Below, one piece after another: positions 1 through 64,000 of a stretch of 64,000 nt of DNA. Every line of letters starts with the position of its first letter. The first letter of the stretch is position 1. Under the pieces are notes generated by a model. That model worked only from the letters and a program-made list of their open reading frames with translations. It made no database searches and was not told the origin of the DNA. A program made the position numbers and the translations under genes. Source of the stretch: a bacterium (GTDB lineage: Bacteria > Patescibacteriota > Minisyncoccia > JACQLN01). Where the stretch lies: the NCBI GenBank assembly GCA_030697795.1, contig JAUYOV010000004.1, positions 11,831 to 75,830 of the forward strand. Reading direction: 5' to 3'.

Positions 1-167
1 AAGTTAAATTCCGGAACTTCATCCTGAAATTCAATATCTTCTTCGTAATTTTTTTCCCAAACTTTAGCCGATAATTTTTTAACTTTAAAACGGCCCGACT
101 TAGCTGGTTTAACCGATCGGCGTGGAGGAATTTTATTAGGGTCTATAAAAACAAAATCCGAGCTCAT
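1..167 (-). CDS. N-terminal fragment of a minus-strand gene that runs off the window start (MSSDFVFIDPNKIPPRRSVKPAK...); product unknown
   Basis: Reverse-complement ATG at 165-167 opens a frame with no stop before position 1. No ORF-track entry, as it is truncated. Confidence 0.3.
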   Translation of the reverse strand, partial: MSSDFVFIDPNKIPPRRSVKPAKSGRFKVKKLSAKVWEKNYEEDIEFQDEVPEFN

Positions 168-280
168 TTAGTAAGGAAAATAAAAGAAATACGTCTTAAG
201 TTTATCAGTAACGCCTTAATAAAAACAATACCCAGCTTGCCTAGAAAGCTGGGTATTGTTATGCCACGTTTTGCGTGGGT

Positions 281-975
281 CAAGAAAGCCGTAAGCCGAA
301 TTCTGTTCCAATTTTGTTTGAGCAATAGCGAAATTACAAAATTGAGAACCCTGCGAAGCCCGTTAGGGCGAAGTAGGGTAGTCCGCCTTTGCTAAAGCTA
401 CGGCGGATCTCAATTTTTTATCTGTTCGCTACGCTCACAGAAAAAATTGGAGATAATCATCTGTCTGGGATTGTTATTGCTAACAACCTCTGGCGACTCT
501 TCCTTAATAATTTAGATTACTAAGGACACGGTCTTGCACCAAGTGGGGTTTACAACTACCTAGTATTGCTACTAAATAGAATCGCGTTTGACGCGACACT
601 TTTCACCTTTAGACTCAATTTGCATTGAGCTTAGTATAGTCTCTGTTGCATAGGCTCACGGAATCAGCTGTCATCAATGAACCTATATCCAATAAAGGAC
701 ACTTTCCCTGGGCTTGAACCTAATTTTCATTAGATCTGCTCCCGGTTGCATTTCGCAACCACTTGTTTTGCCAATTTAATCTGAGTTTACGAAGCTATTA
801 AATTGAGCACCCTGCGAAGCTTGTTAGAGCGAAGTAGGGCTCCACCGTCGCTAAAGCTATGGTGGATGCTCAACTTTATATTTATTCGCTAAGCTCATAA
901 ATAAAGTTGGCAGGTGTTCGGACTTTCCTCCCCTCGATTACTCTCGGGGCGATTATCTCACTTTCTTGACAATAG
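281..975 (-). ncRNA. rnpB: RNase P RNA (bacterial type A), unusually long (~695 nt) because of two inserted ~115-nt homologous modules
   Basis: On the minus strand: 5' GUCAAGAAAGUGAG...UCGAGGGGAGGAAAGUCCGAACACC (P1/P2/P4 5' strand; compare E. coli GGAGGGGAGGAAAGUCCGGGCUCC) and 3' ACAGAAUUCGGCUUACGGCUUUCUUGACC (compare E. coli ACAGAACCCGGCUUAUCGG). The P1 pairing GUCAAGAAAG/CUUUCUUGAC closes the molecule. No real ORF lies in 170-1000. Confidence 0.7.
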
Positions 976-1006
976 ACATGATAATATTAAAAAAGATAAA
1001 AGTCAA

Positions 1007-1480
1007 TTATAACAAGCTAGCGTTTTTCCCCTTACCATCTAAGGCCTCGTTAACCAATTCATCGGCGCGTTTGTTCTGTTCGCGGGGAATAGATTTAAAA
1101 GATAGTTTTCCGAAATCAAACTTTAAATTCCAAACTTTCATAAAAAGCGCTTGCATTCTTTCTTCGTTAACTTTATATTCCCCACCTAATTGCAAAGCAA
1201 TAAGCTGACTATCCATTCTAAATTCTATATTTAAGTTTTTTGTGCCGTTTTTACCAAAAAGCTGTTTTAGTTTTTTAAGCGCGAAAATCACAGCTTCATA
1301 TTCTGCTTCGTTATTGGTAGAGTCATCCAGAACCTGATTATATTCTTTTATTCTTTTACCAGATTCGTCACAAACCACCACACCCACCGCCGATGGGCCG
1401 GGGTTACCCCTAGAACCTCCATCTGTATAAACAATTACTTTATTAGATTTCATAAAATTAATTCTGCTTGTTGTAATCAA
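1007..1480 (-). CDS. rnhA: Ribonuclease HI
   Basis: VIVYTDGGSRGNPGP...AEYEAVIFAL motifs typical of RNase H type 1. Confidence 0.85.
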   Translation of the reverse strand: MITTSRINFMKSNKVIVYTDGGSRGNPGPSAVGVVVCDESGKRIKEYNQVLDDSTNNEAEYEAVIFALKKLKQLFGKNGTKNLNIEFRMDSQLIALQLGGEYKVNEERMQALFMKVWNLKFDFGKLSFKSIPREQNKRADELVNEALDGKGKNASLL

Positions 1481-3251
1481 TAAGCTTTAATTGTATCTCT
1501 TTATTACCGTTCCATTCGTTAATATCCAACTCATAAACAATATCTAAAGTGTCGCCGATTTTAAAATCTTCAGCAAGCCCAGCTGTGTCGCGTTTGACGC
1601 GATGATTAAAAAATAAAACTGGAAATTCTTTACTTGTTTTTTTATCATGGGCGAAAATTTTCAAATGCTCGGAATTCTTCCCTAAGAAAACAAGTTTTTT
1701 GACTTCAATATTCTTACTTAAAAATTTTGGCTTAAAATTATTCATGCCAAACGGTTCAAACTTTTTAAGTGAATCCATCAAACCCCAATCAATTTCGCCC
1801 AAGTTTATTTCTGCGCTAATTTTTAATTTTTTCTGCAATAACTCTGAAGTTAAAACATTTTTAGCGTATTTATTTAAACCCAATTTTATTTTTTCTGCAT
1901 TAGAAACTTCAAAAGTGCAACCACCGGCCGCAGGATGCCCGCCATACTGTATAAATAAATCTTTAACCGAACCTAAAGCGTCTATTAAATTAAATCCCTC
2001 TATACTACGAAGTGATCCCTTGGCTTTAGTCTCGTCAACACTTTGATAAAGAATTACCGGCCGTTGATAGCGTTCAGCAATTTTAGAAGCCACCAAACCC
2101 AAAAGGTTGACCGACCAATCGGCCGAACCTTCCATAATAAAACTGGGTAATTCTGGATAAGCGTCTATCCGCGAACGGACATCTTTTAAAACTTTCTCTA
2201 CTATCTGCTGGCGCCTACGGTTATTATCGTTGAGCGATAAAACCAATTCATTTATTTTAGATTCGTCGCTACTAGTTAAAAGTTCGTAGGCTAAATTAGC
2301 GTGAGCCATACGGCTGGCCGCGTTAAGGCGCGGGCCTAAAGTAAAACCTAAAGTAAAGCTATCTAAATTAGTAGTAAGGGTTTCTAAGTTATATTTAGCC
2401 TCAACTCCGGCTGACTCCATTAATTTTCTTAGGCCAATTCTTTTGGTTTGAGCCAGAACAATTAAACCATATTTGACCATAACCCTATTTTCATCTAAAA
2501 GCGACACCATATCGGCCACTGTAGCCATAGCCACTAAATCTAAAAGCCATTTTTCTTTACCCTCCGAAGCTTTATGCGTAGGAGGGCTACCTTGAGTTGA
2601 CATCAAAGCACAATAGAGCTTGAACACTAAACCCGCCCCACACAAACCCTTAAACGGATATGTATCGCTTTCTTGATAAGGATTTACAAAAGCCACTGTT
2701 GCTGGGTTTCCTGCCACGGTTTGATGGTGATCTACCACAATCACATCCACACCTTTCTCTTTCGCCCACTCTATTTCTTTAATATTGGTGGTACCGCAAT
2801 CTAAAGTTATTATAAGCTTAGCCCCATTTGAAATTATTGATTCTAAAGCAGTTTGATTAACCCCGTGCCCTTCTTTTTGCCGATCGGGCATATACACCTC
2901 TACTGGATAATTTATGCCTTTAAAATATTCGCCTAAAACCGTGGCTGAACAGACGCCATCTACATCGTAATCAGCGTAGATAACTATTTTTTCCTTGCCC
3001 TGCGAAGCCTTGTGCGAAGCAGGGTTACCATTTATTGCCCGCCTGATTCTCTCACAAGCCTTATCCATATCTTTAAGCAAAAAAGGATCATGCAAACCGC
3101 CATCATATTTTGGATTAAAAAAACTTTCTATTTTTTCTAGCGTATTCAAACCGCGCTCAAACAGCATTTGACTGACCATAGCCGGATACTCCGAAAACTT
3201 AGCTAAAAAATCAGGCCTGGCCTGATCACTAAAAATCCATTTATATTTCAT
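1458..3251 (-). CDS. recJ: Single-stranded-DNA-specific exonuclease RecJ (DHH/DHHA1)
   Basis: DYDVDGVCS and VIVVDHHQ DHH motifs; length 597 aa. Contains two in-frame GC-rich hairpin inserts, both encoding HKAS(Q/E)GKEK. Confidence 0.85.
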   Translation of the reverse strand: MKYKWIFSDQARPDFLAKFSEYPAMVSQMLFERGLNTLEKIESFFNPKYDGGLHDPFLLKDMDKACERIRRAINGNPASHKASQGKEKIVIYADYDVDGVCSATVLGEYFKGINYPVEVYMPDRQKEGHGVNQTALESIISNGAKLIITLDCGTTNIKEIEWAKEKGVDVIVVDHHQTVAGNPATVAFVNPYQESDTYPFKGLCGAGLVFKLYCALMSTQGSPPTHKASEGKEKWLLDLVAMATVADMVSLLDENRVMVKYGLIVLAQTKRIGLRKLMESAGVEAKYNLETLTTNLDSFTLGFTLGPRLNAASRMAHANLAYELLTSSDESKINELVLSLNDNNRRRQQIVEKVLKDVRSRIDAYPELPSFIMEGSADWSVNLLGLVASKIAERYQRPVILYQSVDETKAKGSLRSIEGFNLIDALGSVKDLFIQYGGHPAAGGCTFEVSNAEKIKLGLNKYAKNVLTSELLQKKLKISAEINLGEIDWGLMDSLKKFEPFGMNNFKPKFLSKNIEVKKLVFLGKNSEHLKIFAHDKKTSKEFPVLFFNHRVKRDTAGLAEDFKIGDTLDIVYELDINEWNGNKEIQLKLIDYNKQN

Positions 3252-3258
3252 ACCAATT

Positions 3259-4440
3259 TTATTTATTCTGTGATTCTAACACTTTTATACCCGGCAGTTC
3301 ATCCCCCGCCAAAAATTCTAACATTGCCCCACCGCCAGTAGAAACATACGTCATTTTTTCAATTAAGTTTTGTTCAGCCAAAAAACCAATTAAATCTCCC
3401 CCGCCTATTATTTTTTCGCCTTGGTTTTCGGCTACGGCTTTAGCTATTTCCAACGAACCCTTTCTAAAATCGGACAGTTCAATATAGCCTACCGGACCGT
3501 TCCAAACAATCATTTTAGCTGTTTTAATTATTTCTTTAAAAGAAAAAATTGTTTCTGGCCCAATATCAACCACAAATTCTTCGGGTTTAACATCTTTTAT
3601 CTTTCTTACAGCTACATTCTTAGCTCTGGCTAAAGATTCTGTAACACAAACATCTGCTGGTAAAAATAAATTATTGGAAACAGAACTAATTCTTTTGGCT
3701 TCGGTTAATAACTTTTCTTCTACTAAAGATTTGCCCACGCTTAAACCTTTAGCGTTAAGGATAGTGTTAGCTAAAATACCGCCAAGCAAAATTGCTTCGG
3801 ATTTATTTAAAAATTCCTTAATCAATTTTAACTTTGTATCGGCTTTAGCTCCGCCCATTATAAAAACCAAAGGCTGGCGCGGTTTAGCTCGAACCAGACC
3901 CAACATAGAAACTTCTTTCTCTAAAAGAAAACCGGCGTAAGATTTTAAAAATTTAGGCAGCCCCACCATAGAAGCATGGGCGCGATGGGAATCCGCAAAG
4001 GCATCGTTAACAAAAATATCGCCGTAACTTGCCAATTTTTTAGAAAAATTTTCCTCGTTAGCTTCTTCTTCGGGATGAAACCTTAAATTTTCCAACAACA
4101 AAACCTCGCCTGCTTTAAGGCGCGATATTTTATTTTCCGTTTCTTGGCCAATAACATCTGTACTAAAAAATATTTTGTCCTTAGACCAAAGCTCTTTTAA
4201 CCTGCAAAAAACTGGGTATAAGCTAAAATGCATGTCTCGTCCTTGGGGTCGGCCCAAGTGGGCAATCAATATTATTTTAGCTCCAGCGTCCGAAAGATAA
4301 TTTAGGGTCGGCAAAATCGCGCGAATTCGCCAATCCGCCCCCACTGCGACTTCGCCGTCAACAACAGGCACATTAATGTCGGCTCTTAAAATAACTTTTT
4401 TTCCATTTAGATCGGTTATTTTTTTTAAACTAGGCAACAT
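3259..4440 (-). CDS. pgk: Phosphoglycerate kinase
   Basis: N-terminal KKVILRADINVP; full-length PGK architecture. Confidence 0.9.
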   Translation of the reverse strand: MLPSLKKITDLNGKKVILRADINVPVVDGEVAVGADWRIRAILPTLNYLSDAGAKIILIAHLGRPQGRDMHFSLYPVFCRLKELWSKDKIFFSTDVIGQETENKISRLKAGEVLLLENLRFHPEEEANEENFSKKLASYGDIFVNDAFADSHRAHASMVGLPKFLKSYAGFLLEKEVSMLGLVRAKPRQPLVFIMGGAKADTKLKLIKEFLNKSEAILLGGILANTILNAKGLSVGKSLVEEKLLTEAKRISSVSNNLFLPADVCVTESLARAKNVAVRKIKDVKPEEFVVDIGPETIFSFKEIIKTAKMIVWNGPVGYIELSDFRKGSLEIAKAVAENQGEKIIGGGDLIGFLAEQNLIEKMTYVSTGGGAMLEFLAGDELPGIKVLESQNK

Positions 4441-4443
4441 TGG

Positions 4444-5181
4444 TTATGATTTTTTTATTATTTCATAAAATTCACTACTTTTTAAAGAAGTTCCTCCCAC
4501 CAAAGCACCGTCAATATATGGTTCACTTAAAAACTTACTTGCATTTTCGGCATTAACAGAACCGCCATATAAAAATTTTATCTTTTTAGAATCTTCGCCA
4601 AATATCTTAAAGGCCACGTGCTTGAGTTCGCCTATTATTTGATTTGAGCGCGCTGGGTTATCGGGCTTAGCGTTGGGTGTGGTACTTATAGCCCACACGG
4701 GCTCGTAAGCTACAATTAATTTTTCTAAGTTTGATTTGTCGGCGCCTGTAATACTTTTTTTAAAACTTTTTATAACTTCATCCAAGCGATCATCTTTCTG
4801 AAGTTCACCCACCGCAACTATTACATTAAAATCGGCTGCTAAAGCTGCTTTCATTTTTCTGTTAATGTCTTCGTCGGTTTCACCAAAAATTAAACGGCGC
4901 TCGGAATGACCCACCAAAACCCATGCCACTCCAACGCCTTTTAGCATGGGCAAAGAAACCTCGCCGGTATAAGCCCCTCTTTTTTCCCAAAAAACATCTT
5001 GGGCGCCCCATTTAAAGTGCTTAAAACGTTTTACCAATTCTTCTAAAAAAATAAATGGCGGCAAAAGAACAACCCTTTCAAATTCCTCCACTTTCATTGA
5101 ATGCACCAAACCAGCAGCCAAAGTGATGGCTTCGTTTAAAGTGGTTGGATTTAATTTCCAATTACCTACGATTAGCTTCAT
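4444..5181 (-). CDS. tpiA: Triosephosphate isomerase
   Basis: MKLIVGNWKLNPT..., GHSERR, AYEPVWAIGTG-like motifs. Confidence 0.9.
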   Translation of the reverse strand: MKLIVGNWKLNPTTLNEAITLAAGLVHSMKVEEFERVVLLPPFIFLEELVKRFKHFKWGAQDVFWEKRGAYTGEVSLPMLKGVGVAWVLVGHSERRLIFGETDEDINRKMKAALAADFNVIVAVGELQKDDRLDEVIKSFKKSITGADKSNLEKLIVAYEPVWAISTTPNAKPDNPARSNQIIGELKHVAFKIFGEDSKKIKFLYGGSVNAENASKFLSEPYIDGALVGGTSLKSSEFYEIIKKS

Positions 5182-5191
5182 ATATTAATAA

Positions 5192-5273
5192 ATATATCAT
5201 CCCGAGTAGCATCATGGAGAAGACTATTTATATAAATAAAGAGGCTCCATGTCGTCTGCGAGGGGTGATATAT
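5192..5273. repeat. Copy A of the ~80-nt intergenic hairpin element, a candidate REP-doublet (REPIN-like; core CCGAGCAGCATTATGGAGAAGACT...AGGCTCCATATCGTCTGCGAGG)
   Basis: One of 4 copies sharing a ~60-nt core (about 80-90% identity by eye), with terminal inverted arms (ATATATCATCCC/GGGTGATATAT) that covary between copies. Confidence 0.8.
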
Positions 5274-5289
5274 TTACGCCAATAAACAC

Positions 5290-6282
5290 TTAAATTTTTA
5301 TACTTCTCAAATACTCGGCCACTTCGTCGGGATCAGTATTTATAACTTCACCACCCGTACCTAATTCAAAACCGCCCCAAACACCTACTCTGGGGTTTAT
5401 TTCTAAATGCCAATGGTAAAAACTGTAATCGTGTTCGGCATCGGTGGGCGGAGTATGTATAAAAAAGTTATACGAGGGATTATTTAAACCATGAAAAATT
5501 TTGGCTAAAGAAACTTTTAAAGCTTCGGCCAAATCTTTTAATTCTAAAGTATTTGCTTCTTCAAAAAAAACTTGATGTTTTTTAGGAAAAATTCTTATTT
5601 CGTAAGAAAATCTTGGCACGTAAGGCACTAGAACCACAAAATTATCGTTTTCGAATATTACTCTTTTCTGTTCTTTAAGCTCCCATTCTATAATATCGCA
5701 ATGGACACAGCGTTTTCTTTCTATTTTATATATAGCCGAACCCGATAAACTTCGGCTAATATCCGATGGTATAAAAGGTATGGCCAATATTTGAGAATGC
5801 GGGTGCGACACCGAGGCGCCAGCCTCACGGCCGTGATTATGTATTATTAAAATATAATTAGCGCATTCTTTATTTTTAAGATTATTGTATCTATCGTGAT
5901 AAGCCGAAACAATTTGCCAAACATTTTCGTTATCTAATTCCGCTATACTTTTTTTATGATCTTTAAAAATTACAACTTCGTGATACCCCGCCGAATCTTT
6001 TATTAAATATGGGCCATATCTTTTTTCTGAATTACAAGCCTCGCCTTTTATTATGGGGAACTTATTATTAACAACTTTTATGCCAGAAGAGTAATTTTTT
6101 ATAATTTCGTTGCCGTGAGCTTTGGGGTCTTCGAAGGGACAAAGATTAATTAGGGTTTCTTCGTGGAAATTTTTGTTCAACCCAAAAAAATCCGGCCTTT
6201 TGGATCTGCCAGAAGAAATTATTATCCAATCGCGACTGACCGGATCTTGGCGAAGTTCTGAAGTTTCTTTTTTATTCTCCAT
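5290..6282 (-). CDS. galT: Galactose-1-phosphate uridylyltransferase (HIT-like GalT family)
   Basis: CPF...HPHSQ(I) His-Pro-His active-site motif; ~330 aa. Confidence 0.7.
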   Translation of the reverse strand: MENKKETSELRQDPVSRDWIIISSGRSKRPDFFGLNKNFHEETLINLCPFEDPKAHGNEIIKNYSSGIKVVNNKFPIIKGEACNSEKRYGPYLIKDSAGYHEVVIFKDHKKSIAELDNENVWQIVSAYHDRYNNLKNKECANYILIIHNHGREAGASVSHPHSQILAIPFIPSDISRSLSGSAIYKIERKRCVHCDIIEWELKEQKRVIFENDNFVVLVPYVPRFSYEIRIFPKKHQVFFEEANTLELKDLAEALKVSLAKIFHGLNNPSYNFFIHTPPTDAEHDYSFYHWHLEINPRVGVWGGFELGTGGEVINTDPDEVAEYLRSIKI

Positions 6283-6399
6283 TTTTGACTAAATAGAACA
6301 GAATCGTTTCGAGCGATTTCAAGGAGGTTCAATTTATTTATAAAGAGGGAGGATGTAAGTGCTCCTCCTTGCAGGAGCGAGAAATGATTCTGCGACCAC

Positions 6400-7146
6400 T
6401 TAATTATATTTTCCCCTCCACAAATTTAATCTTACTTTTATAGTATCACGTAACACGCCTAAATAACCTGATAACTTTACATGGCTCTCGGCATCGTTTT
6501 CCCAATAAATAGGAATGATGCTAATTTTATACTTGAATTTTCTAGCCAGAGCCAACACCTCTACATCAAAACCCCAACGATTTATGGTTGCCTTAGAAAA
6601 TATTTTATTAGCAGCTTCAGCCGAAAAACCCTTAAAGCCATTCTGCGTATCCCAGATGCCAAAAACAGCCACCACCTGAATAAAAATATTGCCCATATTG
6701 CCCAGCAAACGCTTAAAGGCTGGTTGCGGTATGGCTTGCGTAGCCCCGATGGCATCTTTATAATCACGCGAGCCAATAACAACATGGAAGCCCTCTTTGA
6801 ATTTGGAAATCATTTTTTCTAGATGCTTGATATCTGTAGAATTATCGGCATCGGTAAAAACCCTGTACTCACCCTTGGCTTCTAGCATGCCTTGCTTAAC
6901 CACAAAACCTTTGCCGTGGTTTTGCTTATTACTGATTACTTTTAACTGGGGCCAATCTTTGGCCAATTTTTGAGCTACCTCGGCCGTGGTATCTTTGGCG
7001 CCATCTACCACAACCAAAACTTCATATGTATAATCTTGAGCAGATAAATATTCCTTGACTCTTTGGAGGGTTTTAGCGATTCTTTTTTCTTCGTTATAAG
7101 AGGGAATTATTATAGATATATATGGATCCATATTGTTTTGATTCAA
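6400..7146 (-). CDS. Family 2 glycosyltransferase (dolichyl-phosphate sugar transferase-like)
   Basis: ISIIIPSYNEE...DADNS GT2 motifs (DxD). Confidence 0.75.
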   Translation of the reverse strand: MNQNNMDPYISIIIPSYNEEKRIAKTLQRVKEYLSAQDYTYEVLVVVDGAKDTTAEVAQKLAKDWPQLKVISNKQNHGKGFVVKQGMLEAKGEYRVFTDADNSTDIKHLEKMISKFKEGFHVVIGSRDYKDAIGATQAIPQPAFKRLLGNMGNIFIQVVAVFGIWDTQNGFKGFSAEAANKIFSKATINRWGFDVEVLALARKFKYKISIIPIYWENDAESHVKLSGYLGVLRDTIKVRLNLWRGKYN

Positions 7147-7204
7147 TTATAGCAAATCCCGTTAGAAACAGCCCGCCCGTGGCGGGCGCGATTTCTAACG
7201 GGAC

Positions 7205-7238
7205 ATAAAAAAACGGCTCCGTTTTTTGTACGGAGCCA
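7205..7238 (-). terminator. Rho-independent terminator after the 7247..7594 gene
   Basis: GGCTCCG-loop-CGGAGCC hairpin followed on the minus strand by a U-run (plus-strand AAAAAAA at 7207-7213). Confidence 0.6.
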
Positions 7239-7246
7239 TAACACCA

Positions 7247-7594
7247 CTATTCGATCTTACCCAATTCGAGCTTAAGCTCTTGCGTCAACTCAGCTAGCTC
7301 ATCTTCATGTTCGCTTGGCTTTTCTGTTTGTTGTACTAACAAACTTAATTGGATCTCTTCACGGACATCTTCTGCTATGCATGCTTTCATTTCTTCTTCT
7401 TGTTTATCTGAAAGAGGCATTGTACCAACAACCAAAGTGAACTTAGCCGGGTTTGTAAAAACAATAGAGCACTTTGTACATATGTAAAGTGGCGACTTGT
7501 TGAAAGTGTCATCAGTTATAAGATCTTGTGAATGACCTATAGATTCATAATCTCTATTGCCACAAACCGCACACTTAAAAGAAACTTTATCCAT
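7247..7594 (-). CDS. Hypothetical protein with N-terminal CxxC...CxxC zinc-ribbon and acidic C-terminus
   Basis: ORF only; CAVCGN...CTKCS. Confidence 0.4.
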   Translation of the reverse strand: MDKVSFKCAVCGNRDYESIGHSQDLITDDTFNKSPLYICTKCSIVFTNPAKFTLVVGTMPLSDKQEEEMKACIAEDVREEIQLSLLVQQTEKPSEHEDELAELTQELKLELGKIE

Positions 7595-7612
7595 TTTTGC
7601 CTCCTTTTTGAT

Positions 7613-7837
7613 TTAGTTAGCCATAGTTAACATTTTTTGCAACGAAATTTCTCCTGTGTAGTAATCCTTATACTTTACGTAGTCTGTGATAAAAATATAA
7701 GCCAAGGAAAAAATAGATCCAAAATGTAAAGAAAGCCAGCTTACTAATCCGTTTTGAAATTGGTGAAAGAACCAAAACGAGGTAAGACCCCAAATCAAAA
7801 TCCCAACACAAGCATGCTGCCTATCGGAAAGTTGCAT
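7613..7837 (-). CDS. Small hypothetical membrane protein
   Basis: Hydrophobic 74-aa ORF in a gene-dense minus-strand run. Confidence 0.3.
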   Translation of the reverse strand: MQLSDRQHACVGILIWGLTSFWFFHQFQNGLVSWLSLHFGSIFSLAYIFITDYVKYKDYYTGEISLQKMLTMAN

Positions 7838-7885
7838 AAATAACCTCCTTTTTAAAGGTACAAAGCTTGAACTAAAATACCAGAA

Positions 7886-8257
7886 TTACGCTATGCGGTC
7901 AAGATAGGTCTGTAAAATAAGCGCGGCGGACGATTCGTCTATTTTTGTAGAATTTTCCGCAGCCATTTTAGAAGAAAATATTTCGTTAATAGTTTCCACC
8001 GAAACATCGGTGCGGGCTTCTAGATCTTCGGAAAATTCAATAATTTTTTGGGCAAACTCATTTACTTCGCCGTTAAAACTTACAGGAATTCCGACAATTA
8101 TTTTTTCTACAGCTTCCGTATTAACAATATCGGCGAGTTCGTTTAAAACGCCTTCGCTATTTAAAATAGTTTTTAAAGGTGTCGCTATTTTTAATAAACT
8201 ATCCCCCTTGGCTAAACCTATTCTTTTTTCACCATAATCAATTCCTAAATAAATCAT
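7886..8257 (-). CDS. ruvX: Holliday junction resolvase-like RuvX/YqgF
   Basis: MIYLGIDYGEKRIGLAKGD N-terminus. Confidence 0.85.
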   Translation of the reverse strand: MIYLGIDYGEKRIGLAKGDSLLKIATPLKTILNSEGVLNELADIVNTEAVEKIIVGIPVSFNGEVNEFAQKIIEFSEDLEARTDVSVETINEIFSSKMAAENSTKIDESSAALILQTYLDRIA

Positions 8258-8267
8258 AAACTAAATA

Positions 8268-8354
8268 CAATCGCATCATTCCGAGCAGCATTATGGAGAA
8301 GACTAAATTATAAATAAAGAGGCTCCATATCGTCTGCGAGGAGTGATGCGATTG
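8268..8354. repeat. Copy B of the ~80-nt hairpin element
   Basis: Same core; terminal arms CAATCGCATCA/TGATGCGATTG. Confidence 0.8.
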
Positions 8355-8359
8355 GAAAA

Positions 8360-8917
8360 TTATATAAAATATATCAAAACCACCAGTGCCAACACAAGAA
8401 CAATAAATTCAAAAATAGCTATAGGATGAAGTTTAAGATAATATTTTCTAAACCAATGATCATGGCCATATCTACTGACAACATTTCTAAGTTCGTTAGG
8501 CGACCATGAGACCATAAAACTATGACCGAATAAACTGCCGTTGATGTCGGAAAAAAACTTATAAGCTCTGTTAGAAAACGGCCACCACCATTTTATGCCC
8601 CAACCCATGCCAACACTATCATGCAAAAAATGGGCTAATAAATTAAGGCCGATAATAAAAGCCCAAAATTGACCAAAGAAATAATAAACTGCCCAAACCA
8701 AAGGAGTAAAAGTTAAAGGAAAATGGGTTAGTTCGCGATGATGACCTTGAACTCTGCCACCAATCCTGCCCCTTTTGGCGAGTTCAACAAAAACATCTAA
8801 ATCGGGAATTAGGTTAGCCAACACGCTCATGATCGTCAACTTCAACGACAAATCAATCTCATAAATATGAGAGGCTAAAATAGAAATCAATATTCCAATT
8901 CCAATATCAAAAGGCAT
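8360..8917 (-). CDS. Membrane-bound metal-dependent hydrolase-like protein (YdjM/DUF457-like)
   Basis: Polytopic membrane protein with a GHHRELTH motif. Confidence 0.45.
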   Translation of the reverse strand: MPFDIGIGILISILASHIYEIDLSLKLTIMSVLANLIPDLDVFVELAKRGRIGGRVQGHHRELTHFPLTFTPLVWAVYYFFGQFWAFIIGLNLLAHFLHDSVGMGWGIKWWWPFSNRAYKFFSDINGSLFGHSFMVSWSPNELRNVVSRYGHDHWFRKYYLKLHPIAIFEFIVLVLALVVLIYFI

Positions 8918-8926
8918 TACGGGGCA

Positions 8927-9691
8927 TTACGACTTTGTTAAAACTTCCGCACCTTTTTTTGTAACAACAACTGTGTGTTCAAAATGCGCAGCTAAACTTT
9001 TGTCTTTTGTCTGATAAACAAAACCATCTAAGCCTAATTCTACCGCAGATTTACCAATTGTTACCATTGGTTCAATTGCTAGAACCATGCCTTCTTTTAA
9101 CAGTGGTTCATCGCCTTTACTGCCATAGTTAGGCAAAAACGGATCTTCCTGTAAATTTTTGCCTACACCATGCCCTGTTAAATCTTTTACCACCGAAAAC
9201 TTGGCCGCTTCCACATGGCGTTGCATTTCCCAAGCGATATCACCCCAATAAATATTGGGCTTTATCATACTAATAGCTAAATCCAGAGCGCCTTCGGTTA
9301 CCAATATAAGTTGTGTAGCTTTTTCAGAAATTTCACCCATGCCAAAAGTTACAGCGCTATCGGTATGATAACCGTTATAAAAAACTCCTAAGTCTAAACT
9401 AATAATATCTCCATTTTTTAAAACCCTATCATCGGGTACGCCATGCACAACTTCATAATTTAAAGAAGCGCATAAAGCAGACGGATAGGCTTTTTTAGCG
9501 CCAGCAGGTTTGTAACCCTTAAAAGAAGATTTAGCTCCATAACCCAAAATAAGCTTCTCGGCCAAATTATCCAAATAACCTAAACTAACACCTTCTTTTA
9601 CTTCTAAAGAAAGCTCTTGTAAAACACGCGCCAGGATTTTTCCTCCTTGGCGCATGATTTCTATTTCTTCTGGTGTTTTGATTTGTATCAT
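8927..9691 (-). CDS. map: Methionine aminopeptidase type I; true start MIQIKTPEE, not the ORF-track start
   Basis: MAP type I fold motifs. The ORF-track start at 9733 is an ATG inside repeat copy C. Confidence 0.9.
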   Translation of the reverse strand: MIQIKTPEEIEIMRQGGKILARVLQELSLEVKEGVSLGYLDNLAEKLILGYGAKSSFKGYKPAGAKKAYPSALCASLNYEVVHGVPDDRVLKNGDIISLDLGVFYNGYHTDSAVTFGMGEISEKATQLILVTEGALDLAISMIKPNIYWGDIAWEMQRHVEAAKFSVVKDLTGHGVGKNLQEDPFLPNYGSKGDEPLLKEGMVLAIEPMVTIGKSAVELGLDGFVYQTKDKSLAAHFEHTVVVTKKGAEVLTKS

Positions 9692-9713
9692 GGTAATGGT
9701 AAAAAATTTAAAA

Positions 9714-9793
9714 AACATTGTCCCGAGCAGCATTATGGAGAAGACTATTTTATAAAATAAAGAGGCTCTATATCGTCTGCGAGGGATAATGTT
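9714..9793. repeat. Copy C of the ~80-nt hairpin element; fills the whole adk-map spacer
   Basis: Same core; arms AACATTGTCCC/GGGATAATGTT. Confidence 0.8.
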
Positions 9794-9795
9794 TT

Positions 9796-10362
9796 TTATA
9801 ACCCCAGTACCTGTTTAATTCGCAAATGAATTTCCTCTATACTACCCATACCATCAACCTTAATCAACCTATTCGATTTTTCGTAATATTCTATAGCTGG
9901 CATTGCATCGGTATTAAACCATTCCAAACGATGACGAATTGATTCTTCGGTATCATCTTTGCGTCCGCGTTTTAAAAGCCTTGTTACTGCTTCGTCTTCT
10001 GTAATATCTATTAAAACAACTTTAATATCTACTCTACCCAACCAACTTAAAACTTCGTCTATTTCTTTGGCTTCATCTAAACGACGAGGTGAGCCGTCAA
10101 AAATTATATTTTCTCCATCTTTTAATTTATAAACTAGTTCCTTCTGCCATAAAAAAGCGGCAATCCACTCTGGGGGCAGACCACCAGAATCCACAACTTC
10201 TTTAACTTTTTTACCAGCTAAAGTCTCTTCTTTTTCTAATAAACGAAAAAGATCGCCGGCGTAAATATAAAGACAGGGTTCTATAAGCTTTTTTAAAAGC
10301 TTAACCTGCGTGCCCTTACCCGACCCCGATCTGCCTAAAACGATTATGGTTTTACTAGACAT
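9796..10362 (-). CDS. adk: Adenylate kinase
   Basis: GRSGSGKGTQ P-loop and DGSPRRLDEA; start taken at MSSKT. Confidence 0.8.
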   Translation of the reverse strand: MSSKTIIVLGRSGSGKGTQVKLLKKLIEPCLYIYAGDLFRLLEKEETLAGKKVKEVVDSGGLPPEWIAAFLWQKELVYKLKDGENIIFDGSPRRLDEAKEIDEVLSWLGRVDIKVVLIDITEDEAVTRLLKRGRKDDTEESIRHRLEWFNTDAMPAIEYYEKSNRLIKVDGMGSIEEIHLRIKQVLGL

Positions 10363-10447
10363 AATAGATCTATAATAGCACAGCAAGATATCTTAAGAAA
10401 AAGCTCCCTTAATGGGAGCTTTTATAACTTTGAGGACTTGAAATCAG

Positions 10448-11062
10448 TCAGTCATCACAGGGTGTAGAACGCCTATAATCTTCGAATCTACTTCCTGTAA
10501 AAAAATACTGCATCGCAAGTTCTTTTAAAACACTTCTATCGCCTTCACAAAAAAGAACAAAGTACTCTGCTATTTTTTCCACTTCTTCTTTTTTCCTTGG
10601 GCAAGACATTCCTCCATCTAATAAATCAAAAAGACGGCCGCGAAGTAAACTGTAACTATCAAGACTTTCTACCAATCTCATTTCATGGAAATCTTCGCTA
10701 TGTTTTCCATGCCTATCCCAAAAAATACAACTAGCCTGCTTGAGAGCTTCGACTATACTTTCAAGATCTTCAACTTTTACTTCTGGAAATAAAAACGCAT
10801 AATTTCCAAAAATATCTGCTATTGATACTCCCAAGAGTCTTATTACTTCCTTGGGCAAAGAAATATCTTTATATGATTTGTTTGATTCTTCTGCACTCGT
10901 AACTCCGTACTCCCTCAACCAGTGTCCCAAGTGAGCTGTATAATATATTGGGTCATTGCCCAACTTAACTTTTTCAAACCCAACATACATCTCAATGACC
11001 TGCGGTGGCTTTTCCAAAGAAAGAAGAGATTCTCTCTTCTTTGATTCTACAGCCTTTTTCAT
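10448..11062 (-). CDS. Hypothetical protein
   Basis: ORF only; no confident family. Confidence 0.4.
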   Translation of the reverse strand: MKKAVESKKRESLLSLEKPPQVIEMYVGFEKVKLGNDPIYYTAHLGHWLREYGVTSAEESNKSYKDISLPKEVIRLLGVSIADIFGNYAFLFPEVKVEDLESIVEALKQASCIFWDRHGKHSEDFHEMRLVESLDSYSLLRGRLFDLLDGGMSCPRKKEEVEKIAEYFVLFCEGDRSVLKELAMQYFFTGSRFEDYRRSTPCDD

Positions 11063-11173
11063 ACAAAACCCCTTTCTTTTTTTAAAAAATGAATGATTTA
11101 AAGAACGACAAGAGTATACTATAAATAAATATAAATATCAAATACGTGCGCATAGAACAGACAGATCAACTAC

Positions 11174-11211
11174 TTGTCCACTTTTCAGGCGATCACATTA
11201 AAAATGGACAA
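11174..11211. repeat. 38-nt palindromic repeat TTGTCCA-N24-TGGACAA, downstream copy flanking the PaaX-like gene
   Basis: Near-identical to the copy at 11786-11823, including the internal ATCACATT. Confidence 0.7.
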
Positions 11212-11231
11212 CTTACTATTATTCTAATTTT

Positions 11232-11786
11232 CTAATTTAAACCAAATCTACTGCGTAAAAAATTGTCATTGGTTATACTTTTGGTAACAATATAATGAAC
11301 ATACTTACCTACTCCAAAAACTTCAGCGATAAAATCAACTTCGTTTTGGCAATTGTATGGATAAATCCAAACACTTTTCTGGAAAGGTATTAAACCCAAA
11401 TTTTTCATTTTTTCTCCCAAAGCATTGCGAGCCGATTTTTTATTTTCTGGAATATCAAAAACGACAATATGCCAATCGCCATCCCATTTTTTAGCTTTTT
11501 TTATAACCAGGCTATCAAACCTATATTCTAAAATCTTTTTCTTGCCTTGTTCGGTAAGAATAATTTTGACTTTATCATCACCCTCCTCTAAAAATTCTAA
11601 AACCTTGGTTTGACGTAACCGCCATAACACCTTTGAAACTTTCCTGGAACTAACACCTTTAACCTTAATATTATAATTAAAACCTCTACCCGATCTAGTG
11701 GTCTTGACCATTGGAATGTAAAACGGATCAAAAAAATATTTGCCAAATATGGTTTTGAGAATAATTTTGGTGATTGTATAAGCCAT
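11232..11786 (-). CDS. PaaX-like winged-helix regulator with Cas2-fold C-terminal domain (paralog 1)
   Basis: W(H/R)IV(V/L)FDIPE...QKSVWIYP PaaX_C/Cas2-like signature; paralog at 50272..50844. Confidence 0.55.
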   Translation of the reverse strand: MAYTITKIILKTIFGKYFFDPFYIPMVKTTRSGRGFNYNIKVKGVSSRKVSKVLWRLRQTKVLEFLEEGDDKVKIILTEQGKKKILEYRFDSLVIKKAKKWDGDWHIVVFDIPENKKSARNALGEKMKNLGLIPFQKSVWIYPYNCQNEVDFIAEVFGVGKYVHYIVTKSITNDNFLRSRFGLN

Positions 11787-11823
11787 TGTCCACTTTTAAT
11801 GCTATCACATTTTTTATGGACAA
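11786..11823. promoter_or_regulatory. Second copy of the TTGTCCA-N24-TGGACAA palindrome, in the divergent promoter region between the PaaX-like gene and the helicase gene
   Basis: Overlaps the PaaX-like start codon; candidate operator. Confidence 0.45.
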
Positions 11824-11884
11824 TTAAGTTTATCTTTTAATACTTCGTATATATAGATTGTAACGACCATCTAAAAATGATTAA

Positions 11885-14806
11885 ATGGTAACCAATATGG
11901 ATCTCTCTAGATTTAAAAAAGAACTAGGCGCCTTAAACCCCGAACAACGCCAAGCGGTGGAGACAATTGAGGGACCGGTTATGGTTATAGCCGGCCCTGG
12001 TACGGGAAAAACACAAATTTTAACTTTGCGGATTGCTAATATTTTAAACAAAACCGACACCAACCCCGAAAATATTCTAGCTTTAACTTTTACTGAATCT
12101 GCTACCGCCAACATGAGGCGTCGTCTAACCAGTTTGATCGGTACGCCTAGCTACTACATTAATATCCATACTTTTCACGGTTTTTGTAACAAGCTTATCC
12201 AAGATTACCCAGAAAACTTTCCAAAAATAATTGGCTCCACCAATGCTAATCAAGTAGATCAAATACAAATTATTAGAAAGATTATAGACGAGCATGGTTT
12301 TAAGAATTTGAAGCCATTCGGTAGTAAGTATTATTACGTTACCGAAATACTAAAAAACATCCGCCAATTAAAAAGCGAAGGTATTGGTCCTGTTGAATTT
12401 AAAAATATAACTTCTAAAATAAATCTCGAAGACCCCAAAGAGGAAAAAAATACCGAACGCTTAAAAGAACTATCTTTGGTATATAAAAAATATCAAGCCG
12501 AACTTTCAAAAAGAAAGCTATACGATTTTGAAGATATGATTTTGGAAACCATAAATTCGCTCAAAAAAGATAAGGATTTTTTGTTAGACCTTCAAGAAAA
12601 ATACCAATACATATTAGTAGACGAACACCAAGACACCAACGGCGCCCAAAATAAAGCCTTAGAGCTTTTAACCAATTATGATGAGAACCCAAACTTGTTT
12701 GTGGTAGGCGACGAAAAACAAGCTATTTACCGTTTTCAAGGCGCTAGTTTAGAAAACTTTTTATATTTTAAAGAAAAGTTTAAAAAAGCGAAATTAGTAG
12801 AATTAAAACAAAATTATCGCTCTACCCAAAAAATATTGGATGCCTCACATAGCTTAATAAAAAAAAATATAGCTGTCTTGGCTTTAACCAAACTCCAAGC
12901 CCAAAAAGGCAGGACCGACCTTCCTAGAAGGTCGGTCCTGCAGGTGGCAACCTGCGCTACACCCGAAATAGAATACCTTTTTATAACTCAAAAAATAAAA
13001 GAACTTCTAAGGCAAAAGGTTGAAGCTAGCAAAATTGCAATCTTATATAGAGAAAATAAAGATGCTTTTTCTGTTTCCGACTTTTTAACTAAACAGAATA
13101 TAAAACACGGCATAGAATCCGATGAAAACATATTAGAAGATATGGATATTAAAAAACTAAATATTCTTTTTGATGCCATAGAAAACTTTCCTTCTTTAGA
13201 ATTTTTAGCTCCAGCCTTACACCTAGATTTTTTAAATATAAACCCCTTAGAAGCTTATAAAGCCATAGAATCAAAAGATTTTAATAGTTCGCCTAATGTG
13301 TCTAACCTATTTAAAAAAATAGGTGAGCTTAAAAAATATAGCCGTAATAATGTTTTTGTTAAATTTTTTGAAAAAGTAATAAACGATACTGGTTTTTTAA
13401 AAAACATACTGGCCGAGGCCAATTACAACGAAAGATTAAATAAACTTCATGCTTTGTTTAGCGAAGTTAAAAAAATAAATTTTGCTAACCACAATTTTTC
13501 TTTACCAAACTATCTAAATCATTTAGAAATTTTAAGGGAACATAACTTGCCTATTCAAATTAAAACAAAAACATTACCCGCAAATGTTCGCTTAATGACG
13601 GCTCACCGAGCCAAAGGCCTAGAATTTGATTATGTATTTATTATAGGCGCCTACAATGGCCATTGGGGCAATAAAAGAAATATGAGCCATATAAAACTCC
13701 CCATAAAAACAAGCTTTGATGCTGATAAAATAGAAAAAAACGAGGATGAGCGCAGATTGTTTTATATGGCCATCACTCGAGCCAAAAAAGAAGCTTACAT
13801 AAGTTATTCCACTTCTTCGTTTGACGGCAAAGAGCAAGTGCCTAGCCAATTTATAAACGAAATCGATCCCGCCTTAAAAGAAGAACATATAATTGAGCAA
13901 AATCCAGAAATTAAAAAAATTGTACTAGCTTCAATTTCTAATAACAAAGCACCAAAAACAAATGAAAAAACTTTTGTGGTAGATATATTTTTGCGCCGTG
14001 GCTTCTCGCCTACCTCGCTAAATAATTATTTAACCTGCCCCTGGAATTTTTTCTATAACAATCTGCTTCGCATACCCAAAGCCCAAGCCAACTATTTAAT
14101 TTATGGCAACGCCAAGCACAAGGCCTTACAGCTTTTTTTTGATGAGAAAGAAAAAAATAAAAAAATAGGCTCTAAATTTATAATAGAAAAATTTATAGAA
14201 GATTTACGAAATTACCCTTTAATACCGAAGGATCATGAAACCTTGCTTAAAAAAGGAATAGAAAGTTTAACCGCCTATTATAATTTTTATAAAGATTCTT
14301 GGCCCGAAAAAACAGTAAACGAATACAACATTAAAGGAGTTAGTTTTAACTTAGGCGCGCAAGAAATAAAACTAAGCGGAAAACTAGATCGCTTAGAACT
14401 AAAACCAAATAGCCCAGCTGTTACAGTAGTAGATTACAAAACTGGAGCCGCCAAAAGCCGAAACGAAATTTTAGGCAACACCAAAAACGCCGATGGTAAT
14501 TATTTTAGACAACTTGTTTTCTACAAATTGCTTTTAGATATGTTACCCAACAAAAAATATAATATGCTGGCTGGTGCAATTGACTTCACTGAACCCCTCG
14601 ACTCCGCTCGACAAGGCTCGGGGCAAGCCGCTCGGGGCAAGCCTGCCTTTAAAAGAGAGGTTTTTGAAATTTCTAACGAAGAAACAAAAGCACTTAAAGA
14701 AACTATCACTAAATGCGCAAATGAAATTTTAAACTTAAAATTTTGGAACAAACTCTGCGGTGAAAAAGATTGTGAATATTGCGAGTTAAGAAAGTTAGTT
14801 TCTTAA
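11885..14806 (+). CDS. UvrD/PcrA-family SF1 helicase fused to a C-terminal PD-(D/E)xK nuclease domain with a Cas4/AddB-like Cys cluster
   Basis: AGPGTGKT Walker A, DEHQDTN motif II, DRLELK...VVDYKTG nuclease core, C...CGEKDCEYC. Contains two in-frame GC-rich inserts. Confidence 0.8.
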   Translation: MVTNMDLSRFKKELGALNPEQRQAVETIEGPVMVIAGPGTGKTQILTLRIANILNKTDTNPENILALTFTESATANMRRRLTSLIGTPSYYINIHTFHGFCNKLIQDYPENFPKIIGSTNANQVDQIQIIRKIIDEHGFKNLKPFGSKYYYVTEILKNIRQLKSEGIGPVEFKNITSKINLEDPKEEKNTERLKELSLVYKKYQAELSKRKLYDFEDMILETINSLKKDKDFLLDLQEKYQYILVDEHQDTNGAQNKALELLTNYDENPNLFVVGDEKQAIYRFQGASLENFLYFKEKFKKAKLVELKQNYRSTQKILDASHSLIKKNIAVLALTKLQAQKGRTDLPRRSVLQVATCATPEIEYLFITQKIKELLRQKVEASKIAILYRENKDAFSVSDFLTKQNIKHGIESDENILEDMDIKKLNILFDAIENFPSLEFLAPALHLDFLNINPLEAYKAIESKDFNSSPNVSNLFKKIGELKKYSRNNVFVKFFEKVINDTGFLKNILAEANYNERLNKLHALFSEVKKINFANHNFSLPNYLNHLEILREHNLPIQIKTKTLPANVRLMTAHRAKGLEFDYVFIIGAYNGHWGNKRNMSHIKLPIKTSFDADKIEKNEDERRLFYMAITRAKKEAYISYSTSSFDGKEQVPSQFINEIDPALKEEHIIEQNPEIKKIVLASISNNKAPKTNEKTFVVDIFLRRGFSPTSLNNYLTCPWNFFYNNLLRIPKAQANYLIYGNAKHKALQLFFDEKEKNKKIGSKFIIEKFIEDLRNYPLIPKDHETLLKKGIESLTAYYNFYKDSWPEKTVNEYNIKGVSFNLGAQEIKLSGKLDRLELKPNSPAVTVVDYKTGAAKSRNEILGNTKNADGNYFRQLVFYKLLLDMLPNKKYNMLAGAIDFTEPLDSARQGSGQAARGKPAFKREVFEISNEETKALKETITKCANEILNLKFWNKLCGEKDCEYCELRKLVS

Positions 14807-15988
14807 TTAATACTCCCTCAACTTATGAATCCTCTCGTGGCCACGTATTTTGTCTAAGGCTTTCGCTTCTATTTGACGTATGCGTTCGCGAGTTACGCCA
14901 AATTCTTTGCCTACTTCTTCTAAAGTATGCGTCGCCCCATCTTCCAAACCAAAACGCATTTGTAATATTTTTTGTTCGCGGGGCGAAAGATCGTCTATTA
15001 TAGATTTAATTTGATCGCGCAATAACTGTTGAGCTGCCACTTGCGAAGGCAATAAAGTTTTTTCGTCTTCTATAAGTTCGCCCAAAGTGCTGTCTTCATC
15101 GCTATCACCCACTGGCGACTCCAAAGAAACCGCTTCTTGCGTAATTTTTTGAATATGCCTAACTTTGGTTACGTCCATATCCATTTCTTGAGCAATTTCT
15201 TCGGCTAAAGGTTCACGGCCCAAATCTTGAAGCAGTCTTCTTTTAACTTGAGTATATTTAGAAATTGTTTCCACCATATGCACCGGAATACGAATAGTGC
15301 GCGCTTGGTCGGCCAGAGCTCTCGTGACTGCTTGGCGAATCCACCATGTAGCATAAGTAGAAAATTTATAACCCTTAGTATAATCAAATTTTTCTACGGC
15401 TTTAGTTAAACCAATATTTCCTTCTTGAATTAAATCAAGCAAGGTTAAATGCGAACTCCTACCCACGTATTTTTTGGCAATCGAAACCACCAAGCGCAAA
15501 TTCGCTTGGGTTAATTTTTGCCTAGCTTCTTGATCGCCTTTTTCTATTCTTTTAGCAAGTTCAACTTCCTCTGGACCGCGTAAAAGTGGAACCCTGCCTA
15601 TTTCGCGTAAATAAATTTGAACCGAATCAAATAATGGCCCTAAACCTGTATGAGAATCTGATTTTTTTGTTTTTTCTTTGCCGGGTACCAAATTTAACCT
15701 TTCTTGCGCACTGATTATCTTTATGTTTATAGATTCTAAGTGGCGATAAAGATGTTCCAAACCAGAAATATCTTGCTCGATGTTGGGAAAAGTTTGAATA
15801 ATTTCCGATTCGGTAATAAAACCCCGGCTTTTGCCACGCCTAACTAAATCGGCTAGTTTTTCTTCGGTCACAACTGGCACCTTAACTTTAGTTTTTGAGC
15901 GGCGCTTTTTAAACTTAACTCGTTTCTTAGAGATCTTTCTTGGTTTGACTTTTCTTTTGGACTTTTTAGATTTATTTTTTTTTGCCAT
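14807..15988 (-). CDS. rpoD: Primary sigma factor RpoD (sigma-70) with lysine-rich N-terminus
   Basis: Regions 2-4 strongly conserved ([13 protein letters not shown]..., [23 protein letters not shown]). Confidence 0.9.
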
Positions 15989-16023
15989 ATTTTTCTATGA
16001 ATTAAATGAATAGTTAAAAATAT

Positions 16024-16187
16024 GTGTCCGCAGTAGCCTTGCTTGGTTCTTTATCGTTACTTGATAAATGCGGGCGAAGGCGGGCCATAAATTTTTCTAA
16101 ATTTGGATGCAAATTCAGCTAAAAATATGAACACCTGCCGAACCTGCCTGCCGGCAGGCAGGGCTCCTAGGGAGCGAAGGCGGACAT
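16024..16187. repeat. GC-rich inverted-repeat element between dnaG and rpoD with central perfect palindrome CCTGCCTGCCGGCAGGCAGG
   Basis: Ends ATGTGTCCGC...GCGGACAT are inverted; GC far above flanking sequence. Confidence 0.55.
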
Positions 16188-16197
16188 CATAAGTTAG

Positions 16198-17949
16198 CTA
16201 CAAATTTAATAATTTTTGAGTAAGTTCACTAAACTCTATAAGCAAAAGATTCAAAGCCTGGCTGTCGCCATCGGCTTCAGCTTTTTTTATATCGGCTTGA
16301 ATAACTTTAAGCTTGGATTGCAAACTTTGTTTTTTTAAACTAACAAGAGTTCTGGCAAATTCGTCTGCCGGATCTATATTAAAATCGGCTATTAGCTCGC
16401 TCATAGCAATTAAGCGAGAATCAGCCGAGTCCGGAATTTTAGCGTCGTTATTTGCCAGCAGACTTTGGGCCAGCGAAAATAAATTTGGCTGGGAGAATAA
16501 TTCTAGCTCCTCATTGCCAAGGCGGCCTTTTAAGTCTGGATATCTTAGTATTAAAGATAACAGATACTCTTCTTGACGTAAACCCGGCAAATCTTTGGGA
16601 GAAATAATAGCTTTAGATAAAGCAATATTTGGAACCTGCGGTTTTTGATTAAAATCCTGAATAACTAACTGTCTTAACTCTAAATTTAAAACGTCTCTAG
16701 CTATACCGGCCTTGTGAGAAAGTTCTTCCAACCAATAATCCCTATCTAATGGCGAAATAATACTTTTTATAAATGGCAAAACATTGGCTAAAACATTTTT
16801 CTTAGATTCCAAAGTTCCAGAAAAATCTTTTAAAGATCTATTTATAATATGCGCTAAATACGGCACCGGTTTTAAAACCGATTCACTCCAAAGTTTTGGA
16901 TTTTCCTTTACAGTATCGGCCGTGTCTTTGCCCGAAGGAATAGAAACTACCGAAACATTTAAACCCGAAGCTATCGCCATATTAACGCCCTTTTTTAAAG
17001 CACTATCCCCCGCTTCATCGGCATCAAACGCCAACATTAATTTTTCGGTGTATCTTTTTATTATGCGCGCGTGGCTTCCGCCAAAAGCCGTACCACAAGT
17101 AGCCACCACATTTTTTACACCAGCCTGATGCGACATAAGCACATCCATTGTGCCTTCGAGAAGTATACAACCTTCGTTTCTAATATACGTTCTAGATTTA
17201 TCTAAACCATAAAGCGCTTGCGATTTGTCGTATAAAATGGTGCTTGGAGTATTTACATATTTTCCGGCATCTTCGTGCACAGTCTTACCTTTTACTTTTT
17301 CGAAAATTCTGCCCGTAAAGCCAATCACCTGCCCTTGACTATCGGCTATAGGAAACATTATGCGGTGTCTAAACCTATCGTGATATTCACGCGTGGTTTC
17401 GCTTTTTACAGCCAGCCCCGATTTATCTATTTCATCGTTGGTATAACCTTCGGAACTTAAAAAATTATGTAACGATTGCCAAGTATCAGGCGCCCAACCA
17501 ATTCTAAAGTTAGTTAAAGATTCTTTAGTTACTCCTCTTTCTTTTAAATATTCTACTGCCCCTAAACCTGGGCGAGATAATAACTGGCGTTCAAAAAACT
17601 TTGTAGCAAGTTCGCAAACTTCGTAAATTCTTTTTCGTTGCGAGCCTAACTGCACATCTTGATCGCGTTTTATTAATTTAACTCCGGCTTTCTCGGCCAG
17701 CATTTTTAACACATCGTAAAATTCCAAACCCTCCATTTTTTGCACAAAAGAAAAAATGTCTCCTCCTTCACCGCAACCAAAACAATGCCAAATCTGTCGA
17801 GCGGGCGTTACCACAAACGAAGGTGTCTTTTCGTGATGAAAAGGACACGAGCCCTTCCAGTTAGCACCAGCTTTTTGCAACTTTAAATAGCCCTGAATAA
17901 CTTCGGCAATATCTAAACGACTTTTTATGTCTTCAACTTGAGAGGTCAT
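16198..17949 (-). CDS. dnaG: DNA primase; true start MTSQVED rather than the ORF-track start
   Basis: CPFHHEKTPSF zinc-binding motif, TOPRIM region. Confidence 0.9.
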   Translation of the reverse strand: MTSQVEDIKSRLDIAEVIQGYLKLQKAGANWKGSCPFHHEKTPSFVVTPARQIWHCFGCGEGGDIFSFVQKMEGLEFYDVLKMLAEKAGVKLIKRDQDVQLGSQRKRIYEVCELATKFFERQLLSRPGLGAVEYLKERGVTKESLTNFRIGWAPDTWQSLHNFLSSEGYTNDEIDKSGLAVKSETTREYHDRFRHRIMFPIADSQGQVIGFTGRIFEKVKGKTVHEDAGKYVNTPSTILYDKSQALYGLDKSRTYIRNEGCILLEGTMDVLMSHQAGVKNVVATCGTAFGGSHARIIKRYTEKLMLAFDADEAGDSALKKGVNMAIASGLNVSVVSIPSGKDTADTVKENPKLWSESVLKPVPYLAHIINRSLKDFSGTLESKKNVLANVLPFIKSIISPLDRDYWLEELSHKAGIARDVLNLELRQLVIQDFNQKPQVPNIALSKAIISPKDLPGLRQEEYLLSLILRYPDLKGRLGNEELELFSQPNLFSLAQSLLANNDAKIPDSADSRLIAMSELIADFNIDPADEFARTLVSLKKQSLQSKLKVIQADIKKAEADGDSQALNLLLIEFSELTQKLLNL

Positions 17950-18119
17950 GCTGGAATTATGTATCAGAAATCGGGAATTAGGAAGTCTAATTTGACATAA
18001 ATAGCTAATCAAGCACTCTCTTATGTTAAACATCCAGTGTTTAACATTGAGGTACATGATAATCCCTTTCAACTCGCAGACTCTGTTCAGGGTATTTATT
18101 CAACACTTAGTGTTGAATA

Positions 18120-18153
18120 AATAAAAGAGAGGCTCCTGTTTAGAAACCTCTCT
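18120..18153 (-). terminator. Rho-independent terminator after the GC-rich gene
   Basis: AGAGAGG...CCTCTCT hairpin followed by a minus-strand U-run. Confidence 0.55.
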
Positions 18154-18173
18154 AGGTACTACTTACTTCTTGT

Positions 18174-18995
18174 TCAGTTGGTGCCGACCAACTCGGCCTC
18201 TTCTTCTGCTTCGAGATGGCCATTGCCGACGGGATCACCATCAACCCCGATCTCGCCTTCAGCGAGGTCTTCGACCACCTCGGCAGTGGTATTGCTGTCG
18301 ACGAGGCCTTTGACAACCCCGATCCCACCGAAGTTGATGTTCACCAGCAGGGCTTTCACTCCGAAACACACGGAGACGAAGTCCCTACCGGTTTCGGTCG
18401 GAGGCTCGAAACCGATGTGGTCGAGAACACTGCGAAAGTCCTCTTCCACGAATTTCCCCGCGCCTTTGAAGACGAAAGTGAGAAGATTCCTCACCACACT
18501 TCCTCCGCCCTGCATCTGGAGCGCATTCGCGAGCCAGACGACGGAGGGGAGTATTAACCCCACGCGGGTTGCCATCTTGAGCGTCTTGATGGCGTCGTCG
18601 CCGAGACCATGCCTCTTGAGTCCCGCCATTTCCATGCTCTCGTCTTGGATCCGCTCTCTCCGCGCTTTTTGCGTGGCATCATCACGGCTATACCGCGCAC
18701 AGCCGTTATGATCGAGGTAGCACGTAATCCAGCACTCGAGCTGGTGACCACCACTTCCTTCCTTGTAGCGGAAGATCTGGCCGGGAGCGAGAACCATTCC
18801 ACTGGCTTTCGCCTGAGTGTAGAGGAAAGTCAAAATCTTATCTCCCGGACAAAGAACACCGTACCCTCCAGTCTCTTCGTCTCTCAGGACCATGACCTCC
18901 TCTTTTCCGATGGCCGTCTGGCGCATATGCACGAACTGCTTGCGCTCGTTCGCAACATCCGCCTGGCGAACTATCTTGTTCGTCTTGGCACTCAT
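18174..18995 (-). CDS. Compositionally foreign (GC ~57%) orphan protein of 273 aa; start at second Met
   Basis: Abrupt GC jump confined to this ORF. Perfect SD AAGGAGG sits 8 nt upstream of the ATG at 18993-18995. Plus-strand ORFs here are high-GC artefacts. Confidence 0.6.
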   Translation of the reverse strand: MSAKTNKIVRQADVANERKQFVHMRQTAIGKEEVMVLRDEETGGYGVLCPGDKILTFLYTQAKASGMVLAPGQIFRYKEGSGGHQLECWITCYLDHNGCARYSRDDATQKARRERIQDESMEMAGLKRHGLGDDAIKTLKMATRVGLILPSVVWLANALQMQGGGSVVRNLLTFVFKGAGKFVEEDFRSVLDHIGFEPPTETGRDFVSVCFGVKALLVNINFGGIGVVKGLVDSNTTAEVVEDLAEGEIGVDGDPVGNGHLEAEEEAELVGTN

Positions 18996-19079
18996 AGCAA
19001 AAACCTCCTTATTGAAAAACCCCTGAATCGCGACCGTCATAGGCCGTCGCCGCCTATATTAAGAACAATTATGTTTATA

Positions 19080-19135
19080 AGTATAGTCTATATCATAACT
19101 CTTGTCAAGAGCCACCCTTAAAATCTCAAGGGTGG
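19080..19135 (-). promoter_or_regulatory. Conserved hairpin (CCACCCTTAAAATCTCAAGGGTGG) plus TTGACA-N18-TATACT promoter upstream of the GC-rich gene
   Basis: The same element recurs upstream of the second GC-rich gene (35935-35990). Confidence 0.5.
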
Positions 19136-19192
19136 GGTTGAAATCACTCATTTTTATTGACTATACTCAACAAAACTGATAAACTCTCGTCA

Positions 19193-19654
19193 ATGAAACT
19201 ATACGAACTATATACTGTTTTAAAACCATCTTTAAACGAAGATGGTCTCAATAAATTTGTTTCCGAAACAACCGAGGCCATGGCTAAAGGCGGTTTTGGA
19301 ATCACATTTTCTAAAATAAAATTGGGAGAATATTTGCCGTACCCTATAAAGCACTGTATTCAAGGTCATACCGTAGATCTGGAACTTTCCGGCGCAGAAG
19401 AAAGTGTTTTTCCTCCAGAAATTGAAATTAAATTACGCCACAGCGAAAATATTTTGCGCTACCTGCTTTTAGCTAAATCAGAAAAAATGTTAAAGAAAAC
19501 AAAACCCTTGCCTGTTTTTGAAGCACGCCCATACAGAACCGAAAGAAGACAATTACCTGTTTTAGAAACTGCTCCGATAGTTGTACAAAAAGAACCGCCG
19601 GTAGAAATTAATACAGAAGAAGTTGATAAAAAAATAGAAGAATTACTTAAATAG
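19193..19654 (+). CDS. rpsF: 30S ribosomal protein S6
   Basis: MKLYELYTVLKP start; rpsF-ssb-rpsR synteny. Confidence 0.85.
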   Translation: MKLYELYTVLKPSLNEDGLNKFVSETTEAMAKGGFGITFSKIKLGEYLPYPIKHCIQGHTVDLELSGAEESVFPPEIEIKLRHSENILRYLLLAKSEKMLKKTKPLPVFEARPYRTERRQLPVLETAPIVVQKEPPVEINTEEVDKKIEELLK

Positions 19655-19699
19655 CAAGATTAGCTTATTAGATCGTTAGCTTCCTAGAAAATTCCTAGA

Positions 19700-19729
19700 A
19701 AGCTAAAAGCTAAAAGCTAAAAGCTAAAA
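19700..19729 (+). repeat. (GCTAAAA)x4 microsatellite directly abutting the ssb start codon
   Basis: Perfect heptamer tandem; no SD present. Confidence 0.8.
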
Positions 19730-20227
19730 ATGAATCTTAACAAAATATTTGTCCTGGGCAATTTAACCCGAGACCCCGAGGTGCGTTCTCTGCCATCGGG
19801 CGGAAGCGTGGCCAGTTTTGCGGTAGCCACCAATAGAGTTTGGAATGATAAAAACGGGCAAAAACAACAAGACACCCAATTTCATAATGTTGTTGTATTT
19901 GGCAAAATGGCCGACATCTGCGCTAAATATCTTAACAAAGGCAAAATGGTTTTGGTGGAAGGCAGAATCCAAAACCGCAGTTGGGATGCGCCAGATGGCA
20001 CAAAAAAATATAGAACCGAAATCGTCGCCGAAGGCATTCAATTAGGGCCAAAAACAGCTGGCGAAACAAGCGGAGCAAGTTTTACATCTAATAGGCCAGA
20101 TACTCCCGTAGCCAATAAACCACAAGGACAAAACCAAAAAGCCGCCTCGCAGAATGCGCGGGAAGAAAATATACCTATAATAGAACAGGATGCGGAAGAA
20201 GTTGATATTTCGGATATACCATTTTAA
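19730..20227 (+). CDS. ssb: Single-stranded DNA-binding protein
   Basis: OB-fold N-terminus, Gly/Gln-rich tail, C-terminal DIPF. Confidence 0.9.
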   Translation: MNLNKIFVLGNLTRDPEVRSLPSGGSVASFAVATNRVWNDKNGQKQQDTQFHNVVVFGKMADICAKYLNKGKMVLVEGRIQNRSWDAPDGTKKYRTEIVAEGIQLGPKTAGETSGASFTSNRPDTPVANKPQGQNQKAASQNAREENIPIIEQDAEEVDISDIPF

Positions 20228-20322
20228 ACTGGATACTGGAAAGTAGAAGATGGTAGGTAGAGAATGTGGGGGTCAAAGATTTTCTCTGACTATAATCTGC
20301 TTTCTACACTCTAAAAATCTAA

Positions 20323-20565
20323 ATGTATAAACCACATACCAAAAAACAAAAGGTAGAAAAAAAACAGTGCTATTTTTGCACCAACGATATTGACGTTGTG
20401 GATTTTAAAGAAGCGGCTGGGCTTAAAAGTTTTTTAACCCATCAATATAAAATCGCTTCTAGAACTCGTACCGGCAACTGTTCTAAGCACCAACGCCGAG
20501 TGGCTAATGCCATTAAGCGGGCTCGCATCGCCGGCTTACTGCCGTTTACGCAACATAAAAGGTAA
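20323..20565 (+). CDS. rpsR: 30S ribosomal protein S18
   Basis: CYFC...KHQRRVANAIKRAR. Confidence 0.9.
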   Translation: MYKPHTKKQKVEKKQCYFCTNDIDVVDFKEAAGLKSFLTHQYKIASRTRTGNCSKHQRRVANAIKRARIAGLLPFTQHKR

Positions 20566-20576
20566 GCTTAATAAGT

Positions 20577-20617
20577 AAAATCCCGCATCTTTTTTAGTTA
20601 AAAAGGTGCGGGATTTG
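20577..20617. terminator. Bidirectional terminator hairpin shared by convergent rpsR and the sigma gene
   Basis: CCCGCATCTTTTTT/AAAAAGGTGCGGG stem with T/A runs on both sides; near-identical copy at 32749-32786. Confidence 0.6.
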
Positions 20618-20628
20618 TTTACACGAGA

Positions 20629-21495
20629 TTAAAAAAGAACTTCTAATTTATTTCTAGCAAAATGAGATCGAAGTTTACCTAAAGCACGTTCTTTTAGTTG
20701 CCGAATTCTTTCCCTTGTCAGATTTATATTTTCGCCTATTTTTTCCAAAGTTTGAGGCTCGGCGCCGTCCAAACCATGATAACGTTTTATTATATAATAT
20801 TCTCTGTCGTTTAAACACTCTCTTACAGCAACAAGAATGGCATGGCTTCTCTCCTTAATTTCAATACTTTCATCTGGCAAAGGGTCATCATCTATCAGGT
20901 TATCCAAAAAAGTCATGTTGCCATCATCATTTACTTCGTAATTTAGAGAAATGGGTTTCTGTGATATTTCTCTTAGGTCATCTATATCTTCTTTAGTTTT
21001 TAGTTCGCTTTCCGAAAGAATTTCTTCTATTTTAGGAATCCGACCTAATACCTGAACCAAACTCGCTTCAAGTTTATTTAATCTGTCTAATTCACCAATC
21101 TTATTTAACGGCAAACGAACAATGCGCGCATGCTCCGCAAGAGTTTGGAGAATTCCTTGCCTTATCCACCAAACTGCGTAAGAAATAAACTTAAAGCCTT
21201 TGTTACCGTCAAACCTTTGAGCAGCTGTAATCAAACCGCTATTACCAGCTTGAATTAGATCGCTAAGAGGCAAACCCTTGTTAATATATTTCTTGGCCAC
21301 ATCCACCACAAAACGAAGATTATTCTTAATTAGTTCGTTTAAAGCCTCTTCATCTCCAAGCTTTATAAGCTTGGCAAGTTCTTGTTCCCTTTCCGCTGGA
21401 AGACCTCCAGAGTTTTCTATATCACGAAAATATATATGAAGAAGATCAGAATTACCATCAAAAACACCCTCAATTGGATCGTCCCCACGAGACAT
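20629..21495 (-). CDS. Alternative sigma-70 family sigma factor
   Basis: Regions 2 and 4 (YAVWWIRQGILQ..., LEKIGENINLTRERIRQLKERAL). Confidence 0.8.
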   Translation of the reverse strand: MSRGDDPIEGVFDGNSDLLHIYFRDIENSGGLPAEREQELAKLIKLGDEEALNELIKNNLRFVVDVAKKYINKGLPLSDLIQAGNSGLITAAQRFDGNKGFKFISYAVWWIRQGILQTLAEHARIVRLPLNKIGELDRLNKLEASLVQVLGRIPKIEEILSESELKTKEDIDDLREISQKPISLNYEVNDDGNMTFLDNLIDDDPLPDESIEIKERSHAILVAVRECLNDREYYIIKRYHGLDGAEPQTLEKIGENINLTRERIRQLKERALGKLRSHFARNKLEVLF

Positions 21496-21601
21496 ATTAA
21501 CCTCCTTTTATTAAAGAACTATCTTTGGAAACAATGCCTGCATCTTAAAATAAAATCAAGCTATAGTCAAAAGCCCTGATTATTCTCGGAGCTTTTTTGC
21601 T

Positions 21602-22633
21602 TTAGGCTATTTGAGTTTCTATAGACTTCTTTTTTATTTCTTCCACTATTTCACTCGAGATTTTAATATTTTCTTTTAAATAAGCTACCGAGGCTTCGGT
21701 GCCTTGCCCTATTTTTTGCCCAGCATATTGATACCACGAACCAGATTTATCTAAAACGCCCAAGCGAACGCCGGTATGCAAAATGTCGGCTAAAGAAGCA
21801 ATACCTTGATTATACATAAGGTCAAATTCGGCCTGCCTAAACGGCGCTGCCACTTTATTTTTTACTACTTTCACGCGCACGCGGTTGCCCACAATTTCTT
21901 CTTTACTTTTTAATTGAGCAATACGGCGAATATCCATTCTTATAGAAGAAAAAAACTTTAAAGCGTTGCCGCCCGGCGTGGTTTCGGGGTTGCCAAACAT
22001 AACACCAAGCTTCATACGAATTTGGTTTGTAAATATAACAGTGGTACCGCTTTTAGCCGCAATGTTCGTAAGCTTGCGTAGTGCTTTAGACATTAACCTG
22101 GCTTGCAAACCCATCTGCATATCGCCCATCTCGCCATCTATTTCGGCTTGTGGCGTTAAAGCCGCCACCGAATCTACCACCACCACGCCTACTCTGCCCG
22201 ATTTTACTAAAGCCTCTACTATATCCAGAGCCTGCTCACCATTATCCGGCTGTGAAATCAAAAGGTTATCTGTATTAACCCCAATTTTTTTGGCGTAGTC
22301 TGGATCAAGCGCATGTTCCGCATCCACGAAAGCTGTTAAACTGCCGCGCTTTTGGGCTTCGGCCACTATGTGCAAAGTTAAAGTTGTTTTGCCAGAACTT
22401 TCAGGGCCATAAATTTCTACTATTCTGCCTTTGGGTATGCCACCTACACCTAATGCTAAATCTAAAGATATGGAACCAGTTGGTATGGCTTCCACATCTA
22501 CTTTAGGCGCGTCGCCCAAAGCCATTATGGCACCCTCGCCAAAACGCTCTCTAATTTCTTTGACTGTTTCCTGCAAACCTTTAATTGATGATTTTACTGA
22601 AATATTTTCCTCTTGAGTTATTTTTTTAGCCAT
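21602..22633 (-). CDS. recA: Recombinase RecA
   Basis: GPESSGKTT Walker A, full-length RecA. Confidence 0.95.
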
Positions 22634-22791
22634 ACTTACTAAATTTCGAAATTCGAATATCGAAATCCGAAACCCTACTTCGCTAAAGCTTCGTAGGGCA
22701 CAGCAATATCACTTATTTGGATTTGCTTGCCCGCCGTAGTTTTAACAGAGGCGGGTTTCGAATTTCTGATTTCGTGCTTCGAATTTTATTT

Positions 22792-23451
22792 TTAAGGATT
22801 ATAAGTTACGCGTTTAATTTCTTTATTTTCTTTTCCAAATCTGCTAACTGCTTTTATTTCGAATGTATTAATACCATTGAGCAACTCTATCTCTTTAACG
22901 AACGAGCCGTCTTCACCCGCAAAAATCGTTTCATTATTTATTGTTAAAACCGAATCCCGCGAAACCTTACCCTTAAATTCTAGCTTGGGATTATCCACAA
23001 TAGTATCGCTTTCAGTAGGATAGTTCAAATTTAAATCTGGTTTTTCTAGAATAACTTTAAACTGCCAGCCAATATAAAATAGCACAAAAACACCGACAGT
23101 ACCCAAAACAAGCCATCTAAAAGAAACTTGTTTTAAGAAATTTAGGCGGTTTAATATTTTATTTTTTGGTTTAGGCAAATCAACATAGCAAATTTGCTGC
23201 CACTCGTTTTCATAACGCAAAGCTAGCTCGTTTTCGTCTAGACCCACCACTTGAGCATATTTTTTTAAAAAACCTTTTACATAAACTCCCGAAGGCAAAT
23301 CGCACCACTCGCCTTTTTCAATTTTTTTTAAGTGCTTGGCCGGAATACCGGTCCTGGCTACTAAATCGCCAAAGCGAATTTTTAAAAACAGCCTACGTTC
23401 TGTAAGATAATCATTTAGTTTAAGATTGTCTTTGGTATAAGCGATGGGCAC
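22792..23451 (-). CDS. RodZ-like HTH (XRE) membrane protein
   Basis: N-terminal Cro/C1-type HTH, single TM, C-terminal beta-rich domain. Confidence 0.5.
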   Translation of the reverse strand: MPIAYTKDNLKLNDYLTERRLFLKIRFGDLVARTGIPAKHLKKIEKGEWCDLPSGVYVKGFLKKYAQVVGLDENELALRYENEWQQICYVDLPKPKNKILNRLNFLKQVSFRWLVLGTVGVFVLFYIGWQFKVILEKPDLNLNYPTESDTIVDNPKLEFKGKVSRDSVLTINNETIFAGEDGSFVKEIELLNGINTFEIKAVSRFGKENKEIKRVTYNP

Positions 23452-23604
23452 GTTACAAAATTAAAATTTAAATATAAAAATTAAAAATTATCGAGAAACT
23501 ATAAGATCAGACTAGCATCACAGAGACTAAGTATCAAGATAAACCTTATAAACTTTTCAAATATATTGTTAACACTTTTTGCCCGATCGAGGGGTGGTTG
23601 TTAA

Positions 23605-23645
23605 CAATAAAAAACCACTCTTCGATTAGACTCAGAGTGGTTTTA
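23605..23645 (-). terminator. Rho-independent terminator after ftsK
   Basis: AAAACCACTCT...AGAGTGGTTTT hairpin plus U-run. Confidence 0.55.
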
Positions 23646-23653
23646 AAAAACTA

Positions 23654-26044
23654 TTAGGAAAAATTTTCTTTGTTTTCCTCTTCTGTGTGTATATCTATAG
23701 CTTCTGGTGGAACTTCTGATTTTACTAAAACCTCTCTAGGTTTAGCCCCTTCACCGGGACCAATCATGCCTTGAGCTTCTAGAATATCGAGTAATCTTGC
23801 GGCGCGGGCGTAGCCGACTCTTAATCGTCTCTGGAGTAAAGAAGCCGAAGCTTTACCAGCCTGCATAATAGCTTCTTTGGCTTGGAGTAAAAGTTCATCT
23901 TCGTCACTAGAATCCATTTTATCAAAACTTACACCGGTAAGTATTGGTCTATGATCTGAGACAGCTTTTTCCAAACCAAGCGCTTCTTCTGGATTAGCAT
24001 CAGGCGCGTCTTCGGGTAGATTAGATCTTATAAACGAAACAACTTTTTTAACTTCTTTTTCCGAAACAAAAGTGCCTTGAATACGTTTGGGCTTGGGCGA
24101 ATCAGAAGTTACAAAAAGCATATCGCCCATGCCTAAAAGTTTTTCGGCGCCAGCCGAATCTATAATTGTCCGTGAATCTATTTGCGAAGCCACCGCAAAA
24201 GCTATGCGCGTGGTAATGTTAGCTTTAATTAAACCCGTAATAACTTCTACCGAGGGCCGCTGTGTGGCTAAAACCAAATGTATGCCCACCGCCCGCGCCA
24301 TCTGCGCTAAACGCACTACTGTAGCTTCTATTTCACGCCCGTAAGTAGACATTAAGTCGGCCAGTTCATCTATAATGATAACCAAATAAGGCATTAAATC
24401 GTCGCCTTTTTTAGCATCAACTTGAGAATTAAAACCGCCAATATCTCTAACTTTTTTTTCGGAAAGCAGGCTATATCTTCTTTCCATTTCTGAAGTCGCC
24501 CATTTTAAAGCCGACACCGCTTTTTTAGGCTCTACTATAACTGGGGTTAAAAGATGCGGAATACCATTATACAAAGTTAATTCAACTCTTTTAGGATCAA
24601 TCATTATAAAGCGTAAAATTTCTGGCGAATGTTGATACAGCAAATTAACAATTAACGAATTTATGGCTACGCTTTTACCCGAACCCGTGGCGCCCGCAAT
24701 AAGCAGATGAGGCATTCTGGTTAAAGCCGACCACATCGACCGGCCAGAAACATCTTTGCCTAAACCAATATTTAAAAAGTTTTTATGCTCCGAAGCCTCA
24801 AAACCCTGAAGCAAAGCTTTTAAACGCACCACCATAGATTTTTGATTGGGTATTTCTATGCCCACTAAAGATTTTCCCGGAATCGGCGCTTCTATTCTTA
24901 AAGATTCTCCGCCTAGGGCTAAAGATAAATCTTTTTGCAAAGCTAATATGCTAGCCAGTTTGACTCCAGTGGCTGGTTTTAAAGTAAACTGGGTTACCGC
25001 AGGGCCAATATTAACTTCCGACATTTCTACCGGAATATTAAAATTCTCTAAAGTTTTCTGAATAATTATGGCATTGCCCTTAATGTCGCCCGTCACCGGC
25101 ATAGAGCCTTCGTCTTCTAATAAATCTAATGGTGGAAATTTATAGTTAACGGAAAGTGGCAACACACTAAATCCGCTCGCCATATTTTCTTGTTTCTTTT
25201 TTGAAACCTCATCTGACTTGGCCATTACTGACGTACCTTGAGGAGAATTTATAGTGACAGTGTCTTCAGCCGGTTTGGGCGCTTCAACTTTTTTAGCGGT
25301 TTGAGGTAGTTTAGCTTTGCTGGCTAACGTTGCAATTTTAGTTACTAAACCTTTTTCTAAAACTAATTTTTTTTCTGGAATCATTTCGCCATTTTCGTCC
25401 GCCTTAAAAACAAATTTTTCTTTTATTTGATCTTTCAAAGGCAAACGAAAAACAATCAACATAGCCGAAAAGAAAAACGCCACAAAAAATATTAAAGAAC
25501 CCCAAAAACCAAACATCTGCCTAAACGGCCAGCCAAAATAATAACCCATTTTACCGCCAGCCTGATTTTGCGAAAATATTTCCATCAAGCCCAAAAAACT
25601 TAAAATTAGAACACTGCCCCCGATTATAGTGGAACCTAATATTTTTTTCTTGTCGGAAGTTAAAATAAAAAACGACATTAAAAACATCGTTAAAGGCACA
25701 AAGAAACTACCGGAACCAAACATATAATCGGCACCGGCTGTAATGGCTTCGGAAAAAGATCCCGACAAGCCAAAGAAAGCTAAGGTAGTTACCAAAGCCA
25801 CAGCCAGCAAAAGAACGCCCACTACGCTTCTTTTAACGCTTGATTCTAAATGGAGCCAAGAAGTTGTTCTTTTTGGCTTTTTTACTTGAGATTTTTTAAG
25901 ATTTTTAATATCCTCCTTTTCTTTTTCAGCAGGCATTAGGTTTAATCTATTACTAGAAAATAATAACATACAAAAAAGCCAAATAACAACAACGTTTTTC
26001 AGGAAGGGCGGTCCTTCCGATAGATTTCCTGCTATTTTTGGCAA
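23654..26044 (-). CDS. ftsK: DNA translocase FtsK/SpoIIIE; true start downstream of the ORF-track start, whose first codons overlap a REP
   Basis: GATGSGKS Walker A, C-terminal gamma wHTH domain, N-terminal TM segments. Confidence 0.9.
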   Translation of the reverse strand: MPKIAGNLSEGPPFLKNVVVIWLFCMLLFSSNRLNLMPAEKEKEDIKNLKKSQVKKPKRTTSWLHLESSVKRSVVGVLLLAVALVTTLAFFGLSGSFSEAITAGADYMFGSGSFFVPLTMFLMSFFILTSDKKKILGSTIIGGSVLILSFLGLMEIFSQNQAGGKMGYYFGWPFRQMFGFWGSLIFFVAFFFSAMLIVFRLPLKDQIKEKFVFKADENGEMIPEKKLVLEKGLVTKIATLASKAKLPQTAKKVEAPKPAEDTVTINSPQGTSVMAKSDEVSKKKQENMASGFSVLPLSVNYKFPPLDLLEDEGSMPVTGDIKGNAIIIQKTLENFNIPVEMSEVNIGPAVTQFTLKPATGVKLASILALQKDLSLALGGESLRIEAPIPGKSLVGIEIPNQKSMVVRLKALLQGFEASEHKNFLNIGLGKDVSGRSMWSALTRMPHLLIAGATGSGKSVAINSLIVNLLYQHSPEILRFIMIDPKRVELTLYNGIPHLLTPVIVEPKKAVSALKWATSEMERRYSLLSEKKVRDIGGFNSQVDAKKGDDLMPYLVIIIDELADLMSTYGREIEATVVRLAQMARAVGIHLVLATQRPSVEVITGLIKANITTRIAFAVASQIDSRTIIDSAGAEKLLGMGDMLFVTSDSPKPKRIQGTFVSEKEVKKVVSFIRSNLPEDAPDANPEEALGLEKAVSDHRPILTGVSFDKMDSSDEDELLLQAKEAIMQAGKASASLLQRRLRVGYARAARLLDILEAQGMIGPGEGAKPREVLVKSEVPPEAIDIHTEEENKENFS
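26000..26032. repeat. REP1 palindrome CAGGAAGGGCGGTCCTTCCGATAGATTTCCTGC at the 3' end of RAYT-1
   Basis: Further copies at 26526-26542 (inside RAYT-1), 26735-26750, 59691-59722; related sequence inside the helicase CDS at 12909-12941. Confidence 0.8.
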
Positions 26045-26706
26045 TCTTTATAGGAAAGCCAATCAAGAATAAAATCATCAAAGTCCTTTACACCGTCGAA
26101 ATAATCTGGAAAAGCTTTTTTGTTGATAATTTTTTGCTCTAATCTTTGAACACCTACATAATCAAGATAACTGGAATAATTATAACCATTTAAAAAATTT
26201 TGGGCCGCTAATTTATTTTTAATACCAGTTTCTTTCCAGTTAGGTTCAATCAACTTAATAGAATTTAAGTGTGTATAGGCAAAAATATATTTCAGATATT
26301 CATCTCTTTCAATATGTTTTGCTTGAAACCTTCCCTGAAATAAAGAACCGCTACGATCATGTCTTTTATTGAAATACATGGAATAACCGGTGGATACTTT
26401 TCCCATAAATTTAGAGAGTCCACCTTCTACAGTTTCTCTTGCAAGTAAATGGAAATGATTCGGCATTAATACATGTGCGCCTAAAGCAGTAATATCATCG
26501 CCAGTATTTACATCAAAAATATCTGGGAAGGACCGCCCTTCCAAAAGAAGCTCATTGATATCTACACGGTCATTGTTATTACAAAGATAAAGGAGCATCA
26601 AAAAACGTCTATATTCGCCTGTAGATTCAAATATAGTCCTCTTATCCACACCTCGATTGTAGATATGATAATATTCCCCTACAGAGAAAGTGAATTTACG
26701 TTGCAT
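26032..26706 (-). CDS. REP-associated tyrosine transposase (RAYT; IS200-like HuH Y1 transposase), copy 1
   Basis: GEYYHIYNRGV, HuH motif LMPNHFHLL, catalytic-Tyr helix region; flanked by REP1 palindromes. Confidence 0.7.
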   Translation of the reverse strand: MQRKFTFSVGEYYHIYNRGVDKRTIFESTGEYRRFLMLLYLCNNNDRVDINELLLEGRSFPDIFDVNTGDDITALGAHVLMPNHFHLLARETVEGGLSKFMGKVSTGYSMYFNKRHDRSGSLFQGRFQAKHIERDEYLKYIFAYTHLNSIKLIEPNWKETGIKNKLAAQNFLNGYNYSSYLDYVGVQRLEQKIINKKAFPDYFDGVKDFDDFILDWLSYKDCQK

Positions 26707-26766
26707 TCAATAATTATAATTCCTTAGGGTATTTATCGGAAGGGCGGTCCTTTTTAGGCCTAGGGT

Positions 26767-26795
26767 TTGACACAGGATTGGCTATGGTTTAGACT
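26767..26795 (+). promoter_or_regulatory. Putative sigma-70 promoter (TTGACA-N17-TAGACT) for the tRNA cluster, followed by a 15-nt tandem direct repeat at 26806-26835
   Basis: Hexamer match only; weak -10. Confidence 0.3.
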
Positions 26796-26840
26796 GATTT
26801 TTACTGTTCTTCATGATAAAGTTCTTCATGATAAATAAGT

Positions 26841-26918
26841 GTCGGGGGTAGCTCAATTGGTCAGAGCGGCTGACTGTGGATCAGACTGTGTCGGTTCAAA
26901 CCCGGCTCCCCGGCACCA
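26841..26918 (+). tRNA. tRNA-His (anticodon GTG) with G-1:C73
   Basis: Manual cloverleaf: G-1, acceptor TCGGGGG/TCCCCGG, D-arm GCTC/GAGC, anticodon loop CTGTGGA, T-arm GTCGG-TTCAAAC-CCGGC. Confidence 0.7.
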
Positions 26919-26927
26919 AAATTTAAT

Positions 26928-27013
26928 GGGCGTGCGGCTGAAAGGACTCCTCTGGACAGTTGGAGAAATCCGATTGAAGCTGGTGTCAGGAAATCCAGTC
27001 ACGCCCACCAATC
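26928..27013 (+). other. tRNA-like element (perfect 7-bp acceptor-type stem GGGCGTG/CACGCCC, terminal ACCA) with no canonical cloverleaf
   Basis: 86 nt between the two tRNAs. Possible degenerate class-II tRNA or tRNA-derived structured RNA; identity unresolved. Confidence 0.3.
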
Positions 27014-27017
27014 GTGT

Positions 27018-27123
27018 TCCGCGGTAACTCAGAGTGCTGACTTAAGGGCCGCAAGCCCCGGCCGGTTAGAGTGCCTAGCTGATAACTAGGAGGTCGTTGG
27101 TTCGAATCCAACCCGCGGAGCCA
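27018..27123 (+). tRNA. tRNA-Ile (anticodon GAT) carrying a ~31-nt hairpin insertion in the D-loop
   Basis: Acceptor TCCGCGG/CCGCGGA, D-stem ACTC/GAGT, anticodon arm CCTAG-CTGATAA-CTAGG, T-arm GTTGG-TTCGAAT-CCAAC, G73-CCA. Insert 27033-27063 AGTGCTGACTTAAGGGCCGCAAGCCCCGGCC. Confidence 0.5.
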
Positions 27124-27127
27124 AAAA

Positions 27128-27162
27128 CAAATCCCGCTTAGGCAAAAACGCCAAGCGGGATT
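27128..27162 (+). terminator. Rho-independent terminator after the tRNA cluster
   Basis: AAATCCCGCTTAGGC...GCCAAGCGGGATTT hairpin plus T-run. Confidence 0.6.
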
Positions 27163-27621
27163 TTATATTTTTTCTAACCATTTTTCTTTACCACAAACTA
27201 GGCAGATGACTCCGTGCAAAGCCTCTGATTGATTTTCTACTTCCCAAATCACAGATCTTGATACTGGAAGATTTATCTTTGCCGTATAACCTAAAAGTAG
27301 GGTCTGATTCTGTCTAACAAAATCAACTATACTCATAACACCAAGCTTAATCGCTTCAAAAAAGAATCCAGAAATAAAATCGGTGCGTGCGCCATAATTA
27401 ACTTCAGATTCCCAAACAAAGACATTCTCTTTTAGTTGAAAAAAAATAAGAGGTAATGAGTCTTTAAAAATAACTGCTCCTGGCGGAGCATCTTCTGGAG
27501 TATTTGCTATAAAAGTAAAAACCCTATTAACTATATCCATCTCCGGAAAATTAATAATGATCACGCCAGTATATTCTCTAGATATTTTTGTAACAGTAGA
27601 AATGTCCAGCAATAGAGACAT
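27163..27621 (-). CDS. Hypothetical protein
   Basis: ORF only. Confidence 0.4.
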   Translation of the reverse strand: MSLLLDISTVTKISREYTGVIIINFPEMDIVNRVFTFIANTPEDAPPGAVIFKDSLPLIFFQLKENVFVWESEVNYGARTDFISGFFFEAIKLGVMSIVDFVRQNQTLLLGYTAKINLPVSRSVIWEVENQSEALHGVICLVCGKEKWLEKI

Positions 27622-27657
27622 GGCCTGCCTTCTTTCTTTTTGTTTTAAAGAACAAAA

Positions 27658-28128
27658 TTATTTGTACACTTTTATAAACTTTAAAATTCTGGCTTCGTCG
27701 TAATAATCAAATTTATCTAACCTACCCCAAGCTGTTAAAGCAATAAGCTTGTCGTTGTTCGTTCTTGGGGTCAAAACCACACCTGTTTTGTATTTGGCCA
27801 CAATATTTTTTAAACTATCAATAATTTCTGGCGGGGCATCAGGGTGATAAGAAATCCAAACACCGCCAGCCACCAAGTTAGCTATTAAAGTTTGATCCGG
27901 CAATTCCTCGGTATAAACCCCCCAGTTAGCTTTATCGGCATAATGCCAACCAGAAACAGGCGGGCTGGTAAGATATATTCCCGGTAAAGGTTCGCCCGGT
28001 TTTATAACTTCGTTAGGTTGAATAGGTACAGCTTCGCCTGGTTTTTCTGAAGGTGATTTGATAAACCAAAAAATACCTAGGCCGGTTAATAAAACTATTA
28101 CTAAAATTGTGATTCTTTTTCTGCTCAC
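27658..28128 (-). CDS. Membrane-anchored DUF3105-like protein
   Basis: N-terminal TM; domain resemblance only. Confidence 0.45.
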   Translation of the reverse strand: MSRKRITILVIVLLTGLGIFWFIKSPSEKPGEAVPIQPNEVIKPGEPLPGIYLTSPPVSGWHYADKANWGVYTEELPDQTLIANLVAGGVWISYHPDAPPEIIDSLKNIVAKYKTGVVLTPRTNNDKLIALTAWGRLDKFDYYDEARILKFIKVYK

Positions 28129-28132
28129 TAAA

Positions 28133-28828
28133 TTATTTTAAATATTTATCTATAGCAACCTTAAACTGAGCAAATGGGTTTGATCTATCCACCCCCACAA
28201 CTAACTCTCCATTTATAAACGTTGCTGGCGTACCAGAAACACCAACTGAACGACCATAATCTGTATCATCTTTAACGGCTTGGGTATATTTTCCAGTATC
28301 CAAACAAGAATCAAATTCCTCGCTGTTAAAACCTAACTCGCTCGCAAATTTTTTTAAATTTTCTTTACTAAAAGCGCCCTCGTTTTCGCCTTTTTGCCTA
28401 TTTAATAATAGGTCGTGATATTGCCAAAACTTGCCTTGATCGTTAGCGCATCTAGCCGCTTCAGCCGCCCAAAAAGATTCTGGACCCAAAAAAGCGAAAT
28501 CGCGCCATTGCATCTTGGCTTGGCCATTCTTTATATATTGTTCGCGTAATATGGGTTCTACATCCTTAAAAAAGAATCCGCAAAAAGGGCACTGATAATC
28601 GGCAAATTCAATAATAGTTATCTTGGCTTTTTCGTCTCCCAATACAGGCAAATTGCCTAATTCAACTTTAACCGGTTTTGCGCCAATTTGGGCTGTAGTA
28701 TCAACATTACCCGTACCCCTAAACCAAACCGCGCCAGCCACCAAAAGACCGGCTACTACAATAGATATGGGAATAGATAAAGAACTTTTTAAAGGAGATG
28801 TGTTGTTTGTTTCTTGTTGTGGTTCCAT
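28133..28828 (-). CDS. DsbA-family thiol:disulfide oxidoreductase
   Basis: CPFCGFF CxxC thioredoxin fold, N-terminal TM. Confidence 0.75.
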   Translation of the reverse strand: MEPQQETNNTSPLKSSLSIPISIVVAGLLVAGAVWFRGTGNVDTTAQIGAKPVKVELGNLPVLGDEKAKITIIEFADYQCPFCGFFFKDVEPILREQYIKNGQAKMQWRDFAFLGPESFWAAEAARCANDQGKFWQYHDLLLNRQKGENEGAFSKENLKKFASELGFNSEEFDSCLDTGKYTQAVKDDTDYGRSVGVSGTPATFINGELVVGVDRSNPFAQFKVAIDKYLK

Positions 28829-28886
28829 ATTAATGAAATATTTTAATTATTTAGAAATCTTAGCAGGAAAAAATATAAATAAGCAA

Positions 28887-29681
28887 CTATTCGGAAATAA
28901 CTATAAAAACCTGTTTTAAATCCTTGGTATTAAAAAAGGGTCGCACTAAAGCTTTTTTAAAAGGAGCAGAATCACTGCTACTGACCTTGGTAACTTCTCC
29001 TACTAAAAAACCTCTTTCAAAAAAACCATCAAGCCCGGAACTCAAAAGAACTTGTCCGCTCCTTAATTCTGATTCTTTTAATACTAAATCTAAATTGAGA
29101 GCTCCGCTGGCCGAACCCGTTATCACACCCTTGGCTCCACCATCTTCCGAAACAGCCGTAACCTTGCTTTGGGCCGATGTTATTAAAATAATTCGACTTT
29201 CTTTAGCCAGAGCTTCTTTAACACGCCCCACCAAAATATTTCCCGAAAGAATAACCGAGTTGCCAACCTTAACACCATCTTTAGCGCCTTTGTTTACTAA
29301 TAAAGAATCTCCGGCTTGAAACGGATCCAGAGACAGGGTATCGGCCAAGATTATTTTTTTAGATTCTTTCTGGCCCAAACTTAAAGCTTTTCGCAAAAAA
29401 TCATTTTCTTCTTTTAACTGCAAAATTTTAAAATATTCTCCCCTGAAAAAATCCTTTTCACTTTTTAAAAAAATATTTTCTTTTATTAAATTTCTTACCC
29501 CAAAAACATTTTTAAATAAAAAACTGCTTTCTTCACCTATATAAAAAACTGATTTGGTGATGGGCGCCACGCCAAATCGGTTTAGCAAGTTTACTGAAAA
29601 ACTAAAGAAACCAGCTTTATCTAAAAAAAATAAGATGGTCGCCGTAAAAAGAGTTATAACAATTTTCTGCCAACTAGACAT
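28887..29681 (-). CDS. mreC: Rod shape-determining protein MreC
   Basis: Immediately downstream of mreB; N-terminal TM plus coiled-coil and beta domains. Confidence 0.65.
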   Translation of the reverse strand: MSSWQKIVITLFTATILFFLDKAGFFSFSVNLLNRFGVAPITKSVFYIGEESSFLFKNVFGVRNLIKENIFLKSEKDFFRGEYFKILQLKEENDFLRKALSLGQKESKKIILADTLSLDPFQAGDSLLVNKGAKDGVKVGNSVILSGNILVGRVKEALAKESRIILITSAQSKVTAVSEDGGAKGVITGSASGALNLDLVLKESELRSGQVLLSSGLDGFFERGFLVGEVTKVSSSDSAPFKKALVRPFFNTKDLKQVFIVISE

Positions 29682-29683
29682 AA

Positions 29684-30745
29684 TTAATCTTTCGGCGCAG
29701 TAGTGTAGTCCTTTGAGACTAAAAGTTCTCTATATTTTTCTGTATCTTCTAAAACTATACCCGTACCACGAGCCACCGCGGTTAAAGGATCATCGGCCAC
29801 TTTAACCGCAATGCCTGTTTCCTTGTTTATTAATTCATCTATGCCGCGCAGTAAACTGCCGCCGCCCGCTAAAACTATACCCCGCTTCATAATATCACCC
29901 AAAAGTTCGGGCGGAGTCTTTTCTACAATTTCCCTAACCATATCCACAATAGTTTTAACGGATGGTAATATAGCTTTTTTAACGTCTTTGGAAGTTATAA
30001 TAACCTCCTTGGGTAAGCCAGTTATTAAATCGCGCCCGCGCATAGTGGTTTCAAGTTTTTCACTTAAATCTATAACGCTACCCACTGCTATTTTTACCTC
30101 TTCGGCCGAACGAGGTCCTAAAAGTAAATTGTGGTCGTCGCGCGCCAATTGAATAATATCTTCATTTAGTTTTTCGCCCGCTATTCTTAAACTTCGCCCC
30201 GCCACTAAACCACCTAAAGAAATAACCGCTACCTCCGTGGTGCCACCGCCGATATCTACAATCATATTGCCCAAAGCTTCCTGAACAGGCAATCTGGCGC
30301 CTAAAGCCGCCGCCACAGGCTCTTCTATCAACATAACTTCTCTAGCGCCGGCATTGCGCGCCGCTTCTTCTACCGCTCTTTTTTCTACTTCGGTTACACC
30401 CGATGGAATTCCAATAACTACCCGAGGCCGAGGCACCATATAAAAAGACTCACCGTGAACTTTTTGGAAAAAATGCTTAAGCATCTGCTCGGTCACTTCA
30501 AAATCAGAAATAACGCCATTAGCCAAAGGTTTAATCGCTACAATATGATTAGGTGTTCGGCCCAACATTTTTTGGGCTTCTCGGCCAATAGCTAAAACCT
30601 GCCCTGTTTTTTTATTAACCGCAACTAAAGAAGGTTCGTTAACCACAATGCCACGATCCTTAACATAAATAAGGGTGTTGACTGTTCCCAGATCAACACC
30701 TATATCTTTAGCAAAATGACCAAAAAATTTATTCAGTAAATACAT
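29684..30745 (-). CDS. mreB: Rod shape-determining actin homolog MreB
   Basis: DLGTVNTLIYV..., full actin-fold motifs. Confidence 0.9.
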   Translation of the reverse strand: MYLLNKFFGHFAKDIGVDLGTVNTLIYVKDRGIVVNEPSLVAVNKKTGQVLAIGREAQKMLGRTPNHIVAIKPLANGVISDFEVTEQMLKHFFQKVHGESFYMVPRPRVVIGIPSGVTEVEKRAVEEAARNAGAREVMLIEEPVAAALGARLPVQEALGNMIVDIGGGTTEVAVISLGGLVAGRSLRIAGEKLNEDIIQLARDDHNLLLGPRSAEEVKIAVGSVIDLSEKLETTMRGRDLITGLPKEVIITSKDVKKAILPSVKTIVDMVREIVEKTPPELLGDIMKRGIVLAGGGSLLRGIDELINKETGIAVKVADDPLTAVARGTGIVLEDTEKYRELLVSKDYTTAPKD

Positions 30746-30841
30746 AACACAGAATTTCTAATTTCCAATATCTAAATCCTAAACAATTTCTAAATTCTAA
30801 TTTTCCAGAATATATTTGGAGCATTGTGATTTGAGATTTGT

Positions 30842-32128
30842 TTAGAGTTTAGTGCTTAGGATTTGGAGTTCGATTAGAAATTTTTCTAACTCTTTTAGTT
30901 TAACCATCTCCACTTTCTCGCTGGCGCGATTTTTGACCTCCACACTTTCTTGCGCCAAAGTTTTATCGCTAACTATTATCCGATATGGAATACCAATTAA
31001 ATCAGCATCCGACAACTTTACACCGGCCGATTCTTCGCGATCATCCCATAAGACGTCAAACGTCTTTAAAGATTGATACAGCTTCTCGGCTTCTTTCTTG
31101 GTATCGCCCAATGAAACTAAATGAATTAAAAACGGAGCCACGCTCTTTGGCCACTTCATTCCAGCCTCATCGTTAAAAACTTCGGCCAGCACTCCAACTA
31201 AACGGCTCATACCTATACCATAACTGCCTAAGTATGGCGGTTTATCTTTACCATCGGAATCTTTAAAATTAATCCCCATTTTTTCGGAATAAACTGTGCC
31301 AAATCTAAATATATTTCCAATTTCAACGGAACTAGCTTCTTCAACTTGTCCACCGCATTTTGGACAAGGATCCCCAATCTTGTGAGTATAAATTTCTTTG
31401 TTTTGCGCCCAATCACATTCGCCAGCCGGCGAATTGCAGAAATAAATATTATCTTCACCTACTGGGCTTACTAACTGAAATTCATGTGTATGACCCGAAG
31501 TAAACACACCGCCCGAAGCTTCAACCACCTTAACATCTTTTAATCCAACCCTGTTAAACACTCGTAAATAAGCATCTTTAACTTCCCAGTAAAATTTGTC
31601 TAGATCTTCCCCTGTGGTATGCAAACTATATAAATCTTTCATCATAAACTCCCGCCCGCGCAATAGGCCTGACTTAGCCCGAGCCTCGTTTCTAAACTTG
31701 GTAGAAAAGTGATAAAGCTTAATCGGTAAATTTTTATAGCTTAAAGAATTTTTCCTAACTACATCTAAAAATATTTCCTCGTGTGTAAAAGAAAGTCCAT
31801 ATTCTTTTTCGTCTACCGATTTAAACTGATACATTATCTGTTTAACATTTGGATCTGCCCAACGGCCGGTTTCATTCCAAACATCGCGAGGATGAAGTAA
31901 TGGCATTAAAACTTCGGCACTGCCAATAGCATTCATTTCTTCACGCACGATTTGTTCTATTTTTTGATAAACCCGCCAACCTAAAGGCAAAAAGGTGTAT
32001 GAACCCGCCATAAGCTTGTCTACAAAACCCCCACGCAAAAGCAACCTAGCATTAGTAGCTGTTTCGTCCTTTGGATCATCCCTGCGAGTGTTTATAAACG
32101 ATTGAGAGTAACGCATAAGAGTTATCAC
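30842..32128 (-). CDS. proS: Prolyl-tRNA synthetase (short form lacking the INS editing domain)
   Basis: MRYSQSF..LLRGG..YTFLPLGWRV..IVREEMN..G..EVLMP, closely paralleling E. coli ProRS motifs. Confidence 0.85.
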   Translation of the reverse strand: MITLMRYSQSFINTRRDDPKDETATNARLLLRGGFVDKLMAGSYTFLPLGWRVYQKIEQIVREEMNAIGSAEVLMPLLHPRDVWNETGRWADPNVKQIMYQFKSVDEKEYGLSFTHEEIFLDVVRKNSLSYKNLPIKLYHFSTKFRNEARAKSGLLRGREFMMKDLYSLHTTGEDLDKFYWEVKDAYLRVFNRVGLKDVKVVEASGGVFTSGHTHEFQLVSPVGEDNIYFCNSPAGECDWAQNKEIYTHKIGDPCPKCGGQVEEASSVEIGNIFRFGTVYSEKMGINFKDSDGKDKPPYLGSYGIGMSRLVGVLAEVFNDEAGMKWPKSVAPFLIHLVSLGDTKKEAEKLYQSLKTFDVLWDDREESAGVKLSDADLIGIPYRIIVSDKTLAQESVEVKNRASEKVEMVKLKELEKFLIELQILSTKL

Positions 32129-32316
32129 TAATATAGCTAATCGACGCTAATATAGCGAATTAATTTTTATTAGCTATATTCGCTTTCAATTCGCCATATT
32201 CGCGAAAAGTATTGATAGATTTTAACACCCCATTCAATGTCTGACAATTATTTTGACAAAAAACTATCTAGGTGTTAATTTATTAAAGTTCTTTAAACCT
32301 ATAAAAAGGAGAGGTT

Positions 32317-32745
32317 ATGCTTACCACTAGGCATGTAATAGGCTCAATGACATTGGAGTTGTGTCGGCTTTTGATTGAGTTAGACAGACTGTTTGTAGGC
32401 AATCTGGACGGATGGTTGCCCATAACTAGAATCGAATTAGAGTATATAAGACCAAAAAAGATACGCAGTCATACCAAAGACCTAAAAGTTAAGCTTCTGC
32501 CCGAAAATTGGCCAGTTGAATCGGAAATCTTCTGTAAATTATGTAAAACTGGAAATATCTGGAATGTTTGTGAGGTAACAATAAAAGCGCCTCATGTGCA
32601 CAGCTCGGAAATAGGCGGCATAGATATAGTTCTGCCGGTAATCGGTGGAAATATACTCTTGCCAAATGAGGTAGGATCCCCGAGTTCTGACGTGATAACA
32701 AACATAATGATTCAATCAAAACTCCGGAATAAGTTATACTCCTAA
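32317..32745 (+). CDS. Hypothetical protein
   Basis: ORF only; followed by a terminator. Confidence 0.4.
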   Translation: MLTTRHVIGSMTLELCRLLIELDRLFVGNLDGWLPITRIELEYIRPKKIRSHTKDLKVKLLPENWPVESEIFCKLCKTGNIWNVCEVTIKAPHVHSSEIGGIDIVLPVIGGNILLPNEVGSPSSDVITNIMIQSKLRNKLYS

Positions 32746-32748
32746 AAT

Positions 32749-32786
32749 GATCCCGCACCTTTTTAATTAAAAAGGTGCGGAATTTT
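32749..32786. terminator. Second copy of the CCCGCACCTTTTT/AAAAAGGTGCGG terminator hairpin
   Basis: Same stem as 20577-20617. Confidence 0.55.
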
Positions 32787-32789
32787 ATT

Positions 32790-32823
32790 TAGCATGAGCC
32801 ATGCGATCGCATGACTCATGCTA
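32790..32823. repeat. GCGATCGC-core palindrome TAGCATGAGCCATGCGATCGCATGACTCATGCTA (REP3 family)
   Basis: Family members at 50245-50280, 50896-50929, 52902-52931. Confidence 0.7.
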
Positions 32824-32862
32824 TTTTTTAAAAAAAGAAGAATATTTCTTCTTTTTTTAAAA

Positions 32863-33942
32863 TCAGAAAAATTTAACTATATCTTTCCAAGTTACAAAAA
32901 ACATTAGCGCGAGCAACAAAAGAAACCCTCCTATATTTACAGTATTTTCAAATTTTTGGCTTAAGGGCGAACCCTTAATTTTTTCTACTATTAAAAACAC
33001 TAATCTGCCGCCATCCAGCGCTGGAAAAGGCATAATATTTAGTATGGCCAAATTAACAGATAGTATGGCTACTAAATTTAATAAATAAACCATGCCCATG
33101 TTGTAAGCTTCGCCCGTCAAAGAAGCTATGCCAATGGGGCCAGTAATTTCACCCATAACTCTGCCTTCAATAAGTAAGGTTTTAAAAAACAAAAACAAAG
33201 CCGAGCCAATCACCCAAACCATAAAACCTAAATCTTTTAAACCACTCCATAAAAATAAATACCAGGGCGATTTAACTAAACCTGTTTTGGCCAGAGCCAC
33301 GCCCAAAGCGCCTTCACTTTGTGGAGGATTAACACGCGGGGTTATTTTAATATCTACATTTTCTTTGCCTCTTAATAAAACTAAATTTATTTCTTGACCA
33401 GCTTCGCCTTCTACAAAAGATTTAAATTCCGAAATTTCGGAAAATGTTTTTAAGGTGCCATCTGACAATTTTATGCCACTAATAGCATCGCCCATTTTAA
33501 TGTCTGCGTTTGACGCGGGAGAATTTTCAGCCAGAGCCGTAATTTGAATTTTAATATTTGTGGCCTTGGCACTATTGGTTTCGTCTAAAACCATCGGCCG
33601 GCCCATTAAATTTCCAAAACTTAAAAGCACATAGGCCAAAACTAAATTCATAAAAACACCAGCGCAAACTATCTTAACTCTTTTGGATATTTTAAGCGAA
33701 GAAAAACTACCGGCTTCGTTTCTGTGTTCGCCCGATTCACCAAATATTTTTACAAAACCACCAAACGGAATTAAATTAAAAGAAAAAACCGTCTCGCCTC
33801 TTTTTATAGAAAAAACCTTTGGCGGAAAGCCAAAGCCAAATTCTTCCACCTTGGCACCGGCCTTTTTGGCGGTTATGTAATGACCGTATTCGTGAACCAA
33901 AACCAAAGCAGATAATACGATAAAAAATACTAGGATAGTCAT
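32863..33942 (-). CDS. rseP: RseP-like site-2 zinc metalloprotease (M50) with PDZ
   Basis: HEYGHY HExxH motif, LDGG motif. Confidence 0.8.
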   Translation of the reverse strand: MTILVFFIVLSALVLVHEYGHYITAKKAGAKVEEFGFGFPPKVFSIKRGETVFSFNLIPFGGFVKIFGESGEHRNEAGSFSSLKISKRVKIVCAGVFMNLVLAYVLLSFGNLMGRPMVLDETNSAKATNIKIQITALAENSPASNADIKMGDAISGIKLSDGTLKTFSEISEFKSFVEGEAGQEINLVLLRGKENVDIKITPRVNPPQSEGALGVALAKTGLVKSPWYLFLWSGLKDLGFMVWVIGSALFLFFKTLLIEGRVMGEITGPIGIASLTGEAYNMGMVYLLNLVAILSVNLAILNIMPFPALDGGRLVFLIVEKIKGSPLSQKFENTVNIGGFLLLLALMFFVTWKDIVKFF

Positions 33943-34099
33943 AAATGTCTAATATCCAATTACTAATATCGAATCAATGACTAATTTATAAATGCCTAAT
34001 TTTGAATTTAGTTATTAGACATTGGGATTTGATTAGAAATTATCCCTCGATTGGGCTCGGGATCCTGAGCCTGTCGAAGGAGGTATTAGAAATTGGAAA

Positions 34100-34654
34100 T
34101 TAACTCATAAGCTCTTTTTCTTTTTTATTTTTTAAATCTTCCAACGCCTGATTATTTTCTTTCATCGCCTTTTCTATTTCATCCTTTTTTCTAAACTTAA
34201 TATCTTCCGATTTTTCTTGCTGAGCGCTTTTTACAGCCTCATCCCGCAACCTACGAGTTCTTATTTTTGCTTCTTCCAATTTTTGAGAAACAAGCTTTAT
34301 AAGTTCTTGCCTGCGTTCTTGAGTTAACTGGGGCAAACTTATTCTAATACTTTTACTGTCGGCAATTGGTTGAGCGCCAATATTAGCGTTAGTAATAGCT
34401 TTGGCTATCGGTTCTAAAGCGCTTTTATCCCAAGGCTCTACAACCAAAGTTCTGGCATCCAGCGAACTTATGCTGGCCATACCTTTTATTGGAGTTTTAT
34501 TGCCAAAATAATCAACCAAAATATCTTCCACCAAAGCCGGCGAGGCTCGGTTACTGCGTATTTTTGATAGTTCGCCCGTCAAAAATGTGGTGGCTTCTTT
34601 TAGCTTATTTTTAAAATCTTGCGTCTCCATAACAATAAAACCAGCATAACACAA
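34100..34654 (-). CDS. frr: Ribosome recycling factor
   Basis: Full-length RRF. Confidence 0.9.
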   Translation of the reverse strand: MCYAGFIVMETQDFKNKLKEATTFLTGELSKIRSNRASPALVEDILVDYFGNKTPIKGMASISSLDARTLVVEPWDKSALEPIAKAITNANIGAQPIADSKSIRISLPQLTQERRQELIKLVSQKLEEAKIRTRRLRDEAVKSAQQEKSEDIKFRKKDEIEKAMKENNQALEDLKNKKEKELMS

Positions 34655-34691
34655 AAAAGTCTAGATTATAAACCCTCTCGATTTATTCCCC

Positions 34692-34720
34692 ACATGTTCA
34701 ACATTCAATGTTGAACATGT
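34692..34720. repeat. REP2 palindrome ACATGTTCAACATTCAATGTTGAACATGT, left flank of RAYT-2
   Basis: Perfect palindrome; copies at 34901-34925 (inside the CDS) and 35390-35418. Confidence 0.85.
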
Positions 34721-34734
34721 TATAATTTTGATAT

Positions 34735-35391
34735 ATGAGAAAAACAATTTTGGCCGAAGGCGAATATTATCATATCTATAATCGTGGTGTAGAGAAAAGA
34801 AACATATTTTTAAACGATAACGATAAGTGGCGATTTATGACCCTCTTACTAATATTTCAAGGCAAGGGTCATATTGATAATATGCAACGTATTGTTAAAC
34901 TTGTTCAACATTCAATGTTGAACAAAGAACCATTTGACGACATCCTTTTGAATAAAAAGGTTGAACTGATATGTTTCTGTCTGATGCCAAATCATTATCA
35001 CCTTATATTAAAAGAAATTAAAAATGGAGGAATTTCTAGTTTTGGGCAAAGATTAGGTAACAGTTATACAAAATATTTCAACACTAAATATAAACGCACT
35101 GGACACTTATTTGGTGGAAGATTTCAAACGGTTCACATAACTCAAAATACATATCTCAAACATTTATCTTCTTATATACACAATAATCTAACAGAACTAA
35201 ATAATTGGAAAAAATTGGAAAACGAATATTTTTGGTCAAGTCTGCCAGATTATGTAAATAAAAACCGATGGGATAAGTTTCTAAACCCGGAAATAATTCT
35301 AAACCAGTTTAGGGGTAAAAATGATTATCTAAATTACATCAAAAATAATCGAAACAAAATTAAAAAACTAGATGGTTACTATATAGATTAA
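34735..35391 (+). CDS. REP-associated tyrosine transposase (RAYT), copy 2
   Basis: GEYYHIYNRGV, LMPNHYHLIL HuH motif; paralog of 26032..26706. Confidence 0.7.
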   Translation: MRKTILAEGEYYHIYNRGVEKRNIFLNDNDKWRFMTLLLIFQGKGHIDNMQRIVKLVQHSMLNKEPFDDILLNKKVELICFCLMPNHYHLILKEIKNGGISSFGQRLGNSYTKYFNTKYKRTGHLFGGRFQTVHITQNTYLKHLSSYIHNNLTELNNWKKLENEYFWSSLPDYVNKNRWDKFLNPEIILNQFRGKNDYLNYIKNNRNKIKKLDGYYID

Positions 35392-35418
35392 TTGTTCAAC
35401 ATTCAATGTTGAACAATT
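35390..35418. repeat. REP2 palindrome, right flank of RAYT-2
   Basis: AATTGTTCAACATTCAATGTTGAACAATT. Confidence 0.85.
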
Positions 35419-35431
35419 GGATCAGAGAGAT

Positions 35432-35470
35432 AATAAAAAGAGGCGTTCGATTAAGTCGAACGCCTCGGTG
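35432..35470 (-). terminator. Rho-independent terminator (GAGGCGTTCGA...TCGAACGCCTC plus U-run) ending the GC-rich small-gene transcript
   Basis: Strong 11-bp stem followed by a minus-strand TTTTT. Confidence 0.6.
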
Positions 35471-35647
35471 AGGATCTGCTTCCCCATGGCTCTCCATTTT
35501 TGATTCAATCGGTTCAAAAACGGGGACAAAAGACCTTTTCGTAGTGTGGTTTAAGTTACCAACTTCGTCGCATTCCTCTCACCTCCTTTCGTACACGCCG
35601 CTTGGTTTTCTCCAGAGGCGGCGGCCGAAGTTACCAGCTCACAGAGC

Positions 35648-35872
35648 CTATTTCTTGTTTCCCATCATGGCTTTGGCGGTCAGCAGACCAACGAAACCGG
35701 ATCCCACTCCCACCATCATCCATAACCCCATAGGCACAGGGTCTGGATGGGAATTGAATGAAGCCCCCAAGGCGATGCGTATATCATTCCCGATCTGGAA
35801 ACCAAACTGCACCGCCATTACGCTGAAACCCGCCGTCAGAATCGACGCGAAAAACATGATTACCTTTCTCAT
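35648..35872 (-). CDS. Small glycine-zipper membrane protein (74 aa) in a GC-rich island; start at MRKV
   Basis: GC ~50% island 35430-36000; SD GAAGGGG; two TM helices with GxxxG repeats. Confidence 0.45.
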   Translation of the reverse strand: MRKVIMFFASILTAGFSVMAVQFGFQIGNDIRIALGASFNSHPDPVPMGLWMMVGVGSGFVGLLTAKAMMGNKK

Positions 35873-35934
35873 TTTTTCCCCTTCTAAAGGGTTAAGAGTA
35901 TTTGTTAGTGTACTATCCTTTTCTAGCCTGTCTC

Positions 35935-35990
35935 TATCATAGCATAGTCCAATATGGCTTGTCAACCCCGCTCTTGAAATCTCAAGGGCG
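35935..35990 (-). promoter_or_regulatory. Second copy of the conserved hairpin (CCCCGCTCTTGAAATCTCAAGGGCGGGG) plus TTGACA element, upstream of the GC-rich small gene
   Basis: Aligns with 19080-19135 (ATAGTC...CTTGTCAA...CCnCCCTTnAAATCTCAAGGGnGGGG). Confidence 0.45.
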
Positions 35991-36074
35991 GGGCAAAAAG
36001 CCATACAAAAAACCTCATTTTAAGAGGCTTTTTTCTATCGAAGTGGAACTTCGATAGATTTCTTCGATAGATTT

Positions 36075-37205
36075 TTACTTTGGAAGTATAAAAAGCGAAC
36101 TTTGGTTAGATTTCTTGCCAGAACCGCTGGTTCCGGCAATTATTTTATCTGGGTTTTTAGGATCAACCCATAGAGTCCTAATTTGCCTAGCAGTGCCAAG
36201 TTTTCGTATCTGCCAAAATTTGCCGGCATCTTTGCTAGAATAAATAAAATTGCTAGCTGAAACAAAAATATTCGGCGAACTTCTGCCGCCAAAAGCTATA
36301 TCGGTTACGGGCAAAATGTCGTTAGCAATAACAATGTCCGCCGCCTGCCAGTTTATGCCAAAATCGTAAGACTTTATTAAACCAAACTTGCTAGTTAAAT
36401 AAACTCCGCCATCGGCTGGATTATATAAAACCTTTTCAATAAATTTAGCATTTTTAAAAGATCTTAGACCTTCGGTATCGTCCGTCCAACTTGCGCCACC
36501 ATCTGGCGAGGTAAATATGCTTCCAGAAAAAGTGGTAACCAACATTTGGCTAGAACTACTAGGGTTAATAAGCAAATAATTTATGGCCTTGCCAAATTCT
36601 TGTTGCAACTTCCAAGTTTCGCCGCCATCTTGGCTTTTTAATAAATTGCCCTCGCCCGTGGCCACCCACACAATATTGGGATTATGCGGATCCACCGCCA
36701 CATCAAAAACTGGGAAATTTGCGCGGGAAGTCAAATAAACTTCTTTAAACGAAAGTCCGCCATCTTCGGTTTTTAAAACCTTGCCCGACTTATTTTGATA
36801 CACCGCCAAATAAAATTTATCGGGAATGTCTTTGTTATAATTTGGAAAACGTGGATCGGCCGCTAAGGCAAAAACACTGGCCCGAGGAGCTAATATATTA
36901 TTTTTATCTCCAAGTTTATACCAAACCTCACCGCCATCGACACTTTTTAAAACTCCAGCGCCTAAAGTGGCAGCGTATAAAATTCTGGAATCTTTAGGGT
37001 TAGATTTGATTTCTAAAATATTTAATCTGTTTATACTGCCGCCCGTAGCCAAAGCACCTATCTTTTTCCAGGTAGTGCCCCTATCCACGCTAATAAAAAA
37101 ACCGCCTTGCGGGTTTAAAAATTCGCCAAAATAAACCTGCCCCACAAACAAAGCTATTGAGCCTAATACGGCAATAAAAATTATAAATTTTAATAAACCA
37201 GCCAT
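36075..37205 (-). CDS. BNR/Asp-box repeat beta-propeller protein, membrane-anchored or secreted
   Basis: Repeated S-x-D-G-G-x-(T/S)-W Asp-boxes. Confidence 0.6.
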   Translation of the reverse strand: MAGLLKFIIFIAVLGSIALFVGQVYFGEFLNPQGGFFISVDRGTTWKKIGALATGGSINRLNILEIKSNPKDSRILYAATLGAGVLKSVDGGEVWYKLGDKNNILAPRASVFALAADPRFPNYNKDIPDKFYLAVYQNKSGKVLKTEDGGLSFKEVYLTSRANFPVFDVAVDPHNPNIVWVATGEGNLLKSQDGGETWKLQQEFGKAINYLLINPSSSSQMLVTTFSGSIFTSPDGGASWTDDTEGLRSFKNAKFIEKVLYNPADGGVYLTSKFGLIKSYDFGINWQAADIVIANDILPVTDIAFGGRSSPNIFVSASNFIYSSKDAGKFWQIRKLGTARQIRTLWVDPKNPDKIIAGTSGSGKKSNQSSLFILPK

Positions 37206-37208
37206 TTA

Positions 37209-37967
37209 CTATATTTTAAAAAATAGATTCTCTAAAACCAACCGCGCGTTAACATTTGTAGATATTAAAAGACTTTTTGCCTGGGCCAGATTTTCTATAA
37301 ATTCGGCTTTATCTTTTTTATTAGCGTTAGTTAACAATTCAACTCTTAATTTAATAAGCCAAATATCTAACACTGGAAAGAAATTTTCTTTTTTGGCTAT
37401 TTCTTCGGCTAAATCAATTCTTTCTGCCAAAGTAAGATTTTGAACATTACCAAGCTTGCTAACAATTATATCATCTTTTGGGCTACGGGTTTTATTAAAA
37501 ATATCCTCGTTATAGAAAGGCAGGCTAACTACTCTAGAAATAATAGTTTTTGGTATATTTTTAATATTATTAGCCAGAATAAAAAAAATAGTATTACCCG
37601 TTGGCTCTTCCAGTGTTTTTAAAAGCGCATTCCAAGCTTCTTCGTTTAAATATTCGGCTTCTTTTATAAAGATGCCTTTATATTTAAAGTGGCTAGAGGT
37701 TAACGAGGCAAAATCTTTAAGCTTTCTTATTTGAGCTATGCCTATTTCCTTCTTGCCTTCCTCCCTGCTTATAAAAAGAGTATCGGGGTGAAATTCTTTT
37801 TCTATTTGTTTTTTATCTTCGGCTTTATTTATTTTAACCAAAAAATTCTTGGCTAAATTTATTTGGTATTCAAAATCAGAACCATACAAAAGCAAGGCGT
37901 GGGGAATAGTATTGTTTTTTAAAACTAAATCTAAATATTTTAATTGGCGCGAGTACATAAAATTCAT
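37209..37967 (-). CDS. holB: DNA polymerase III delta-prime subunit; start at MNFMYS, not the ORF-track start
   Basis: PHALLLYG motif. The ORF-track start is an ATG inside repeat copy D. Confidence 0.65.
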   Translation of the reverse strand: MNFMYSRQLKYLDLVLKNNTIPHALLLYGSDFEYQINLAKNFLVKINKAEDKKQIEKEFHPDTLFISREEGKKEIGIAQIRKLKDFASLTSSHFKYKGIFIKEAEYLNEEAWNALLKTLEEPTGNTIFFILANNIKNIPKTIISRVVSLPFYNEDIFNKTRSPKDDIIVSKLGNVQNLTLAERIDLAEEIAKKENFFPVLDIWLIKLRVELLTNANKKDKAEFIENLAQAKSLLISTNVNARLVLENLFFKI

Positions 37968-37969
37968 CA

Positions 37970-38058
37970 GCAGAAATATTATCTTGAGCAGCATTGTGGA
38001 GAAGACTATTTATATAATAAAGAGGCTCCACATCGTCTGCGAGAGATAATGTTTCTGC
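37970..38058. repeat. Copy D of the ~80-nt hairpin element
   Basis: Same core; arms GCAGAAATATTATCT/AGATAATGTTTCTGC. Confidence 0.8.
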
Positions 38059-38069
38059 TAAAACAAAAA

Positions 38070-39074
38070 CTATCTTTTTGCAAATAACGCTCTTTTATAT
38101 AATTCCAAGTTTTCTAAAGCGATGCCCGTACCTTTAACCACACAAAGTATAGGATCATCCGCCACATAACAAGGCACGCCCGTTTCTTGAGTTATTAAAC
38201 TATCTAAATTTCGCAATAAAGCTGTACCGCCGGAAATGATCATACCTTTATCCATAATATCGGCCGAAAGTTCGGGCGGAGTTTCCTGTAAAACCATTTT
38301 TACTGTTTTTATAATTTCCGCCAATGTATCTTTTATAGCTTTAGGAATTTCGTTGGAATGAAGTTCTATGGTTTTAGGCAGGCCTGCCACTAGATCGCGC
38401 CCGCGGATTTCTAATATTTCTTCTTCTTTTTTTGGCACAGCCGAACCAATAGCAATTTTAATCTGCTCGGCCGTACGCTCACCCACAGCTAAATTATGTA
38501 CTTTATGAATATAATTTTGAATAGCTGTATCTATGGCATTGCCACCCACCCGAGCCGAAGCCCACGCCACAATCCCGCCTAAAGATATTACAGCCACCTC
38601 CGTAGTGCCTCCGCCTATATCTATTATCATATTACCCGAAGCCTCGTTTATAGGTATGCCAGCGCCTAAAGCGGCCAGAATCGGTTCCTTAACCACGTAA
38701 GCTGCTTTGGCGCCCGCTTTTAAGGTAGCTTCTATAACAGCGCGCCTTTCGGTTGATGTGACACCAGCCGGAACCGCCACCATAACTTCTGGCCTAAAAA
38801 AACTAAACTTGCCTGTTATTTTTTTAATAAAATGACGAATCATCGCCTCGGTTATGCGGTAATCGGCTATAACCCCATCTCTAACCGGACGCACCGCCAT
38901 AATACTATCGTGGGTGCGGCCAATCATTTCTTTGGCTTCGTGCCCCACCGCCATAATTTTATTTTCATCTAAAGAAACCGCTACCACTGAAGGCTCGTTA
39001 ATAACCACTCCTTTTGACGGAACAAATACCAAAATATTGGCTGTGCCTAAATCTATGCCTATTTTTATGGCCAT
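38070..39074 (-). CDS. Second MreB-like actin homolog
   Basis: MAIKIGIDLGTANILVFV...; paralog of 29684..30745. Confidence 0.85.
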   Translation of the reverse strand: MAIKIGIDLGTANILVFVPSKGVVINEPSVVAVSLDENKIMAVGHEAKEMIGRTHDSIMAVRPVRDGVIADYRITEAMIRHFIKKITGKFSFFRPEVMVAVPAGVTSTERRAVIEATLKAGAKAAYVVKEPILAALGAGIPINEASGNMIIDIGGGTTEVAVISLGGIVAWASARVGGNAIDTAIQNYIHKVHNLAVGERTAEQIKIAIGSAVPKKEEEILEIRGRDLVAGLPKTIELHSNEIPKAIKDTLAEIIKTVKMVLQETPPELSADIMDKGMIISGGTALLRNLDSLITQETGVPCYVADDPILCVVKGTGIALENLELYKRALFAKR

Positions 39075-39269
39075 AATAGTATAAATTACGAAATTCTAAT
39101 ATCTAAATTCGAAACAATATCTAAATATTAAATTATAATTTGGAATTTTGAACATTGTGATTTGTTTAGAATTTAGTGCTTAGTATTTATAATTTTCTGC
39201 CGACTTTATACTAACATCCTAAAACCATTTTTCAAACTAATCAAAGTATGCTAATTTAAAGTCGTTAAA

Positions 39270-40601
39270 ATGACTATAAAAACCAGACGAATTTTGCTTA
39301 GCATGGCCGTGGTTATATTCTTAGCCGCAGGCTCTGTTTTGCTTATGTATGCCCGGGGCTACCGCTGGGATTTTTCCAGCAACAAATTTGTACTTTCGGG
39401 CGCCATATATGTTGAATCGGTCTACCCAAAAGAAACAGAAATTACCTATAACGGCAAAGTTTACAATAAAAATGGATCGGCTTTAATAAAGAATCTTTTG
39501 CCTTCAAAAAAATACAGAGTCAGCGTTTCTAAAGATAGTTTTCAAACTTGGGAAAAAGAATTTCAAGTAACTCCGGGCTTGGTAACAAATACCGAAAATA
39601 TAGTACTTTTCCCCAAACAATTACAAAACCAAATAGTTTGGCCAGAAACATCAGGTTTGAATGACTTTACAATTTCTGTTAACGAAAAAAATATTGCTGT
39701 AAAAATAAATACGGCTAAGGTTTTGGTGCGCGACCTGACCAATATAAACGCCACTTCAACCGAATTAAAATTCCCCGATAAATTAAAAAACAAAAGCGTA
39801 AGTTTTTTAGAAAATAATAAAGGCTGGTCTAAAGATTCACAAAAATTAATTATTTTGAGAGAAACCGCCAAAGCTATTAAAAATTGGTATATTTACGATT
39901 CCTCTAATGATTCATTTACCAATCTAACTACCTTATACGAAAAAAAACTTGTGCTTAAAAACCCCAGCCCCACGCCCTTGCCTACTAAATTTGCAGCCAC
40001 AAAACTAAAATGGTTTGGTGAAAATGGCATAATCGCTTTAATAGACGACAAACTAATTTTATTAGATATAAAAGAAGAAACAGTAACCGATCTTAATTTT
40101 AGCGGTATAGAAAATTTTGACGTTTTTGAAAATAAAATAATCGCCATTAAAAACCCGAATATTCTTTTACTAATGGATTCGGCTGTGCAAAATATTTCGG
40201 CTTTGGGCGAAACCAAATTTGAAAACCCTAACACAATATATTTTTCACCCGAAGGTGATAAAGCGGTTTACAGAGATCTTGGTGGAAAAAATTTAGGCGT
40301 TATTTGGTTAAAAGAAACAACCAAGGGACAGCCCCGCAAGGCAAATAATCAAGAAGTTATATATGTAAATAACGAGAATACGGGAAATATCGATAATGAA
40401 ATCTATTGGCACCACTTTGGCGAATATGTTTTATTTAACGAAGTAGAGTCTCTTAAAACTGCCGAAATAGACACTCGTTCCAATGTAAACATCGCCTCCT
40501 GGCCAGAAAATAAAATTAATAAAACCGTTTATCTACCGAAAGAATCTAGGCTATATATTCTGGAAAACTCTACTGTGAAAGTTGTTGAGGGGAAGTTTTA
40601 A
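39270..40601 (+). CDS. Hypothetical membrane-anchored protein (possible PEGA-like domain)
   Basis: N-terminal TM; weak PEGA-like YRVSVSKDSF. Confidence 0.4.
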   Translation: MTIKTRRILLSMAVVIFLAAGSVLLMYARGYRWDFSSNKFVLSGAIYVESVYPKETEITYNGKVYNKNGSALIKNLLPSKKYRVSVSKDSFQTWEKEFQVTPGLVTNTENIVLFPKQLQNQIVWPETSGLNDFTISVNEKNIAVKINTAKVLVRDLTNINATSTELKFPDKLKNKSVSFLENNKGWSKDSQKLIILRETAKAIKNWYIYDSSNDSFTNLTTLYEKKLVLKNPSPTPLPTKFAATKLKWFGENGIIALIDDKLILLDIKEETVTDLNFSGIENFDVFENKIIAIKNPNILLLMDSAVQNISALGETKFENPNTIYFSPEGDKAVYRDLGGKNLGVIWLKETTKGQPRKANNQEVIYVNNENTGNIDNEIYWHHFGEYVLFNEVESLKTAEIDTRSNVNIASWPENKINKTVYLPKESRLYILENSTVKVVEGKF

Positions 40602-40637
40602 TAATAAATCTCTAATATAAATATAAATAATTAAACT

Positions 40638-40712
40638 CCTCCCCGCACAGAGTGCGGGGTTTCCTATATGGAATTAAAAAGAGCAACATCTCTGTTGCTC
40701 TTTGAGTTTTTT
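40638..40712 (+). terminator. Tandem terminator hairpins (CCCCGCACAGAGTGCGGGG; AGAGCAACATCTCTGTTGCTCT plus T-run)
   Basis: Two stems each followed by T-runs. Confidence 0.6.
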
Positions 40713-40749
40713 ACTGTGGGACTCTGTAAAATTTGATCTGGAATATATA

Positions 40750-41151
40750 TCAAATCTCCGGAATTTTGGTATGAGGCAGTCTATTATAGTCGTAGTGCCT
40801 CCGAACAACCTCGCTTTCTGGACCAGCAAATGCTTCTACTATTCTGAAATCTGGTAACAAAAACTCACTCCCTTTTCCAATAACTCTGAAATATGTCCAC
40901 TTTTCTGGTATTAAACCCTTACATACACAAGGAAAAGAAAATTGCTCTTCTCCTAATTTCTTCTCCGATACCCAGTACTTACTTGACCAATACCAAGGCG
41001 AAAAAACTGCATAAAATAAAGTAACTCCGCCTTTTTCTTTTTTGAGTTCTGACCTTATCAGATCTTCGTGAAAACATACTCCCCGCTCATGAGCGAGAAA
41101 CACAGGGCACCATATTTTAGTGCCATTAGGAAGAACTCGGTGCAACATCAT
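40750..41151 (-). CDS. Hypothetical protein
   Basis: ORF only. Confidence 0.4.
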   Translation of the reverse strand: MMLHRVLPNGTKIWCPVFLAHERGVCFHEDLIRSELKKEKGGVTLFYAVFSPWYWSSKYWVSEKKLGEEQFSFPCVCKGLIPEKWTYFRVIGKGSEFLLPDFRIVEAFAGPESEVVRRHYDYNRLPHTKIPEI

Positions 41152-41239
41152 AATTAAACCCTCCTTAGTTAAGGAACAATCCGTTAAAAATCTGCTCTGA
41201 ACGAGTATACACGCATATTTAATTTACGTCAAGGCAACC

Positions 41240-41275
41240 TAAAAACAGCCACGTTTGACGTGGCTGTTTTTGATG
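41240..41275 (-). terminator. Terminator after rpsI
   Basis: AACAGCCACGTTTGACGTGGCTGTT hairpin plus U-run. Confidence 0.6.
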
Positions 41276-41285
41276 TATCTGAAAA

Positions 41286-41807
41286 TTAACGCTTCGAGAA
41301 TTGCGGAGCTCGTCTTGCTTTTTTCAAACCATACTTGCGGCGTTCTTTTTCGCGTGGATCACGGCGCAACATTCCAGATTTTTTAAGTTTCTTTCTAAAG
41401 TTTAAATCAAATTTAACCAGAGCTCGGGCAATACCTAAACGAATAGACTCGGCCTGCGAATTTGTGCCCCCACCATTCACTTTAACCGAAACCTTAAAAT
41501 GATCGGCAGCTTTTAAACGGTTTAAAGATTCCAAAGCCATTTCTACAAAAGCCGGCGTGCTGCCAAAATAATCTTTTAATGTTTTGCCATTAACCACAAA
41601 ACCACCCTGCGCAGCGGATTCTTTAGGGTTAGTTGTAAAAATTCTAACTCTAGCGATAGATCTTTTCCTGCGCCCAACTGCCTCAAAATATTTTTTAGAA
41701 TCTTTTTTATCGGTATTAAAAACAGTGGCCTCTTCTTTTTCTTCGGCAATTACTTCTTGAACTGGTAACAACACTTCCTTTTTTTTAATTTGAGTTTTAG
41801 TAGCCAT
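41286..41807 (-). CDS. rpsI: 30S ribosomal protein S9 (with N-terminal extension)
   Basis: C-terminal ...GLKKARRAPQFSKR. Confidence 0.9.
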   Translation of the reverse strand: MATKTQIKKKEVLLPVQEVIAEEKEEATVFNTDKKDSKKYFEAVGRRKRSIARVRIFTTNPKESAAQGGFVVNGKTLKDYFGSTPAFVEMALESLNRLKAADHFKVSVKVNGGGTNSQAESIRLGIARALVKFDLNFRKKLKKSGMLRRDPREKERRKYGLKKARRAPQFSKR

Positions 41808-41813
41808 ATTATT

Positions 41814-42188
41814 TTACTCGCCTTTTAAACCTCCTTTTAACAACTTCAAGTTAGCCATAAACTTATTTCGTAATCTATTTTTAGGCAACATGCCATAAAC
41901 CGCCATTTTAAAAACCTCTCTGGAATCTCTGTCCATTTGTTCCTCTAAGGTTCTTGTTCTTATGCCGCTGGGATAACCAGAATAAACATGATATTTTTTA
42001 TCTTCTAATTTATTGCCAGTAAATTTCAACTTGTCGGTATTATAAACAGTTACTTTGCGATTAAGATCTGGCCTATTAAGCGAAAAATCGGCACTGTCTT
42101 TGCCGCGCAAAACCACAGCCACTTGAGTCGCGAGCCGACCGAGTATTTCCCCTTTGGCATCAAATTTATATTCTTTATTTGTATTCAT
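41814..42188 (-). CDS. rplM: 50S ribosomal protein L13; start at MNTNKEY
   Basis: KGEILGRLATQVAVVLRGK. Confidence 0.9.
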   Translation of the reverse strand: MNTNKEYKFDAKGEILGRLATQVAVVLRGKDSADFSLNRPDLNRKVTVYNTDKLKFTGNKLEDKKYHVYSGYPSGIRTRTLEEQMDRDSREVFKMAVYGMLPKNRLRNKFMANLKLLKGGLKGE

Positions 42189-42226
42189 ATTCGTGTATTC
42201 GCGTGCATTCGTATATTGGTGTCGCG

Positions 42227-42577
42227 TTAAACGAATTCTATAAGGCACATCCTAGCGCCATCTTTTCTAACTTCTCCTAGTTTGATTATTCTGGTATAGC
42301 CACCGTTTCTATCTTTATACTTTGGACCAATTTCTTTAACCAATTTATTAACAGCCTGTTCCGACAAAAACTTGGCAATAAGTTTTATATTAGCCAAACC
42401 ACCTTTTTTGGCTTTCGTAACAAACGGAGAAATAACTGTGCCTAATTCTTTAGCTTTGGCTTCGGTTGTTTTTATTCTGCCTCTTAAAATTAAAGCTAAG
42501 CACAGGCTTTTAAGCAAAGCCTTTCTTACTTTCTTTACCCTGCCAAATTTTCTACCTTTCTTAGATACGTGTCGCAT
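42227..42577 (-). CDS. rplQ: 50S ribosomal protein L17
   Basis: MRHVSKKGRKFGR... L17 N-terminus. Confidence 0.9.
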   Translation of the reverse strand: MRHVSKKGRKFGRVKKVRKALLKSLCLALILRGRIKTTEAKAKELGTVISPFVTKAKKGGLANIKLIAKFLSEQAVNKLVKEIGPKYKDRNGGYTRIIKLGEVRKDGARMCLIEFV

Positions 42578-42609
42578 AAATCTTATAAGACCTATCAGTC
42601 CAATCGGAC

Positions 42610-43353
42610 TTATTCTGCTTTCTTAGACTTTTTAGCTGGTTTCTTCGTTACCTCTTCTTCCGTAATTTCTATCTCACCCAAAATTTTAATATGTTCATCC
42701 AAAATATCTACAGCTTTCTTAAAAGCTTCTTCTGGCCTTATGGAGCCATCTGTTTCAATTTCAAAAATTAATTTATTAAAATCAGTTCTATCGCCTACAC
42801 GCATATTCTCGGCACTAAATTTAACCCTTCTAACCGGAGTATAAATAGCATCAAGGGCAATACTGCCGATGGCTATTTTATCTTTCTTGCGTCGTTCTAT
42901 TGGCTCGTAACCTATGCCCGGTGTAATTTCGGCTTCGATTTCTAAGGTAGCTTTTTTGTCGGTCAATGTAGCTATGTAAGCCTCGGTATTTACAATTTCC
43001 ACTTCACCGCCAACTTTTTGAAAGTCTCCCGCCGTAACTTTCCTTTCGCCTTTAACAGATAATTTTATTGTTATAGCTTCTTCTTTAAAAAGCTTAAATC
43101 TTACTTGTTTTAAGTTTAAAAGAATATGGATAACATCTTCCATCACATTGGGAATTGTAGAAAATTCATGGTCCACCCCTGTTATTTTTACAGTAGTAAT
43201 GGCAGCTCCTGGAATGGAAGACAAAAGCACCCTGCGCAAAGCATTACCTAAAGTAGTGCCATAGCCAGGGTAAAGCGAATCAACTTCTATGACCGCCAAA
43301 TTTCCTTCTTTTTTTACGATCTTTGGTGACTGTGGCAGTGAAAATTTTTGCAT
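42610..43353 (-). CDS. rpoA: DNA-directed RNA polymerase alpha subunit, N-terminal domain only (247 aa; no alpha-CTD)
   Basis: Alpha-NTD motifs; ends in a short lysine-rich tail where the CTD would be. Confidence 0.85.
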   Translation of the reverse strand: MQKFSLPQSPKIVKKEGNLAVIEVDSLYPGYGTTLGNALRRVLLSSIPGAAITTVKITGVDHEFSTIPNVMEDVIHILLNLKQVRFKLFKEEAITIKLSVKGERKVTAGDFQKVGGEVEIVNTEAYIATLTDKKATLEIEAEITPGIGYEPIERRKKDKIAIGSIALDAIYTPVRRVKFSAENMRVGDRTDFNKLIFEIETDGSIRPEEAFKKAVDILDEHIKILGEIEITEEEVTKKPAKKSKKAE

Positions 43354-43425
43354 ACTTTTTATTTATAACCGTCCAGGTTGGTCTAGTTTAGCTCGACGAA
43401 GCTGGATCGGAATTATTTAATTATT

Positions 43426-44031
43426 TTATCTTGAATAATATTCCAAAACTTTTGAAACCTCTACCGGTAGTCCAGCCAAAAATTCTTTATCGGGTATGCT
43501 GATTACTTTTCCGGAAAGCTTTTCTCTGTCTAATTCTAACCATCTGGGTGGATTAAATTTCTTTAAAATGGTTCTGGTTTCAGAAAAAGTTTTCTTGGCT
43601 TTGCTGGATTCTTTAATATCAACTAATTCACCGGGACTAACCGAATAAGATGGTGAACTAACTTTCTTACTATTTATTGTAATATGGCCATGCCCAACCA
43701 ACTGTCTGGAAGCGCGCCTAGTTGGTGCCAACCCCAATCTAAAAACTACGTTGTCTAGCCGGCGTTCTAAAAGTTCCATCATTATTTGAGGCGTAACGCC
43801 ACTTTTTTTAGAAGCTGTATCAAAATATTTTCTAAATTGTTTTTCTCTTAAGCCATAAATAAGCTTAAGTTTTTGTTTTTCGGCTTGCTGAACACCATAT
43901 TCCGAAAGACGGCGACGAATATTTTTGCCGTGCTGTCCCGGTGGATAAGGTTTGCGAACCATACCGCATTTAGCGGAATCACATAATTTATAGCCCAAGC
44001 GTCTACATTTTTTACAAGTTGATTGATACAT
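43426..44031 (-). CDS. rpsD: 30S ribosomal protein S4
   Basis: Zinc-ribbon CKKCRR, S4 domain. Confidence 0.9.
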   Translation of the reverse strand: MYQSTCKKCRRLGYKLCDSAKCGMVRKPYPPGQHGKNIRRRLSEYGVQQAEKQKLKLIYGLREKQFRKYFDTASKKSGVTPQIMMELLERRLDNVVFRLGLAPTRRASRQLVGHGHITINSKKVSSPSYSVSPGELVDIKESSKAKKTFSETRTILKKFNPPRWLELDREKLSGKVISIPDKEFLAGLPVEVSKVLEYYSR

Positions 44032-44100
44032 GTTTAGCTTTCTAGCTTCTTAGCTTTCTAGCTTCTTAGGATTTAACTAAAAAGCTAATAAACTAACATC

Positions 44101-44541
44101 CTAGACTCTACGCGGTTTAGGCGGTTTAGGACCATTGTGTGGCACCGGAGTTACGTCTTTTATAGAAGTAACATTTAAGCCCTGTCCCACCAAAGCCCTA
44201 ACGGCGGACTCCCTACCCGAACCAATGCCTTTAACAAAAACCACCACATCCTTTAAGCCAACCTTTTTCATTTTTTCTCCCAAAGTTTCGATTATTCTAT
44301 TAGCAGCGTATGGTGTAGCTTTTCTTGGACCCTTAAAACCCAAAGCACCGGCCGAAGATTGAGCAATTAAATTTCCCCCGGCATCTGTAAAACTAACTAA
44401 AGTATTATTGTAACTAGCTTGAATATAAACTCTACCCTTTTCTACAGCGCCAACTTTACGGCTCTGTACTGGAGCCACTTTAGCTTCGCTAGAAGCCTCA
44501 CCTGTTTTATCTTCTTTTTCTATAATTCTTTTTTTACCCAT
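44101..44541 (-). CDS. rpsK: 30S ribosomal protein S11
   Basis: Conserved S11 core. Confidence 0.9.
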   Translation of the reverse strand: MGKKRIIEKEDKTGEASSEAKVAPVQSRKVGAVEKGRVYIQASYNNTLVSFTDAGGNLIAQSSAGALGFKGPRKATPYAANRIIETLGEKMKKVGLKDVVVFVKGIGSGRESAVRALVGQGLNVTSIKDVTPVPHNGPKPPKPRRV

Positions 44542-44670
44542 CCTTCGCTCCTCGCTTCGCTCAGAGCTACGGATGGCAAGCCATCTTTTTTACTGAAGGA
44601 ATCCAATAGCCTTTTGTGGCGAAGGATGTCCTTCCGTAGCTTTAGCGAAGGAGGACTACATTAATTAATT

Positions 44671-45057
44671 TTATGTCTTCTGCGCTGTTGGTTTTCTGCC
44701 CGAACCCATCGTCTTTCTGGTGTTGCCTCTTCGTGTTCTGTTATTAGTTTTTGTCTGTTGACCACGAACCGGCAAACCGCGCATATGCCTAATACCTTGA
44801 TACGAACCAATTTCTTTCTTTCTTTTTATGTTCTGTGTTATTTCCCTTTTTAGTTCTCCTTCTATCTTAAAATTCTTTTCAATATACTCTTTAATTTTAT
44901 TGGCTTCATCCGAAGTTAAATCCTTAGCTCTTTTATCTGGATCAATTTTTGTGGATTTTAAAATACCCTTAGCCAAAGTTAAGCCCACGCCAAAAATATA
45001 AGTTAAGGCGACTTCAACTCTTTTATTATCTGGAATATTTATGCCGGCGATTCTCAT
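44671..45057 (-). CDS. rpsM: 30S ribosomal protein S13
   Basis: MRIAGINIP... S13. Confidence 0.9.
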
Positions 45058-45148
45058 TACTTTTCTCTAATATGGCGAATTGACGCGAATATGGCTAATA
45101 ATAAGAATTCATTCGTATATTAGCTTTGATTAGCTATATTGGCGAAAA

Positions 45149-45265
45149 CTATGCGCCTTGGCGCTGTTTATGTTTAGGATTCGAACAAATAACGTAAATG
45201 CGCCCCTTACGTCGAACGGTCTTACACTTATTACAAATTTTTTTAACTGATGGTTGAACTTTCAC
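45149..45265 (-). CDS. rpmJ: 50S ribosomal protein L36 (GTG start), missed by the ORF track
   Basis: Translation (M)[37 protein letters not shown]; canonical L36 with C-x2-C...C-x-H-x2-C zinc ribbon. Confidence 0.8.
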
Positions 45266-45335
45266 AAATAGCTTTTAGCTTTTAGCTTTTAGCTTCCTAG
45301 GTTTACCCTAAAAAGCTAGTCAGCTAAGAAGCTAA

Positions 45336-45551
45336 CTACCTCCCCCTATAAACAATCCTGCCTCTTTTAGGGTCGTATGGAGAAAATTCCATAGCAACTT
45401 TATCTCCCGGAAGAATGCGAATAAAATTTAGCCTCATCTTACCTGAAAGATGGGCTAGTACCTCCATGCCATCGTCTAATTTAACCTTAAACATGGCGCT
45501 GGGAAGAGCCTCTAATACGACTCCTTCCTTTCGGATAGCATCCTTTTTCAT
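45336..45551 (-). CDS. infA: Translation initiation factor IF-1
   Basis: Full-length S1-like IF-1. Confidence 0.9.
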
Positions 45552-45660
45552 TATTTAGTAACTGCCAGAGTATAACAAATAGAATTATACCCGTCAAATG
45601 GCTTAAAATCAAGTAAATATAGCTACAAATATAGCTACATTGACACCTGAAATGAGTCTG

Positions 45661-46173
45661 CTATATAATTGAACTATTGCCGTTAGGCACTCGAGGACCC
45701 TTAATCGGGTCCGTTTTCGTTAAGGCCATAACCGAATCTTTAAGAGAAATAAACTGTTTATCGCTTATCTTACCTAAACGGCGAATCAATCTCTTGCTAC
45801 TCCAAAGGCGTAATTGCGATAATATTGCCGATCTTTCCAATCCATGCAAAATGAAAAAGTAATGAAATTTATCCTCTTTTTTCTTAGAAGTTAGAGGCAA
45901 ACCCCAAAACATTTCTTTATTAAACTTGCGCAAAACAAGAATTGGTCTTTCAAAAAATTCGTTCTTGCCATCTTCTTCTACACCAATATTCGCGCCCAAA
46001 GAACACCACCAAATTTCTTGCTCACGGAAAAGAGGCGGTTTATTATGTTCCTCTATATTTGATTTTAATGCATGCCACTTTTGAAAATCCTTTTTCATGC
46101 TTATATATATTTTACCAGCCCAACCACAATTAAAAAACCGCCCCGACTTTCCTTGGAAAGATTTTAATTTCAA
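45661..46173 (-). CDS. MazF/PemK/EndoA-family endoribonuclease toxin-like protein
   Basis: EIWWCSLGANIGVEEDG...RPILVLRK...LPLTSKK parallels the MazF/EndoA core; no adjacent antitoxin. Confidence 0.5.
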   Translation of the reverse strand: MKLKSFQGKSGRFFNCGWAGKIYISMKKDFQKWHALKSNIEEHNKPPLFREQEIWWCSLGANIGVEEDGKNEFFERPILVLRKFNKEMFWGLPLTSKKKEDKFHYFFILHGLERSAILSQLRLWSSKRLIRRLGKISDKQFISLKDSVMALTKTDPIKGPRVPNGNSSII

Positions 46174-46262
46174 GGATACTTATAATAAAAGCCCCTGACT
46201 TTCGTCGGGGACATATACCAAGGTTTAACCTTGATAGACTATTTCAAGAGATGATTTTGGAT

Positions 46263-46514
46263 TCATATAAATTTATTTTTAGATTTATATTTTAAGTACA
46301 TTAAATCTATAAGTGAAGATACTATATAACTGATAACTACTGAGATAATGGAGAAAAAAATAAATCCAGAAAAATAGAAATATTTTTGAGATATACCATA
46401 TTCTGGCGCATATTCAAGGACTATAAAACTTTTAAAATATATTAAAATTTCAAGGATCACAAATACAATTATAAATGATAAAATTTTTATTTTTGTTAAT
46501 TTGAAAAAATTCAT
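46263..46514 (-). CDS. Small hypothetical membrane protein in an extremely AT-rich (~22% GC) segment
   Basis: ORF only; composition outlier. Confidence 0.3.
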   Translation of the reverse strand: MNFFKLTKIKILSFIIVFVILEILIYFKSFIVLEYAPEYGISQKYFYFSGFIFFSIISVVISYIVSSLIDLMYLKYKSKNKFI

Positions 46515-46556
46515 CTTAATACTCTACTCCTTGAGATATTGGACTTACAAAGCTTT

Positions 46557-48284
46557 CTAAAGCCCTATGATGCTTACATTTACTCTATCTGGGTTGGATG
46601 GAATTGAGCGTACCCAGAACGGCCAAAGGTTAACTTCTATACGATCAGCCTTGTAATCGGCAATGTCTATATCCTTTTTTTTCTTATTTAAAACGCTTTT
46701 CTTGAAAGTTTCCATATTAAATTCGTCCATTACGTCGTATTTGACGTTTAGAGTTGCTGAAACAGTTCCTTTTTGGTAATCAACTAAGGGTTGCTTCAAA
46801 AAAGAAACATCTTTAGAACTAGTTAAAAGAGTTTTGCTTTCATCTATATCGTTAGAAATTCTTTTATTTATATAGGCATCTAAATCATCATTTTTAAAAA
46901 CTATGGCTCTAGCCACCATTTTTACCGTAGCTGTAAATTTTTCGCTGGCCACGCCAACCTCCGGCGAAACAGAACTTGAAGCTAACTCTTCGTTATAAGC
47001 TTCGGGCCAAAATTTGAAACCTTGTGGTAAGTTTTGTTTAAACAAATCAAACTCGGGTTTTATTTTTTCTTTCAAACTATCGTAGGCATTGGTAGCGTCA
47101 TCGTTGGAAACAATTTTGGCTCCTTGGGCACCGCCGCCTGTCATGGCTTCTTTAGAAACAGCATAAATTTTATTTCCTTTGGCAGTACCTTTAAATGCGG
47201 GCATCGTAAACTTAGAGGGGGCAATATTATAAGAATCCCCGCCTTCGGCCGCAATAACATTGGTTGTAATCTCTCCGGGAACTATTTTCCCACTCTTTGT
47301 TGTGTACCCTGGCACATTAACACTGGCTGTTGTCCAGAATATTTTGCCTGCCCCGACTCCTGTGGAGGGGCTGCTTTCGGATTGAAATCTAGAAGGCACA
47401 AATTTTTGCACCTGCGTTGAATAAGTATTATATATAGTTATCTTCCCCTTGGCTTTATCAGAAGAACTTTGCGTACCCGAAGCCACAAATTCACTGCTTG
47501 CCATTTTTTCGCTCGTTAAAAGTTCGCCCGGTATTAAACCTTTTTCCAAGTTTATTTTAGAATCTTTACCGGAAACAAAAACATCGACACTGCCATTTTT
47601 AGCTTCGCGTGTTGGGTAAATTAAAATATCGGCTTTAGGCAACACCCTGCTAAAAACAGCAAAAGAAACAGCCAGAGCCACAACTACCACCAAACCAACA
47701 AAAGCGCTGGGGCTTAAAAACTTTTTACGATTTATTTTTCTTAATTCGTTAAAAACACCCGCTTTAGAACGTTCCTCTCTGTATGATTTTAAAAAACTAG
47801 CGCCGTTTTCACCTTTATTTTTCTTTAAATAAAAATCTTCGGCTTTTTTATCGCTTGATTTACTAATATGTGAAGACCTCGGCATGGCCTTGGTTTTAGC
47901 AGTTAAAACAGCTTGCTGTTTTTTTTGAGAAGATATCCCTATGGGTATTCCTCTTTTTCTTGGAATAATATCGCTTATTCTGCCTGTAGTAGCAATTGCT
48001 GGCGAAGCCATAACGCCAGATTCATCATCACCATTCAAACCAGCTACGGCCAGCCCCGCCCGTTCGGCAAAAATCTTACCCATTAGATCGCTTGTGATCA
48101 CAGTCAAGTCTTTGCCGTATTCTTCGGCAATATCTTTTATAAGATGGGCATCTACTATATTTTGTAAGATTCTAGCGCCTGTGGGAATTACTAGATCTAT
48201 GGTATCGGCTTCGGCAGACTGTATTTTTTCCATGGCCGATTGGATATCTTCGTGGAGTTCTATATATATATTTTCTTTTGACAT
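46557..48284 (-). CDS. Hypothetical bitopic membrane protein (cytoplasmic N-domain, one TM, large extracytoplasmic domain)
   Basis: ORF only; TM near residue 190. Confidence 0.45.
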   Translation of the reverse strand: MSKENIYIELHEDIQSAMEKIQSAEADTIDLVIPTGARILQNIVDAHLIKDIAEEYGKDLTVITSDLMGKIFAERAGLAVAGLNGDDESGVMASPAIATTGRISDIIPRKRGIPIGISSQKKQQAVLTAKTKAMPRSSHISKSSDKKAEDFYLKKNKGENGASFLKSYREERSKAGVFNELRKINRKKFLSPSAFVGLVVVVALAVSFAVFSRVLPKADILIYPTREAKNGSVDVFVSGKDSKINLEKGLIPGELLTSEKMASSEFVASGTQSSSDKAKGKITIYNTYSTQVQKFVPSRFQSESSPSTGVGAGKIFWTTASVNVPGYTTKSGKIVPGEITTNVIAAEGGDSYNIAPSKFTMPAFKGTAKGNKIYAVSKEAMTGGGAQGAKIVSNDDATNAYDSLKEKIKPEFDLFKQNLPQGFKFWPEAYNEELASSSVSPEVGVASEKFTATVKMVARAIVFKNDDLDAYINKRISNDIDESKTLLTSSKDVSFLKQPLVDYQKGTVSATLNVKYDVMDEFNMETFKKSVLNKKKKDIDIADYKADRIEVNLWPFWVRSIPSNPDRVNVSIIGL

Positions 48285-48425
48285 ATTTGCCTATGAACGT
48301 TAGTGACTAGCTGAAAAAAATGCCCTCCAAAGTTTGAGCGTTTAGCCTTCGTAGCCGAAGTTACTTCGGCGGAGTAGGCAAGGAGGGTTACAATATTATT
48401 TATTATATACTATATTTGATAAAAT

Positions 48426-50144
48426 CTATTCCACAGTAGCTCTGATTCTACGAATACCTGCACTTGAACTCTCTTCTTTAACTATACGAAACTTTCCTAT
48501 CTCACCAGTACTAGAAACATGTGGACCGCCACATAGTTCGCGAGAAAAATCGGCTATTGAATAAACCTTAACTTGATCGGGATAATTTCCCTGATAGAAA
48601 AACAAAGCTCCAGATTTTTTAGCTTCTGCCAGTGGCATAGTTTTTATCTTAACTGGATAATTTGCGGCAATGGCTTCGTTAACCAAATTTTCTACTTTTT
48701 TAATTTCTTCGTCTGTTAACTTACGATTAAAAACAAAATCAAAGCGAGTTCTTTCTATGGTTATGTCCGACCCACGTTGAGAAACTTCGTCGCCCAAAAC
48801 TTTATGCAAAGCGGCGTTTAGCAAATGCGTGGCCGTGTGCAAACGAGTTTTTATTTTCATCTCTTCGGCGTTGGCCGCGGTTAAGTCGCCTTCTGTGATT
48901 CCATGACCGCCAAATTTCTTCTCCGCCCCCGCCCGCGAAATTTCTTGGTGTTTTTTAAACTTTTCTTCAAAATCTTTTTCGTCTATACTCCTGCCAGATT
49001 TTATTGAAAGATCTTTGGTCAAATCAAAAGGAAATCCGTATGTAGTGTGTAATATAAATGGATCTACACCTTTCTCAAATTGTTTTAGACCCGAATATAA
49101 AGTTTCTCTAAATTTGTCTTCTTCTTTCTTAATTTCCTCTAAAATAAGGATTTTTTTTGTTTTCAGTTCCTGATAAAAGTTTCCATAACTCTCAATAACT
49201 GTTTCGGCTATAGGTATCTGAGATTTATCCGGATGAGTTATCCTGCGAATTAAACGCCTTAAAATATAACCTCTATCTGTATTAGATGGCACGACATCAT
49301 CGCTGATCATAAACACAGAAGCTCTAATGTGGTCGGCTATTATTCTTTTCGATCTCTGATCCTTCTCGGGTGTATTTTCCTCTATTTTTTTAAAAATAAA
49401 CTCAAACAAATCCGTCTCAAAAATATTTTGTTTCTCTTGAACTGCAACAGCTAACCTTTCTAAACCCATACCAGTGTCAACTCCCTTGATAGCCAAAGGT
49501 TCTAGAGTCTTATCGGCCTTACAGTAGTATTCGTTAAACACTATATTCCAAACCTCTACTGCCGCTTGACCTGAGCTTGTCGAAGGTTTAACGTATATTT
49601 CTGTAGTAGGTCCACACGGACCTTCCGCGCCGGTTGGACCCCAAAAATTATCTTTTCTACCAAACTTTTCTATTTTAGTAATTCCTAAAGATCTCCAAAT
49701 TTCTTCGGATTCCGTATCGGCAGGAACAATTAGACCAAAGCCCTCTTGCCCTGAGTCCATCGAAGGGTCAAAAACACTAACGTAATCAATCGCAAGATCC
49801 ATTTCTTTGGTTATAAATTCGTAAGCGTATTTAATAGCATCGGACTTAAAATAACCGCCAAAACTAAAATTCCCTAACATTTCAAAAAATGTTAGGTGGG
49901 TTTCATCGCCAACTTCATCTATATCAGAAGTGCGAAAAGATTTTTGAACAGAAACAGTATTTTTAGAACCAAAATCTTTTACTGGGTCTTTTTGACCTAT
50001 AAAGTAAGGCTTAAACTGCTGCATACCTGCGGTTGTTAAAAGAACCGAAGGATCGGTTGGCACAAGCGAACTAGACGGCACCACCTTATGCCCCCTTTCT
50101 TCAAAGAATTTTAAAAACCTTTGCCGAATCTCTTGAGAATCCAT
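48426..50144 (-). CDS. alaS: Alanyl-tRNA synthetase (short form, 572 aa); start at MDSQEIRQ
   Basis: Class II motifs, FLKFFEERGHK, editing-domain HxxxH region. Carries in-frame GC-rich inserts. Confidence 0.85.
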   Translation of the reverse strand: MDSQEIRQRFLKFFEERGHKVVPSSSLVPTDPSVLLTTAGMQQFKPYFIGQKDPVKDFGSKNTVSVQKSFRTSDIDEVGDETHLTFFEMLGNFSFGGYFKSDAIKYAYEFITKEMDLAIDYVSVFDPSMDSGQEGFGLIVPADTESEEIWRSLGITKIEKFGRKDNFWGPTGAEGPCGPTTEIYVKPSTSSGQAAVEVWNIVFNEYYCKADKTLEPLAIKGVDTGMGLERLAVAVQEKQNIFETDLFEFIFKKIEENTPEKDQRSKRIIADHIRASVFMISDDVVPSNTDRGYILRRLIRRITHPDKSQIPIAETVIESYGNFYQELKTKKILILEEIKKEEDKFRETLYSGLKQFEKGVDPFILHTTYGFPFDLTKDLSIKSGRSIDEKDFEEKFKKHQEISRAGAEKKFGGHGITEGDLTAANAEEMKIKTRLHTATHLLNAALHKVLGDEVSQRGSDITIERTRFDFVFNRKLTDEEIKKVENLVNEAIAANYPVKIKTMPLAEAKKSGALFFYQGNYPDQVKVYSIADFSRELCGGPHVSSTGEIGKFRIVKEESSSAGIRRIRATVE

Positions 50145-50244
50145 TGTGGCTTTATTGTAACGGAAAAAGGCTAATAAAATCAAAGTTGCTCAATCGCCCT
50201 ACCATCTAATATTTCGTATATTTAACTTCTTTAATAAAATCCAC

Positions 50245-50280
50245 TTAGCACGAGTCATGCGATAGCAGTTCTCATGCTAA
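50245..50280. repeat. REP3-family palindrome (degenerate) overlapping the 3' end of PaaX-like paralog 2
   Basis: TTAGCACGAGTCATGCGATAGCAGTTCTCATGCTAA. Confidence 0.6.
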
Positions 50281-50844
50281 ATCAAAAATCTTGAGCAAGT
50301 GTAATTCATTATCTAAATCCGTAGCCGTAATAATTCTAACGTAGGAACGAATACTAAAATATTCAATCAAGAAATTGATTTCATCTTGGCAAGGATAAGG
50401 CTGTATCAAAACACTTTTTTGATATTCATAAAAACCTAATCTTTTTAGAGTTTCTCTTAAAGCTTCGCGGGCAGGTTTATGTTTTTCTGGTATATCAAAT
50501 AAAACTATTCGCCATTTTTTATCCCAGACTTTAGGTTTTTTGATTCCCATATTGTCTATATTAAAGGTAATGGCTTTATCCTTGCCTTTGTCTGTTAAAA
50601 TCATAGTTAAAGAACCGTCGGGGTTTTCATGTTCGCGGATAAGTTTGGATTTATACAAGCTGGCTATAGCTCTTTCTAAAGACTGTTTGTTAATTTTTTT
50701 CCATTCTTCAGCCGTGCTTTCTAATACTCGAAAATATTGTTTAGAGGTTCTGGCAAAGCTAAGACCTATTCCAGTAAATAAAAGTAATAATGCTTTTTGT
50801 TGGTTGGGACCTAAGCGTTGAATTTTCTTTTTCAAATTAATCAT
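50272..50844 (-). CDS. PaaX-like winged-helix regulator with Cas2-fold C-terminal domain (paralog 2)
   Basis: WRIVLFDIPEKHKPAREALRETLKRLGFYEYQKSVLIQP. Confidence 0.55.
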   Translation of the reverse strand: MINLKKKIQRLGPNQQKALLLLFTGIGLSFARTSKQYFRVLESTAEEWKKINKQSLERAIASLYKSKLIREHENPDGSLTMILTDKGKDKAITFNIDNMGIKKPKVWDKKWRIVLFDIPEKHKPAREALRETLKRLGFYEYQKSVLIQPYPCQDEINFLIEYFSIRSYVRIITATDLDNELHLLKIFDLA

Positions 50845-50895
50845 TCTTCTGCATTATTTTATTAGTTAGTTATTATATTATAATTATGGTAATTA

Positions 50896-50929
50896 TAGCA
50901 CGAGAACTGCGATCGCAGTTCTCGTGCTA
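50896..50929. promoter_or_regulatory. Perfect 34-nt palindrome TAGCACGAGAACTGCGATCGCAGTTCTCGTGCTA in the promoter region of PaaX-like paralog 2
   Basis: REP3 family; candidate operator. Confidence 0.5.
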
Positions 50930-51039
50930 AGTTGAGGGGAAAAAAAGAAACAAAAAACAGAACAGATCCGATCTAGATTAAATTACTTATCTTATCAGCT
51001 AGCAAAAAGCAAAATAAAGCAAAATAAAAAAGGAGACTG

Positions 51040-51072
51040 CAGTTTTTGCAGTCTCCCTTTTGCTCGGGCGAA
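51040..51072. terminator. Bidirectional terminator hairpin GGAGACTGCAGTTTTTGCAGTCTCC
   Basis: Stem flanked by A-run and T-run. Confidence 0.5.
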
Positions 51073-51155
51073 GGTTGAACCTTCGGGTTTAAAATCAGAG
51101 ATAAAGCAATAAAAAAAGCGCGGAACCCTTTTGTAGGCTCCGCGCGATAAGTCTC

Positions 51156-51635
51156 TTACTTTTCCTTTTCTTTAGAATCTTCTTCGGAAGCCGGGACTGA
51201 AAGCTCAAACTTGAAAAGATCAGAAAAATAAAAAATAGCTACTGTTATAGCCGTCCAAAAACAAACATTGTAAGGATTTGCCTCATATCTAAACATATAA
51301 AAGCCCCCACAAATAATCGGCGTTACTATCGTAAGTGTATAAAAAATACAGATCAAAAACCATGATCGATTCTTCATATCCAAAACATCTATATTTTTCT
51401 TTTCCATATGGCGAGTAGCAAGAACAAGTAAAGGTACAAATGGTGTTACAATAATACTGGCAAAAAACATTGGAATTTTTTCCAAGTCAAATGATCTTGT
51501 TTTGCTTGATGTAGTTACTTTAACAGAAAAAATAAATTCGATTACATAAGAAGAATGGAAAGTGCAAACTATACATCCGACCACATAAAGAAGAAATATT
51601 ACCAAGCACAACCACTCCCATACTTCTGAATACAT
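51156..51635 (-). CDS. Hypothetical polytopic membrane protein
   Basis: ORF only; own terminator at 51120-51155. Confidence 0.4.
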   Translation of the reverse strand: MYSEVWEWLCLVIFLLYVVGCIVCTFHSSYVIEFIFSVKVTTSSKTRSFDLEKIPMFFASIIVTPFVPLLVLATRHMEKKNIDVLDMKNRSWFLICIFYTLTIVTPIICGGFYMFRYEANPYNVCFWTAITVAIFYFSDLFKFELSVPASEEDSKEKEK

Positions 51636-51721
51636 TATGAGTCCTCCTTTTTGGGTAAAGGGTAAAGGATTTTAAATGAACCAATGGTATATTATACCAA
51701 TGCTGTTATTTTGTCAAATTA

Positions 51722-52690
51722 CTTGTAATGTCTCATATCTTATGCATAGGTTTTAGTTAGTATTTGAGCCATCTTTTGAGCAGGGGTTAAACCCTGTAAA
51801 CCTAGATGTGGACGATGGTTGATAAACTTGTCAGTGTAGGTTTTTAAGGAGCTATTCAAGGTGGTTAGAGACTGATTTAAGGATACTTTTCTCCAGAGTT
51901 CTTCGTCAATGGTTCTAATGAATCTCTCTACTATGGAATTGTCTCTAGGTTTTCTGATTCTTGAATAACGATGCAGAATCTTTAACTTGTTTAATTCTTG
52001 AACAAACTCTTTCTGAAACTCGGGACCATTATCTGTTTGAATCATCCCTACTTTAAAAGGTAATCTAGTTAAAGCTGATCGTAAAGCTCGGCTGGCTGAT
52101 GCCATAGAAAGTTTTTCTGTAACAATACAGACTGGATATATATCTGGTAGCCACATCCACGAAAACATACTGGTATCTTCTAGATTGATTTTTAACCATT
52201 AGATGCTTGGTATCTAACAAAACTAGCTTGCCGTCCTCTTGGGGTCTAAAGATGGGAGGTAGTTGTCTGTGTCTCCTTTGGTATCTATGTTTTGATTTAA
52301 TCAGCTGGTTTCTTTTAAGGACGCGGTAGGTTGTTATGTTGGTAATGCTGATACCTTGAGCCTTCAGGTAAAGAACTATCTTTTGATGACACCAACCCTC
52401 GGTTTTTCTTAAATGAATAATCTTTTCTTCTAACTCCAGAGAGGTCTGCTTGGGATGGGCACTTAAAGGCATCGGTCGAAAACTTTGAAGAGTGGGATAC
52501 ATACCCAACCAGCGGCTGATGGTAGATTGGTTGAAACCAAAGTATCTACTGATTCTCGACTGCGACCAACCTAACTCTTTAAGTTGCCAAACTTGGCGTC
52601 TGACTGCGATAATGTTTTTGTGAATGTGCATATATGGTGAGTGTATCATTTGACTACTCACCTATGCATTTTGAATGAAACATTACAATT
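51722..52690 (-). mobile_element. IS481-family-like insertion sequence (~970 bp) with imperfect ~30-bp terminal inverted repeats (TTGTAATGTYTCAT...ATGCATAGGT)
   Basis: Left IR 51722-51752 matches the reverse complement of right IR 52655-52690; encodes an HTH plus DDE (rve) transposase. Confidence 0.7.
51740..52661 (-). pseudogene. IS481-like DDE transposase split into two overlapping ORFs by a frameshift in a T5/A5 homopolymer (~52112-52116)
   Basis: The ORFs 52065..52661 (HTH plus start of rve) and 51740..52168 (DNGPEF...rve core) are related by a +1 shift. IS481 transposases are normally single-ORF. Confidence 0.55.
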
Positions 52691-53876
52691 ACTCTATAAC
52701 TCCTCCGCCTAGCAGTTCTTCACCCTGATAAAATACTACCGATTGGCCAGAGGCGACAGCGCGGACTGGTTTTTCAAAAACCACCTTCCACCGAGCTGAG
52801 CTCGGTCCGCTTTCAAGCTTTGATAACATTGCCGAAATTGGTTCTTGTCTGTAACGAATAGATGCCTGAATTTTAACCAACTTCTCTGATTCCTCTTTTG
52901 TACACCGAGCATACGATCGTATGCTCGGTGTATCATTATTTATAAAACTAACATTAGTAGCAATTAACTCTTTTGATTCTAAAGCCGACATATCTGTAAT
53001 AGGCGAAACGATTAAAGTATTAGTTTCGTAATCTTTTTTAGCAACGTAATACGGCCCAGTACCTCCTATGCCGATTCCTTTTCGTTGGCCAATGGTGTAA
53101 AAATATAAACCGGCATGTGTGCCAATTTTTTGCCCAGAAGTTGTAACAATATCGCCAATTTCTTTTTTAACGTACGGCTTTATAAATTCTTTAATATCCA
53201 CCGGCCCCATAAAACAAATTCCCTGTGAATCCTTTTTATTTGCCGTAGATAAACCCGCACCTTTCGCAAGTTTTCTAACTTCCGCTTTAGAGTCTATTTC
53301 GCCTATGGGGAATAAGCACTTAGCCAGTTGTTTTTGCTTGAGAGTCCAAAGGAAATAGGACTGATCTTTGTCTAAATAGCGAGCACGCAATAGCTTATAG
53401 CTTTTAGCTTTTAGCTTATTAGAATTTGAAAATTGGAAATTAAAAATTGGAAATTCCCGCGCCACGCGAGCATAGTGGCCCGTGGCAATATAATCAGCTC
53501 CAAGAGAAATAGCTTTTTCAAAAAATAAACCAAATTTAATTTCTTTATTACACATTACATCTGGGTTTGGAGTTCGCCCAACTGCATATTCGCGAAGCAT
53601 ATAATCTACCACCAAAGCTTTATATTCTTTTGTAAAATCCCAAGTTTCAAAGGGTATATTTAATTTTAAACAAACCCGCATAGCATCAGCACGATCTTCC
53701 TGCCACAAGCAAGGCCAAGCTGGATCGCTCCAGTTTTTCATAAATACACCGATTACATTATAGCCTTCATTTTTCAATAACAAAGCAGCAACAGAGCTAT
53801 CAACTCCGCCACTCATGCCTACATAAACCTTTCGACTCCGCTCAGGGCAAGTTTTTTGACCAACCGTATTTGACAT
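52689..53876 (-). CDS. mnmA: tRNA-specific 2-thiouridylase MnmA
   Basis: VGMSGGVDSSV PP-loop. Carries three in-frame repeat insertions; the IS abuts its stop codon. Confidence 0.85.
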   Translation of the reverse strand: MSNTVGQKTCPERSRKVYVGMSGGVDSSVAALLLKNEGYNVIGVFMKNWSDPAWPCLWQEDRADAMRVCLKLNIPFETWDFTKEYKALVVDYMLREYAVGRTPNPDVMCNKEIKFGLFFEKAISLGADYIATGHYARVAREFPIFNFQFSNSNKLKAKSYKLLRARYLDKDQSYFLWTLKQKQLAKCLFPIGEIDSKAEVRKLAKGAGLSTANKKDSQGICFMGPVDIKEFIKPYVKKEIGDIVTTSGQKIGTHAGLYFYTIGQRKGIGIGGTGPYYVAKKDYETNTLIVSPITDMSALESKELIATNVSFINNDTPSIRSYARCTKEESEKLVKIQASIRYRQEPISAMLSKLESGPSSARWKVVFEKPVRAVASGQSVVFYQGEELLGGGVIE

Positions 53877-53933
53877 AAACTAATAAATATCATTTTTTGT
53901 CTACTTTGTCATCATTGGGTTACAATTAACCAT

Positions 53934-54383
53934 ATGAAAAAGTTTTTTTTGATTCTAATTCCCTTGGTTTTAATCTGCTTGAGTGTTACTTGGTTTGTTT
54001 TAAAAGAAAAATCAAACTATCAAACAGATTTTAAAATTCTTCGGCTGGGCGATGCCGAATTAAAAGTTGAACTAGCCCAAAGCCAAGGCGCGCGAGCTCA
54101 AGGCTTAGGCGGTAGAAAATCTCTACCGCAAGGCCAAGGTATGCTTTTTATTTTTGATAAACCCGATGTTTATCCTTTCTGGATGCGCGATATGAATTTC
54201 CCTATAGATATTATTTGGCTAGATTCCGATTTTAGAGTTGTAGACCTAGCCGAAGACGTTAAACCAGAAACTTATCCGAATTATTTTGTGCCAACTAAAA
54301 AAGCGCTCTATGTTTTAGAAACTAGCGCCGGTTGGAGCAAAAAAAATAATATTAAAACAGGTTCCAAAGCTATTTTGAGGTAA
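53934..54383 (+). CDS. DUF192-family secreted protein
   Basis: Signal/TM then MLFIF...PFWMRD...IDIIW. Confidence 0.65.
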   Translation: MKKFFLILIPLVLICLSVTWFVLKEKSNYQTDFKILRLGDAELKVELAQSQGARAQGLGGRKSLPQGQGMLFIFDKPDVYPFWMRDMNFPIDIIWLDSDFRVVDLAEDVKPETYPNYFVPTKKALYVLETSAGWSKKNNIKTGSKAILR

Positions 54384-54445
54384 TACAAATATGCCAATAA
54401 ACCATGTTATCCTTAAAAAACCAAAGTTTGATTATAACTTCAATG

Positions 54446-56167
54446 TTAACTGGGTTTTATATCCGAAAGCAGCGAACGTAAACCTTCTATATCGGCTGGA
54501 GGTTCTTTGGTTTTATTTTTCTTTTTAAACGGACGTGCTTGATTGCCCGCGTGGTTAATCACTCCACCCCTTTGTAAAGCGTCTTGCAAACTGGTTGGCT
54601 TAAATTGTTCCGAGATAACTTGCTGCTTAACTTCGTTTAATTTATATAAATGATTCTTGCAATATATGGGGCGCACACCATCGGGTTTAAATGGCACCCA
54701 AACTTTTTCGCCCCCTTCCCAACAAATGGCCTCGAATAAATCTTTATCACTTTTTGGTTTAGCTGAAGATGCCGCGGGCGAAGCTTTGGGAGAACTCTGA
54801 AAAGCCCTATCGTCGTAATCATCTTCCATCCTAGAATCTTTTTTATTAGACGTCATTAACTCTCTAACGCCCGCCCAATCCGCTATTTCATTTTCTACTT
54901 TTTCGCGCGGCGTGCCATAAGTTTCCCTAGAGTGCTTAATAATTTCGTCACGACTACTTACAACTGGTTTGGGATAGGGCGCCAATGTTGTAGCCGAAAA
55001 AGCCCGAGAGGCTACGCCATCTATCATAAGTTTTAAATAAATATTGTACTTAGCCAAATTAACAATGTCAGTGGCCACAAATTCTGGCATAAACTCTTTT
55101 TCTAAAAACTCGGCATCTTCCGCGCCTATTCTAAAAGAAACCAGTGTGCCCACGTTGCCAAATATAGCGTCGCGCACCGCCGTGCTCTTGGAGCCAGCTA
55201 CGTTCTGCACCAATTGAGCAATGTATTGATTGGCCAAAATAAGAGCTAAGCGGTACTTGCGGGCTTCGGAAAGAATATTGCCAAAAGATTCAGTAGCAAA
55301 ATTTTGAAACTCGTCCACATATAAATAAAAATCTCGGCGGTCTTCTTCGGGAATATCTACCCGGCTCATAGCGGCCAGTTGCAATTTAGTAACCAATAAC
55401 CCGCCTAAAAGTTTGGAATTATCTTCGCCAATTTTACCTTTAGAAAGATTCATTATTAAAATCTTGCCTTCGTCCATTACTTTACGCATATCTATAGCGC
55501 TATTGACCTGTCCCACAATATTGCGAATAACCGCGGCCGAAAGAAACTGTCCCACTTTATTTTGAATAGCCGGCGTGGCTTCGGCGGCAAAGCGATCAGT
55601 GTATTTAGCAAATTCATCTACCCAAAAAGATTTAACCATAGGGTCCTTAATTTGATCCACCACTTGCTTTCTGTAATCTTTATTGGACAGCATGCGCATA
55701 ATGCCTAAAACCGTAGCGCCGGGGTAATCTAATAAAGCTAAAATTGTATTATTTAAAATATATTCCATTCTAGCCGACCAAACATCGGGCCAGATTTTTT
55801 TAAATACACCCATCAAACCCGAAGCCACCAAATGTTTTTTCTCGGCCTCCACGTTTTCTATAGCGTTAAAAGCGATGGGCATATCTAAATCGGAAGGGTC
55901 AAAGTAAATTACGTCTTTGATGCGTTCCGGTGGAATAAATTCCAAAATTTTATCGGCCGAATCGCCGTGAGGGTCTATAAAGCCTAAGCCCTTGCCGTGA
56001 ATAATATCGGAAATAATCATATTTTCCAGCATAGTGGTTTTACCCATACCGGTTTTACCGATTATATAGGTGTGCCTTCTGCGATCATCCAGTTTAATGC
56101 CAAACCGCCGCTTTTCATTGCGGAAATTTGTCTCTGCGAACAAAGTTATCTCATTATTATCATTCAT
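54446..56167 (-). CDS. VirD4/TraG/TrwB-like coupling-protein-family P-loop ATPase (FtsK/HerA superfamily)
   Basis: Walker A IIGKTGMGKTT, Walker B LYVDEFQNF, DPHGD motif. Confidence 0.55.
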   Translation of the reverse strand: MNDNNEITLFAETNFRNEKRRFGIKLDDRRRHTYIIGKTGMGKTTMLENMIISDIIHGKGLGFIDPHGDSADKILEFIPPERIKDVIYFDPSDLDMPIAFNAIENVEAEKKHLVASGLMGVFKKIWPDVWSARMEYILNNTILALLDYPGATVLGIMRMLSNKDYRKQVVDQIKDPMVKSFWVDEFAKYTDRFAAEATPAIQNKVGQFLSAAVIRNIVGQVNSAIDMRKVMDEGKILIMNLSKGKIGEDNSKLLGGLLVTKLQLAAMSRVDIPEEDRRDFYLYVDEFQNFATESFGNILSEARKYRLALILANQYIAQLVQNVAGSKSTAVRDAIFGNVGTLVSFRIGAEDAEFLEKEFMPEFVATDIVNLAKYNIYLKLMIDGVASRAFSATTLAPYPKPVVSSRDEIIKHSRETYGTPREKVENEIADWAGVRELMTSNKKDSRMEDDYDDRAFQSSPKASPAASSAKPKSDKDLFEAICWEGGEKVWVPFKPDGVRPIYCKNHLYKLNEVKQQVISEQFKPTSLQDALQRGGVINHAGNQARPFKKKNKTKEPPADIEGLRSLLSDIKPS

Positions 56168-56203
56168 ATTGATATAGGTCTTATAAGACCTATTAGACTT
56201 ATC

Positions 56204-57520
56204 TTAATAGGAAGGAAGCCCTGCTGGCGGTTCGCCTTTTTTGGCCTGAACCCTAGGCAAACTGGGCGCCATAACCACTCGGCCCGGAAAGTGAAATACC
56301 GTTGCTAATTCTTCTATATTCATAACAGACATAACTTTAGGACGTCCTCTAATTCTATATTGATACAATAACCATTTCTTTTTCTGCGCTTCTTTCATTT
56401 TTTTGAAAGGAAATCTGCCGGCAGTTAAAGTGGCATTATTTCTTTTGATAGCATTCAAATTTTGCGTACTAAATTGGTTAAAACCCGAAGATATATGAAA
56501 AAAATTTGGGATGTAAAAAGCATCCTTAGTAGCTATATATACAACTCTTATAACTGTTTCAAAAGCTACTTTAGCAATTTTTCGCTCAATAGCTTCTATA
56601 ATTTCTTTTTCGCCAGAGGTAAGAAACTGCATTAAAGAATGAGGTTTATCGCTTTTAGGCGTGCCCCATTCAAAAGGTTCAAATTCTGGAGTTTTAAACG
56701 GAGCCTGCACCGCGCCTTTAGCATAGTCGGATAATTCTTTTTTTAATAACGCCAACATATATGAACCCTGCGGCACTTCTTTTTTAGGACGGCCCACCAA
56801 TTTTAAAACTGTTTCCATAGCCAGATTTTTCCAAGTGTCATCTGTTGGCCTTATGGCGATTTGGATCCAGCCCTGTTCACCTTTTTTCAACCGAGTTAAT
56901 GTTTCCGTTATACCAGCTAAAGGGTCAACCAACGCAATATTAGAACCGCCTTCTTTGCTCGTTTCTGTTTTTAATTCAAAATCTTTGTAGGTGCGTATGG
57001 GATAGCCGTCCTCACGGCCCAATCTAAATTCAGAGCCAAAAAGATTATGCGTTTCGTTGGGAATTATCATGGGCACATTGGCTGTATAATCTTCGGCATC
57101 AAAAATTTCGGCCTGGGGATATTGAGCATAAATAGCCGCTTCTACTAAATTTCTAAATTGATTTAAGGTGCGAATATAAAAATGCAGTTCGCCTTCGAAA
57201 GAAGTTATTTCTAAACTAAACCATTCTTGGACGCGGCCCTCCACATAACGCTTCCACCAACTACCTTTAAAAAGAGTGCTTTGAATAATTGCCAAAACCT
57301 GCTCCATGGCTAGCGGGCTTTTTTCCACATCTGGCGGCAAGCGGAACTCCAGCATCTCCCATTTAAACTTTTTCATAGTACGAATGCGGATATAATACAA
57401 CCACGCGTCCCATAAAAATGGCGCCAAAAGAATAGGCAAGAAAACCCAGCCCCATAGCCAAATATGGTGCCAGACTATTCCCAAAACATCGAACATTAAA
57501 CTAAACGGATTTTGGATCAT
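56204..57520 (-). CDS. Hypothetical membrane protein (N-terminal TM hairpin), putative partner of the ATPase
   Basis: ORF only. Confidence 0.4.
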   Translation of the reverse strand: MIQNPFSLMFDVLGIVWHHIWLWGWVFLPILLAPFLWDAWLYYIRIRTMKKFKWEMLEFRLPPDVEKSPLAMEQVLAIIQSTLFKGSWWKRYVEGRVQEWFSLEITSFEGELHFYIRTLNQFRNLVEAAIYAQYPQAEIFDAEDYTANVPMIIPNETHNLFGSEFRLGREDGYPIRTYKDFELKTETSKEGGSNIALVDPLAGITETLTRLKKGEQGWIQIAIRPTDDTWKNLAMETVLKLVGRPKKEVPQGSYMLALLKKELSDYAKGAVQAPFKTPEFEPFEWGTPKSDKPHSLMQFLTSGEKEIIEAIERKIAKVAFETVIRVVYIATKDAFYIPNFFHISSGFNQFSTQNLNAIKRNNATLTAGRFPFKKMKEAQKKKWLLYQYRIRGRPKVMSVMNIEELATVFHFPGRVVMAPSLPRVQAKKGEPPAGLPSY

Positions 57521-57704
57521 CTTATTATATATTTTATCATTTTACCCCGTGTAATCCAAAATAAGTTATGCAGTATAAAATAGAGTGATATTATCCAGAA
57601 AATTAAGCGGAATGAACAAGTACGTAAGAAAGGATTTTACGGGACTTTGTAATCTTAATAAAACAAAAAGAGCGAAGCGGTTTTACGCTTCGCTCTAACA
57701 CGAA

Positions 57705-59579
57705 CTACTTCTTTTCCAAAACCTTGACCATGACCGAGCCAAAACCTTCCGGCAAAACCCAATCTAGTTTTTTCTCCAGACTAGTCGTATCGTTGTAGAT
57801 AGTGAGTTCTTCCAGAACAGGCAATAACATCGTCGACACCAACCCCGTTGAGTCTGACTTGGTTGAGTCTATTTTAGCCGCCTCAGAAATAGCGGTCAAC
57901 AAACTATCAACCGATACTTCTGTTGGCAAAGGCTGGCTAAAAGCAAGGATGACTTTCAAAATGGCTTTGGGTTCAGGACCATTCATGAAGTCAAAAACAT
58001 CTTGCAGGTTTCCAAACTCAACCGAACTGGGAGTGTCGTCATAATCAGCATCTTTGCCCAAAGAATACAGTGAGCCCACGGTCAAACTGTAGATGCCGGC
58101 CGCAAATGTATCCGGCACAGCTACTATCACATTGAAATCAGCATCCTTACTTCCTCCGACCCTTAAGCTAAATTTGACCGACAGGTCGCTACCGGCCGTG
58201 ACCACACTATCTGCTTCAAGCGCGATCGGCATAGCAAACAAAGCATCGTCCACTACATCCACGCTCATTTGGATACTACGGAACTCCAAATTGGCGTATC
58301 CGTTGGCCACGGAGTTCAAATAGACGCTAAAGACAAAATCGAACAGTGCCTCACCCAACACGTCTATCACCCCAGAATTGGGAAAAGCATAGATTCTCTC
58401 GCGCTCAACCTTTAAATCGGAATTAGTGAAGCTCGCCTCTGTTCGGACTTTCAGGCTCTTGCCGGTGGAATTATCCAACCGGTTGGCCAATGGCGACAAG
58501 AGCGTAACTCCTGTCATTATAGCCTGATTGAATAAGCCAAAACCGGACAGTTGCGTTCGAGCCATTCGGTGATTCATGCTAAAGGCTTTTTCACCAAAAA
58601 TGGAAGCGCTGAAGACCAGCGGAATCATATCGGGCTCTTGGCCAATCACACCTCCGACTCCGGGCATGCGATCATAAAGAATTGTTCCTAGAACTTTGTT
58701 GCCCAGAGTGGCAAATTTGAAAGGCGAGTTGAGATTACTTATCTCGCCCAGAACCTCGGCGCCGATTATCGGGATCGAAGTCTGACCATTGCCTAAAAAA
58801 GGATGGCCGAAACCGAGAATATTGTTACCCTCAACATAGGTTGCCGTTCCCACGGCTCCGATATTTACTTCATCGCCCGTAAATAAGGCAGCAGCCAAGG
58901 AACTGCCGGGTTTAAATTCTTGTTCGATTTTGCCGCCAACTCCAGCAGAACCGGATGCCGCGAGCAAATTGAGATGACTCTCGTCGCCCAATTTGTCGGC
59001 ATACTTTCGCATAGCCGCATCAAGCAGACGGTTGTTCACACCCGACATCAATAGGGGCAAAGCCAATGGTCTAACAATGTTTCCATTCCAAACCACCGGC
59101 TTACTGGATCTGATTTCCGGGTCGATGATGCCTTTTTGCATCCACTCAATTGGGGTTGCAAAAAAATAGTAAGGTGAGCTGTTCTCCGAATCAAAGCCCA
59201 TGGACAAAGCACCAATCACGCCGTCTTTTGTAAAAACTGGTGAACCCGACTGGCCACGAACCGCAGGACGCGAGGATTTGAACATGACCACTGGCATCGG
59301 TGGGACAAAATCGTCCACCACCGAAACCAATGCAACTTCAAAGTCTTCCATCTCGCCAAAAACAGAAGTTCGCACATACATCTTTGTTCCTGCGGGCATA
59401 GCCCGAACTGAATCCAATGGCACAATCTTGGTGAGATCCCAAGAAGAAGTATCCATATTGTTCGTTTCTACAACCACACCCTCATCTTCTGCGTTCGAGG
59501 ACAACACTGTTTTGCTTTTGCTATCACAGGCCAAAAGGCCAAGAGTGATAGCGAAAAGCCAAGTCAAATGATGAAACAT
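57705..59579 (-). CDS. Lipoprotein with a trypsin-like/SpoIVB-like serine protease motif
   Basis: Lipobox LGLLAC; RGQSGSPVF (GxSGSP serine-protease signature); GC ~45%. Confidence 0.45.
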   Translation of the reverse strand: MFHHLTWLFAITLGLLACDSKSKTVLSSNAEDEGVVVETNNMDTSSWDLTKIVPLDSVRAMPAGTKMYVRTSVFGEMEDFEVALVSVVDDFVPPMPVVMFKSSRPAVRGQSGSPVFTKDGVIGALSMGFDSENSSPYYFFATPIEWMQKGIIDPEIRSSKPVVWNGNIVRPLALPLLMSGVNNRLLDAAMRKYADKLGDESHLNLLAASGSAGVGGKIEQEFKPGSSLAAALFTGDEVNIGAVGTATYVEGNNILGFGHPFLGNGQTSIPIIGAEVLGEISNLNSPFKFATLGNKVLGTILYDRMPGVGGVIGQEPDMIPLVFSASIFGEKAFSMNHRMARTQLSGFGLFNQAIMTGVTLLSPLANRLDNSTGKSLKVRTEASFTNSDLKVERERIYAFPNSGVIDVLGEALFDFVFSVYLNSVANGYANLEFRSIQMSVDVVDDALFAMPIALEADSVVTAGSDLSVKFSLRVGGSKDADFNVIVAVPDTFAAGIYSLTVGSLYSLGKDADYDDTPSSVEFGNLQDVFDFMNGPEPKAILKVILAFSQPLPTEVSVDSLLTAISEAAKIDSTKSDSTGLVSTMLLPVLEELTIYNDTTSLEKKLDWVLPEGFGSVMVKVLEKK

Positions 59580-59690
59580 AAAAACCTCCGCGGATTAAGG
59601 TAAAAAAATCAAAGAACACGAATATGCATTAAAGCAAATATTTGACTAGATGTCAAATAAGTTTGTTTTTATCAGACTTTCTTAAAATAA

Positions 59691-59722
59691 CAGGAAGGGC
59701 GGTCCTTCCGATAAATTTCCTA
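59691..59722. repeat. Distant copy of REP1 (CAGGAAGGGCGGTCCTTCCGATAAATTTCCTAG)
   Basis: About 33 kb from RAYT-1. Confidence 0.75.
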
Positions 59723-59740
59723 GGTTTTTAGCAAATAAAA

Positions 59741-59768
59741 ATCGTCCCCGTTTTATTGGGGACGAAAT
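59741..59768. terminator. Terminator hairpin TCGTCCCCGTTTTATTGGGGACGA
   Basis: 8-bp stem, flanked by A and T runs. Confidence 0.5.
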
Positions 59769-59789
59769 CATAAAGGTAGACTTTTTGAG

Positions 59790-60125
59790 TCATCTCTCGG
59801 CGGTGCAGTCAGGGTCGTGAAGTGGAATACTTACATCATCTTTTATTATTTCTTCTAGATCCTCAATCCAAACCAATCTAGGGAAGACAACAGACATTTT
59901 AGTACCACTACAAGTTGCCTTTGTTGACTCCAAAAGAGATCTACATTTCTTGGCCATTTCTTGCCTAAGAGACAAAAAATGTTCATTCTCGTGAGAAACA
60001 GCTATAGGAACTGATAAACAATCTTTTTCAACTAATTTAAAATCTCCGAATTTATTTTCGGATCTAACATTATACATCAAATACCAAGCCATGACCGACC
60101 TTCCTTTTTTAGAGTTAAAGAACAA
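59790..60125 (-). CDS. Hypothetical protein
   Basis: ORF only. Confidence 0.35.
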   Translation of the reverse strand: MFFNSKKGRSVMAWYLMYNVRSENKFGDFKLVEKDCLSVPIAVSHENEHFLSLRQEMAKKCRSLLESTKATCSGTKMSVVFPRLVWIEDLEEIIKDDVSIPLHDPDCTAER

Positions 60126-60192
60126 ATCCGATAGACTATAATCTACAACATTTCGACTAATAAAATCAAATCCCTAGTGGCTAGTCCCTATT

Positions 60193-61224
60193 TTAGACTA
60201 AATGATATTTGTTATCGTCTTTCTTTTTAAAGCCGTTTAAATTTAGAATAATTGTGCTTGGTTTTACCATTCTTTTATCTAGAACGGATTTAACCACATC
60301 TTCCCGAGTCATTGGGCCTTTAGCTGTGAGCACGCTTTTAATTACATCCTTAACTGTGCCAGCTTCAAAACCCCAATCTTTTAAAGCATATAAACCTCGG
60401 CCCACCAAAACGAACCGGCCGTCTTTTATAAGTTCGTTGTGAACTGTTTGAGGTAAAGCTATGCGTTTAGAAAAACTAGCTTTATTAATTTCGCTGGCAA
60501 CTTCGGTAAAGTGCATCGGCTTTTGCACGCGCTTCATTACCAAATAAGCTTTGTCGCGCACACCCCGAGGCGAAACTTCGGCCCAAGAAATCATGCCCCA
60601 TTCGCCAAAAGAATTTTTAGAAATATTTTTAGCCGAAGTTAAATAGGCCAAAACCATATCTTTGTTTAAAATAGCATTATGTTTCTTAGCCCAATTAATC
60701 ATTTCTTCAAAACCCACCACTTTCTTTTCTTTCTTTAACTGGCTAGTTAAATGTGCCACCAAAGCTTCTTGATTTTTTACATGAGAATTGTCTAAAGCCC
60801 AGCGAGGCCAAAAATTTTCGTCTTCTTTGGTTCGCACAAAACTACCCGCCAAGTTTAAGAAAAACATAGTGGCGCCTTCGTATTTATTGGTGGCTTCTGG
60901 TTTTGTTTCAAAGTGAGTAGAAGCAAAACTGGCCTTTAAATCGTTTTCATCCATAACACCGCCATTAGCTTTAATAAAATCGTTTAAAACTATAATCACT
61001 GGTTTTATAGTAGGTTCGTTGGAAGCGCTTTTAATATGCTTTAAAGCATCGGCTTCTATTTGGCGAACCCTTTCGCGGGTAATGCCATAGCGCTGGCCTA
61101 TGGCCTCTAAAGTTTCGTAATCATCTTTACCAATGCCAAATCGGGACAAAATTATGTCCTTGGAGCGATCCGACAAGTTATCCACTAATCGGCTAACAAT
61201 TTTTTTGATATCAAACTTGACCAT
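60193..61224 (-). CDS. Protein with N-terminal sigma-70 region-4 HTH fused to a ~280-aa domain of unknown function
   Basis: RFGIGKDDYETLEAIGQRYGITRERVRQIEADALKHIK parallels the rpoD region 4 in this window ([27 protein letters not shown]). Confidence 0.55.
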   Translation of the reverse strand: MVKFDIKKIVSRLVDNLSDRSKDIILSRFGIGKDDYETLEAIGQRYGITRERVRQIEADALKHIKSASNEPTIKPVIIVLNDFIKANGGVMDENDLKASFASTHFETKPEATNKYEGATMFFLNLAGSFVRTKEDENFWPRWALDNSHVKNQEALVAHLTSQLKKEKKVVGFEEMINWAKKHNAILNKDMVLAYLTSAKNISKNSFGEWGMISWAEVSPRGVRDKAYLVMKRVQKPMHFTEVASEINKASFSKRIALPQTVHNELIKDGRFVLVGRGLYALKDWGFEAGTVKDVIKSVLTAKGPMTREDVVKSVLDKRMVKPSTIILNLNGFKKKDDNKYHLV

Positions 61225-61352
61225 TTTGGTAAACCCAGTAAAGCACCTCTAGAAACTAGATGCAACCGAGCTAATATTAACTTTTAAGCTTTTATATACT
61301 ATCATTACCCAAAACATATGTCAACTACCCATAGTACCCAAGCAAAACTAGG

Positions 61353-62240
61353 CTATTTATGCTTGGAGCCCGCCCAAAGACTTAATATGGGACTTGCCAA
61401 AAATATAGAGGAATAAGTTCCAAAAAAAACCCCTATAAGCAAGACAAGTGATAGATTTTTAGTGCTGGCCCCACCTAAAAAGTAACTGGCCAAAAGCACT
61501 AAAAACACCGTGAAAGAAGTATTTATAGAACGGGCTAAAGTTTGGTTAACGCTGTTATTTATAGTTGTAGAAAAGTTTTCGGCAGGATTTTTTCTTAAGT
61601 TTTCTCTGATTCTATCAAAAACCACAATGGTATCGTGAACCGAAAAACCTAAAATAGTTAAAATGGCCGTAACAAAATAAGCATCAACTTCTATACCGTA
61701 AAAATGCCCCAGAACAGCAAAGAGGCCCATAGGAATCGTAACATCATGCACCAGCGCAACAATGGCTATAACGCCATACTTCCAAGAAGAAACTGGTTTT
61801 GATACTTTTCTAAAAGCCCAAGCAATATAGGCCACTATCAAGACTAAAACGTAAGCGAGCGCCTTAACAGATTTTTTTTGAAGTTCTTTACCTATAACCG
61901 GTCCAATGGAATCAAATTTTTTCTCTTCTATGGGAAAAGCATCATTAAGATCCCGCTTCATAGCCTCGTGCGTATTTTCATTGACCGATCTAAATTTTAA
62001 AATTAAGCCCTTATCGCCGGTAGGCTGTAAAACAGAACTTTCTAATTTATAAAAAGATAAAGACTTTAAAACATCTTCATTGGCAGGGCGTGTATCTTTA
62101 AATTCAATTTCCCACTGTGAACCGCCCGTAAAATCAATACCAAATTTTAAACCCCAAAACAGCACAGGCAAAATACTAACGACAACCAATATTGCCGAAA
62201 TGGTTAAATATATTTTTCTGTTGGGAATTACAGCGAGCAT
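61353..62240 (-). CDS. secF: Protein translocase subunit SecF
   Basis: FGIDFTGG motif, 6 TM. Confidence 0.9.
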   Translation of the reverse strand: MLAVIPNRKIYLTISAILVVVSILPVLFWGLKFGIDFTGGSQWEIEFKDTRPANEDVLKSLSFYKLESSVLQPTGDKGLILKFRSVNENTHEAMKRDLNDAFPIEEKKFDSIGPVIGKELQKKSVKALAYVLVLIVAYIAWAFRKVSKPVSSWKYGVIAIVALVHDVTIPMGLFAVLGHFYGIEVDAYFVTAILTILGFSVHDTIVVFDRIRENLRKNPAENFSTTINNSVNQTLARSINTSFTVFLVLLASYFLGGASTKNLSLVLLIGVFFGTYSSIFLASPILSLWAGSKHK

Positions 62241-62373
62241 AATTTATAAATTTCTAATATCTAATTTCTAATCAAATTCTAATGCCTAATAACTAAAGTA
62301 TAAATTTTGGCATTAGACCTTTGGTAATTAGTCATTGATTAGGAATTAGTAATTAGATGTTAGTCATTTTTTA

Positions 62374-63702
62374 TTATTGTTTCCACAAAAACTTTACCCT
62401 CTCTAATCTTGTGCCTTCAAAAACTCTTAAAAATGTTCTGGTTAAAGTAATAGCAGAAAACATTGAAATTAAAATACCAATAATAAGCGTTAAGGCAAAA
62501 CCCCTAACCAAACTGGAACCAAAAGTATAAAGCACACCAGCCGTAATTAAACTAGAAACATTAGAATCGCGAATAGATGTCCAGGCTCTGGCAAAACCCT
62601 CTTTGACAGCAAGTCCAAAGGCCTTGCCGCTTCTTAATTCTTCTTTCATCCTTTCAAAGATTAAAACATTAGCATCCACCGCCATACCAATAGAAAGAAT
62701 AAAACCCGTAATGCCTGCCAAAGTTAGGGTAACTGGAATCAATTTAAATATAGCCAGAGAAATTATGGTATAAATTATTAAAGCCAAAACCGCCATAATA
62801 CCAGCCAAGCGATACCATATAATCATAAACAGCACCACTAAAACAAAACCTATAATACCTGCCACCAAACTCTTTTCCAAAGAAGCCTGGCCCAGCGTGG
62901 CGCCTACGCTTTGCTGTGAAATTAATTCTATAGGCACAGGCAAAGCGCCAGAATTTAAACGCTCCACCAAAGTTTTAGCTTCATCTATAGAAAAATTACC
63001 AGTTATTTGAGCGCTACCGTCTAAAATTTCCTGCTGAACCACTGGAGCCGATATGGGCAAACCATCTAAATAGATAGCTAACTGCTTACCCACGTTCTTT
63101 TTGGTTATTTCGGCAAAAAGTTGCTTGCCAATATCGTCAAATTCTAATAAAACTTCTGGACGAGTTGTTTGAGAATCAAAAGCCAAGCTAGCTTTTTTAA
63201 TATAACGGCCACTTAAACCGGAAGAAACAAAGTAAGGATCGGCTTGGGACAAATCTGGCTCTTTACCGCCTAGCAAATCAAGAGCTTTTTTTACTTCTTC
63301 TTCGCTACGCTGTTCTTTAAATTCTAAAAATGGAGTTTGGCCAATCAGTTTTATGGCTTGATTGATATCTTTTACGCCCGCGAGTTCCACAATCAGCCTC
63401 CAATTTTCGCCCGAATGATTTACAGTTATGGCAGGCTCCGAAACTCCAAAAAAATTAACTCGGCGTTCCACCACATCTTTTAAGCCATTCATATAAGAAT
63501 CTTTCTCGCTTTCTTCTACTTGAGAAAGATCAGCCTGATAAACCAAATGCGTGCCCCCCAAAAGATCTAAACCCAAACGAAATGGTTTTAGAAAAAAGTT
63601 TGGATAAAAACTATCAGTATCATTATTACCTGCTGGATAAATAAAAAGACCAGCTATAATAGCTAAAACTAATATAAGAGGTATAACAATTCTCGGAGAC
63701 AT
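62374..63702 (-). CDS. secD: Protein translocase subunit SecD
   Basis: LGLDLLGGTHLVYQ motif, RND-like TM bundle. Confidence 0.9.
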   Translation of the reverse strand: MSPRIVIPLILVLAIIAGLFIYPAGNNDTDSFYPNFFLKPFRLGLDLLGGTHLVYQADLSQVEESEKDSYMNGLKDVVERRVNFFGVSEPAITVNHSGENWRLIVELAGVKDINQAIKLIGQTPFLEFKEQRSEEEVKKALDLLGGKEPDLSQADPYFVSSGLSGRYIKKASLAFDSQTTRPEVLLEFDDIGKQLFAEITKKNVGKQLAIYLDGLPISAPVVQQEILDGSAQITGNFSIDEAKTLVERLNSGALPVPIELISQQSVGATLGQASLEKSLVAGIIGFVLVVLFMIIWYRLAGIMAVLALIIYTIISLAIFKLIPVTLTLAGITGFILSIGMAVDANVLIFERMKEELRSGKAFGLAVKEGFARAWTSIRDSNVSSLITAGVLYTFGSSLVRGFALTLIIGILISMFSAITLTRTFLRVFEGTRLERVKFLWKQ

Positions 63703-63852
63703 TGAATTTATTTATTTAACATCATGTATAACAGCTAAAAAATATTTTGGCAAGTCAAAACAACCAAACTAACAATGTTAACGCAATCAACGATCGTTTA
63801 TTATATTAACATTGTGTTGGGTATTGATTTATTTCAGGTATAACTAAAAAAT

Positions 63853-64000
63853 TATAAAATCTTCAATTGTTTCAAGGCCTTTTCGTAAGTATCGTAAACA
63901 TCGCGGGCTTGGTTGTAAGAAAGCCTGTAAGTGGCATCGTGCACCAGAGAATTTCTAACTTTGTGCACGCGCCAAACATCGTTAATATTGGGCAAATGTT
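63853..64000 (-). CDS. C-terminal fragment of a gene running off the window end; carries an Rx4-6H HEPN-like motif (VRNSLVHD)
   Basis: Frame ...HLPNINDVWRVHKVRNSLVHDATYRLSYNQARDVYDTYEKALKQLKIL* with TAA at 63853-63855. Confidence 0.3.

Follow-up and report, generated by a model that had tools for sequence, protein, structure and literature searches.

Homologous four-hairpin cassettes at two outer positions of an RNase P RNA gene in a Patescibacteria genome

The RNase P RNA gene (rnpB) on the 64-kb stretch of DNA analyzed here (the window) has a conserved core of about 409 nt, which is interrupted at two outer positions by paralogous four-hairpin cassettes. These insertions leave the gene about 280 nt overlong. 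The tRNA-trimming RNA enzyme that it encodes is a textbook example of a conserved ribozyme, and its bacterial forms usually measure 330-450 nt. Our best explanation, to which we assign a probability of roughly 0.55, is that the insertions are laterally exchanged cassettes of hairpin repeats which would be kept in the mature RNA as tolerated outer domains.

At the Rfam gathering thresholds the 64-kb window yields two tRNAs only. Under an E-value threshold, the bacterial RNase P RNA model RF00010 matched the minus strand at 68.1 bits (E 2e-20), below its gathering score of 100 bits, in a local alignment of 399-739 that misplaces P1 and P4 because the model cannot bridge the inserts. Orthologs whose cores are 69-98% identical to that of the window reach the gathering score (L126 with 149.7, L121 with 116.9, L125 with 112.9, L157 with 112.8 and L132 with 103.6 bits). 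Genes carrying a cassette between P5 and P7 (site 1) were all recorded below this score, and orthologs with site 1 empty reach it. Since the failure is confined to genes with a site 1 cassette and orthologs pass, the shortfall of the window gene is an insertion penalty. In addition to P1-P4 (Table 1), helices P5, P7, P8, P9, P12, P13, P14, P15-17 and P18 were found in order on the minus strand. The conserved class A P4 pseudoknot sequences GGAAAGUCC and ACAGAAnnCGGCUUA are present at 930..916 and 306..292, and P4 (GUCCGAA/UUCGGCU) covaries with respect to the Rfam consensus GUCCGGg/CCCGGCU. The specificity-domain motifs J11/12 (ACAGAGA) and J12/13 (GGUGAAAAG) align to the RF00010 model, and the MFE fold of the entire 706-nt stretch contains P1 and P2 (z = -9.3). 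A promoter-like site ends 8 nt upstream of P1, which puts the transcript start at about 970. The gene order PGK-RecJ-RNase H-rnpB-DUF4012 is kept in relatives. Homologs of the window RecJ assign the organism to Patescibacteria/Parcubacteria.

Judged by its sequence, 970..279 of the minus strand is a genuine bacterial class A RNase P RNA gene of 692 nt. The original prediction, made from the letters of the window, had named RNase P RNA on the strength of matched P4 strands, and both the identification and the strands hold up: RF00010 matches, orthologs reach its gathering score, P1, P2 and P3 accompany P4, and P4 is the same in 12 genes. The prediction was also right that the gene is overlong, with its extent of about 695 nt at 281-975 now replaced by 970..279. 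Its strand had to be reversed, as gene and modules lie on the minus strand and the hairpin it quoted is the antisense reading of cassette hairpin H2.

Table 1. Features of the window (positions counted from its first letter).
Feature	Position	Strand	Remarks
RNase P RNA gene (rnpB)	279..970	minus	692 nt; ~409 nt minus both cassettes; RF00010 match, P1-P18 sequence mapping, ortholog alignment
P1	970-961 / 288-279	minus	sequence reading
P2	959-951 / 458-450	minus	sequence reading
P3	949-930	minus	sequence reading
J3/4 and P4 5' strand GAGGAAAGUCCGAAC	916..930	minus	same in 12/12 related rnpB genes; pairs with 306..292
P4 3' strand ACAGAAUUCGGCUUA	292..306	minus	same in 12/12 related rnpB genes
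Cassette copy 1, type A, 140 nt	771..910	minus	between P5 5' strand 916..913 and P7 5' strand 764..759; P5.1 position
Copy 1 hairpins	H1 909..871, H2 866..841, H3 839..810, H4 805..772	minus	
Cassette copy 2, type A, 143 nt	308..450	minus	between P2 3' strand 458..450 and P4 3' strand 306..292; P19 position
Copy 2 hairpins	H1 449..411, H2 407..382, H3 378..349, H4 344..309	minus	
Promoter-like site TTGACT-17-TATCAT	978..1006	minus	10/12 consensus positions; consensus match only
Intrinsic-terminator-like hairpin, 15 bp, then U run	224..260	minus	19 nt past P1 3' strand
Unit hairpin GCCCUCC-UACGC-AUAAA-GCUUC-GGAGGGU	2559..2587	minus	in-frame, variable loop of recJ
Unit hairpin CCCUGC-UUCGC-ACAAG-GCUUC-GCAGGG	2998..3024	minus	in-frame in recJ, 10-aa insert; 7/8 aligned RecJ orthologs without insert
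Diverged type-A-like element: H1, H2 with expanded tip, short H4	15985..16106	plus	spacer between sigma-factor gene and dnaG; R1 35.8 bits, E about 3e-6 (rough)
Unit hairpin CCCUAC-UUCGC-UAAA-GCUUC-GUAGGG	22673..22698	plus	spacer upstream of recA
RAYT-like Y1 transposase gene	26032..26706	minus	
RAYT-like Y1 transposase gene	34735..35391	plus	
Two unit hairpins	44541..44670		rpsM-rpsK spacer

The two cassettes, which we call type A, score 142.9 bits (copy 1) and 170.9 bits (copy 2) with R1, a covariance model for this type. MAFFT pairs 465..330 with 922..786 of the minus strand in long invariant blocks, a repeat search splits the copy pair into three co-linear direct repeats, and a module pattern of 27 specified bases matches the two cassettes only in 64 kb (shuffle expectation 0.00). 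On all three counts the two homologous inserted modules that had been predicted exist. The spans first given for them, 336-455 and 792-912, fall almost wholly inside the true modules; these extend over 308-450 and 771-910 and thus measure 143 and 140 nt instead of about 115. Identity over the aligned module is 79.1%, where about 70% had been estimated. The covarying hairpins that had been quoted occur exactly on the plus strand, as TCCGCC-TTTGCTAAAGCTAC-GGCGGA at 382-407 and TCCACC-GTCGCTAAAGCTAT-GGTGGA at 841-866, where H2 is read in antisense and shows a G-C to A-U double change.

By their boundaries against the core helices, cassette 1 occupies the P5.1 position (flanked by P5 and P7) and cassette 2 the P19 position (flanked by P2 and P4), and neither is in the P12/P15-18 periphery expected at first; P12 is a third hot spot in relatives only. 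The helix positions follow PMC12974513 and the type B secondary structure. Cassette 1 is flanked by the P5 5' strand CACC and the P7 5' strand AAGUGG, and relatives have a hairpin of about 20 nt there instead. Presence and absence of cassettes are clean-edged in the ortholog alignment, and in one relative (L044) Infernal aligns the cassette at the P19 position as a single insertion. The cassette ends CCAAUUUU...AAAAUUGG are inverted repeats with the termini CCAAYUUU...AAAUUGG. No target-site duplication was found at either window insertion, the flanks being CACCUG|...|CAAAAC and UAUCU|...|AACAG.

The fold of type A was examined in an alignment of eight distinct copies, two from the window, two from L129 and one each from L044, L121, L153 and L157. 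RNAalifold together with explicit pair counting gives a layout of H1, a short helix J enclosing H2 and H3, and then H4. In this tandem-hairpin fold 95.7% of the cells are paired and 15 pairs are altered on both sides. None of 500 shuffles attained these values, and controls with slid partners were 35-45% paired. Covarying pairs make up 7 of 13 in H1 and 4 of 9 in H4. Between the two window copies there are eight compensatory double substitutions, one broken pair and no one-sided changes, in line with the stem covariation first claimed; a ninth double change, in helix J, was noted by eye. The hairpin fold of the cassette appears to be under selection. A nested fold with a closing helix, obtained as a single-sequence MFE structure, was rejected: it is 84-88% paired, with breaks and little covariation, whereas tandem H1 and H4 are 97-98% paired.

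Loops and internal loops of type A are unchanged in the eight copies. The tip of H1 (GAGC..GCGAA) is complementary to the loop of H4 (UUCGC..GCUC) in every copy (-7 to -18 kcal/mol, where shuffled loops give -4.5). At one pair of the contact the bases vary as C-G, U-A and U-G; this covariation is weak, and pairing within a cassette and between cassettes is alike possible. H3 contains an invariant A-C mismatch that corresponds to a G-U pair on the opposite strand, and counts of G-U versus A-C in the eight copies discriminate no strand of function. A conserved kissing-loop bridge between cassettes of different types was also considered. The type A H2 loop AGCUUUAGCGAA and a type C loop UUCGCUAAAGCU of L121 are complementary over 12 nt, but the corresponding tips in L153 are closed tetraloop hairpins, and the window has no partner loop for such a contact.

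The comparison covers 12 related rnpB genes only. Three hot spots are seen, the P5.1 position (site 1), the tip of P12 (site 2) and P19 (site 3), and about five cassette kinds occupy them in versions of the gene that reach 690-790 nt (Table 2). At least one cassette of more than 70 nt at P12 or a flanking site is found in 11 of the 12 sampled genes; L125 has only an 82-nt type B, and L169 and L126 have short hairpins only at sites 1 and 3.

Table 2. Cassette kinds at three sites of 12 related rnpB genes, by core clade (-, none).
Gene	Core clade	Site 1	Site 2	Site 3
Window	alpha	A	-	A
L044	alpha	-	X1	A
L121	alpha	-	C	A
L125	beta	-	-	B
L153	beta	A	C	-
L126	gamma	-	C	-
L127	gamma	B	X2	-
L130	gamma	B	X1	A'
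L157	gamma	-	D	A
L169	gamma	-	X2	-
L129	alone	A	C	A
L132	alone	D'	D	D

Genes with cores 94-98% identical carry different cassettes. L153 and L125, with cores 97% identical, have the combinations A,C,- and -,-,B, and the five gamma genes, at 94-96% core identity, show five different combinations. The converse is also found: L157 and L129 share 95.9% identity in their site 3 cassettes and 72.4% in their cores, and the nearest relatives of L157 (cores 96% identical) have only a 21-nt hairpin at this site; for L153 and L129 at site 1 the figures are 91% (cassettes) and 78% (cores). Types B, C and D each occur at more than one site. Type B, for example, occupies site 3 of L125 and site 1 of both L127 and L130, with 100% identity over 47 nt. 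R1 scores the P12 type C of L129 at 41.5 bits in antisense versus 19 bits, over a match that spans H1 and H2, and type C is by this measure an inverted half-cassette. The site 3 occupant of L130 is a diverged type A (R1 47.6 bits). A distribution of this kind, which does not track the core phylogeny, is the signature one would expect of lateral exchange with occasional re-insertion, not of vertical descent alone. Site 3 cassettes are conserved at least as well as the core (96.5% versus 90.5% from the window to L121, and 85.9% versus 78.1% to L129). Purifying selection for a function, as opposed to recent spread, could be the cause, and the numbers fit either alike.

In the window and every locus examined, R1 scores of 143-173 bits come from rnpB copies only. 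Full-length type A was seen in rnpB only in the DNA examined, unlike a typical dispersed transposable element. Diverged relatives of full layout do occur elsewhere, one in the window (Table 1) and one between two tRNA genes at locus L142. H2 and H3 share the structure of a unit hairpin: a 6-bp stem, UUCGC, a variable tip, GCUUC and the closing stem, with a symmetric UUC/UUC internal loop. H2 is this unit in reverse orientation, and sub-hairpins occur in both orientations. Both are probably instances of a short hairpin repeat, stem-UUCGC-tip-GCUUC-stem, that is also present in recJ and in spacers. Strict matches to the unit number 5 in 64 kb versus 0.56 in mononucleotide shuffles, and there are about ten unit hairpins altogether.

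A metagenome scan with H3 gave 35 loci. Five of these hold a full type A cassette, in three distinct sequences (L144/L146, L153 and L157) and always within rnpB. Two more, of identical sequence (L139/L159), have an antisense H3-type hairpin within rnpB of an unrelated lineage, as does L102, and the remaining 28 have the hairpin alone in varied contexts. The pattern ACTTCGC N7-15 GCTTCGCAGGG proved too loose for genome contigs: its 120 rows are mostly chance, with about ten real hairpins and one real relative (L044). The window spacer upstream of recA matches a portion of what is inserted at P12 in L130. The viral contigs searched gave no match, and Rfam families hit the cassette at chance level only (nqrA-II and ctRNA_pGA1, E 6-8).

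In the exchange-and-retention reading favored here, the ribozyme transcript would include the cassettes, and the mature RNA would keep them as outer domains that fold on their own, probably pointing away from the tRNA-binding face so that catalysis is undisturbed. We infer retention because the cassettes lack both a long closing duplex that RNase III could cut and any signature of an intron or ribozyme. Spread would have taken place at the DNA level. Where a cassette is replaced at its own site, DNA that has been taken up may recombine homologously through the core flanks, which are highly conserved. A change of site or an inversion would reflect a rarer insertion. The original prediction had called the module mobile, and comparison supports the word: cassettes differ among genes of 94-98% core identity, a 96% identical cassette sits in 72% identical cores, and there are shifts of site, an inversion and relatives outside rnpB, from all of which we infer movement. 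A benefit of the cassettes to RNase P is possible and is unneeded to explain the data, and the near-identical cores that do without a given cassette argue against a required role.

Adaptive outer domains are the alternative we take most seriously, though we consider it unlikely. In an RNase P RNA that has lost other tertiary struts, the cassettes would then stiffen the fold or serve as a binding site for a protein, the different kinds being interchangeable answers to one structural need. Conservation equal to or above that of the core, invariant loops and internal loops in eight copies, H1-H4 complementarity in every copy, and the presence of a cassette of more than 70 nt in 11 of the 12 genes all speak for this, and known outer expansions such as P5.1 do stabilize RNase P RNA (PMC12974513). 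However, cores 94-98% identical bear anything from none to three cassettes of various kinds, so that no single cassette or site is required. One kind is inverted, sub-hairpins in both orientations also occur in coding sequence and spacers, which is hard to fit to one specific tertiary contact, and the type A-type C loop complementarity is gone in L153. A purely vertical history, in which an ancient intragenic duplication carried the P19 expansion to J5/7 and differential loss and divergence followed without lateral exchange, seems to us improbable. Two old orthologous lineages would indeed fit the C-G pair in helix J and the shorter H2-H3 linker shared by all three site 1 copies, against A-U in all five site 3 copies. 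The window copy at site 1, however, is at 75% identity no nearer to its counterparts at that site than to copies from site 3 (79-81%), types B, C and D change sites, and the near-identical site 3 cassettes of L157 and L129, in distant cores and with a mere hairpin in the closest relatives of L157, are cassette-core incongruence that refutes descent of this kind.

Removal after transcription, as with intervening sequences cut from rRNA by RNase III, would give a functional RNase P RNA in fragments or a ligated shorter one. Introns and insertions abound in CPR rRNA and tRNA genes (PMC8172020), the 23S gene of L138 holds three group I introns, and a strand break would be tolerable at all three sites. 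Even so we rate excision as very unlikely: within 150-1100 no group I or II intron or self-cleaving ribozyme was matched in Rfam at E up to 10, an autocatalytic intron would not fit into 140 nt, and the closing helix that RNase III would use is unsupported next to the tandem hairpins. An assembly artefact or a decaying pseudogene might be suspected in a metagenome-assembled genome whose gene scores below the Rfam gathering value, and is extremely improbable. The copies differ at 21% of positions, almost all in compensatory pairs, and so are no collapsed or duplicated repeat; L129, an independent assembly, has the same A..A arrangement; and all catalytic-core motifs are intact, synteny is kept, and promoter-like and terminator-like sites are present. 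A bolder reading, which we regard as doubtful, has the cassettes as exchangeable self-folding modules that target RNase P RNA, home to three permissive rnpB junctions, possibly through an RNA intermediate or site-specific recombination, and substitute for one another in function. This would be a natural modular remodeling of an essential ribozyme, and its products, at about 690-790 nt, would be the largest RNase P RNAs known from bacteria.

If exchange with retention is right, parts of an essential ribozyme behave like exchangeable modules, and a short hairpin repeat, which in this reduced genome also enters proteins in-frame, is tied to the expansion of an RNA gene. The related genes form a natural insertion and deletion series which may show what parts of the ribozyme tolerate large additions, and they offer a test case for the origin of RNA expansion segments, be it as selfish repeats or as functional struts. 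They also explain why standard covariance models miss rnpB in many CPR genomes, the J5/7 insertion costing more than 30 bits.

The literature searched gave no description of a single RNase P RNA with homologous multi-hairpin cassettes at several sites, or of cassette exchange between genes, and nothing relevant on the motif sequences or on palindromic elements in RNase P RNA or Patescibacteria. With class A RNase P RNA and its CPR forms the window gene has in common P1-P5, P7-P15 and P18, the P4 sequence, J11/12 and J12/13. The excerpts of Lui et al. 2021 (PMC8172020) report CPR RNase P RNAs with large helix extensions and scores under the Rfam cut-offs, and a score below the cut-off together with large extensions is found in the window too. 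Those excerpts deal with extended or missing helices, whereas the window has two paralogous 140-nt multi-hairpin cassettes, in J5/7 and J2/4; repeated homologous modules or exchange are not described in them. P19 is variable in length and stacks on P2, and P5.1-type expansions sit away from the tRNA interface (PMC12974513). The window cassettes occupy the same secondary-structure positions, where cassette-free relatives have a simple hairpin each. In known forms P19 and P5.1 are single helices, and P5.1 of type B docks on P15.1/P18.0 as a tertiary bridge; the window has four hairpins (about 140 nt) of homologous sequence at both.

Among mobile palindromes, REP/RAYT elements and MITEs come to mind, as these are also short imperfect palindromes, the cassette ends are inverted repeats, and the window contains two RAYT-like genes. 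In two relatives, L126 and L157, a RAYT-like gene adjoins rnpB. Both RAYT-like genes of the window are flanked by hairpins of their own, GGAAGGGCGGTCCTTCC and GTTCAACATTCAATGTTGAAC, unrelated to the cassette, and since these hairpins differ, no mobilizing enzyme can be tied to the cassettes. The cassettes also differ from such elements in having no target-site duplication and no GTAG head outside the stem.

Rickettsia palindromic elements are closer in behavior. R. felis has 728 copies, 85 of them in ORFs and 3 in RNA genes (PMC1166351). The likeness, small palindromic repeats in-frame in ORFs and in RNA genes of a reduced genome, is an analogy of behavior and holds for the unit hairpins only. 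A sequence relation is not claimed, the phylum is another, type A reaches high scores only in rnpB, and copy number is low, at about ten unit hairpins in the 64-kb window.

A further precedent is the STRR repeats that heterocyst-forming cyanobacteria have in their RNase P RNA gene (Vioque 1997, as cited in PMC2858038). There, a genome-wide repeat family has reportedly likewise entered a variable rnpB helix and is carried in the RNA gene. STRR repeats are reportedly short tandem heptamers and located in P12, whereas the insertions described here are composite hairpins at three sites that appear to be exchanged in the manner of cassettes.

Two rnpB genes of lineages unrelated to the studied Parcubacteria clade (loci L102 and L139) hold in their P12 region a unit hairpin, the same kind of short repeat as H2 and H3 of the rnpB cassette, in antisense orientation (CCCUGCGAAGC...GCGAAGUAGGG). 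Entry of this repeat into rnpB therefore extends beyond the clade. In Zambryskibacteria (L138/L077), three group I introns interrupt the 23S rRNA gene, and the intervening DNA that separates 23S model positions 2284 and 2655 contains one unit hairpin. Protein-coding sequence also carries the repeat: two unit hairpins are inserted within recJ of the window. The insert encoded by one of them, NGNPASHKAS, is absent in seven of eight aligned RecJ orthologues; one resembling it occurs at the identical position in P0010.

Coordinates of the features discussed here (window positions, unless a locus is named)
Feature	Position	Strand	Remarks
recJ	1458..3251	minus	
Unit hairpin in recJ	2559-2587	minus	in-frame; encodes variable SPPTHKASEGK loop
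Unit hairpin in recJ	2998-3024	minus	in-frame; encodes NGNPASHKAS
Sigma-70-like gene, one flank of 15985-16190 spacer	14807..15988	minus	
Diverged rnpB-cassette relative and further hairpins	15985-16190	+	35.8 bits with CM R1, the type A cassette model
dnaG, other flank of 15985-16190 spacer	16198..18072	minus	
Spacer upstream of recA	22642-22757		unit hairpins, both orientations
RAYT/IS200-like Y1 transposase homologue	26032-26706	minus	
Second tRNA match of window	27049-27119	+	30.1 bits, barely above gathering score of 29
RAYT/IS200-like Y1 transposase homologue	34735-35391	+	
rpsM-rpsK spacer	44541-44670		unit hairpins, both orientations
rnpB of unrelated lineage	L102:7288-7676		normal-size RNase P RNA
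rnpB of unrelated lineage	L139:8879-9265		normal-size RNase P RNA

Spacers of the window also contain such elements. In the one next to dnaG, the cassette relative precedes more GC-rich hairpins, which end in GCGAAGGCGGAC. Part of the P12 insert of a related rnpB (L130) matches AT-rich window positions 22645-22673 (93% over 29 nt). Five separate metagenome contigs (L134, L149, L155, L160, L162) are nearly identical over ~160 nt around an H3-type hairpin, reading GCCUUUGCUAGAGGCAACGGC ... CCCUACUUCGCCCAACACCGGGCUUCGCAGGGCAAGCC. No Rfam match was obtained for L134 at gathering thresholds, and this stretch may represent a conserved RNA or a repeat that has yet to be described.

Both Y1 transposase homologues of the window are 32-35% identical to the Y1_Tnp adjoining rnpB in L126. 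Each gene has its own hairpin on either side (GGAAGGGCGGTCCTTCC for the minus-strand copy, GTTCAACATTCAATGTTGAAC for the plus-strand copy), and with these flanking hairpins the RAYT-like genes look like REPtron-type units.

The rnpB core combines class A and class B features, with hairpins resembling P10.1 and P5.1, and with P15-17 formed by a simple hairpin. Two additional hairpins at window 704-649 (minus), present in all clade members, are placed between GGGAAAGUG (the P10/11 5' strand) and GCAACAGAGA, a position resembling that of P10.1 in type B RNAs. The Infernal RF00010 alignment of the window misassigned P4 to this stretch.

Just upstream of rnpB, between it and the RNase H gene, a gene with a PaaX_M domain is present in four related loci (L121, L127, L130, L169) and also matches Cas2 weakly in L127 and L130; a small gene precedes it in L121, L127 and L169. 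The window has neither gene. In its second tRNA match the acceptor and D stems contain mismatches, and this tRNA may be unusual or degenerate.

Follow-up and report, generated by a model that had tools for sequence, protein, structure and literature searches.

A 30-nt hairpin repeat, probably a very small REP-like mobile DNA element, in spacers, RNase P RNA and protein genes of a Patescibacteria contig

The hairpins dispersed through a 64,000-nt stretch of a contig from a small-genome Patescibacteria bacterium (JAUYOV010000004.1; the whole stretch is referred to as the window) probably represent a REP-like mobile DNA element that is non-autonomous and very small (30 nt). At the level of sequence, the copies establish that the unit is carried as an exact 30-nt block into unrelated sites, namely spacers, RNase P RNA, and, in frame, protein genes, that insertions, often as inverted doublets, occur in both orientations with neither a target duplication nor a conserved target, and that its stem pairing is kept by compensatory change. 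No prior description of this 30-nt family was found in the literature. A preliminary description of this DNA, which reported a hairpin family with an invariant 14-nt loop displayed on arbitrary stems and read it as a protein- or RNA-recognition loop, is partly confirmed as an observation and partly supported as an interpretation; the family is real and not due to chance, but its description needs correcting.

The unit has the consensus YCCKCC-TTCGC-YRAR-GCTWC-GGMGGR-CAAG and is an imperfect palindrome. Its outer stem (YCCKCC/GGMGGR) is 6 bp long and covaries; inside it lie a 3x3 internal loop of conserved sequence (TTC/TWC) and an inner helix of 3 bp (GCY/RGC) that closes off a tiny apex, and a 4-nt 3' tail (CAAG), unpaired, is found at one end only. 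Conserved positions run from -6 to +23, with none outside, in 124 instances among the genome collection matches listed. The stems pair and covary as originally reported: in 122 instances selected solely on their loop, 79% of stem cells are paired, compared with 55.6% in shuffled and 32-44% in slid controls, and 160 cells are changed on both sides versus 58 expected. The stem is nonetheless constrained to its consensus rather than arbitrary, and the loop is conserved rather than invariant, with the four simple copies reading TTTGCTAAAGCTAC, GTCGCTAAAGCTAT, TTCGCTAAAGCTTC, and TTCGCTAAAGCTAC, only one of them exact. Nor is the loop wholly unpaired, as part of it forms the 3-bp helix, whose inner pair (loop positions 6-9) covaries (CG 33, UA 22). 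When only the stem was specified (TCCGCC-N14-GGCGGACAAGCC), most of the 123 instances carried the loop TTCGC-YRAR-GCTWC, and TTCGCCAAGGCTAC was three times more common than the loop version first described, both among collection matches listed, which were ascertained by sequence and whose counts and proportions by taxon are not quantitative.

The window holds at least 11 copies, where five had been claimed. Hairpins were confirmed at 382-407(+), 841-866(+), 44538-44583(+), and 44630-44655(-), the third copy, placed at 22663-22688, lies 10 nt away at 22673-22698, and copies at 22726-22755(-), 2994-3024(-), 2556-2586(-), 48341-48379(-), 345-378(-), and 806-839(-) had been overlooked. A covariance model built from other genomes only recovers the window copies with E-values from 6e-9 to 2e-3 (two copies, C1 and C2 below, are weaker at 0.15 and 0.024). 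They lie in both orientations, in spacers, in RNase P RNA, and in frame in genes, and inverted doublets are frequent both in the window, by this model, and in other genomes. Almost no credibility is left for chance or low complexity as the source of the family, or for an artefact of assembly or adapters. The 14-mer alone, with up to two mismatches, occurs 4 times in the window versus 0.82 expected (about 5-fold, weakly above chance), and most matches come from metagenome-assembled genomes, but this reading is refuted by the covariance-model, covariation, and shuffled controls, in which the loop-plus-stem scan gave one match in 850 kb of shuffled loci. The unit is also found in complete isolate genomes (Maricaulis, locus L076) and in assemblies of many projects and assemblers, and copies are read in frame within conserved proteins. 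The spacer copies are as follows:

22673..22702 (+): copy upstream of recA, CCCTAC-TTCGCTAAAGCTTC-GTAGGG-CACA (covariance model 37.8 bits, E=6e-9)
22726..22755 (-): partner copy, CCCGCC-TCTGTTAAAACTAC-GGCGGG-CAAG (37.5 bits, E=8e-9)
44538..44583 (+): rpsK-start copy, CCATCC-TTCGC-[TCCTCGCTTCGCTCAGA]-GCTAC-GGATGG-CAAGCC (19.8 bits, E=2e-3)
44625..44655 (-): rpsM-rpsK spacer copy, TCCTCC-TTCGCTAAAGCTAC-GGaAGGA (31.2 bits, E=6.5e-7)
48341..48379 (-): intergenic copy, GCCTAC-TCCGC-[CGAAGTAACTTCG]-GCTAC-GAAGGC-TAAA (22.5 bits, E=2.8e-4)

The first two form a tail-to-tail pair separated by a 23-nt gap. The copy at 44538 has an expanded apex and a 3' arm that, on the mRNA strand, includes the rpsK start codon; it lies tail-to-tail with the copy at 44625..44655, which carries the sole exact 14-mer. 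The copy at 48341..48379 has a 7-bp hairpin grown at its apex (DNA fold -9.2 kcal/mol, z=-3.45). The rpsM-rpsK spacer, the recA-upstream spacer, and a noncoding RNA gene had been correctly named as locations, the last being that of RNase P RNA:

447..959 (-): RNase P RNA gene, bacterial class A (RF00010 78.7 bits, below the gathering score of 100)
322..452 (+): composite 1, containing C1 (reverse complement), B1, and A1 inside TTGAG.../...CTCAA (88% identity to 783-912)
345..378 (-): copy C1, CCCTAC-TTCGC-[CCTAACGG]-GCTTC-GCAGGG (covariance model 13.6 bits, E=0.15, weak alone)
382..411 (+): copy B1, TCCGCC-TTTGCTAAAGCTAC-GGCGGA plus tail (35.6 bits, E=3e-8)
421..441 (+): degenerate copy A1 in composite 1, TCTG-TTCGCTACGCTCA-CAGA (by eye; tentative)
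806..839 (-): copy C2, CCCTAC-TTCGC-[TCTAACAA]-GCTTC-GCAGGG (16.2 bits, E=0.024)
841..870 (+): copy B2, TCCACC-GTCGCTAAAGCTAT-GGTGGA (31.4 bits, E=6e-7)
880..902 (+): degenerate copy A2 within RNase P RNA, ATTTA-TTCGCTAAGCTCA-TAAAT (by eye; tentative)

The P1 pairing GAGAUAAUC/GAUUAUCUC and the GAGGAAAGUCCG motif of RNase P RNA can be read in the sequence, and relative to RF00010 the gene carries a 242-nt insertion at model positions of about 77-97 that folds as a long helix (z=-4.7). Composite 2 (about 783-912) is an extension of a peripheral helix in this RNA, while composite 1, assigned to repeat family D14, lies directly 3' of it; the two 130-nt composites are at least five compensatory stem changes apart. 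Each contains a head-to-head doublet, C1 with B1 (3 nt apart) and C2 with B2, the latter within RNase P RNA. B1, with a DNA fold of -6.7 kcal/mol (z=-3.0), is situated some 40 nt 3' of the gene and B2 within it, both antisense to it, and the B2 loop variant GTCGCTAAAGCTAT recurs in loci L097, L098, and L139. In C1 the apex is expanded and the stem contains an A.C mismatch; the membership of this copy is backed by its paralogue at 806-839 and the composite alignment. Among the degenerate AT-stem copies, the covariance model did not recover A1 at E<=10.

Two further copies interrupt recJ:

2994..3024 (-): recJ copy 1, CCCTGC-TTCGCaCAAGGCTTC-GCAGGG-CAAG (covariance model 28.2 bits, E=5.5e-6)
2556..2586 (-): recJ copy 2, CCCTCC-TACGCaTAAAGCTTC-GGAGGG-TAAA (23.8 bits, E=1.2e-4)

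The first, in sense orientation, encodes NPASHKASQG and corresponds exactly to a 10-residue gap when aligned to the solved RecJ structure 8y30_A, while the second encodes approximately SPPTHKASEG and corresponds to a 10-residue gap accompanied by a further 2-residue gap nearby. Exact 10-residue (30-nt) gaps relative to solved homologues were likewise found in Tgt and LigA. Cutting out the 30 nt by hand from Tgt, LigA, and RecJ regains the homologue register, and therefore no target duplication is left over; correspondingly, neither a target-site duplication nor a conserved target was found at the insertion sites, whether in the flanks of 124 instances or in the protein insertions. Copies in coding sequence occupy four different frames in both orientations, and those within ORFs use stop-free frames only, adding FAKATA, SLKLRR, VALAKA, or RSFSEGG peptides.

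These insertions bear directly on whether the hairpin could instead be a functional RNA motif recruited by selection (a protein- or RNA-binding hairpin, a terminator, or an mRNA-stability element), as the preliminary description had it. The conserved unpaired sequence held between compensating helices, as in a structure-specific protein site, is the part of the recognition-loop reading that stands; transcription and action as RNA elements are documented for many REPs (PMC3733652), the rpsK start codon falls in the stem of the copy at 44538, and the RNase P RNA copies must fold as RNA. A bias in strand relative to transcription, a check set beforehand, is however absent (7 sense and 4 antisense copies in the window; 25 and 29, respectively, inside ORFs elsewhere, among matches listed), coding-sequence copies read in several frames and both orientations are not expected of such a motif, no run of T follows the hairpin, the copies at 345-411 and 806-870 match no Rfam family at E<=1, and the 30 nt are shared by unrelated enzymes in different phyla. 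The missing strand bias, a loop that is not fixed on a stem that is not arbitrary, and the clean in-frame 30-nt insertions therefore point to a mobile repeat acting at the level of DNA; an RNA or regulatory function is not supported and is quite unlikely.

The 30-nt unit was found in more than 10 bacterial phyla among the collection matches listed, including Patescibacteria, Verrucomicrobiota, Planctomycetota, Bacteroidota, Proteobacteria, Nitrospirota, and Acidobacteriota, with breadth judged from record titles together with stems. It is essentially absent from the E. coli, plasmid, and cultured-phage collections, and in a viral-contig control most 14-mer matches lack stems. This spread, together with copy densities that differ widely between genomes, argues against a DNA structural site maintained by the host for nucleoid, gyrase, or repair proteins and spread by recombination or gene conversion. 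Such a site has precedent in E. coli REPs that bind IHF, gyrase, and Pol I (PMC12306157), and in-gene copies are conspicuous in the replication and repair genes RecJ, DnaE, DnaG, and LigA, but gene conversion needs flanking homology, of which the flanks have none, and this explanation is very improbable.

For the mobile element favoured here, the hairpin would form in single-stranded DNA, and the conserved internal loop and tail would be recognised by a structure-specific enzyme that cuts or joins them in trans. This may most likely be a Y1/HUH transposase of the IS200/RAYT type, favoured because the class moves DNA without target duplications and occurs in this genome. In-gene copies would survive only if the 30 nt are read through without a stop codon, and RNase P RNA copies as an extension of a peripheral helix. 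Two genes of this class lie in the window:

26032..26706 (-): Y1/HUH RAYT-like gene 1 (NF047646 E=1.9e-9)
34735..35391 (+): Y1/HUH RAYT-like gene 2 (PF01797 E=1e-9)

Neither qualifies as the cognate enzyme, each being flanked by its own palindrome, different from the 30-nt unit (GGAAGGGCGGTCCTTCC at 26002, 26526, and 26738; TGTTCAACATTCAATGTTGAACA at 34695, 34902, and 35393), and the two would represent only a candidate class. Across 360 element-bearing loci a RAYT-like gene lies near one, with a different palindrome, no recurrent protein family stands beside the copies, and a search with a chimeric profile turned up no Y1 homologue with an element-encoded peptide. Against the Y1 route, IS200/IS605-type lagging-strand insertion might give an orientation bias relative to genes, which is absent. 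The lack of a linked transposase, shared with CGTC-type REPs, which likewise have no dedicated one (PMC3733652), and insertion without target duplication or conserved target would also fit copying by way of an RNA or another template, whether by reverse-transcriptase retro-insertion or by templated patch repair. That route is nevertheless unlikely, as no reverse transcriptase was seen among about 40 of the 64 window ORFs scanned, no poly-A or other priming signature is present, and inverted doublets with hairpin covariation are a hallmark of single-stranded-DNA REP/REPIN systems (PMC3116915).

Several known systems resemble the 30-nt unit. Small dispersed repeats (SDRs) of Nostocaceae, reportedly described by Elhai and colleagues in 2008, are said to be 21-27 nt long, dispersed, nested in other repeats, and argued to be mobile. 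The likeness to the 30-nt unit is one of description, in very small size, dispersal, and argued mobility, and a later source reports SDRs from Nostocaceae only (PMC5861425). The ends of IS200/IS605 and their miniature derivatives (PATEs) are also hairpins recognised in single-stranded DNA that leave no target duplication, but they depend on two subterminal hairpins that differ from each other and on a conserved target tetranucleotide lying 5' of the left end, whereas the 30-nt unit has just one hairpin, of 26 nt, and its flanks are not conserved. Also similar are intragenic REPs (Di Nocera et al. 2013, PMC3733652), which are often met in genes for replication and repair, and Rickettsia palindromic elements (RPEs; PMC10969869). 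Both are in-frame palindromes that add a short peptide to unrelated housekeeping genes, replication and repair genes notable among them, and that also occur in RNA genes and spacers. RPE-1 of Rickettsia is about 150 bp (PMC10969869) and intragenic REP inserts are mostly dimers of 20-30 residues (PMC3733652), whereas the 30-nt family inserts single units of exactly 10 residues and has a host range far wider than Rickettsia or Opitutus. The peptides FAKAT, VALAK, SFSEG, SLGEG, YGGQ, and LRRT are absent from the text-form supplementary tables of PMC3733652, one of whose supplementary tables is described as listing REP-encoded amino acids.

REPs, their inverted doublets, and their association with RAYTs have been described (PMC3116915). 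They differ from the 30-nt unit in their terminal GTAG or CGTC (here YTTR, CAAG on the other strand), in the GTAG that characterised RAYTs need and the unit lacks, and in classes that are as a rule confined to one species or genus, where the unit consensus is common to more than 10 phyla. The unit also departs from REP/REPIN systems in that no RAYT flanked by the 30-nt family was found, in its frequency in coding sequence and presence in RNase P RNA, and in its near absence from the plasmid, phage, and E. coli collections. The shared features are a 20-60-nt palindromic unit with an imperfect stem and, at one end, a tetranucleotide that stays unpaired, a high copy number per genome, head-to-head and tail-to-tail inverted doublets, subfamilies differing by compensatory stem changes, and RAYT-like genes in the same genome. 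In layout the unit matches the GTAG-3 (E. coli-type) REP, with an outer stem, non-complementary trinucleotides, and a short GC-flanked loop (PMC3733652).

In the preliminary description of this stretch, hairpins with variable but always paired stems were reported around an invariant 14-nt loop. When the window was scanned for TTCGCTAAAGCTAC with up to two mismatches, four matches were recovered (388-401, 847-860, and 22679-22692 on the plus strand and 44636-44649 on the minus strand), and six complementary bases flank each of them, as had been claimed. The loop itself varies, since the exact 14-mer is found only at 44636-44649 and the other three matches read TTTGCTAAAGCTAC, GTCGCTAAAGCTAT, and TTCGCTAAAGCTTC. 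The third hairpin, originally placed 10 nt away, lies at 22673-22698, and the fifth is present at 44538-44583, in the form CCATCC-TTCGC-(17 nt)-GCTAC-GGATGG. Taken alone, the 14-mer exceeds chance only modestly (four matches vs 0.82 expected, with 3 of 100 shuffles reaching four), but once stem pairing is required, shuffled sequence yields one match in 850 kb. The rarity of such matches in shuffles, together with the single exact 14-mer, indicates that the hairpins are real and that the loop is not invariant; the original observation is thus partly confirmed.

The boundaries of the repeated unit emerge from comparison with other genomes. A collection scan with the exact 14-mer, using one genome per species and ascertained by sequence, returned at least 126 instances. 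Among the matches listed, five or six of the six flanking positions pair in 89 of 126, whereas in viral contigs the mode is two of six and most 14-mer matches are due to chance. The consensus of the matches listed is YCC[G/T]CC-TTCGCTAAAGCTAC-GG[C/A]GG[G/A]-[C/T]AA[G/A], with conservation running from -6 to +23 and not into the flanks beyond, which defines a 30-nt unit carrying an unpaired tail on one side only. To remove the bias of a fixed loop, metagenome contigs were also scanned for TCCGCC-N14-GGCGGACAAGCC. The majority of the 123 instances listed fit TTCGC-YRAR-GCTWC, the commonest loop being TTCGCCAAGGCTAC (22 instances), with TTCGCTAAAGCTAC accounting for seven. Loop variants of the window (GTCGCTAAAGCTAT and those ending in GCTTC) are likewise found in other genomes.

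Covariation supports both helices of the unit. In 122 listed instances selected on the loop alone, pairing across the six outer positions reaches 79%, vs 55.6% in shuffles and 32-44% in slid registers, and changes on both sides of a pair occur at all six positions (160 cells vs 58 expected). What had been described as a loop contains an inner helix of its own: in the loop-free set, positions 4-11 are GC in 62 of 76 instances, positions 5-10 are CG in 50 with both-side changes in seven, and positions 6-9 are CG in 33 and UA in 22. The TTC and TWC triplets between the two helices are conserved and unpaired. The unit therefore comprises a 6-bp outer stem and a 3-bp inner helix, which fits an imperfect palindrome of ~20-60 nt with a common consensus, that is, a repetitive extragenic palindrome (REP)-like element in the broad sense.

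A covariance model (alignment A3, model R1), built exclusively from sequences of other genomes and run on the window without filters, identified at least 11 copies in the 64 kb, a dispersed multicopy pattern of the kind shown by REP-like repeats; of these, seven lie in spacers, two in the RNase P RNA gene, and two in recJ.

Copies of the 30-nt family in the window, by covariance-model score
22673-22702, plus strand, 37.8 bits, spacer upstream of recA
22726-22755, minus strand, 37.5 bits, same recA-upstream spacer
382-411, plus strand, 35.6 bits, just 3' of the RNase P RNA gene
841-870, plus strand, 31.4 bits, inside the RNase P RNA gene
44625-44655, minus strand, 31.2 bits, rpsM-rpsK spacer
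2994-3024, minus strand, 28.2 bits, inside recJ
2556-2586, minus strand, 23.8 bits, inside recJ
48341-48379, minus strand, 22.5 bits, spacer
44538-44583 (model match 44538-44577), plus strand, 19.8 bits, rpsM-rpsK spacer
806-839, minus strand, 16.2 bits, inside the RNase P RNA gene
345-378, minus strand, 13.6 bits, just 3' of the RNase P RNA gene
421-441 and 880-902, AT-stem hairpins with loops TTCGCTACGCTCA and TTCGCTAAGCTCA, without model score, possibly degenerate members by their appearance

A second copy lies within ~400 nt of 10 of the 11 copies, and eight are arranged as four inverted pairs, with gaps of 3 and 1 nt in the head-to-head pairs and of 23 and 41 nt in the tail-to-tail pairs; the recJ copies are in direct orientation, ~400 nt apart. 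Several copies have an expanded apex (345-378, with CCTAACGG; 48341-48379, with a 7-bp hairpin; and 44538, with 17 nt), so the constant features are the outer stem, the TTCGC and GCTWC boxes, and the tail. Subfamilies are evident within genomes: CCCTRC...GCTTC is common to five copies of the window, and identical unusual stems recur within three loci of other genomes (L024, L040, and L106). The surroundings are housekeeping genes, including recJ, pgk, tpiA, ruvX, map, adk, a uvrD/pcrA-like helicase gene, rpoD, dnaG, rpsF-ssb-rpsR, recA, ftsK, mreBC, a class II aminoacyl-tRNA synthetase gene, frr, and the rpsM-rpsK-rpsD-rpoA cluster. At rpsK, which encodes ribosomal protein S11, the annotated AUG (44541) falls within the 3' arm (GGAUGG on the mRNA strand) of the hairpin at 44538-44583, and the N-terminus of the protein is ~28 residues longer than in the family model; this start codon may owe its existence or its position to the repeat.

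The RNase P RNA gene lies on the minus strand at ~447-959. Here, family hairpins are clustered into two composites of ~130 nt each, one inside the gene (783-912), which folds as one long helix (z=-4.7), and a paralogous one just beyond its 3' end (322-452). The two are 88% identical and differ by at least five compensatory changes, including TCCGCC/GGCGGA vs TCCACC/GGTGGA and TCTG/CAGA vs TTTA/TAAA. The insert shifted the initial Rfam alignment (399-739, 68 bits) out of place; restricting the alignment to 436-966 recovered P1-P4 at 78.7 bits and placed a 242-nt insertion at model positions ~77-97. The hairpin-repeat insert is the reason that the RNA scores 68-79 bits against a gathering score of 100, and default annotation would miss the gene. 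The ~130 nt of nested hairpin repeats sit in the P7-P9 region. No Rfam family was matched at E<=1 over positions 1-1500 besides RNase P RNA and one chance match, and a scan of the whole window at gathering thresholds returned tRNAs only.

Beyond the window, the covariance model found 113 copies in 100 loci from other genomes. Hosts among the exact 14-mer matches listed, named by record title, include Saccharibacteria, Parcubacteria, Komeilibacteria, Azambacteria, Roizmanbacteria, and Moraniibacteria within the Patescibacteria, as well as Verrucomicrobiota, Planctomycetota, Bacteroidota, Alpha- and Gammaproteobacteria (including a complete Maricaulis genome), Nitrospirota, Acidobacteriota, Bdellovibrionota, Dependentiae, Elusimicrobiota, Desulfobacterota, and Lentisphaerota. 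Most copies elsewhere are singlets; the 100 loci contain ~10 doublets, with copies within 100 nt of each other and usually tail-to-tail, as well as a single tandem array, and doublet spacing is not fixed across these loci and the window. The array, in a Babeliaceae metagenome-assembled genome (MAG; L040, 5464-5555), runs head-to-tail with a 31-nt period for at least three units before a run of N. Some IMG/VR contigs also carry true copies (L127, L128, and L181, for example), of which L181 resembles an ordinary tailed-phage or prophage fragment, its ORFs being judged by eye. A cyanobacterial origin, from the small dispersed repeats (SDRs) of Nostocaceae or from HIP1, had been considered because of AT-rich heptamer repeats and GCGATCGC cores. 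It was dropped, since the RpoA of the window (247 residues) is without a C-terminal domain, the best protein matches belong to Parcubacteria and Patescibacteria (the nearest relatives of a window protein coming from Parcubacteria, Pacebacteria, and Patescibacteria MAGs, with one 100% match to an entry named "MAG: transposase [bacterium]"), and motif matches extend across many phyla. The stretch is accordingly assigned to a Patescibacteria (CPR) genome.

Approximately 40% of the instances from other genomes are intragenic, falling within long ORFs by crude longest-ORF calls, and they occur there in both orientations. Only the four stop-free frames are used, yielding the peptides (S/P)AFAKATA(D/G)K, PSLKLRR, (P)AVALAKAG, and RRSFSEGG in host proteins that include DnaE, DnaG, LigA, Tgt, RlmN, HsdM, and ribonucleotide reductase (all but Tgt, RlmN, and LigA identified by eye). 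Aligned to solved structures, Tgt of L010 (vs 2ash_A) and LigA of L048 (vs 4glx_A) each show a gap of exactly 10 residues at the element, RlmN of L080 shows a gap of seven residues in a variable region, and RecJ of the window (vs 8y30_A) shows two 10-residue gaps, at NPASHKASQG and at ~SPPTHKASEG. When the conserved 30 nt are cut out manually from the genes for Tgt and LigA, the register of the homologue is regained, which implies that the inserted block is the conserved block, without target duplication. The combination of terminal inverted repeats with a target-site duplication was not found, there being no duplicated target in Tgt, LigA, or RecJ, and the flanks of the matches listed revealed no conserved target. 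Because in-ORF copies keep to stop-free frames, they are translated rather than spliced, and BHB introns were rejected; integron attC sites and CRISPR repeats were rejected on architecture.

A fixed 30-nt block at unrelated sites in both orientations, hairpin covariation, inverted doublets, and within-genome subfamilies together favour a mobile, REP-like DNA element over an RNA motif. The preliminary description had interpreted the hairpins as recognition loops for a protein or RNA and proposed a test for strand bias relative to transcription. No such bias is apparent, as seven copies of the window are sense and four antisense, and in-ORF copies elsewhere number 25 sense and 29 antisense. That interpretation is partly supported: the unit does look like a recognition site, but probably one that operates at the DNA level and is mobile and REP-like.

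REPs are imperfect palindromes of 20-60 bp that occur as inverted doublets and are tied to genes for REP-associated (Y1/HUH) transposases, or RAYTs (PMC3116915). In Di Nocera et al. (2013; PMC3733652), they are divided into two superfamilies defined by their tags, GTAG and CGTC, and intragenic copies are often found in replication and repair genes. The GTAG-3 layout described there, an outer stem followed by non-complementary trinucleotides and a short loop flanked by GC, resembles that of the 30-nt family. In GTAG REPs, however, one end of the stem-loop bears the unpaired tetranucleotide GTAG (GYAG/GTRG), according to the same source, whereas the terminal tetranucleotide of the family is C/T-A-A-G/A (YTTR on the other strand) and its GTAG sits inside the internal loop. 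CGTC REPs are described there by a terminal CGTC, an 8-9-bp stem starting with AT pairs, a 4-5-nt loop, and a CCA tail, and as having no known transposase; none of these defining features is present in the family consensus. The peptides encoded by the family are absent from the supplementary text files of PMC3733652, including the listing of REP-encoded amino acids. Unlike described REPs, the family has a consensus that spans many phyla. E. coli genomes and cultured (INPHARED) phages lack the unit, and plasmids nearly do, PLSDB giving marginal partial matches only. SDRs are reported to be confined to Nostocaceae (PMC5861425). No relevant description of the exact DNA sequence or of the encoded peptides was found in the literature searched, a negative result on which the novelty of the family rests.

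With respect to mechanism, an HUH/Y1 enzyme that moves the family as single-stranded DNA would fit both the insertion without target duplication and the structure-specific site, and two proteins of this type are encoded in the window.

RAYT-like Y1/HUH genes of the window and their palindromes
26032-26706, minus strand, gene 1, GGAAGGGCGGTCCTTCC on both sides; palindromes at 26002-26018, 26526-26542, 26738-26754, and 59693-59709
34735-35391, plus strand, gene 2, TGTTCAACATTCAATGTTGAACA on both sides; palindromes at 34695-34717, 34902-34924, and 35393-35415

The two proteins are paralogous (36% identical), and their palindromes are about the same size as the 30-nt family. An internal, in-frame copy of its palindrome is present in each gene, and the two copies align with each other between the YHIYNRG and HUH motifs. 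A homologue in L283 (6886-7683) has the same arrangement with yet another palindrome sequence, and in three loci (L363-L365), whose proteins are 56-58% identical to that of gene 1, a GAAGGNCGGTCCTTC palindrome encodes the conserved EGRSF and an inverted GAAGGNCGGTCCTTC copy lies just upstream of the gene. An earlier idea that CGTAGCTTTAGCGAA encodes the GRSFSE peptide of this Y1 clade proved wrong at the three loci tested, where GAAGGNCGGTCCTTC encodes it. No prior description of an internal cognate REP within a transposase gene was found in the literature consulted. RAYT-like genes with palindromes of their own indicate that REP/RAYT-type systems exist in these genomes.

None of the searches for a cognate enzyme linked one to the 30-nt family. 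When 1,501 ORFs from 102 loci with the element were clustered all against all, no recurrent neighbour appeared; no RAYT gene in the window is flanked by family copies, both RAYT-like genes being flanked by other palindromes; and tblastn of the two proteins against 360 loci hit L283 only, with its different palindrome. A related-loci scan of viral contigs for RAYTs returned one irrelevant locus, and a chimeric profile, in which peptides encoded by the element took the place of the Y1 variable region, recovered no homologue with such peptides. One tentative proposal, which we consider possible rather than probable, is that the hairpin represents a third, CAAG-tailed type of REP tag, belonging to one horizontally spreading family active in more than 10 phyla, the tiny genomes of Patescibacteria included, with its exact 30-nt block moved by a trans-acting enzyme unlinked to the copies. 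If so, few transposable units known would be smaller or more widely distributed, and the family would repeatedly give rise to 10-residue insertions in essential proteins and to extended helices in RNase P RNA.

Mobility across phyla would itself have several consequences. The family would come close to a minimal transposable unit, consisting of one hairpin with a 4-nt tail, and would offer a clean substrate for an enzyme search. It would explain many so far unexplained 10-residue inserts and spurious "hypothetical proteins" in MAGs (with peptides such as FAKATADK, VALAKAG, RSFSEGG, and GYGGQA), as well as structural RNA genes that score too low to be detected, such as the RNase P RNA gene of the window. 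It would also signify that even the streamlined genomes of Patescibacteria harbour selfish palindromes in essential genes and tolerate them. The covariance model can be used to mask elements in annotation and to flag insertions for structure-function work.

Distinct hairpin repeats of other kinds also crowd the spacers of this genome, and two RNA-like features were noticed as well. The ~85 nt between tRNA-His and a tRNA-Ile-like gene (26925-27012, plus strand) start with GGGCGUG and end with CACGCCCACCA, an acceptor-like stem plus CCA, and have no Rfam match at E<=1. The tRNA-Ile(GAU)-like gene itself (~27018-27122, plus strand) has an acceptor stem TCCGCGG/CCGCGGA, an anticodon loop CUGAUAA, and a good T-arm followed by GCCA, with an apparent ~31-nt GC-rich hairpin insertion (…GGGCCGCAAGCCCC…) in the D-loop; Rfam gives only 30.1 bits, from position 27049, and ARAGORN makes no call. 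The other repeats of the window are as follows.

5190-5275, 9711-9796, 8283-8340, and 37986-38043: separate MITE-like repeat of ~60-86 nt (…GAGCAGCATTATGGAGAAGACTA…TAAAGAGGCTCCATATCGTCTGCGAG…), four copies, all intergenic, 81-86% identity
32790-32823, 50246-50279, and 50896-50929: palindromic family TAGCAYGAG…GCGATCGC…CTCRTGCTA
11174-11211 and 11786-11823: palindromic family TTGTCCAC…GTGGACAA, on both sides of a PaaX-like gene (11232-11786)
19676-19705, 44058-44087, and 45289-45318: palindromic family TTAGCTTCCTAG…CTAGAAAGCTA
30753-30882, 33944-34041, 39084-39206, and 62242-62292: AT-rich blocks of ~50-130 nt with TCTAA/ATTTC-like short units, downstream of several genes

Follow-up and report, generated by a model that had tools for sequence, protein, structure and literature searches.

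Two in-frame hairpins in recJ of a Patescibacteria genome are very probably intragenic copies of a dispersed REP/RPE-like miniature repeat

The recJ gene of a Patescibacteria MAG raises the question of what two similar GC-rich hairpins represent inside an intact reading frame and how they came to be there. Within the window, i.e. the whole 64-kb stretch of DNA analysed here, both hairpins were recovered exactly as given in the original prediction, and the HKAS(Q/E)GKEK peptide, reported there as duplicated, is encoded by each of them in the same codon phase (Table 1). The hairpins are 27 nt long, and their products, SPPTHKASEGKEK and NPASHKASQGKEK, have the common shape (G)xPxxHKASxGKEK. The similarity between the two copies spans 41 nt (TTTTCYTTR-hairpin-YTACC); the site-2 hairpin has an A-T pair in place of the middle A.A. 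Both copies are singletons, not inverted doublets. We consider it very probable that they are intragenic copies of a dispersed, strand-asymmetric miniature repeat of the REP/RPE type, referred to below as the GA-hairpin. As such, they add a further example to a known phenomenon and do not represent a novel kind of system.

Table 1. Coordinates of recJ, the RNase P RNA gene and GA-hairpin copies in the window
Feature	Position	Strand	Remarks
recJ ORF, 597 aa	1458..3251	minus	Intact; DHH, DHHA1, RecJ_OB domains; hosts both inserts
Site-1 hairpin	2998..3024	folding strand +, antisense to recJ	CCCTGCGAAGCCTTGTGCGAAGCAGGG
Site-1 hairpin product	RecJ aa ~75-84		GNPASHKASQ; directly before strand beta-1 / motif I
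Site-1 41-nt unit	2989..3029	+	TTTTCCTTG + hairpin + TTACC; common to site 2
Site-2 hairpin	2560..2586	folding strand +, antisense to recJ	CCCTCCGAAGCTTTATGCGTAGGAGGG; GCGTAG variant
Site-2 hairpin product	RecJ aa ~222-231		SPPTHKASEG; variable inter-helix loop
Site-2 41-nt unit	2551..2591	+	TTTTCTTTA + hairpin + CTACC
RNase P RNA gene, type A, ~695 nt	276..970	minus
RNase P RNA P1	970-961 and 288-279		GTCAAGAAAG (970-961) paired with CTTTCTTGAC (288-279)
RNase P RNA CR-I	~930
RNase P RNA CR-V	~305
Hairpin module M2	308..450	minus	P19 site of RNase P RNA
M2 hairpin A	349-378	GA strand +
M2 hairpin B	382-407	GA strand -
Hairpin module M1	769..912	minus	After P4 5' strand of RNase P RNA
M1 hairpin A	810-839
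M1 hairpin B	841-866		Degenerate
Canonical 26-nt GA-hairpin	22673..22698	minus	Intergenic, upstream of recA, recA sense strand
Partner hairpin	22730..22755	+	CCCGCC GTAGT TTTA ACAGA GGCGGG; inverted, GCTTG tag in front
Degenerate GA-hairpin	44630..44655	+	CCTTCCGTAGCTTTAGCGAAGGAGGA; between rpsM and rpsK

Judged from the alignment of RecJ orthologues, both recJ hairpins are lineage-specific insertions. The 10-aa insert at site 1 was present only in RecJ of the window and in P0003 and P0010; the other 29 of the 32 aligned orthologues have a gap at this position, and P0002, the closest orthologue (78% identity), has no insert. Among the aligned orthologues, the site-2 hairpin peptide was confined to the window, P0003, and P0017, with P0015 carrying it in reverse orientation. 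The absence of both peptides from most orthologues agrees with what had been predicted for lineage-specific inserts. Altogether, the hairpin peptide was detected in only 5 of 120 RecJ homologues, and its carriers are scattered in the tree. The copy in P0015 (locus L127) is a canonical 26-nt hairpin, which occupies the same recJ loop in the opposite orientation. In locus L001, the two recJ copies are identical over 41 nt including the flanks, yet unlike the copies in the window. Comparison of filled and empty orthologous sites at the DNA level gave a net insert of 30 nt at site 1, with no target-site duplication evident in the recJ sites compared. The site-1 junction is identical in three scattered lineages, a pattern for which exchange of alleles or repeated precise loss, and not repeated transposition, could be responsible.

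The insert sizes are +10 codons and +9 codons. Alignment with the solved RecJ structure 8y30 displayed gaps exactly where the inserts sit. The AlphaFold model of RecJ from the window (pLDDT 87, pTM 0.85) places site 1 in the loop that connects helix 62-74 to strand 88-93 (pLDDT ~71) and site 2 in the one linking helices 205-218 and 232-246 (pLDDT <50). Thus, both inserts map to low-confidence loops of a good model, as anticipated by the original prediction of surface loops; the model shows them occupying predicted disordered surface loops of the DHH domain. Since each copy is a multiple of three bases and lies in such a loop, RecJ stays intact, and all invariant DHH-motif residues are retained in the orthologue alignment.

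The GA-hairpin is organized as follows. On its folding strand, a GCNTG tag precedes the array CCCTNC-GAAGC-tetraloop-GCGAAG-GNAGGG. The stem comprises 6 GC-rich base pairs (CCCTNC/GNAGGG). Above it, the symmetric internal loop G-N-A / G-N-A (GAAGC...GCGAAG) could accommodate two sheared G.A pairs flanking a central pair, and is followed by two G-C pairs and a YTYR tetraloop. The consensus of the 5' flank is G(-5) C(-4) N T(-2) G(-1), with a pyrimidine at +1; the tag is mostly ..TG. Among the matches listed, stem position 5/-5 was of the Watson-Crick type in 101 of 120 (50.5 expected), with four pair types represented, and G.T wobbles favoured the GAAG strand by 6 to 1. In the recJ and RNase P copies of bacteria from the candidate phyla radiation (CPR), every wobble is on the GAAG strand. 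This strand folded better than its complement in all cases compared, with RNA folding energies of -13 to -22 kcal/mol. The peptide varies among genomes (PASHKASQ, PTSPEASR, PTSPGASQ), in contrast to the stem pairing and the GAAGC/GCGAAG boxes, which are preserved. These comparisons show a conserved nucleic-acid structure, which makes the peptide, as read from the sequences, a passenger. The idea of a d(GCGAAGC) mini-hairpin was dropped, as this heptamer is missing from the dominant CCCTCC variant.

The pattern CCCTNCGAAGCN{3,12}GCGWAGNAGGG has five matches in the 64-kb window versus 0.00 expected (100 shuffles); together with about three degenerate copies, this makes a total of ~8. The three exact matches outside recJ are at 349-378, 810-839, and 22673-22698. 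The former two lie within the RNase P RNA gene (276-970), where the original prediction had located two members of the same family. The third locus had also been correctly assigned to this family but misplaced at 22663-22688; its copy is intergenic and, with the hairpin at 22730-22755, constitutes a doublet upstream of recA. Inverted A/B doublets occur upstream of recA and in each of the two RNase P modules, and were also found at loci from Akkermansia and alphaproteobacteria. In Rfam, the window's RNase P RNA scored 68 bits (E 2.7e-20), which is under the gathering threshold because two modules of ~143 nt interrupt the gene. Module M2 is present in relatives L004 and L127 and absent from L002; M1 is present in L127 and absent from L004 and L002. 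The distribution of copies in recJ and RNase P RNA shows that they were gained independently, or exchanged, among close relatives. The earlier statement that an essential gene tolerates insertion is fair for RNase P RNA but overstated for recJ, for which essentiality is not established; to our knowledge, recJ is not known as an essential gene.

A scan of 185,579 genomes revealed the tagged hairpin in at least 120 stretches, with most phyla represented. By its sequence distribution, the family is pan-bacterial and not specific to the source genome. Twenty-four of the 124 genome matches listed were located directly downstream of tRNA or tmRNA genes in RNA-sense orientation, often followed by T-runs. 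In-frame copies were identified in genes encoding Fpg, SerRS, LeuRS, IleRS, ThrRS, TsaD, DNA ligase, TatD, RlmN, and NUDIX; those in aminoacyl-tRNA synthetases, Fpg, DNA ligase, and TsaD include copies from other CPR bacteria. A BLAST search of 72,556 plasmids with the 32-nt unit returned essentially nothing, i.e. four partial matches to Sinorhizobium and Ponticoccus replicons, and a full-text literature search with the exact hairpin sequences gave nothing relevant. A reading of the recA and recJ copies as LexA/SOS boxes was rejected, since the same element occurs in RNase P RNA, aminoacyl-tRNA synthetase genes, and tRNA trailers.

Several known systems share features with the GA-hairpin. Palindromic repeats with GTAG or CGTC tags (REPs) were described inside ORFs, notably those of replication and repair genes, including uvrA/B/D, polA, recBCD, dnaE, and ligase (Di Nocera et al., 2013; PMC3733652). 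Both REPs and GA-hairpins are imperfect palindromes of 20-40 nt that bear a non-palindromic tag at one of their ends, have G.T pairs on a single strand, form inverted doublets, and include copies wholly inside ORFs. The GA-hairpin differs in its tag (GCNTG instead of GTAG or CGTC) and in the conservation of its sequence across phyla, REP families being confined to one lineage in most cases. REP/RAYT systems include a Y1 transposase gene flanked by their own repeat; no Y1 gene is so flanked by GA-hairpins in the window or at the 120 loci listed. The two RAYT-like Y1_Tnp genes of the window (26032..26706 and 34735..35391) were ruled out as mobilisers: each is flanked by its own different hairpin, and genes of this type occur at 0 of the 120 GA-hairpin loci listed. 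Rickettsia palindromic elements (RPEs) reside in frame in unrelated housekeeping genes (PMC10969869). GA-hairpins are likewise palindromic, in frame in housekeeping genes, and located at fold-compatible sites, but RPEs measure ~100-150 bp and are limited to Rickettsia, whereas the GA-hairpin unit has ~30 nt (10 codons) and occurs in most phyla, the host here being a Patescibacteria MAG. Intrinsic terminator and tRNA-trailer hairpins are comparable in that the same hairpin follows tRNA 3' ends, with a T-run, in other phyla; the recJ copies are unlike these in being inside an ORF, antisense, and without a T-run.

Another comparable system is that of Ssn nucleases and their NTS/SRM hairpin repeats (Chenal et al., 2025; PMC11893778). 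Common features are a conserved upstream tag, which gives the hairpin repeat an orientation, a strand-specific (ssDNA) logic, suggested for the GA-hairpin by its wobble and stability asymmetry, and a small single-domain GIY-YIG gene beside the repeat (in other phyla for the GA-hairpin, with none in the 64-kb window). Unlike SRM repeats, GA-hairpins have no CGTC/GTC tag in or beside the element and, by inspection, do not fit the pattern HGTCWY...RNCYNB. They are located upstream of the GIY-YIG gene, while Ssn repeats flank the gene on both sides, and they occur inside ORFs, where NTS are rare (PMC11893778).

This small GIY-YIG gene (80 aa, PF01541) was present at 13 of the 120 hairpin loci listed, all in other phyla. 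Reciprocally, GA-type hairpins were found upstream in four of four independent GIY-YIG loci. The hairpin is positioned between a tRNA or tmRNA gene and the GIY-YIG gene. The nearest solved relatives of the protein are UPF0213 and SLX1; NCBIfam has no name for the clade. No GIY-YIG gene of this hairpin-associated clade was detected in the 64-kb window or in the loci of relatives.

How the copies reached recJ can be viewed in several ways. Template switching or local recombination via microhomology, from the RNase P gene or the other recJ site, followed by homologous recombination of recJ alleles, would need no element-encoded enzyme. Consistent with this, recJ, rnhA, and the RNase P gene adjoin in those relatives where the latter was located, the native sequence at the end of both recJ sites is ...(C)AAG(G)AAAA (K-E-K), matching the element flank, the L001 copies are identical with their flanks, and one site-1 junction recurs in three lineages. 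This route leaves unexplained, however, the same 26-30-nt unit with its 5' tag in unrelated genes and phyla as well as the oppositely oriented copy in L127. Loop lengths also disagree (5 nt in the recJ copies versus 8 nt in the RNase P copies), and the RNase P gene of L002 lacks a hairpin-A module even though a copy is present at site 1. We regard it as rather unlikely. The native occurrence of the GKEK portion at both sites in many orthologues might indicate selected RecJ loop peptides, with the hairpin potential as a by-product. This possibility is vanishingly small, being effectively refuted by the orthologue alignment, in which most sequences have no such peptide, by the variability of the peptide against kept pairing and boxes, and by the same DNA in non-coding RNA genes and intergenic regions.

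The hairpin might also be a functional RNA module, either a stable capped helix or a protein-binding site, with the recJ copies regulating mRNA stability or translation. The 24 RNA-sense matches trailing tRNA and tmRNA genes, the very stable RNA fold of the GAAG strand, the RNA-sense orientation of hairpin B in the RNase P modules of the window, and a sense-oriented hairpin at the P19 site of the high-scoring RNase P RNA in L122 speak in its favour. The recJ mRNA, however, bears the complementary UUCG strand, a poorer folder, which in relatives would show A-C mismatches opposite the G.U/G.T pairs of the GAAG strand. In addition, hairpin orientation flips between relatives, most RecJ orthologues have no hairpin, and no Rfam family covers it at the gathering threshold in the window and 15 hairpin loci. 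A regulatory module in recJ is improbable; for the family as a whole, the RNA-sense orientation in tRNA trailers and L122 RNase P RNA may point to a role at the RNA level. The hairpins might instead be recognition marks, similar to DUS or NTS and enriched in genome-maintenance genes, that serve natural transformation or the restriction of incoming ssDNA. This would fit the two copies in recJ, the one upstream of recA, and those in Fpg, DNA ligase, and TatD elsewhere; in Neisseria, NTS/SsnA acts as a modulator of transformation, and DUS are overrepresented in maintenance genes (PMC11893778). About eight copies in 64 kb fall short of the DUS/USS density of about one per kb, though, aminoacyl-tRNA synthetases, RNase P RNA, and tRNA trailers harbour many of the copies, NTS are seldom intragenic (2%; PMC11893778), and no cognate nuclease was seen in the window. 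We find this explanation highly improbable.

We thus favour a dispersed REP/RPE-like repeat. Its copies would spread via a single-stranded DNA intermediate recognised by a hairpin-specific nuclease, for which the 80-aa GIY-YIG protein of other phyla is a candidate by analogy with Ssn nucleases; local ectopic conversion or allele exchange may serve as alternative routes. The GC skew of the plus strand is negative throughout the window, and nearly all genes are on the minus strand. For most copies in the window, the folding strand would serve as leading-strand template and, at the same time, as transcribed strand, an orientation that would minimise hairpin extrusion and keep the weaker UUCG version in mRNA. 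A broader reading, which we put forward tentatively as possible but doubtful, is that the ~30-nt tagged ssDNA hairpin, conserved nearly base for base in more than 10 phyla, is the cognate site of the 80-aa GIY-YIG clade in a pan-bacterial Ssn-like mobile or homing system, whose orphan hairpins colonise coding sequences, in the form of the decapeptides PSFAKASEGK and PPSHKASEGK, and RNase P RNA of streamlined CPR bacteria. It places the GIY-YIG genes between tRNA/tmRNA genes and the hairpin, with an inverted hairpin beginning at the encoded CCA end of the tRNA.

These findings indicate that even highly streamlined CPR genomes tolerate repeats through which housekeeping proteins acquire 10-codon cassettes and RNase P RNA acquires 140-nt modules, the latter accounting for the failure of Rfam to report the RNase P gene of the window. 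Annotators should regard peptides such as PSFAKASEGK or PPSHKASEGK as products of the repeat and not as homology signals. Cross-phylum conservation, the tRNA-trailer context, and the link to the small GIY-YIG gene point to a putative hairpin/nuclease pair, which could widen the Ssn toolbox of sequence-specific ssDNA nucleases. If the pan-bacterial Ssn-like system proved true, it would be a cross-phylum source of protein loop insertions and RNA expansion segments.

The two 27-nt sequences described in the original prediction as in-frame insertions in recJ were located exactly at their predicted coordinates. Each represents a copy of a REP/RPE-like hairpin repeat, the GA-hairpin, that lies within the gene and is tolerated in a surface loop. 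The window, a segment of a Patescibacteria (CPR) MAG, has a G+C content of 38%. On the coding strand both hairpins begin at codon position 3: one copy, (AA)C CCT GCT TCG CAC AAG GCT TCG CAG GG(C), encodes NPASHKASQG and the other, (AG)C CCT CCT ACG CAT AAA GCT TCG GAG GG(T), encodes SPPTHKASEG, each followed by KEK. The stretch shared by both is 41 nt long (2551-2591 vs 2989-3029). The hairpin pattern has five matches in the window vs 0.00 expected. Two lie in the RNase P RNA gene, in support of the proposed family tie; the match upstream of recA had been placed 10 nt from its true position.

Hairpin repeats and related features of the window
Feature	Position	Strand	Remark
RNase P RNA gene	276-970	minus	~695 nt
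Pattern match	349-378		within RNase P RNA gene
Partner hairpin	382-407		looser scan
Pattern match	810-839		within RNase P RNA gene
Partner hairpin	841-866		looser scan
recJ ORF	1458..3251	minus	597 aa
HRVKRDTA insert	1588-1602		recJ aa ~549-557
recJ hairpin, site 2	2560-2586
recJ hairpin, site 1	2998-3024
Perfect 33-nt palindrome	12909-12941		within ORF 11885..14806
Pattern match	22673-22698		upstream of recA
Partner hairpin	22730-22755		looser scan
First Y1_Tnp gene	26032..26706	minus	own hairpin near 26002, 26530, 26738
GC-rich stretch	26919-27048		~130 nt
Second Y1_Tnp gene	34735..35391	plus	own hairpin at 34696, 34903, 35394
Further copy	44630-44655		between rpsM and rpsK; looser scan
CGATCG-centred palindrome	50896-50929		15-bp stem; intergenic
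CGATCG-centred palindrome	52901-52932		14-bp stem; inside ORF 52689..53876

Among 32 aligned RecJ orthologues, only the window sequence, P0003 and P0010 have the site-1 segment, ten residues directly ahead of the KEKIVIYxDYDVDG motif-I strand; P0002, the closest orthologue (78% identity), lacks it. Site 2 is a loop of variable length ahead of EKWLLDLVA, where the hairpin peptide occurs in the window, P0003 and P0017. Since hairpin-type peptides were found in only 5 of 120 RecJ homologues, the inserts are indeed lineage-specific. In one of these five, P0015, the peptide ALRSFSEGG is the opposite-strand translation of the hairpin, and the DNA (locus L127, 3043-3068) carries the canonical tgCCCTCCGAAGCTTTAGCGAAGGAGGGa on the coding strand. 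Insert carriers are dispersed among non-carriers in a neighbour-joining tree, which implies either several gains or many precise losses together with one or more gains to account for the inverted copy.

Alignment of the solved RecJ structure 8y30 left gaps at both insert sites. The AlphaFold model of RecJ (pLDDT 87.3, pTM 0.85) places site 1 between helix 62-74 and strand 88-93 (block pLDDT ~71) and site 2 between helices 205-218 and 232-246 (residues 221-228, pLDDT <50), that is, at loop positions, as expected. A third lineage-specific insert, HRVKRDTA, is encoded by a small GC hairpin (TCGCG-TTTGA-CGCGA), forms coil in the model (pLDDT <50) and is missing in all orthologues but P0016, whose insert there is longer. 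This 15-mer recurs at 583-597 in the RNase P RNA gene and may be a chance match.

Essentiality is not established for recJ; that part of the original prediction fits the RNase P RNA better. The length of this RNA is due to two homologous ~143-nt four-hairpin modules, which show compensatory changes relative to each other and account for the Rfam score below the gathering threshold and for the misplaced gene ends. In relatives, a type-A RNase P RNA of full length follows recJ-rnhA (149.7 bits in L002, 116.9 bits in L004). In the alignment, the P19-site module of the window (143 nt) is common to L004 and missing in L002, the 144-nt module past the P4 5' strand is missing in both, and both have a GA-hairpin-bearing P12 insertion that the window lacks. 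Locus L127 has GA-hairpins at positions corresponding to all three modules. Gain and loss of hairpin modules are thus as recent, in evolutionary terms, as those of the recJ inserts.

The GA-hairpin is pan-bacterial. When one genome per species was scanned for the pattern CCCTNCGAAGCN{3,12}GCGAAGNRGGG, at least 120 stretches matched, against a chance expectation of ~20 by rough estimate. The matches listed include Alpha-, Beta-, Gamma- and Deltaproteobacteria, Bacteroidota, Verrucomicrobiota (including Akkermansia), Planctomycetota, Acidobacteriota, Nitrospirota, Actinomycetes, Dependentiae and Patescibacteria/Saccharibacteria. In the 120 unique hits listed, 26 nt is the commonest form (76 hits) and loops are CTTG, TTTA, TTCA or CTCG. 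Watson-Crick pairing holds at the free stem position in 101 hits vs 50.5 expected from marginals, with four pair types, and G.T/T.G relates to A.C/C.A as 6:1. Only the GAAG strand has a conserved non-palindromic 5' tag (G 58%, C 53%, N, T 62%, G 81%). Together with CAAG, the 26-nt hairpin gives exactly 30 nt. No Rfam family covers the GA-hairpin, and literature searches for the exact hairpin sequences gave no match.

The encoded peptide differs by genome (PASHKASQ, PTSPEASR, PTSPGASQ, PPSHEAME); the GAAGC and GCGAAG boxes and stem pairing are kept. Stems of CPR copies are CCCTGC/GCAGGG, CCCTCC/GGAGGG, CCCTAC/GTAGGG, CCCTGC/GTAGGG, CCCCGC/GTGGGG, CCCTGC/GTGGGG and TCCGCC/GGCGGA. All their non-Watson-Crick pairs are G.T on the GAAG strand and would read A-C on the recJ/RNase P sense strand. 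The GAAG strand outfolds its complement in 4/4 tested pairs with both DNA and RNA parameters. The conserved feature of the repeat is its nucleic-acid structure. The pair of copies in L001 match each other at all 41 nt and differ at several positions from those in the window, which indicates that copying or homogenisation took place recently inside one genome.

Plus-strand GC skew is negative over the whole window (-0.08 to -0.22) and nearly all genes lie on the minus strand, which points to the latter as the leading strand. The plus strand would then serve as template for both leading-strand synthesis and transcription. Five of six A-type copies have their folding strand on the plus strand; this orientation would give that strand the least ssDNA exposure and the mRNA a weaker hairpin.

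In the low-GC genomes among the matches listed, the hairpin lies within long ORFs, with the GAAG strand mostly antisense (peptides such as PSFAKASEGK and PPSHKASEGK). Host proteins, named by reading translated ORFs without domain search, include Fpg, SerRS, LeuRS, IleRS, ThrRS, TsaD, ATP-dependent DNA ligase, TatD, RlmN, NUDIX and FemAB, and, in sense orientation, alanine racemase and ComF. In one RlmN-like ORF (L053), two peptides stem from repeats: LLRPKRRASQGK and SAFAKATADKGK, of which the latter apparently goes back to a hairpin-B-type variant. One hit, in L122, forms the hairpin at the P19 site of an RNase P RNA that scores highly. A tRNA or tmRNA gene lies within 300 nt of 32 of the 124 hits listed; 24 of these hits are downstream and co-oriented, often with a T-run.

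A ~80-aa single-domain GIY-YIG gene (PF01541) was present in 13 of the 120 hairpin loci listed, usually starting 3-150 nt past the hairpin on the GAAG strand. Reciprocally, four independent loci of the same GIY-YIG clade all had GA-type hairpins within ~160 nt upstream. In three, a tRNA or tmRNA precedes and its encoded CCA begins an inverted hairpin, CCAxxxTTCGC..GCTWCxxxTGG-CAGGCC, with the GGCCTG tag on the other strand. The order tRNA/tmRNA, inverted GA-hairpin, sense GA-hairpin, 80-aa GIY-YIG gene recurs in other phyla (L128-L134, L078, L012, L046, L019), again with the encoded CCA as the start of the inverted hairpin. The GGAGG 3' arm of the sense hairpin could double as a Shine-Dalgarno sequence. 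This pairing of gene and hairpin is similar to that of Ssn nucleases with their hairpin repeats. Ssn proteins, also encoded beside a tagged hairpin, are small GIY-YIG proteins that bind it as ssDNA only, on one strand only, and cleave upstream of it (PMC11893778). Ssn hairpins, however, carry a GTC tag, which the GA-hairpin lacks.

The window contains no GIY-YIG gene of the hairpin-associated clade. Its two Y1_Tnp (REP-associated-transposase-like) genes were rejected as GA-hairpin mobilisers, because both serve other hairpins. Each is flanked on both sides and interrupted in frame by its own hairpin, GGAAGG-GCGGT-CCTTCC for the first and GTTCAACATTCAATGTTGAAC for the second. The first motif has 7 copies in the window vs 0.08 expected. 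An inverted pair of it (GGACCGNCCTTCC) forms the 33-nt palindrome, which lies in frame between the helicase N- and C-domains of a UvrD/AddA-like helicase-nuclease. Besides the GA-hairpin, another repeat family has thus been inserted in a repair gene. Two long perfect palindromes are also present (table). The GC-rich stretch is situated between tRNA-His and a weak tRNA-like Rfam hit (27049-27119, 30 bits) that ARAGORN did not call. The stretch includes a long-range stem, GGGCGTGCGG...CACGCCC; it had no Rfam match and is possibly another structured RNA.

Repeats within ORFs are already documented: REPs may lie wholly inside ORFs, many in replication and repair genes (PMC3733652), and in-frame RPEs occur in Rickettsia (PMC10969869). 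New here are the CPR host lineage, the very small 30-nt unit, the conservation of one sequence across phyla, and the tRNA-trailer and GIY-YIG context.
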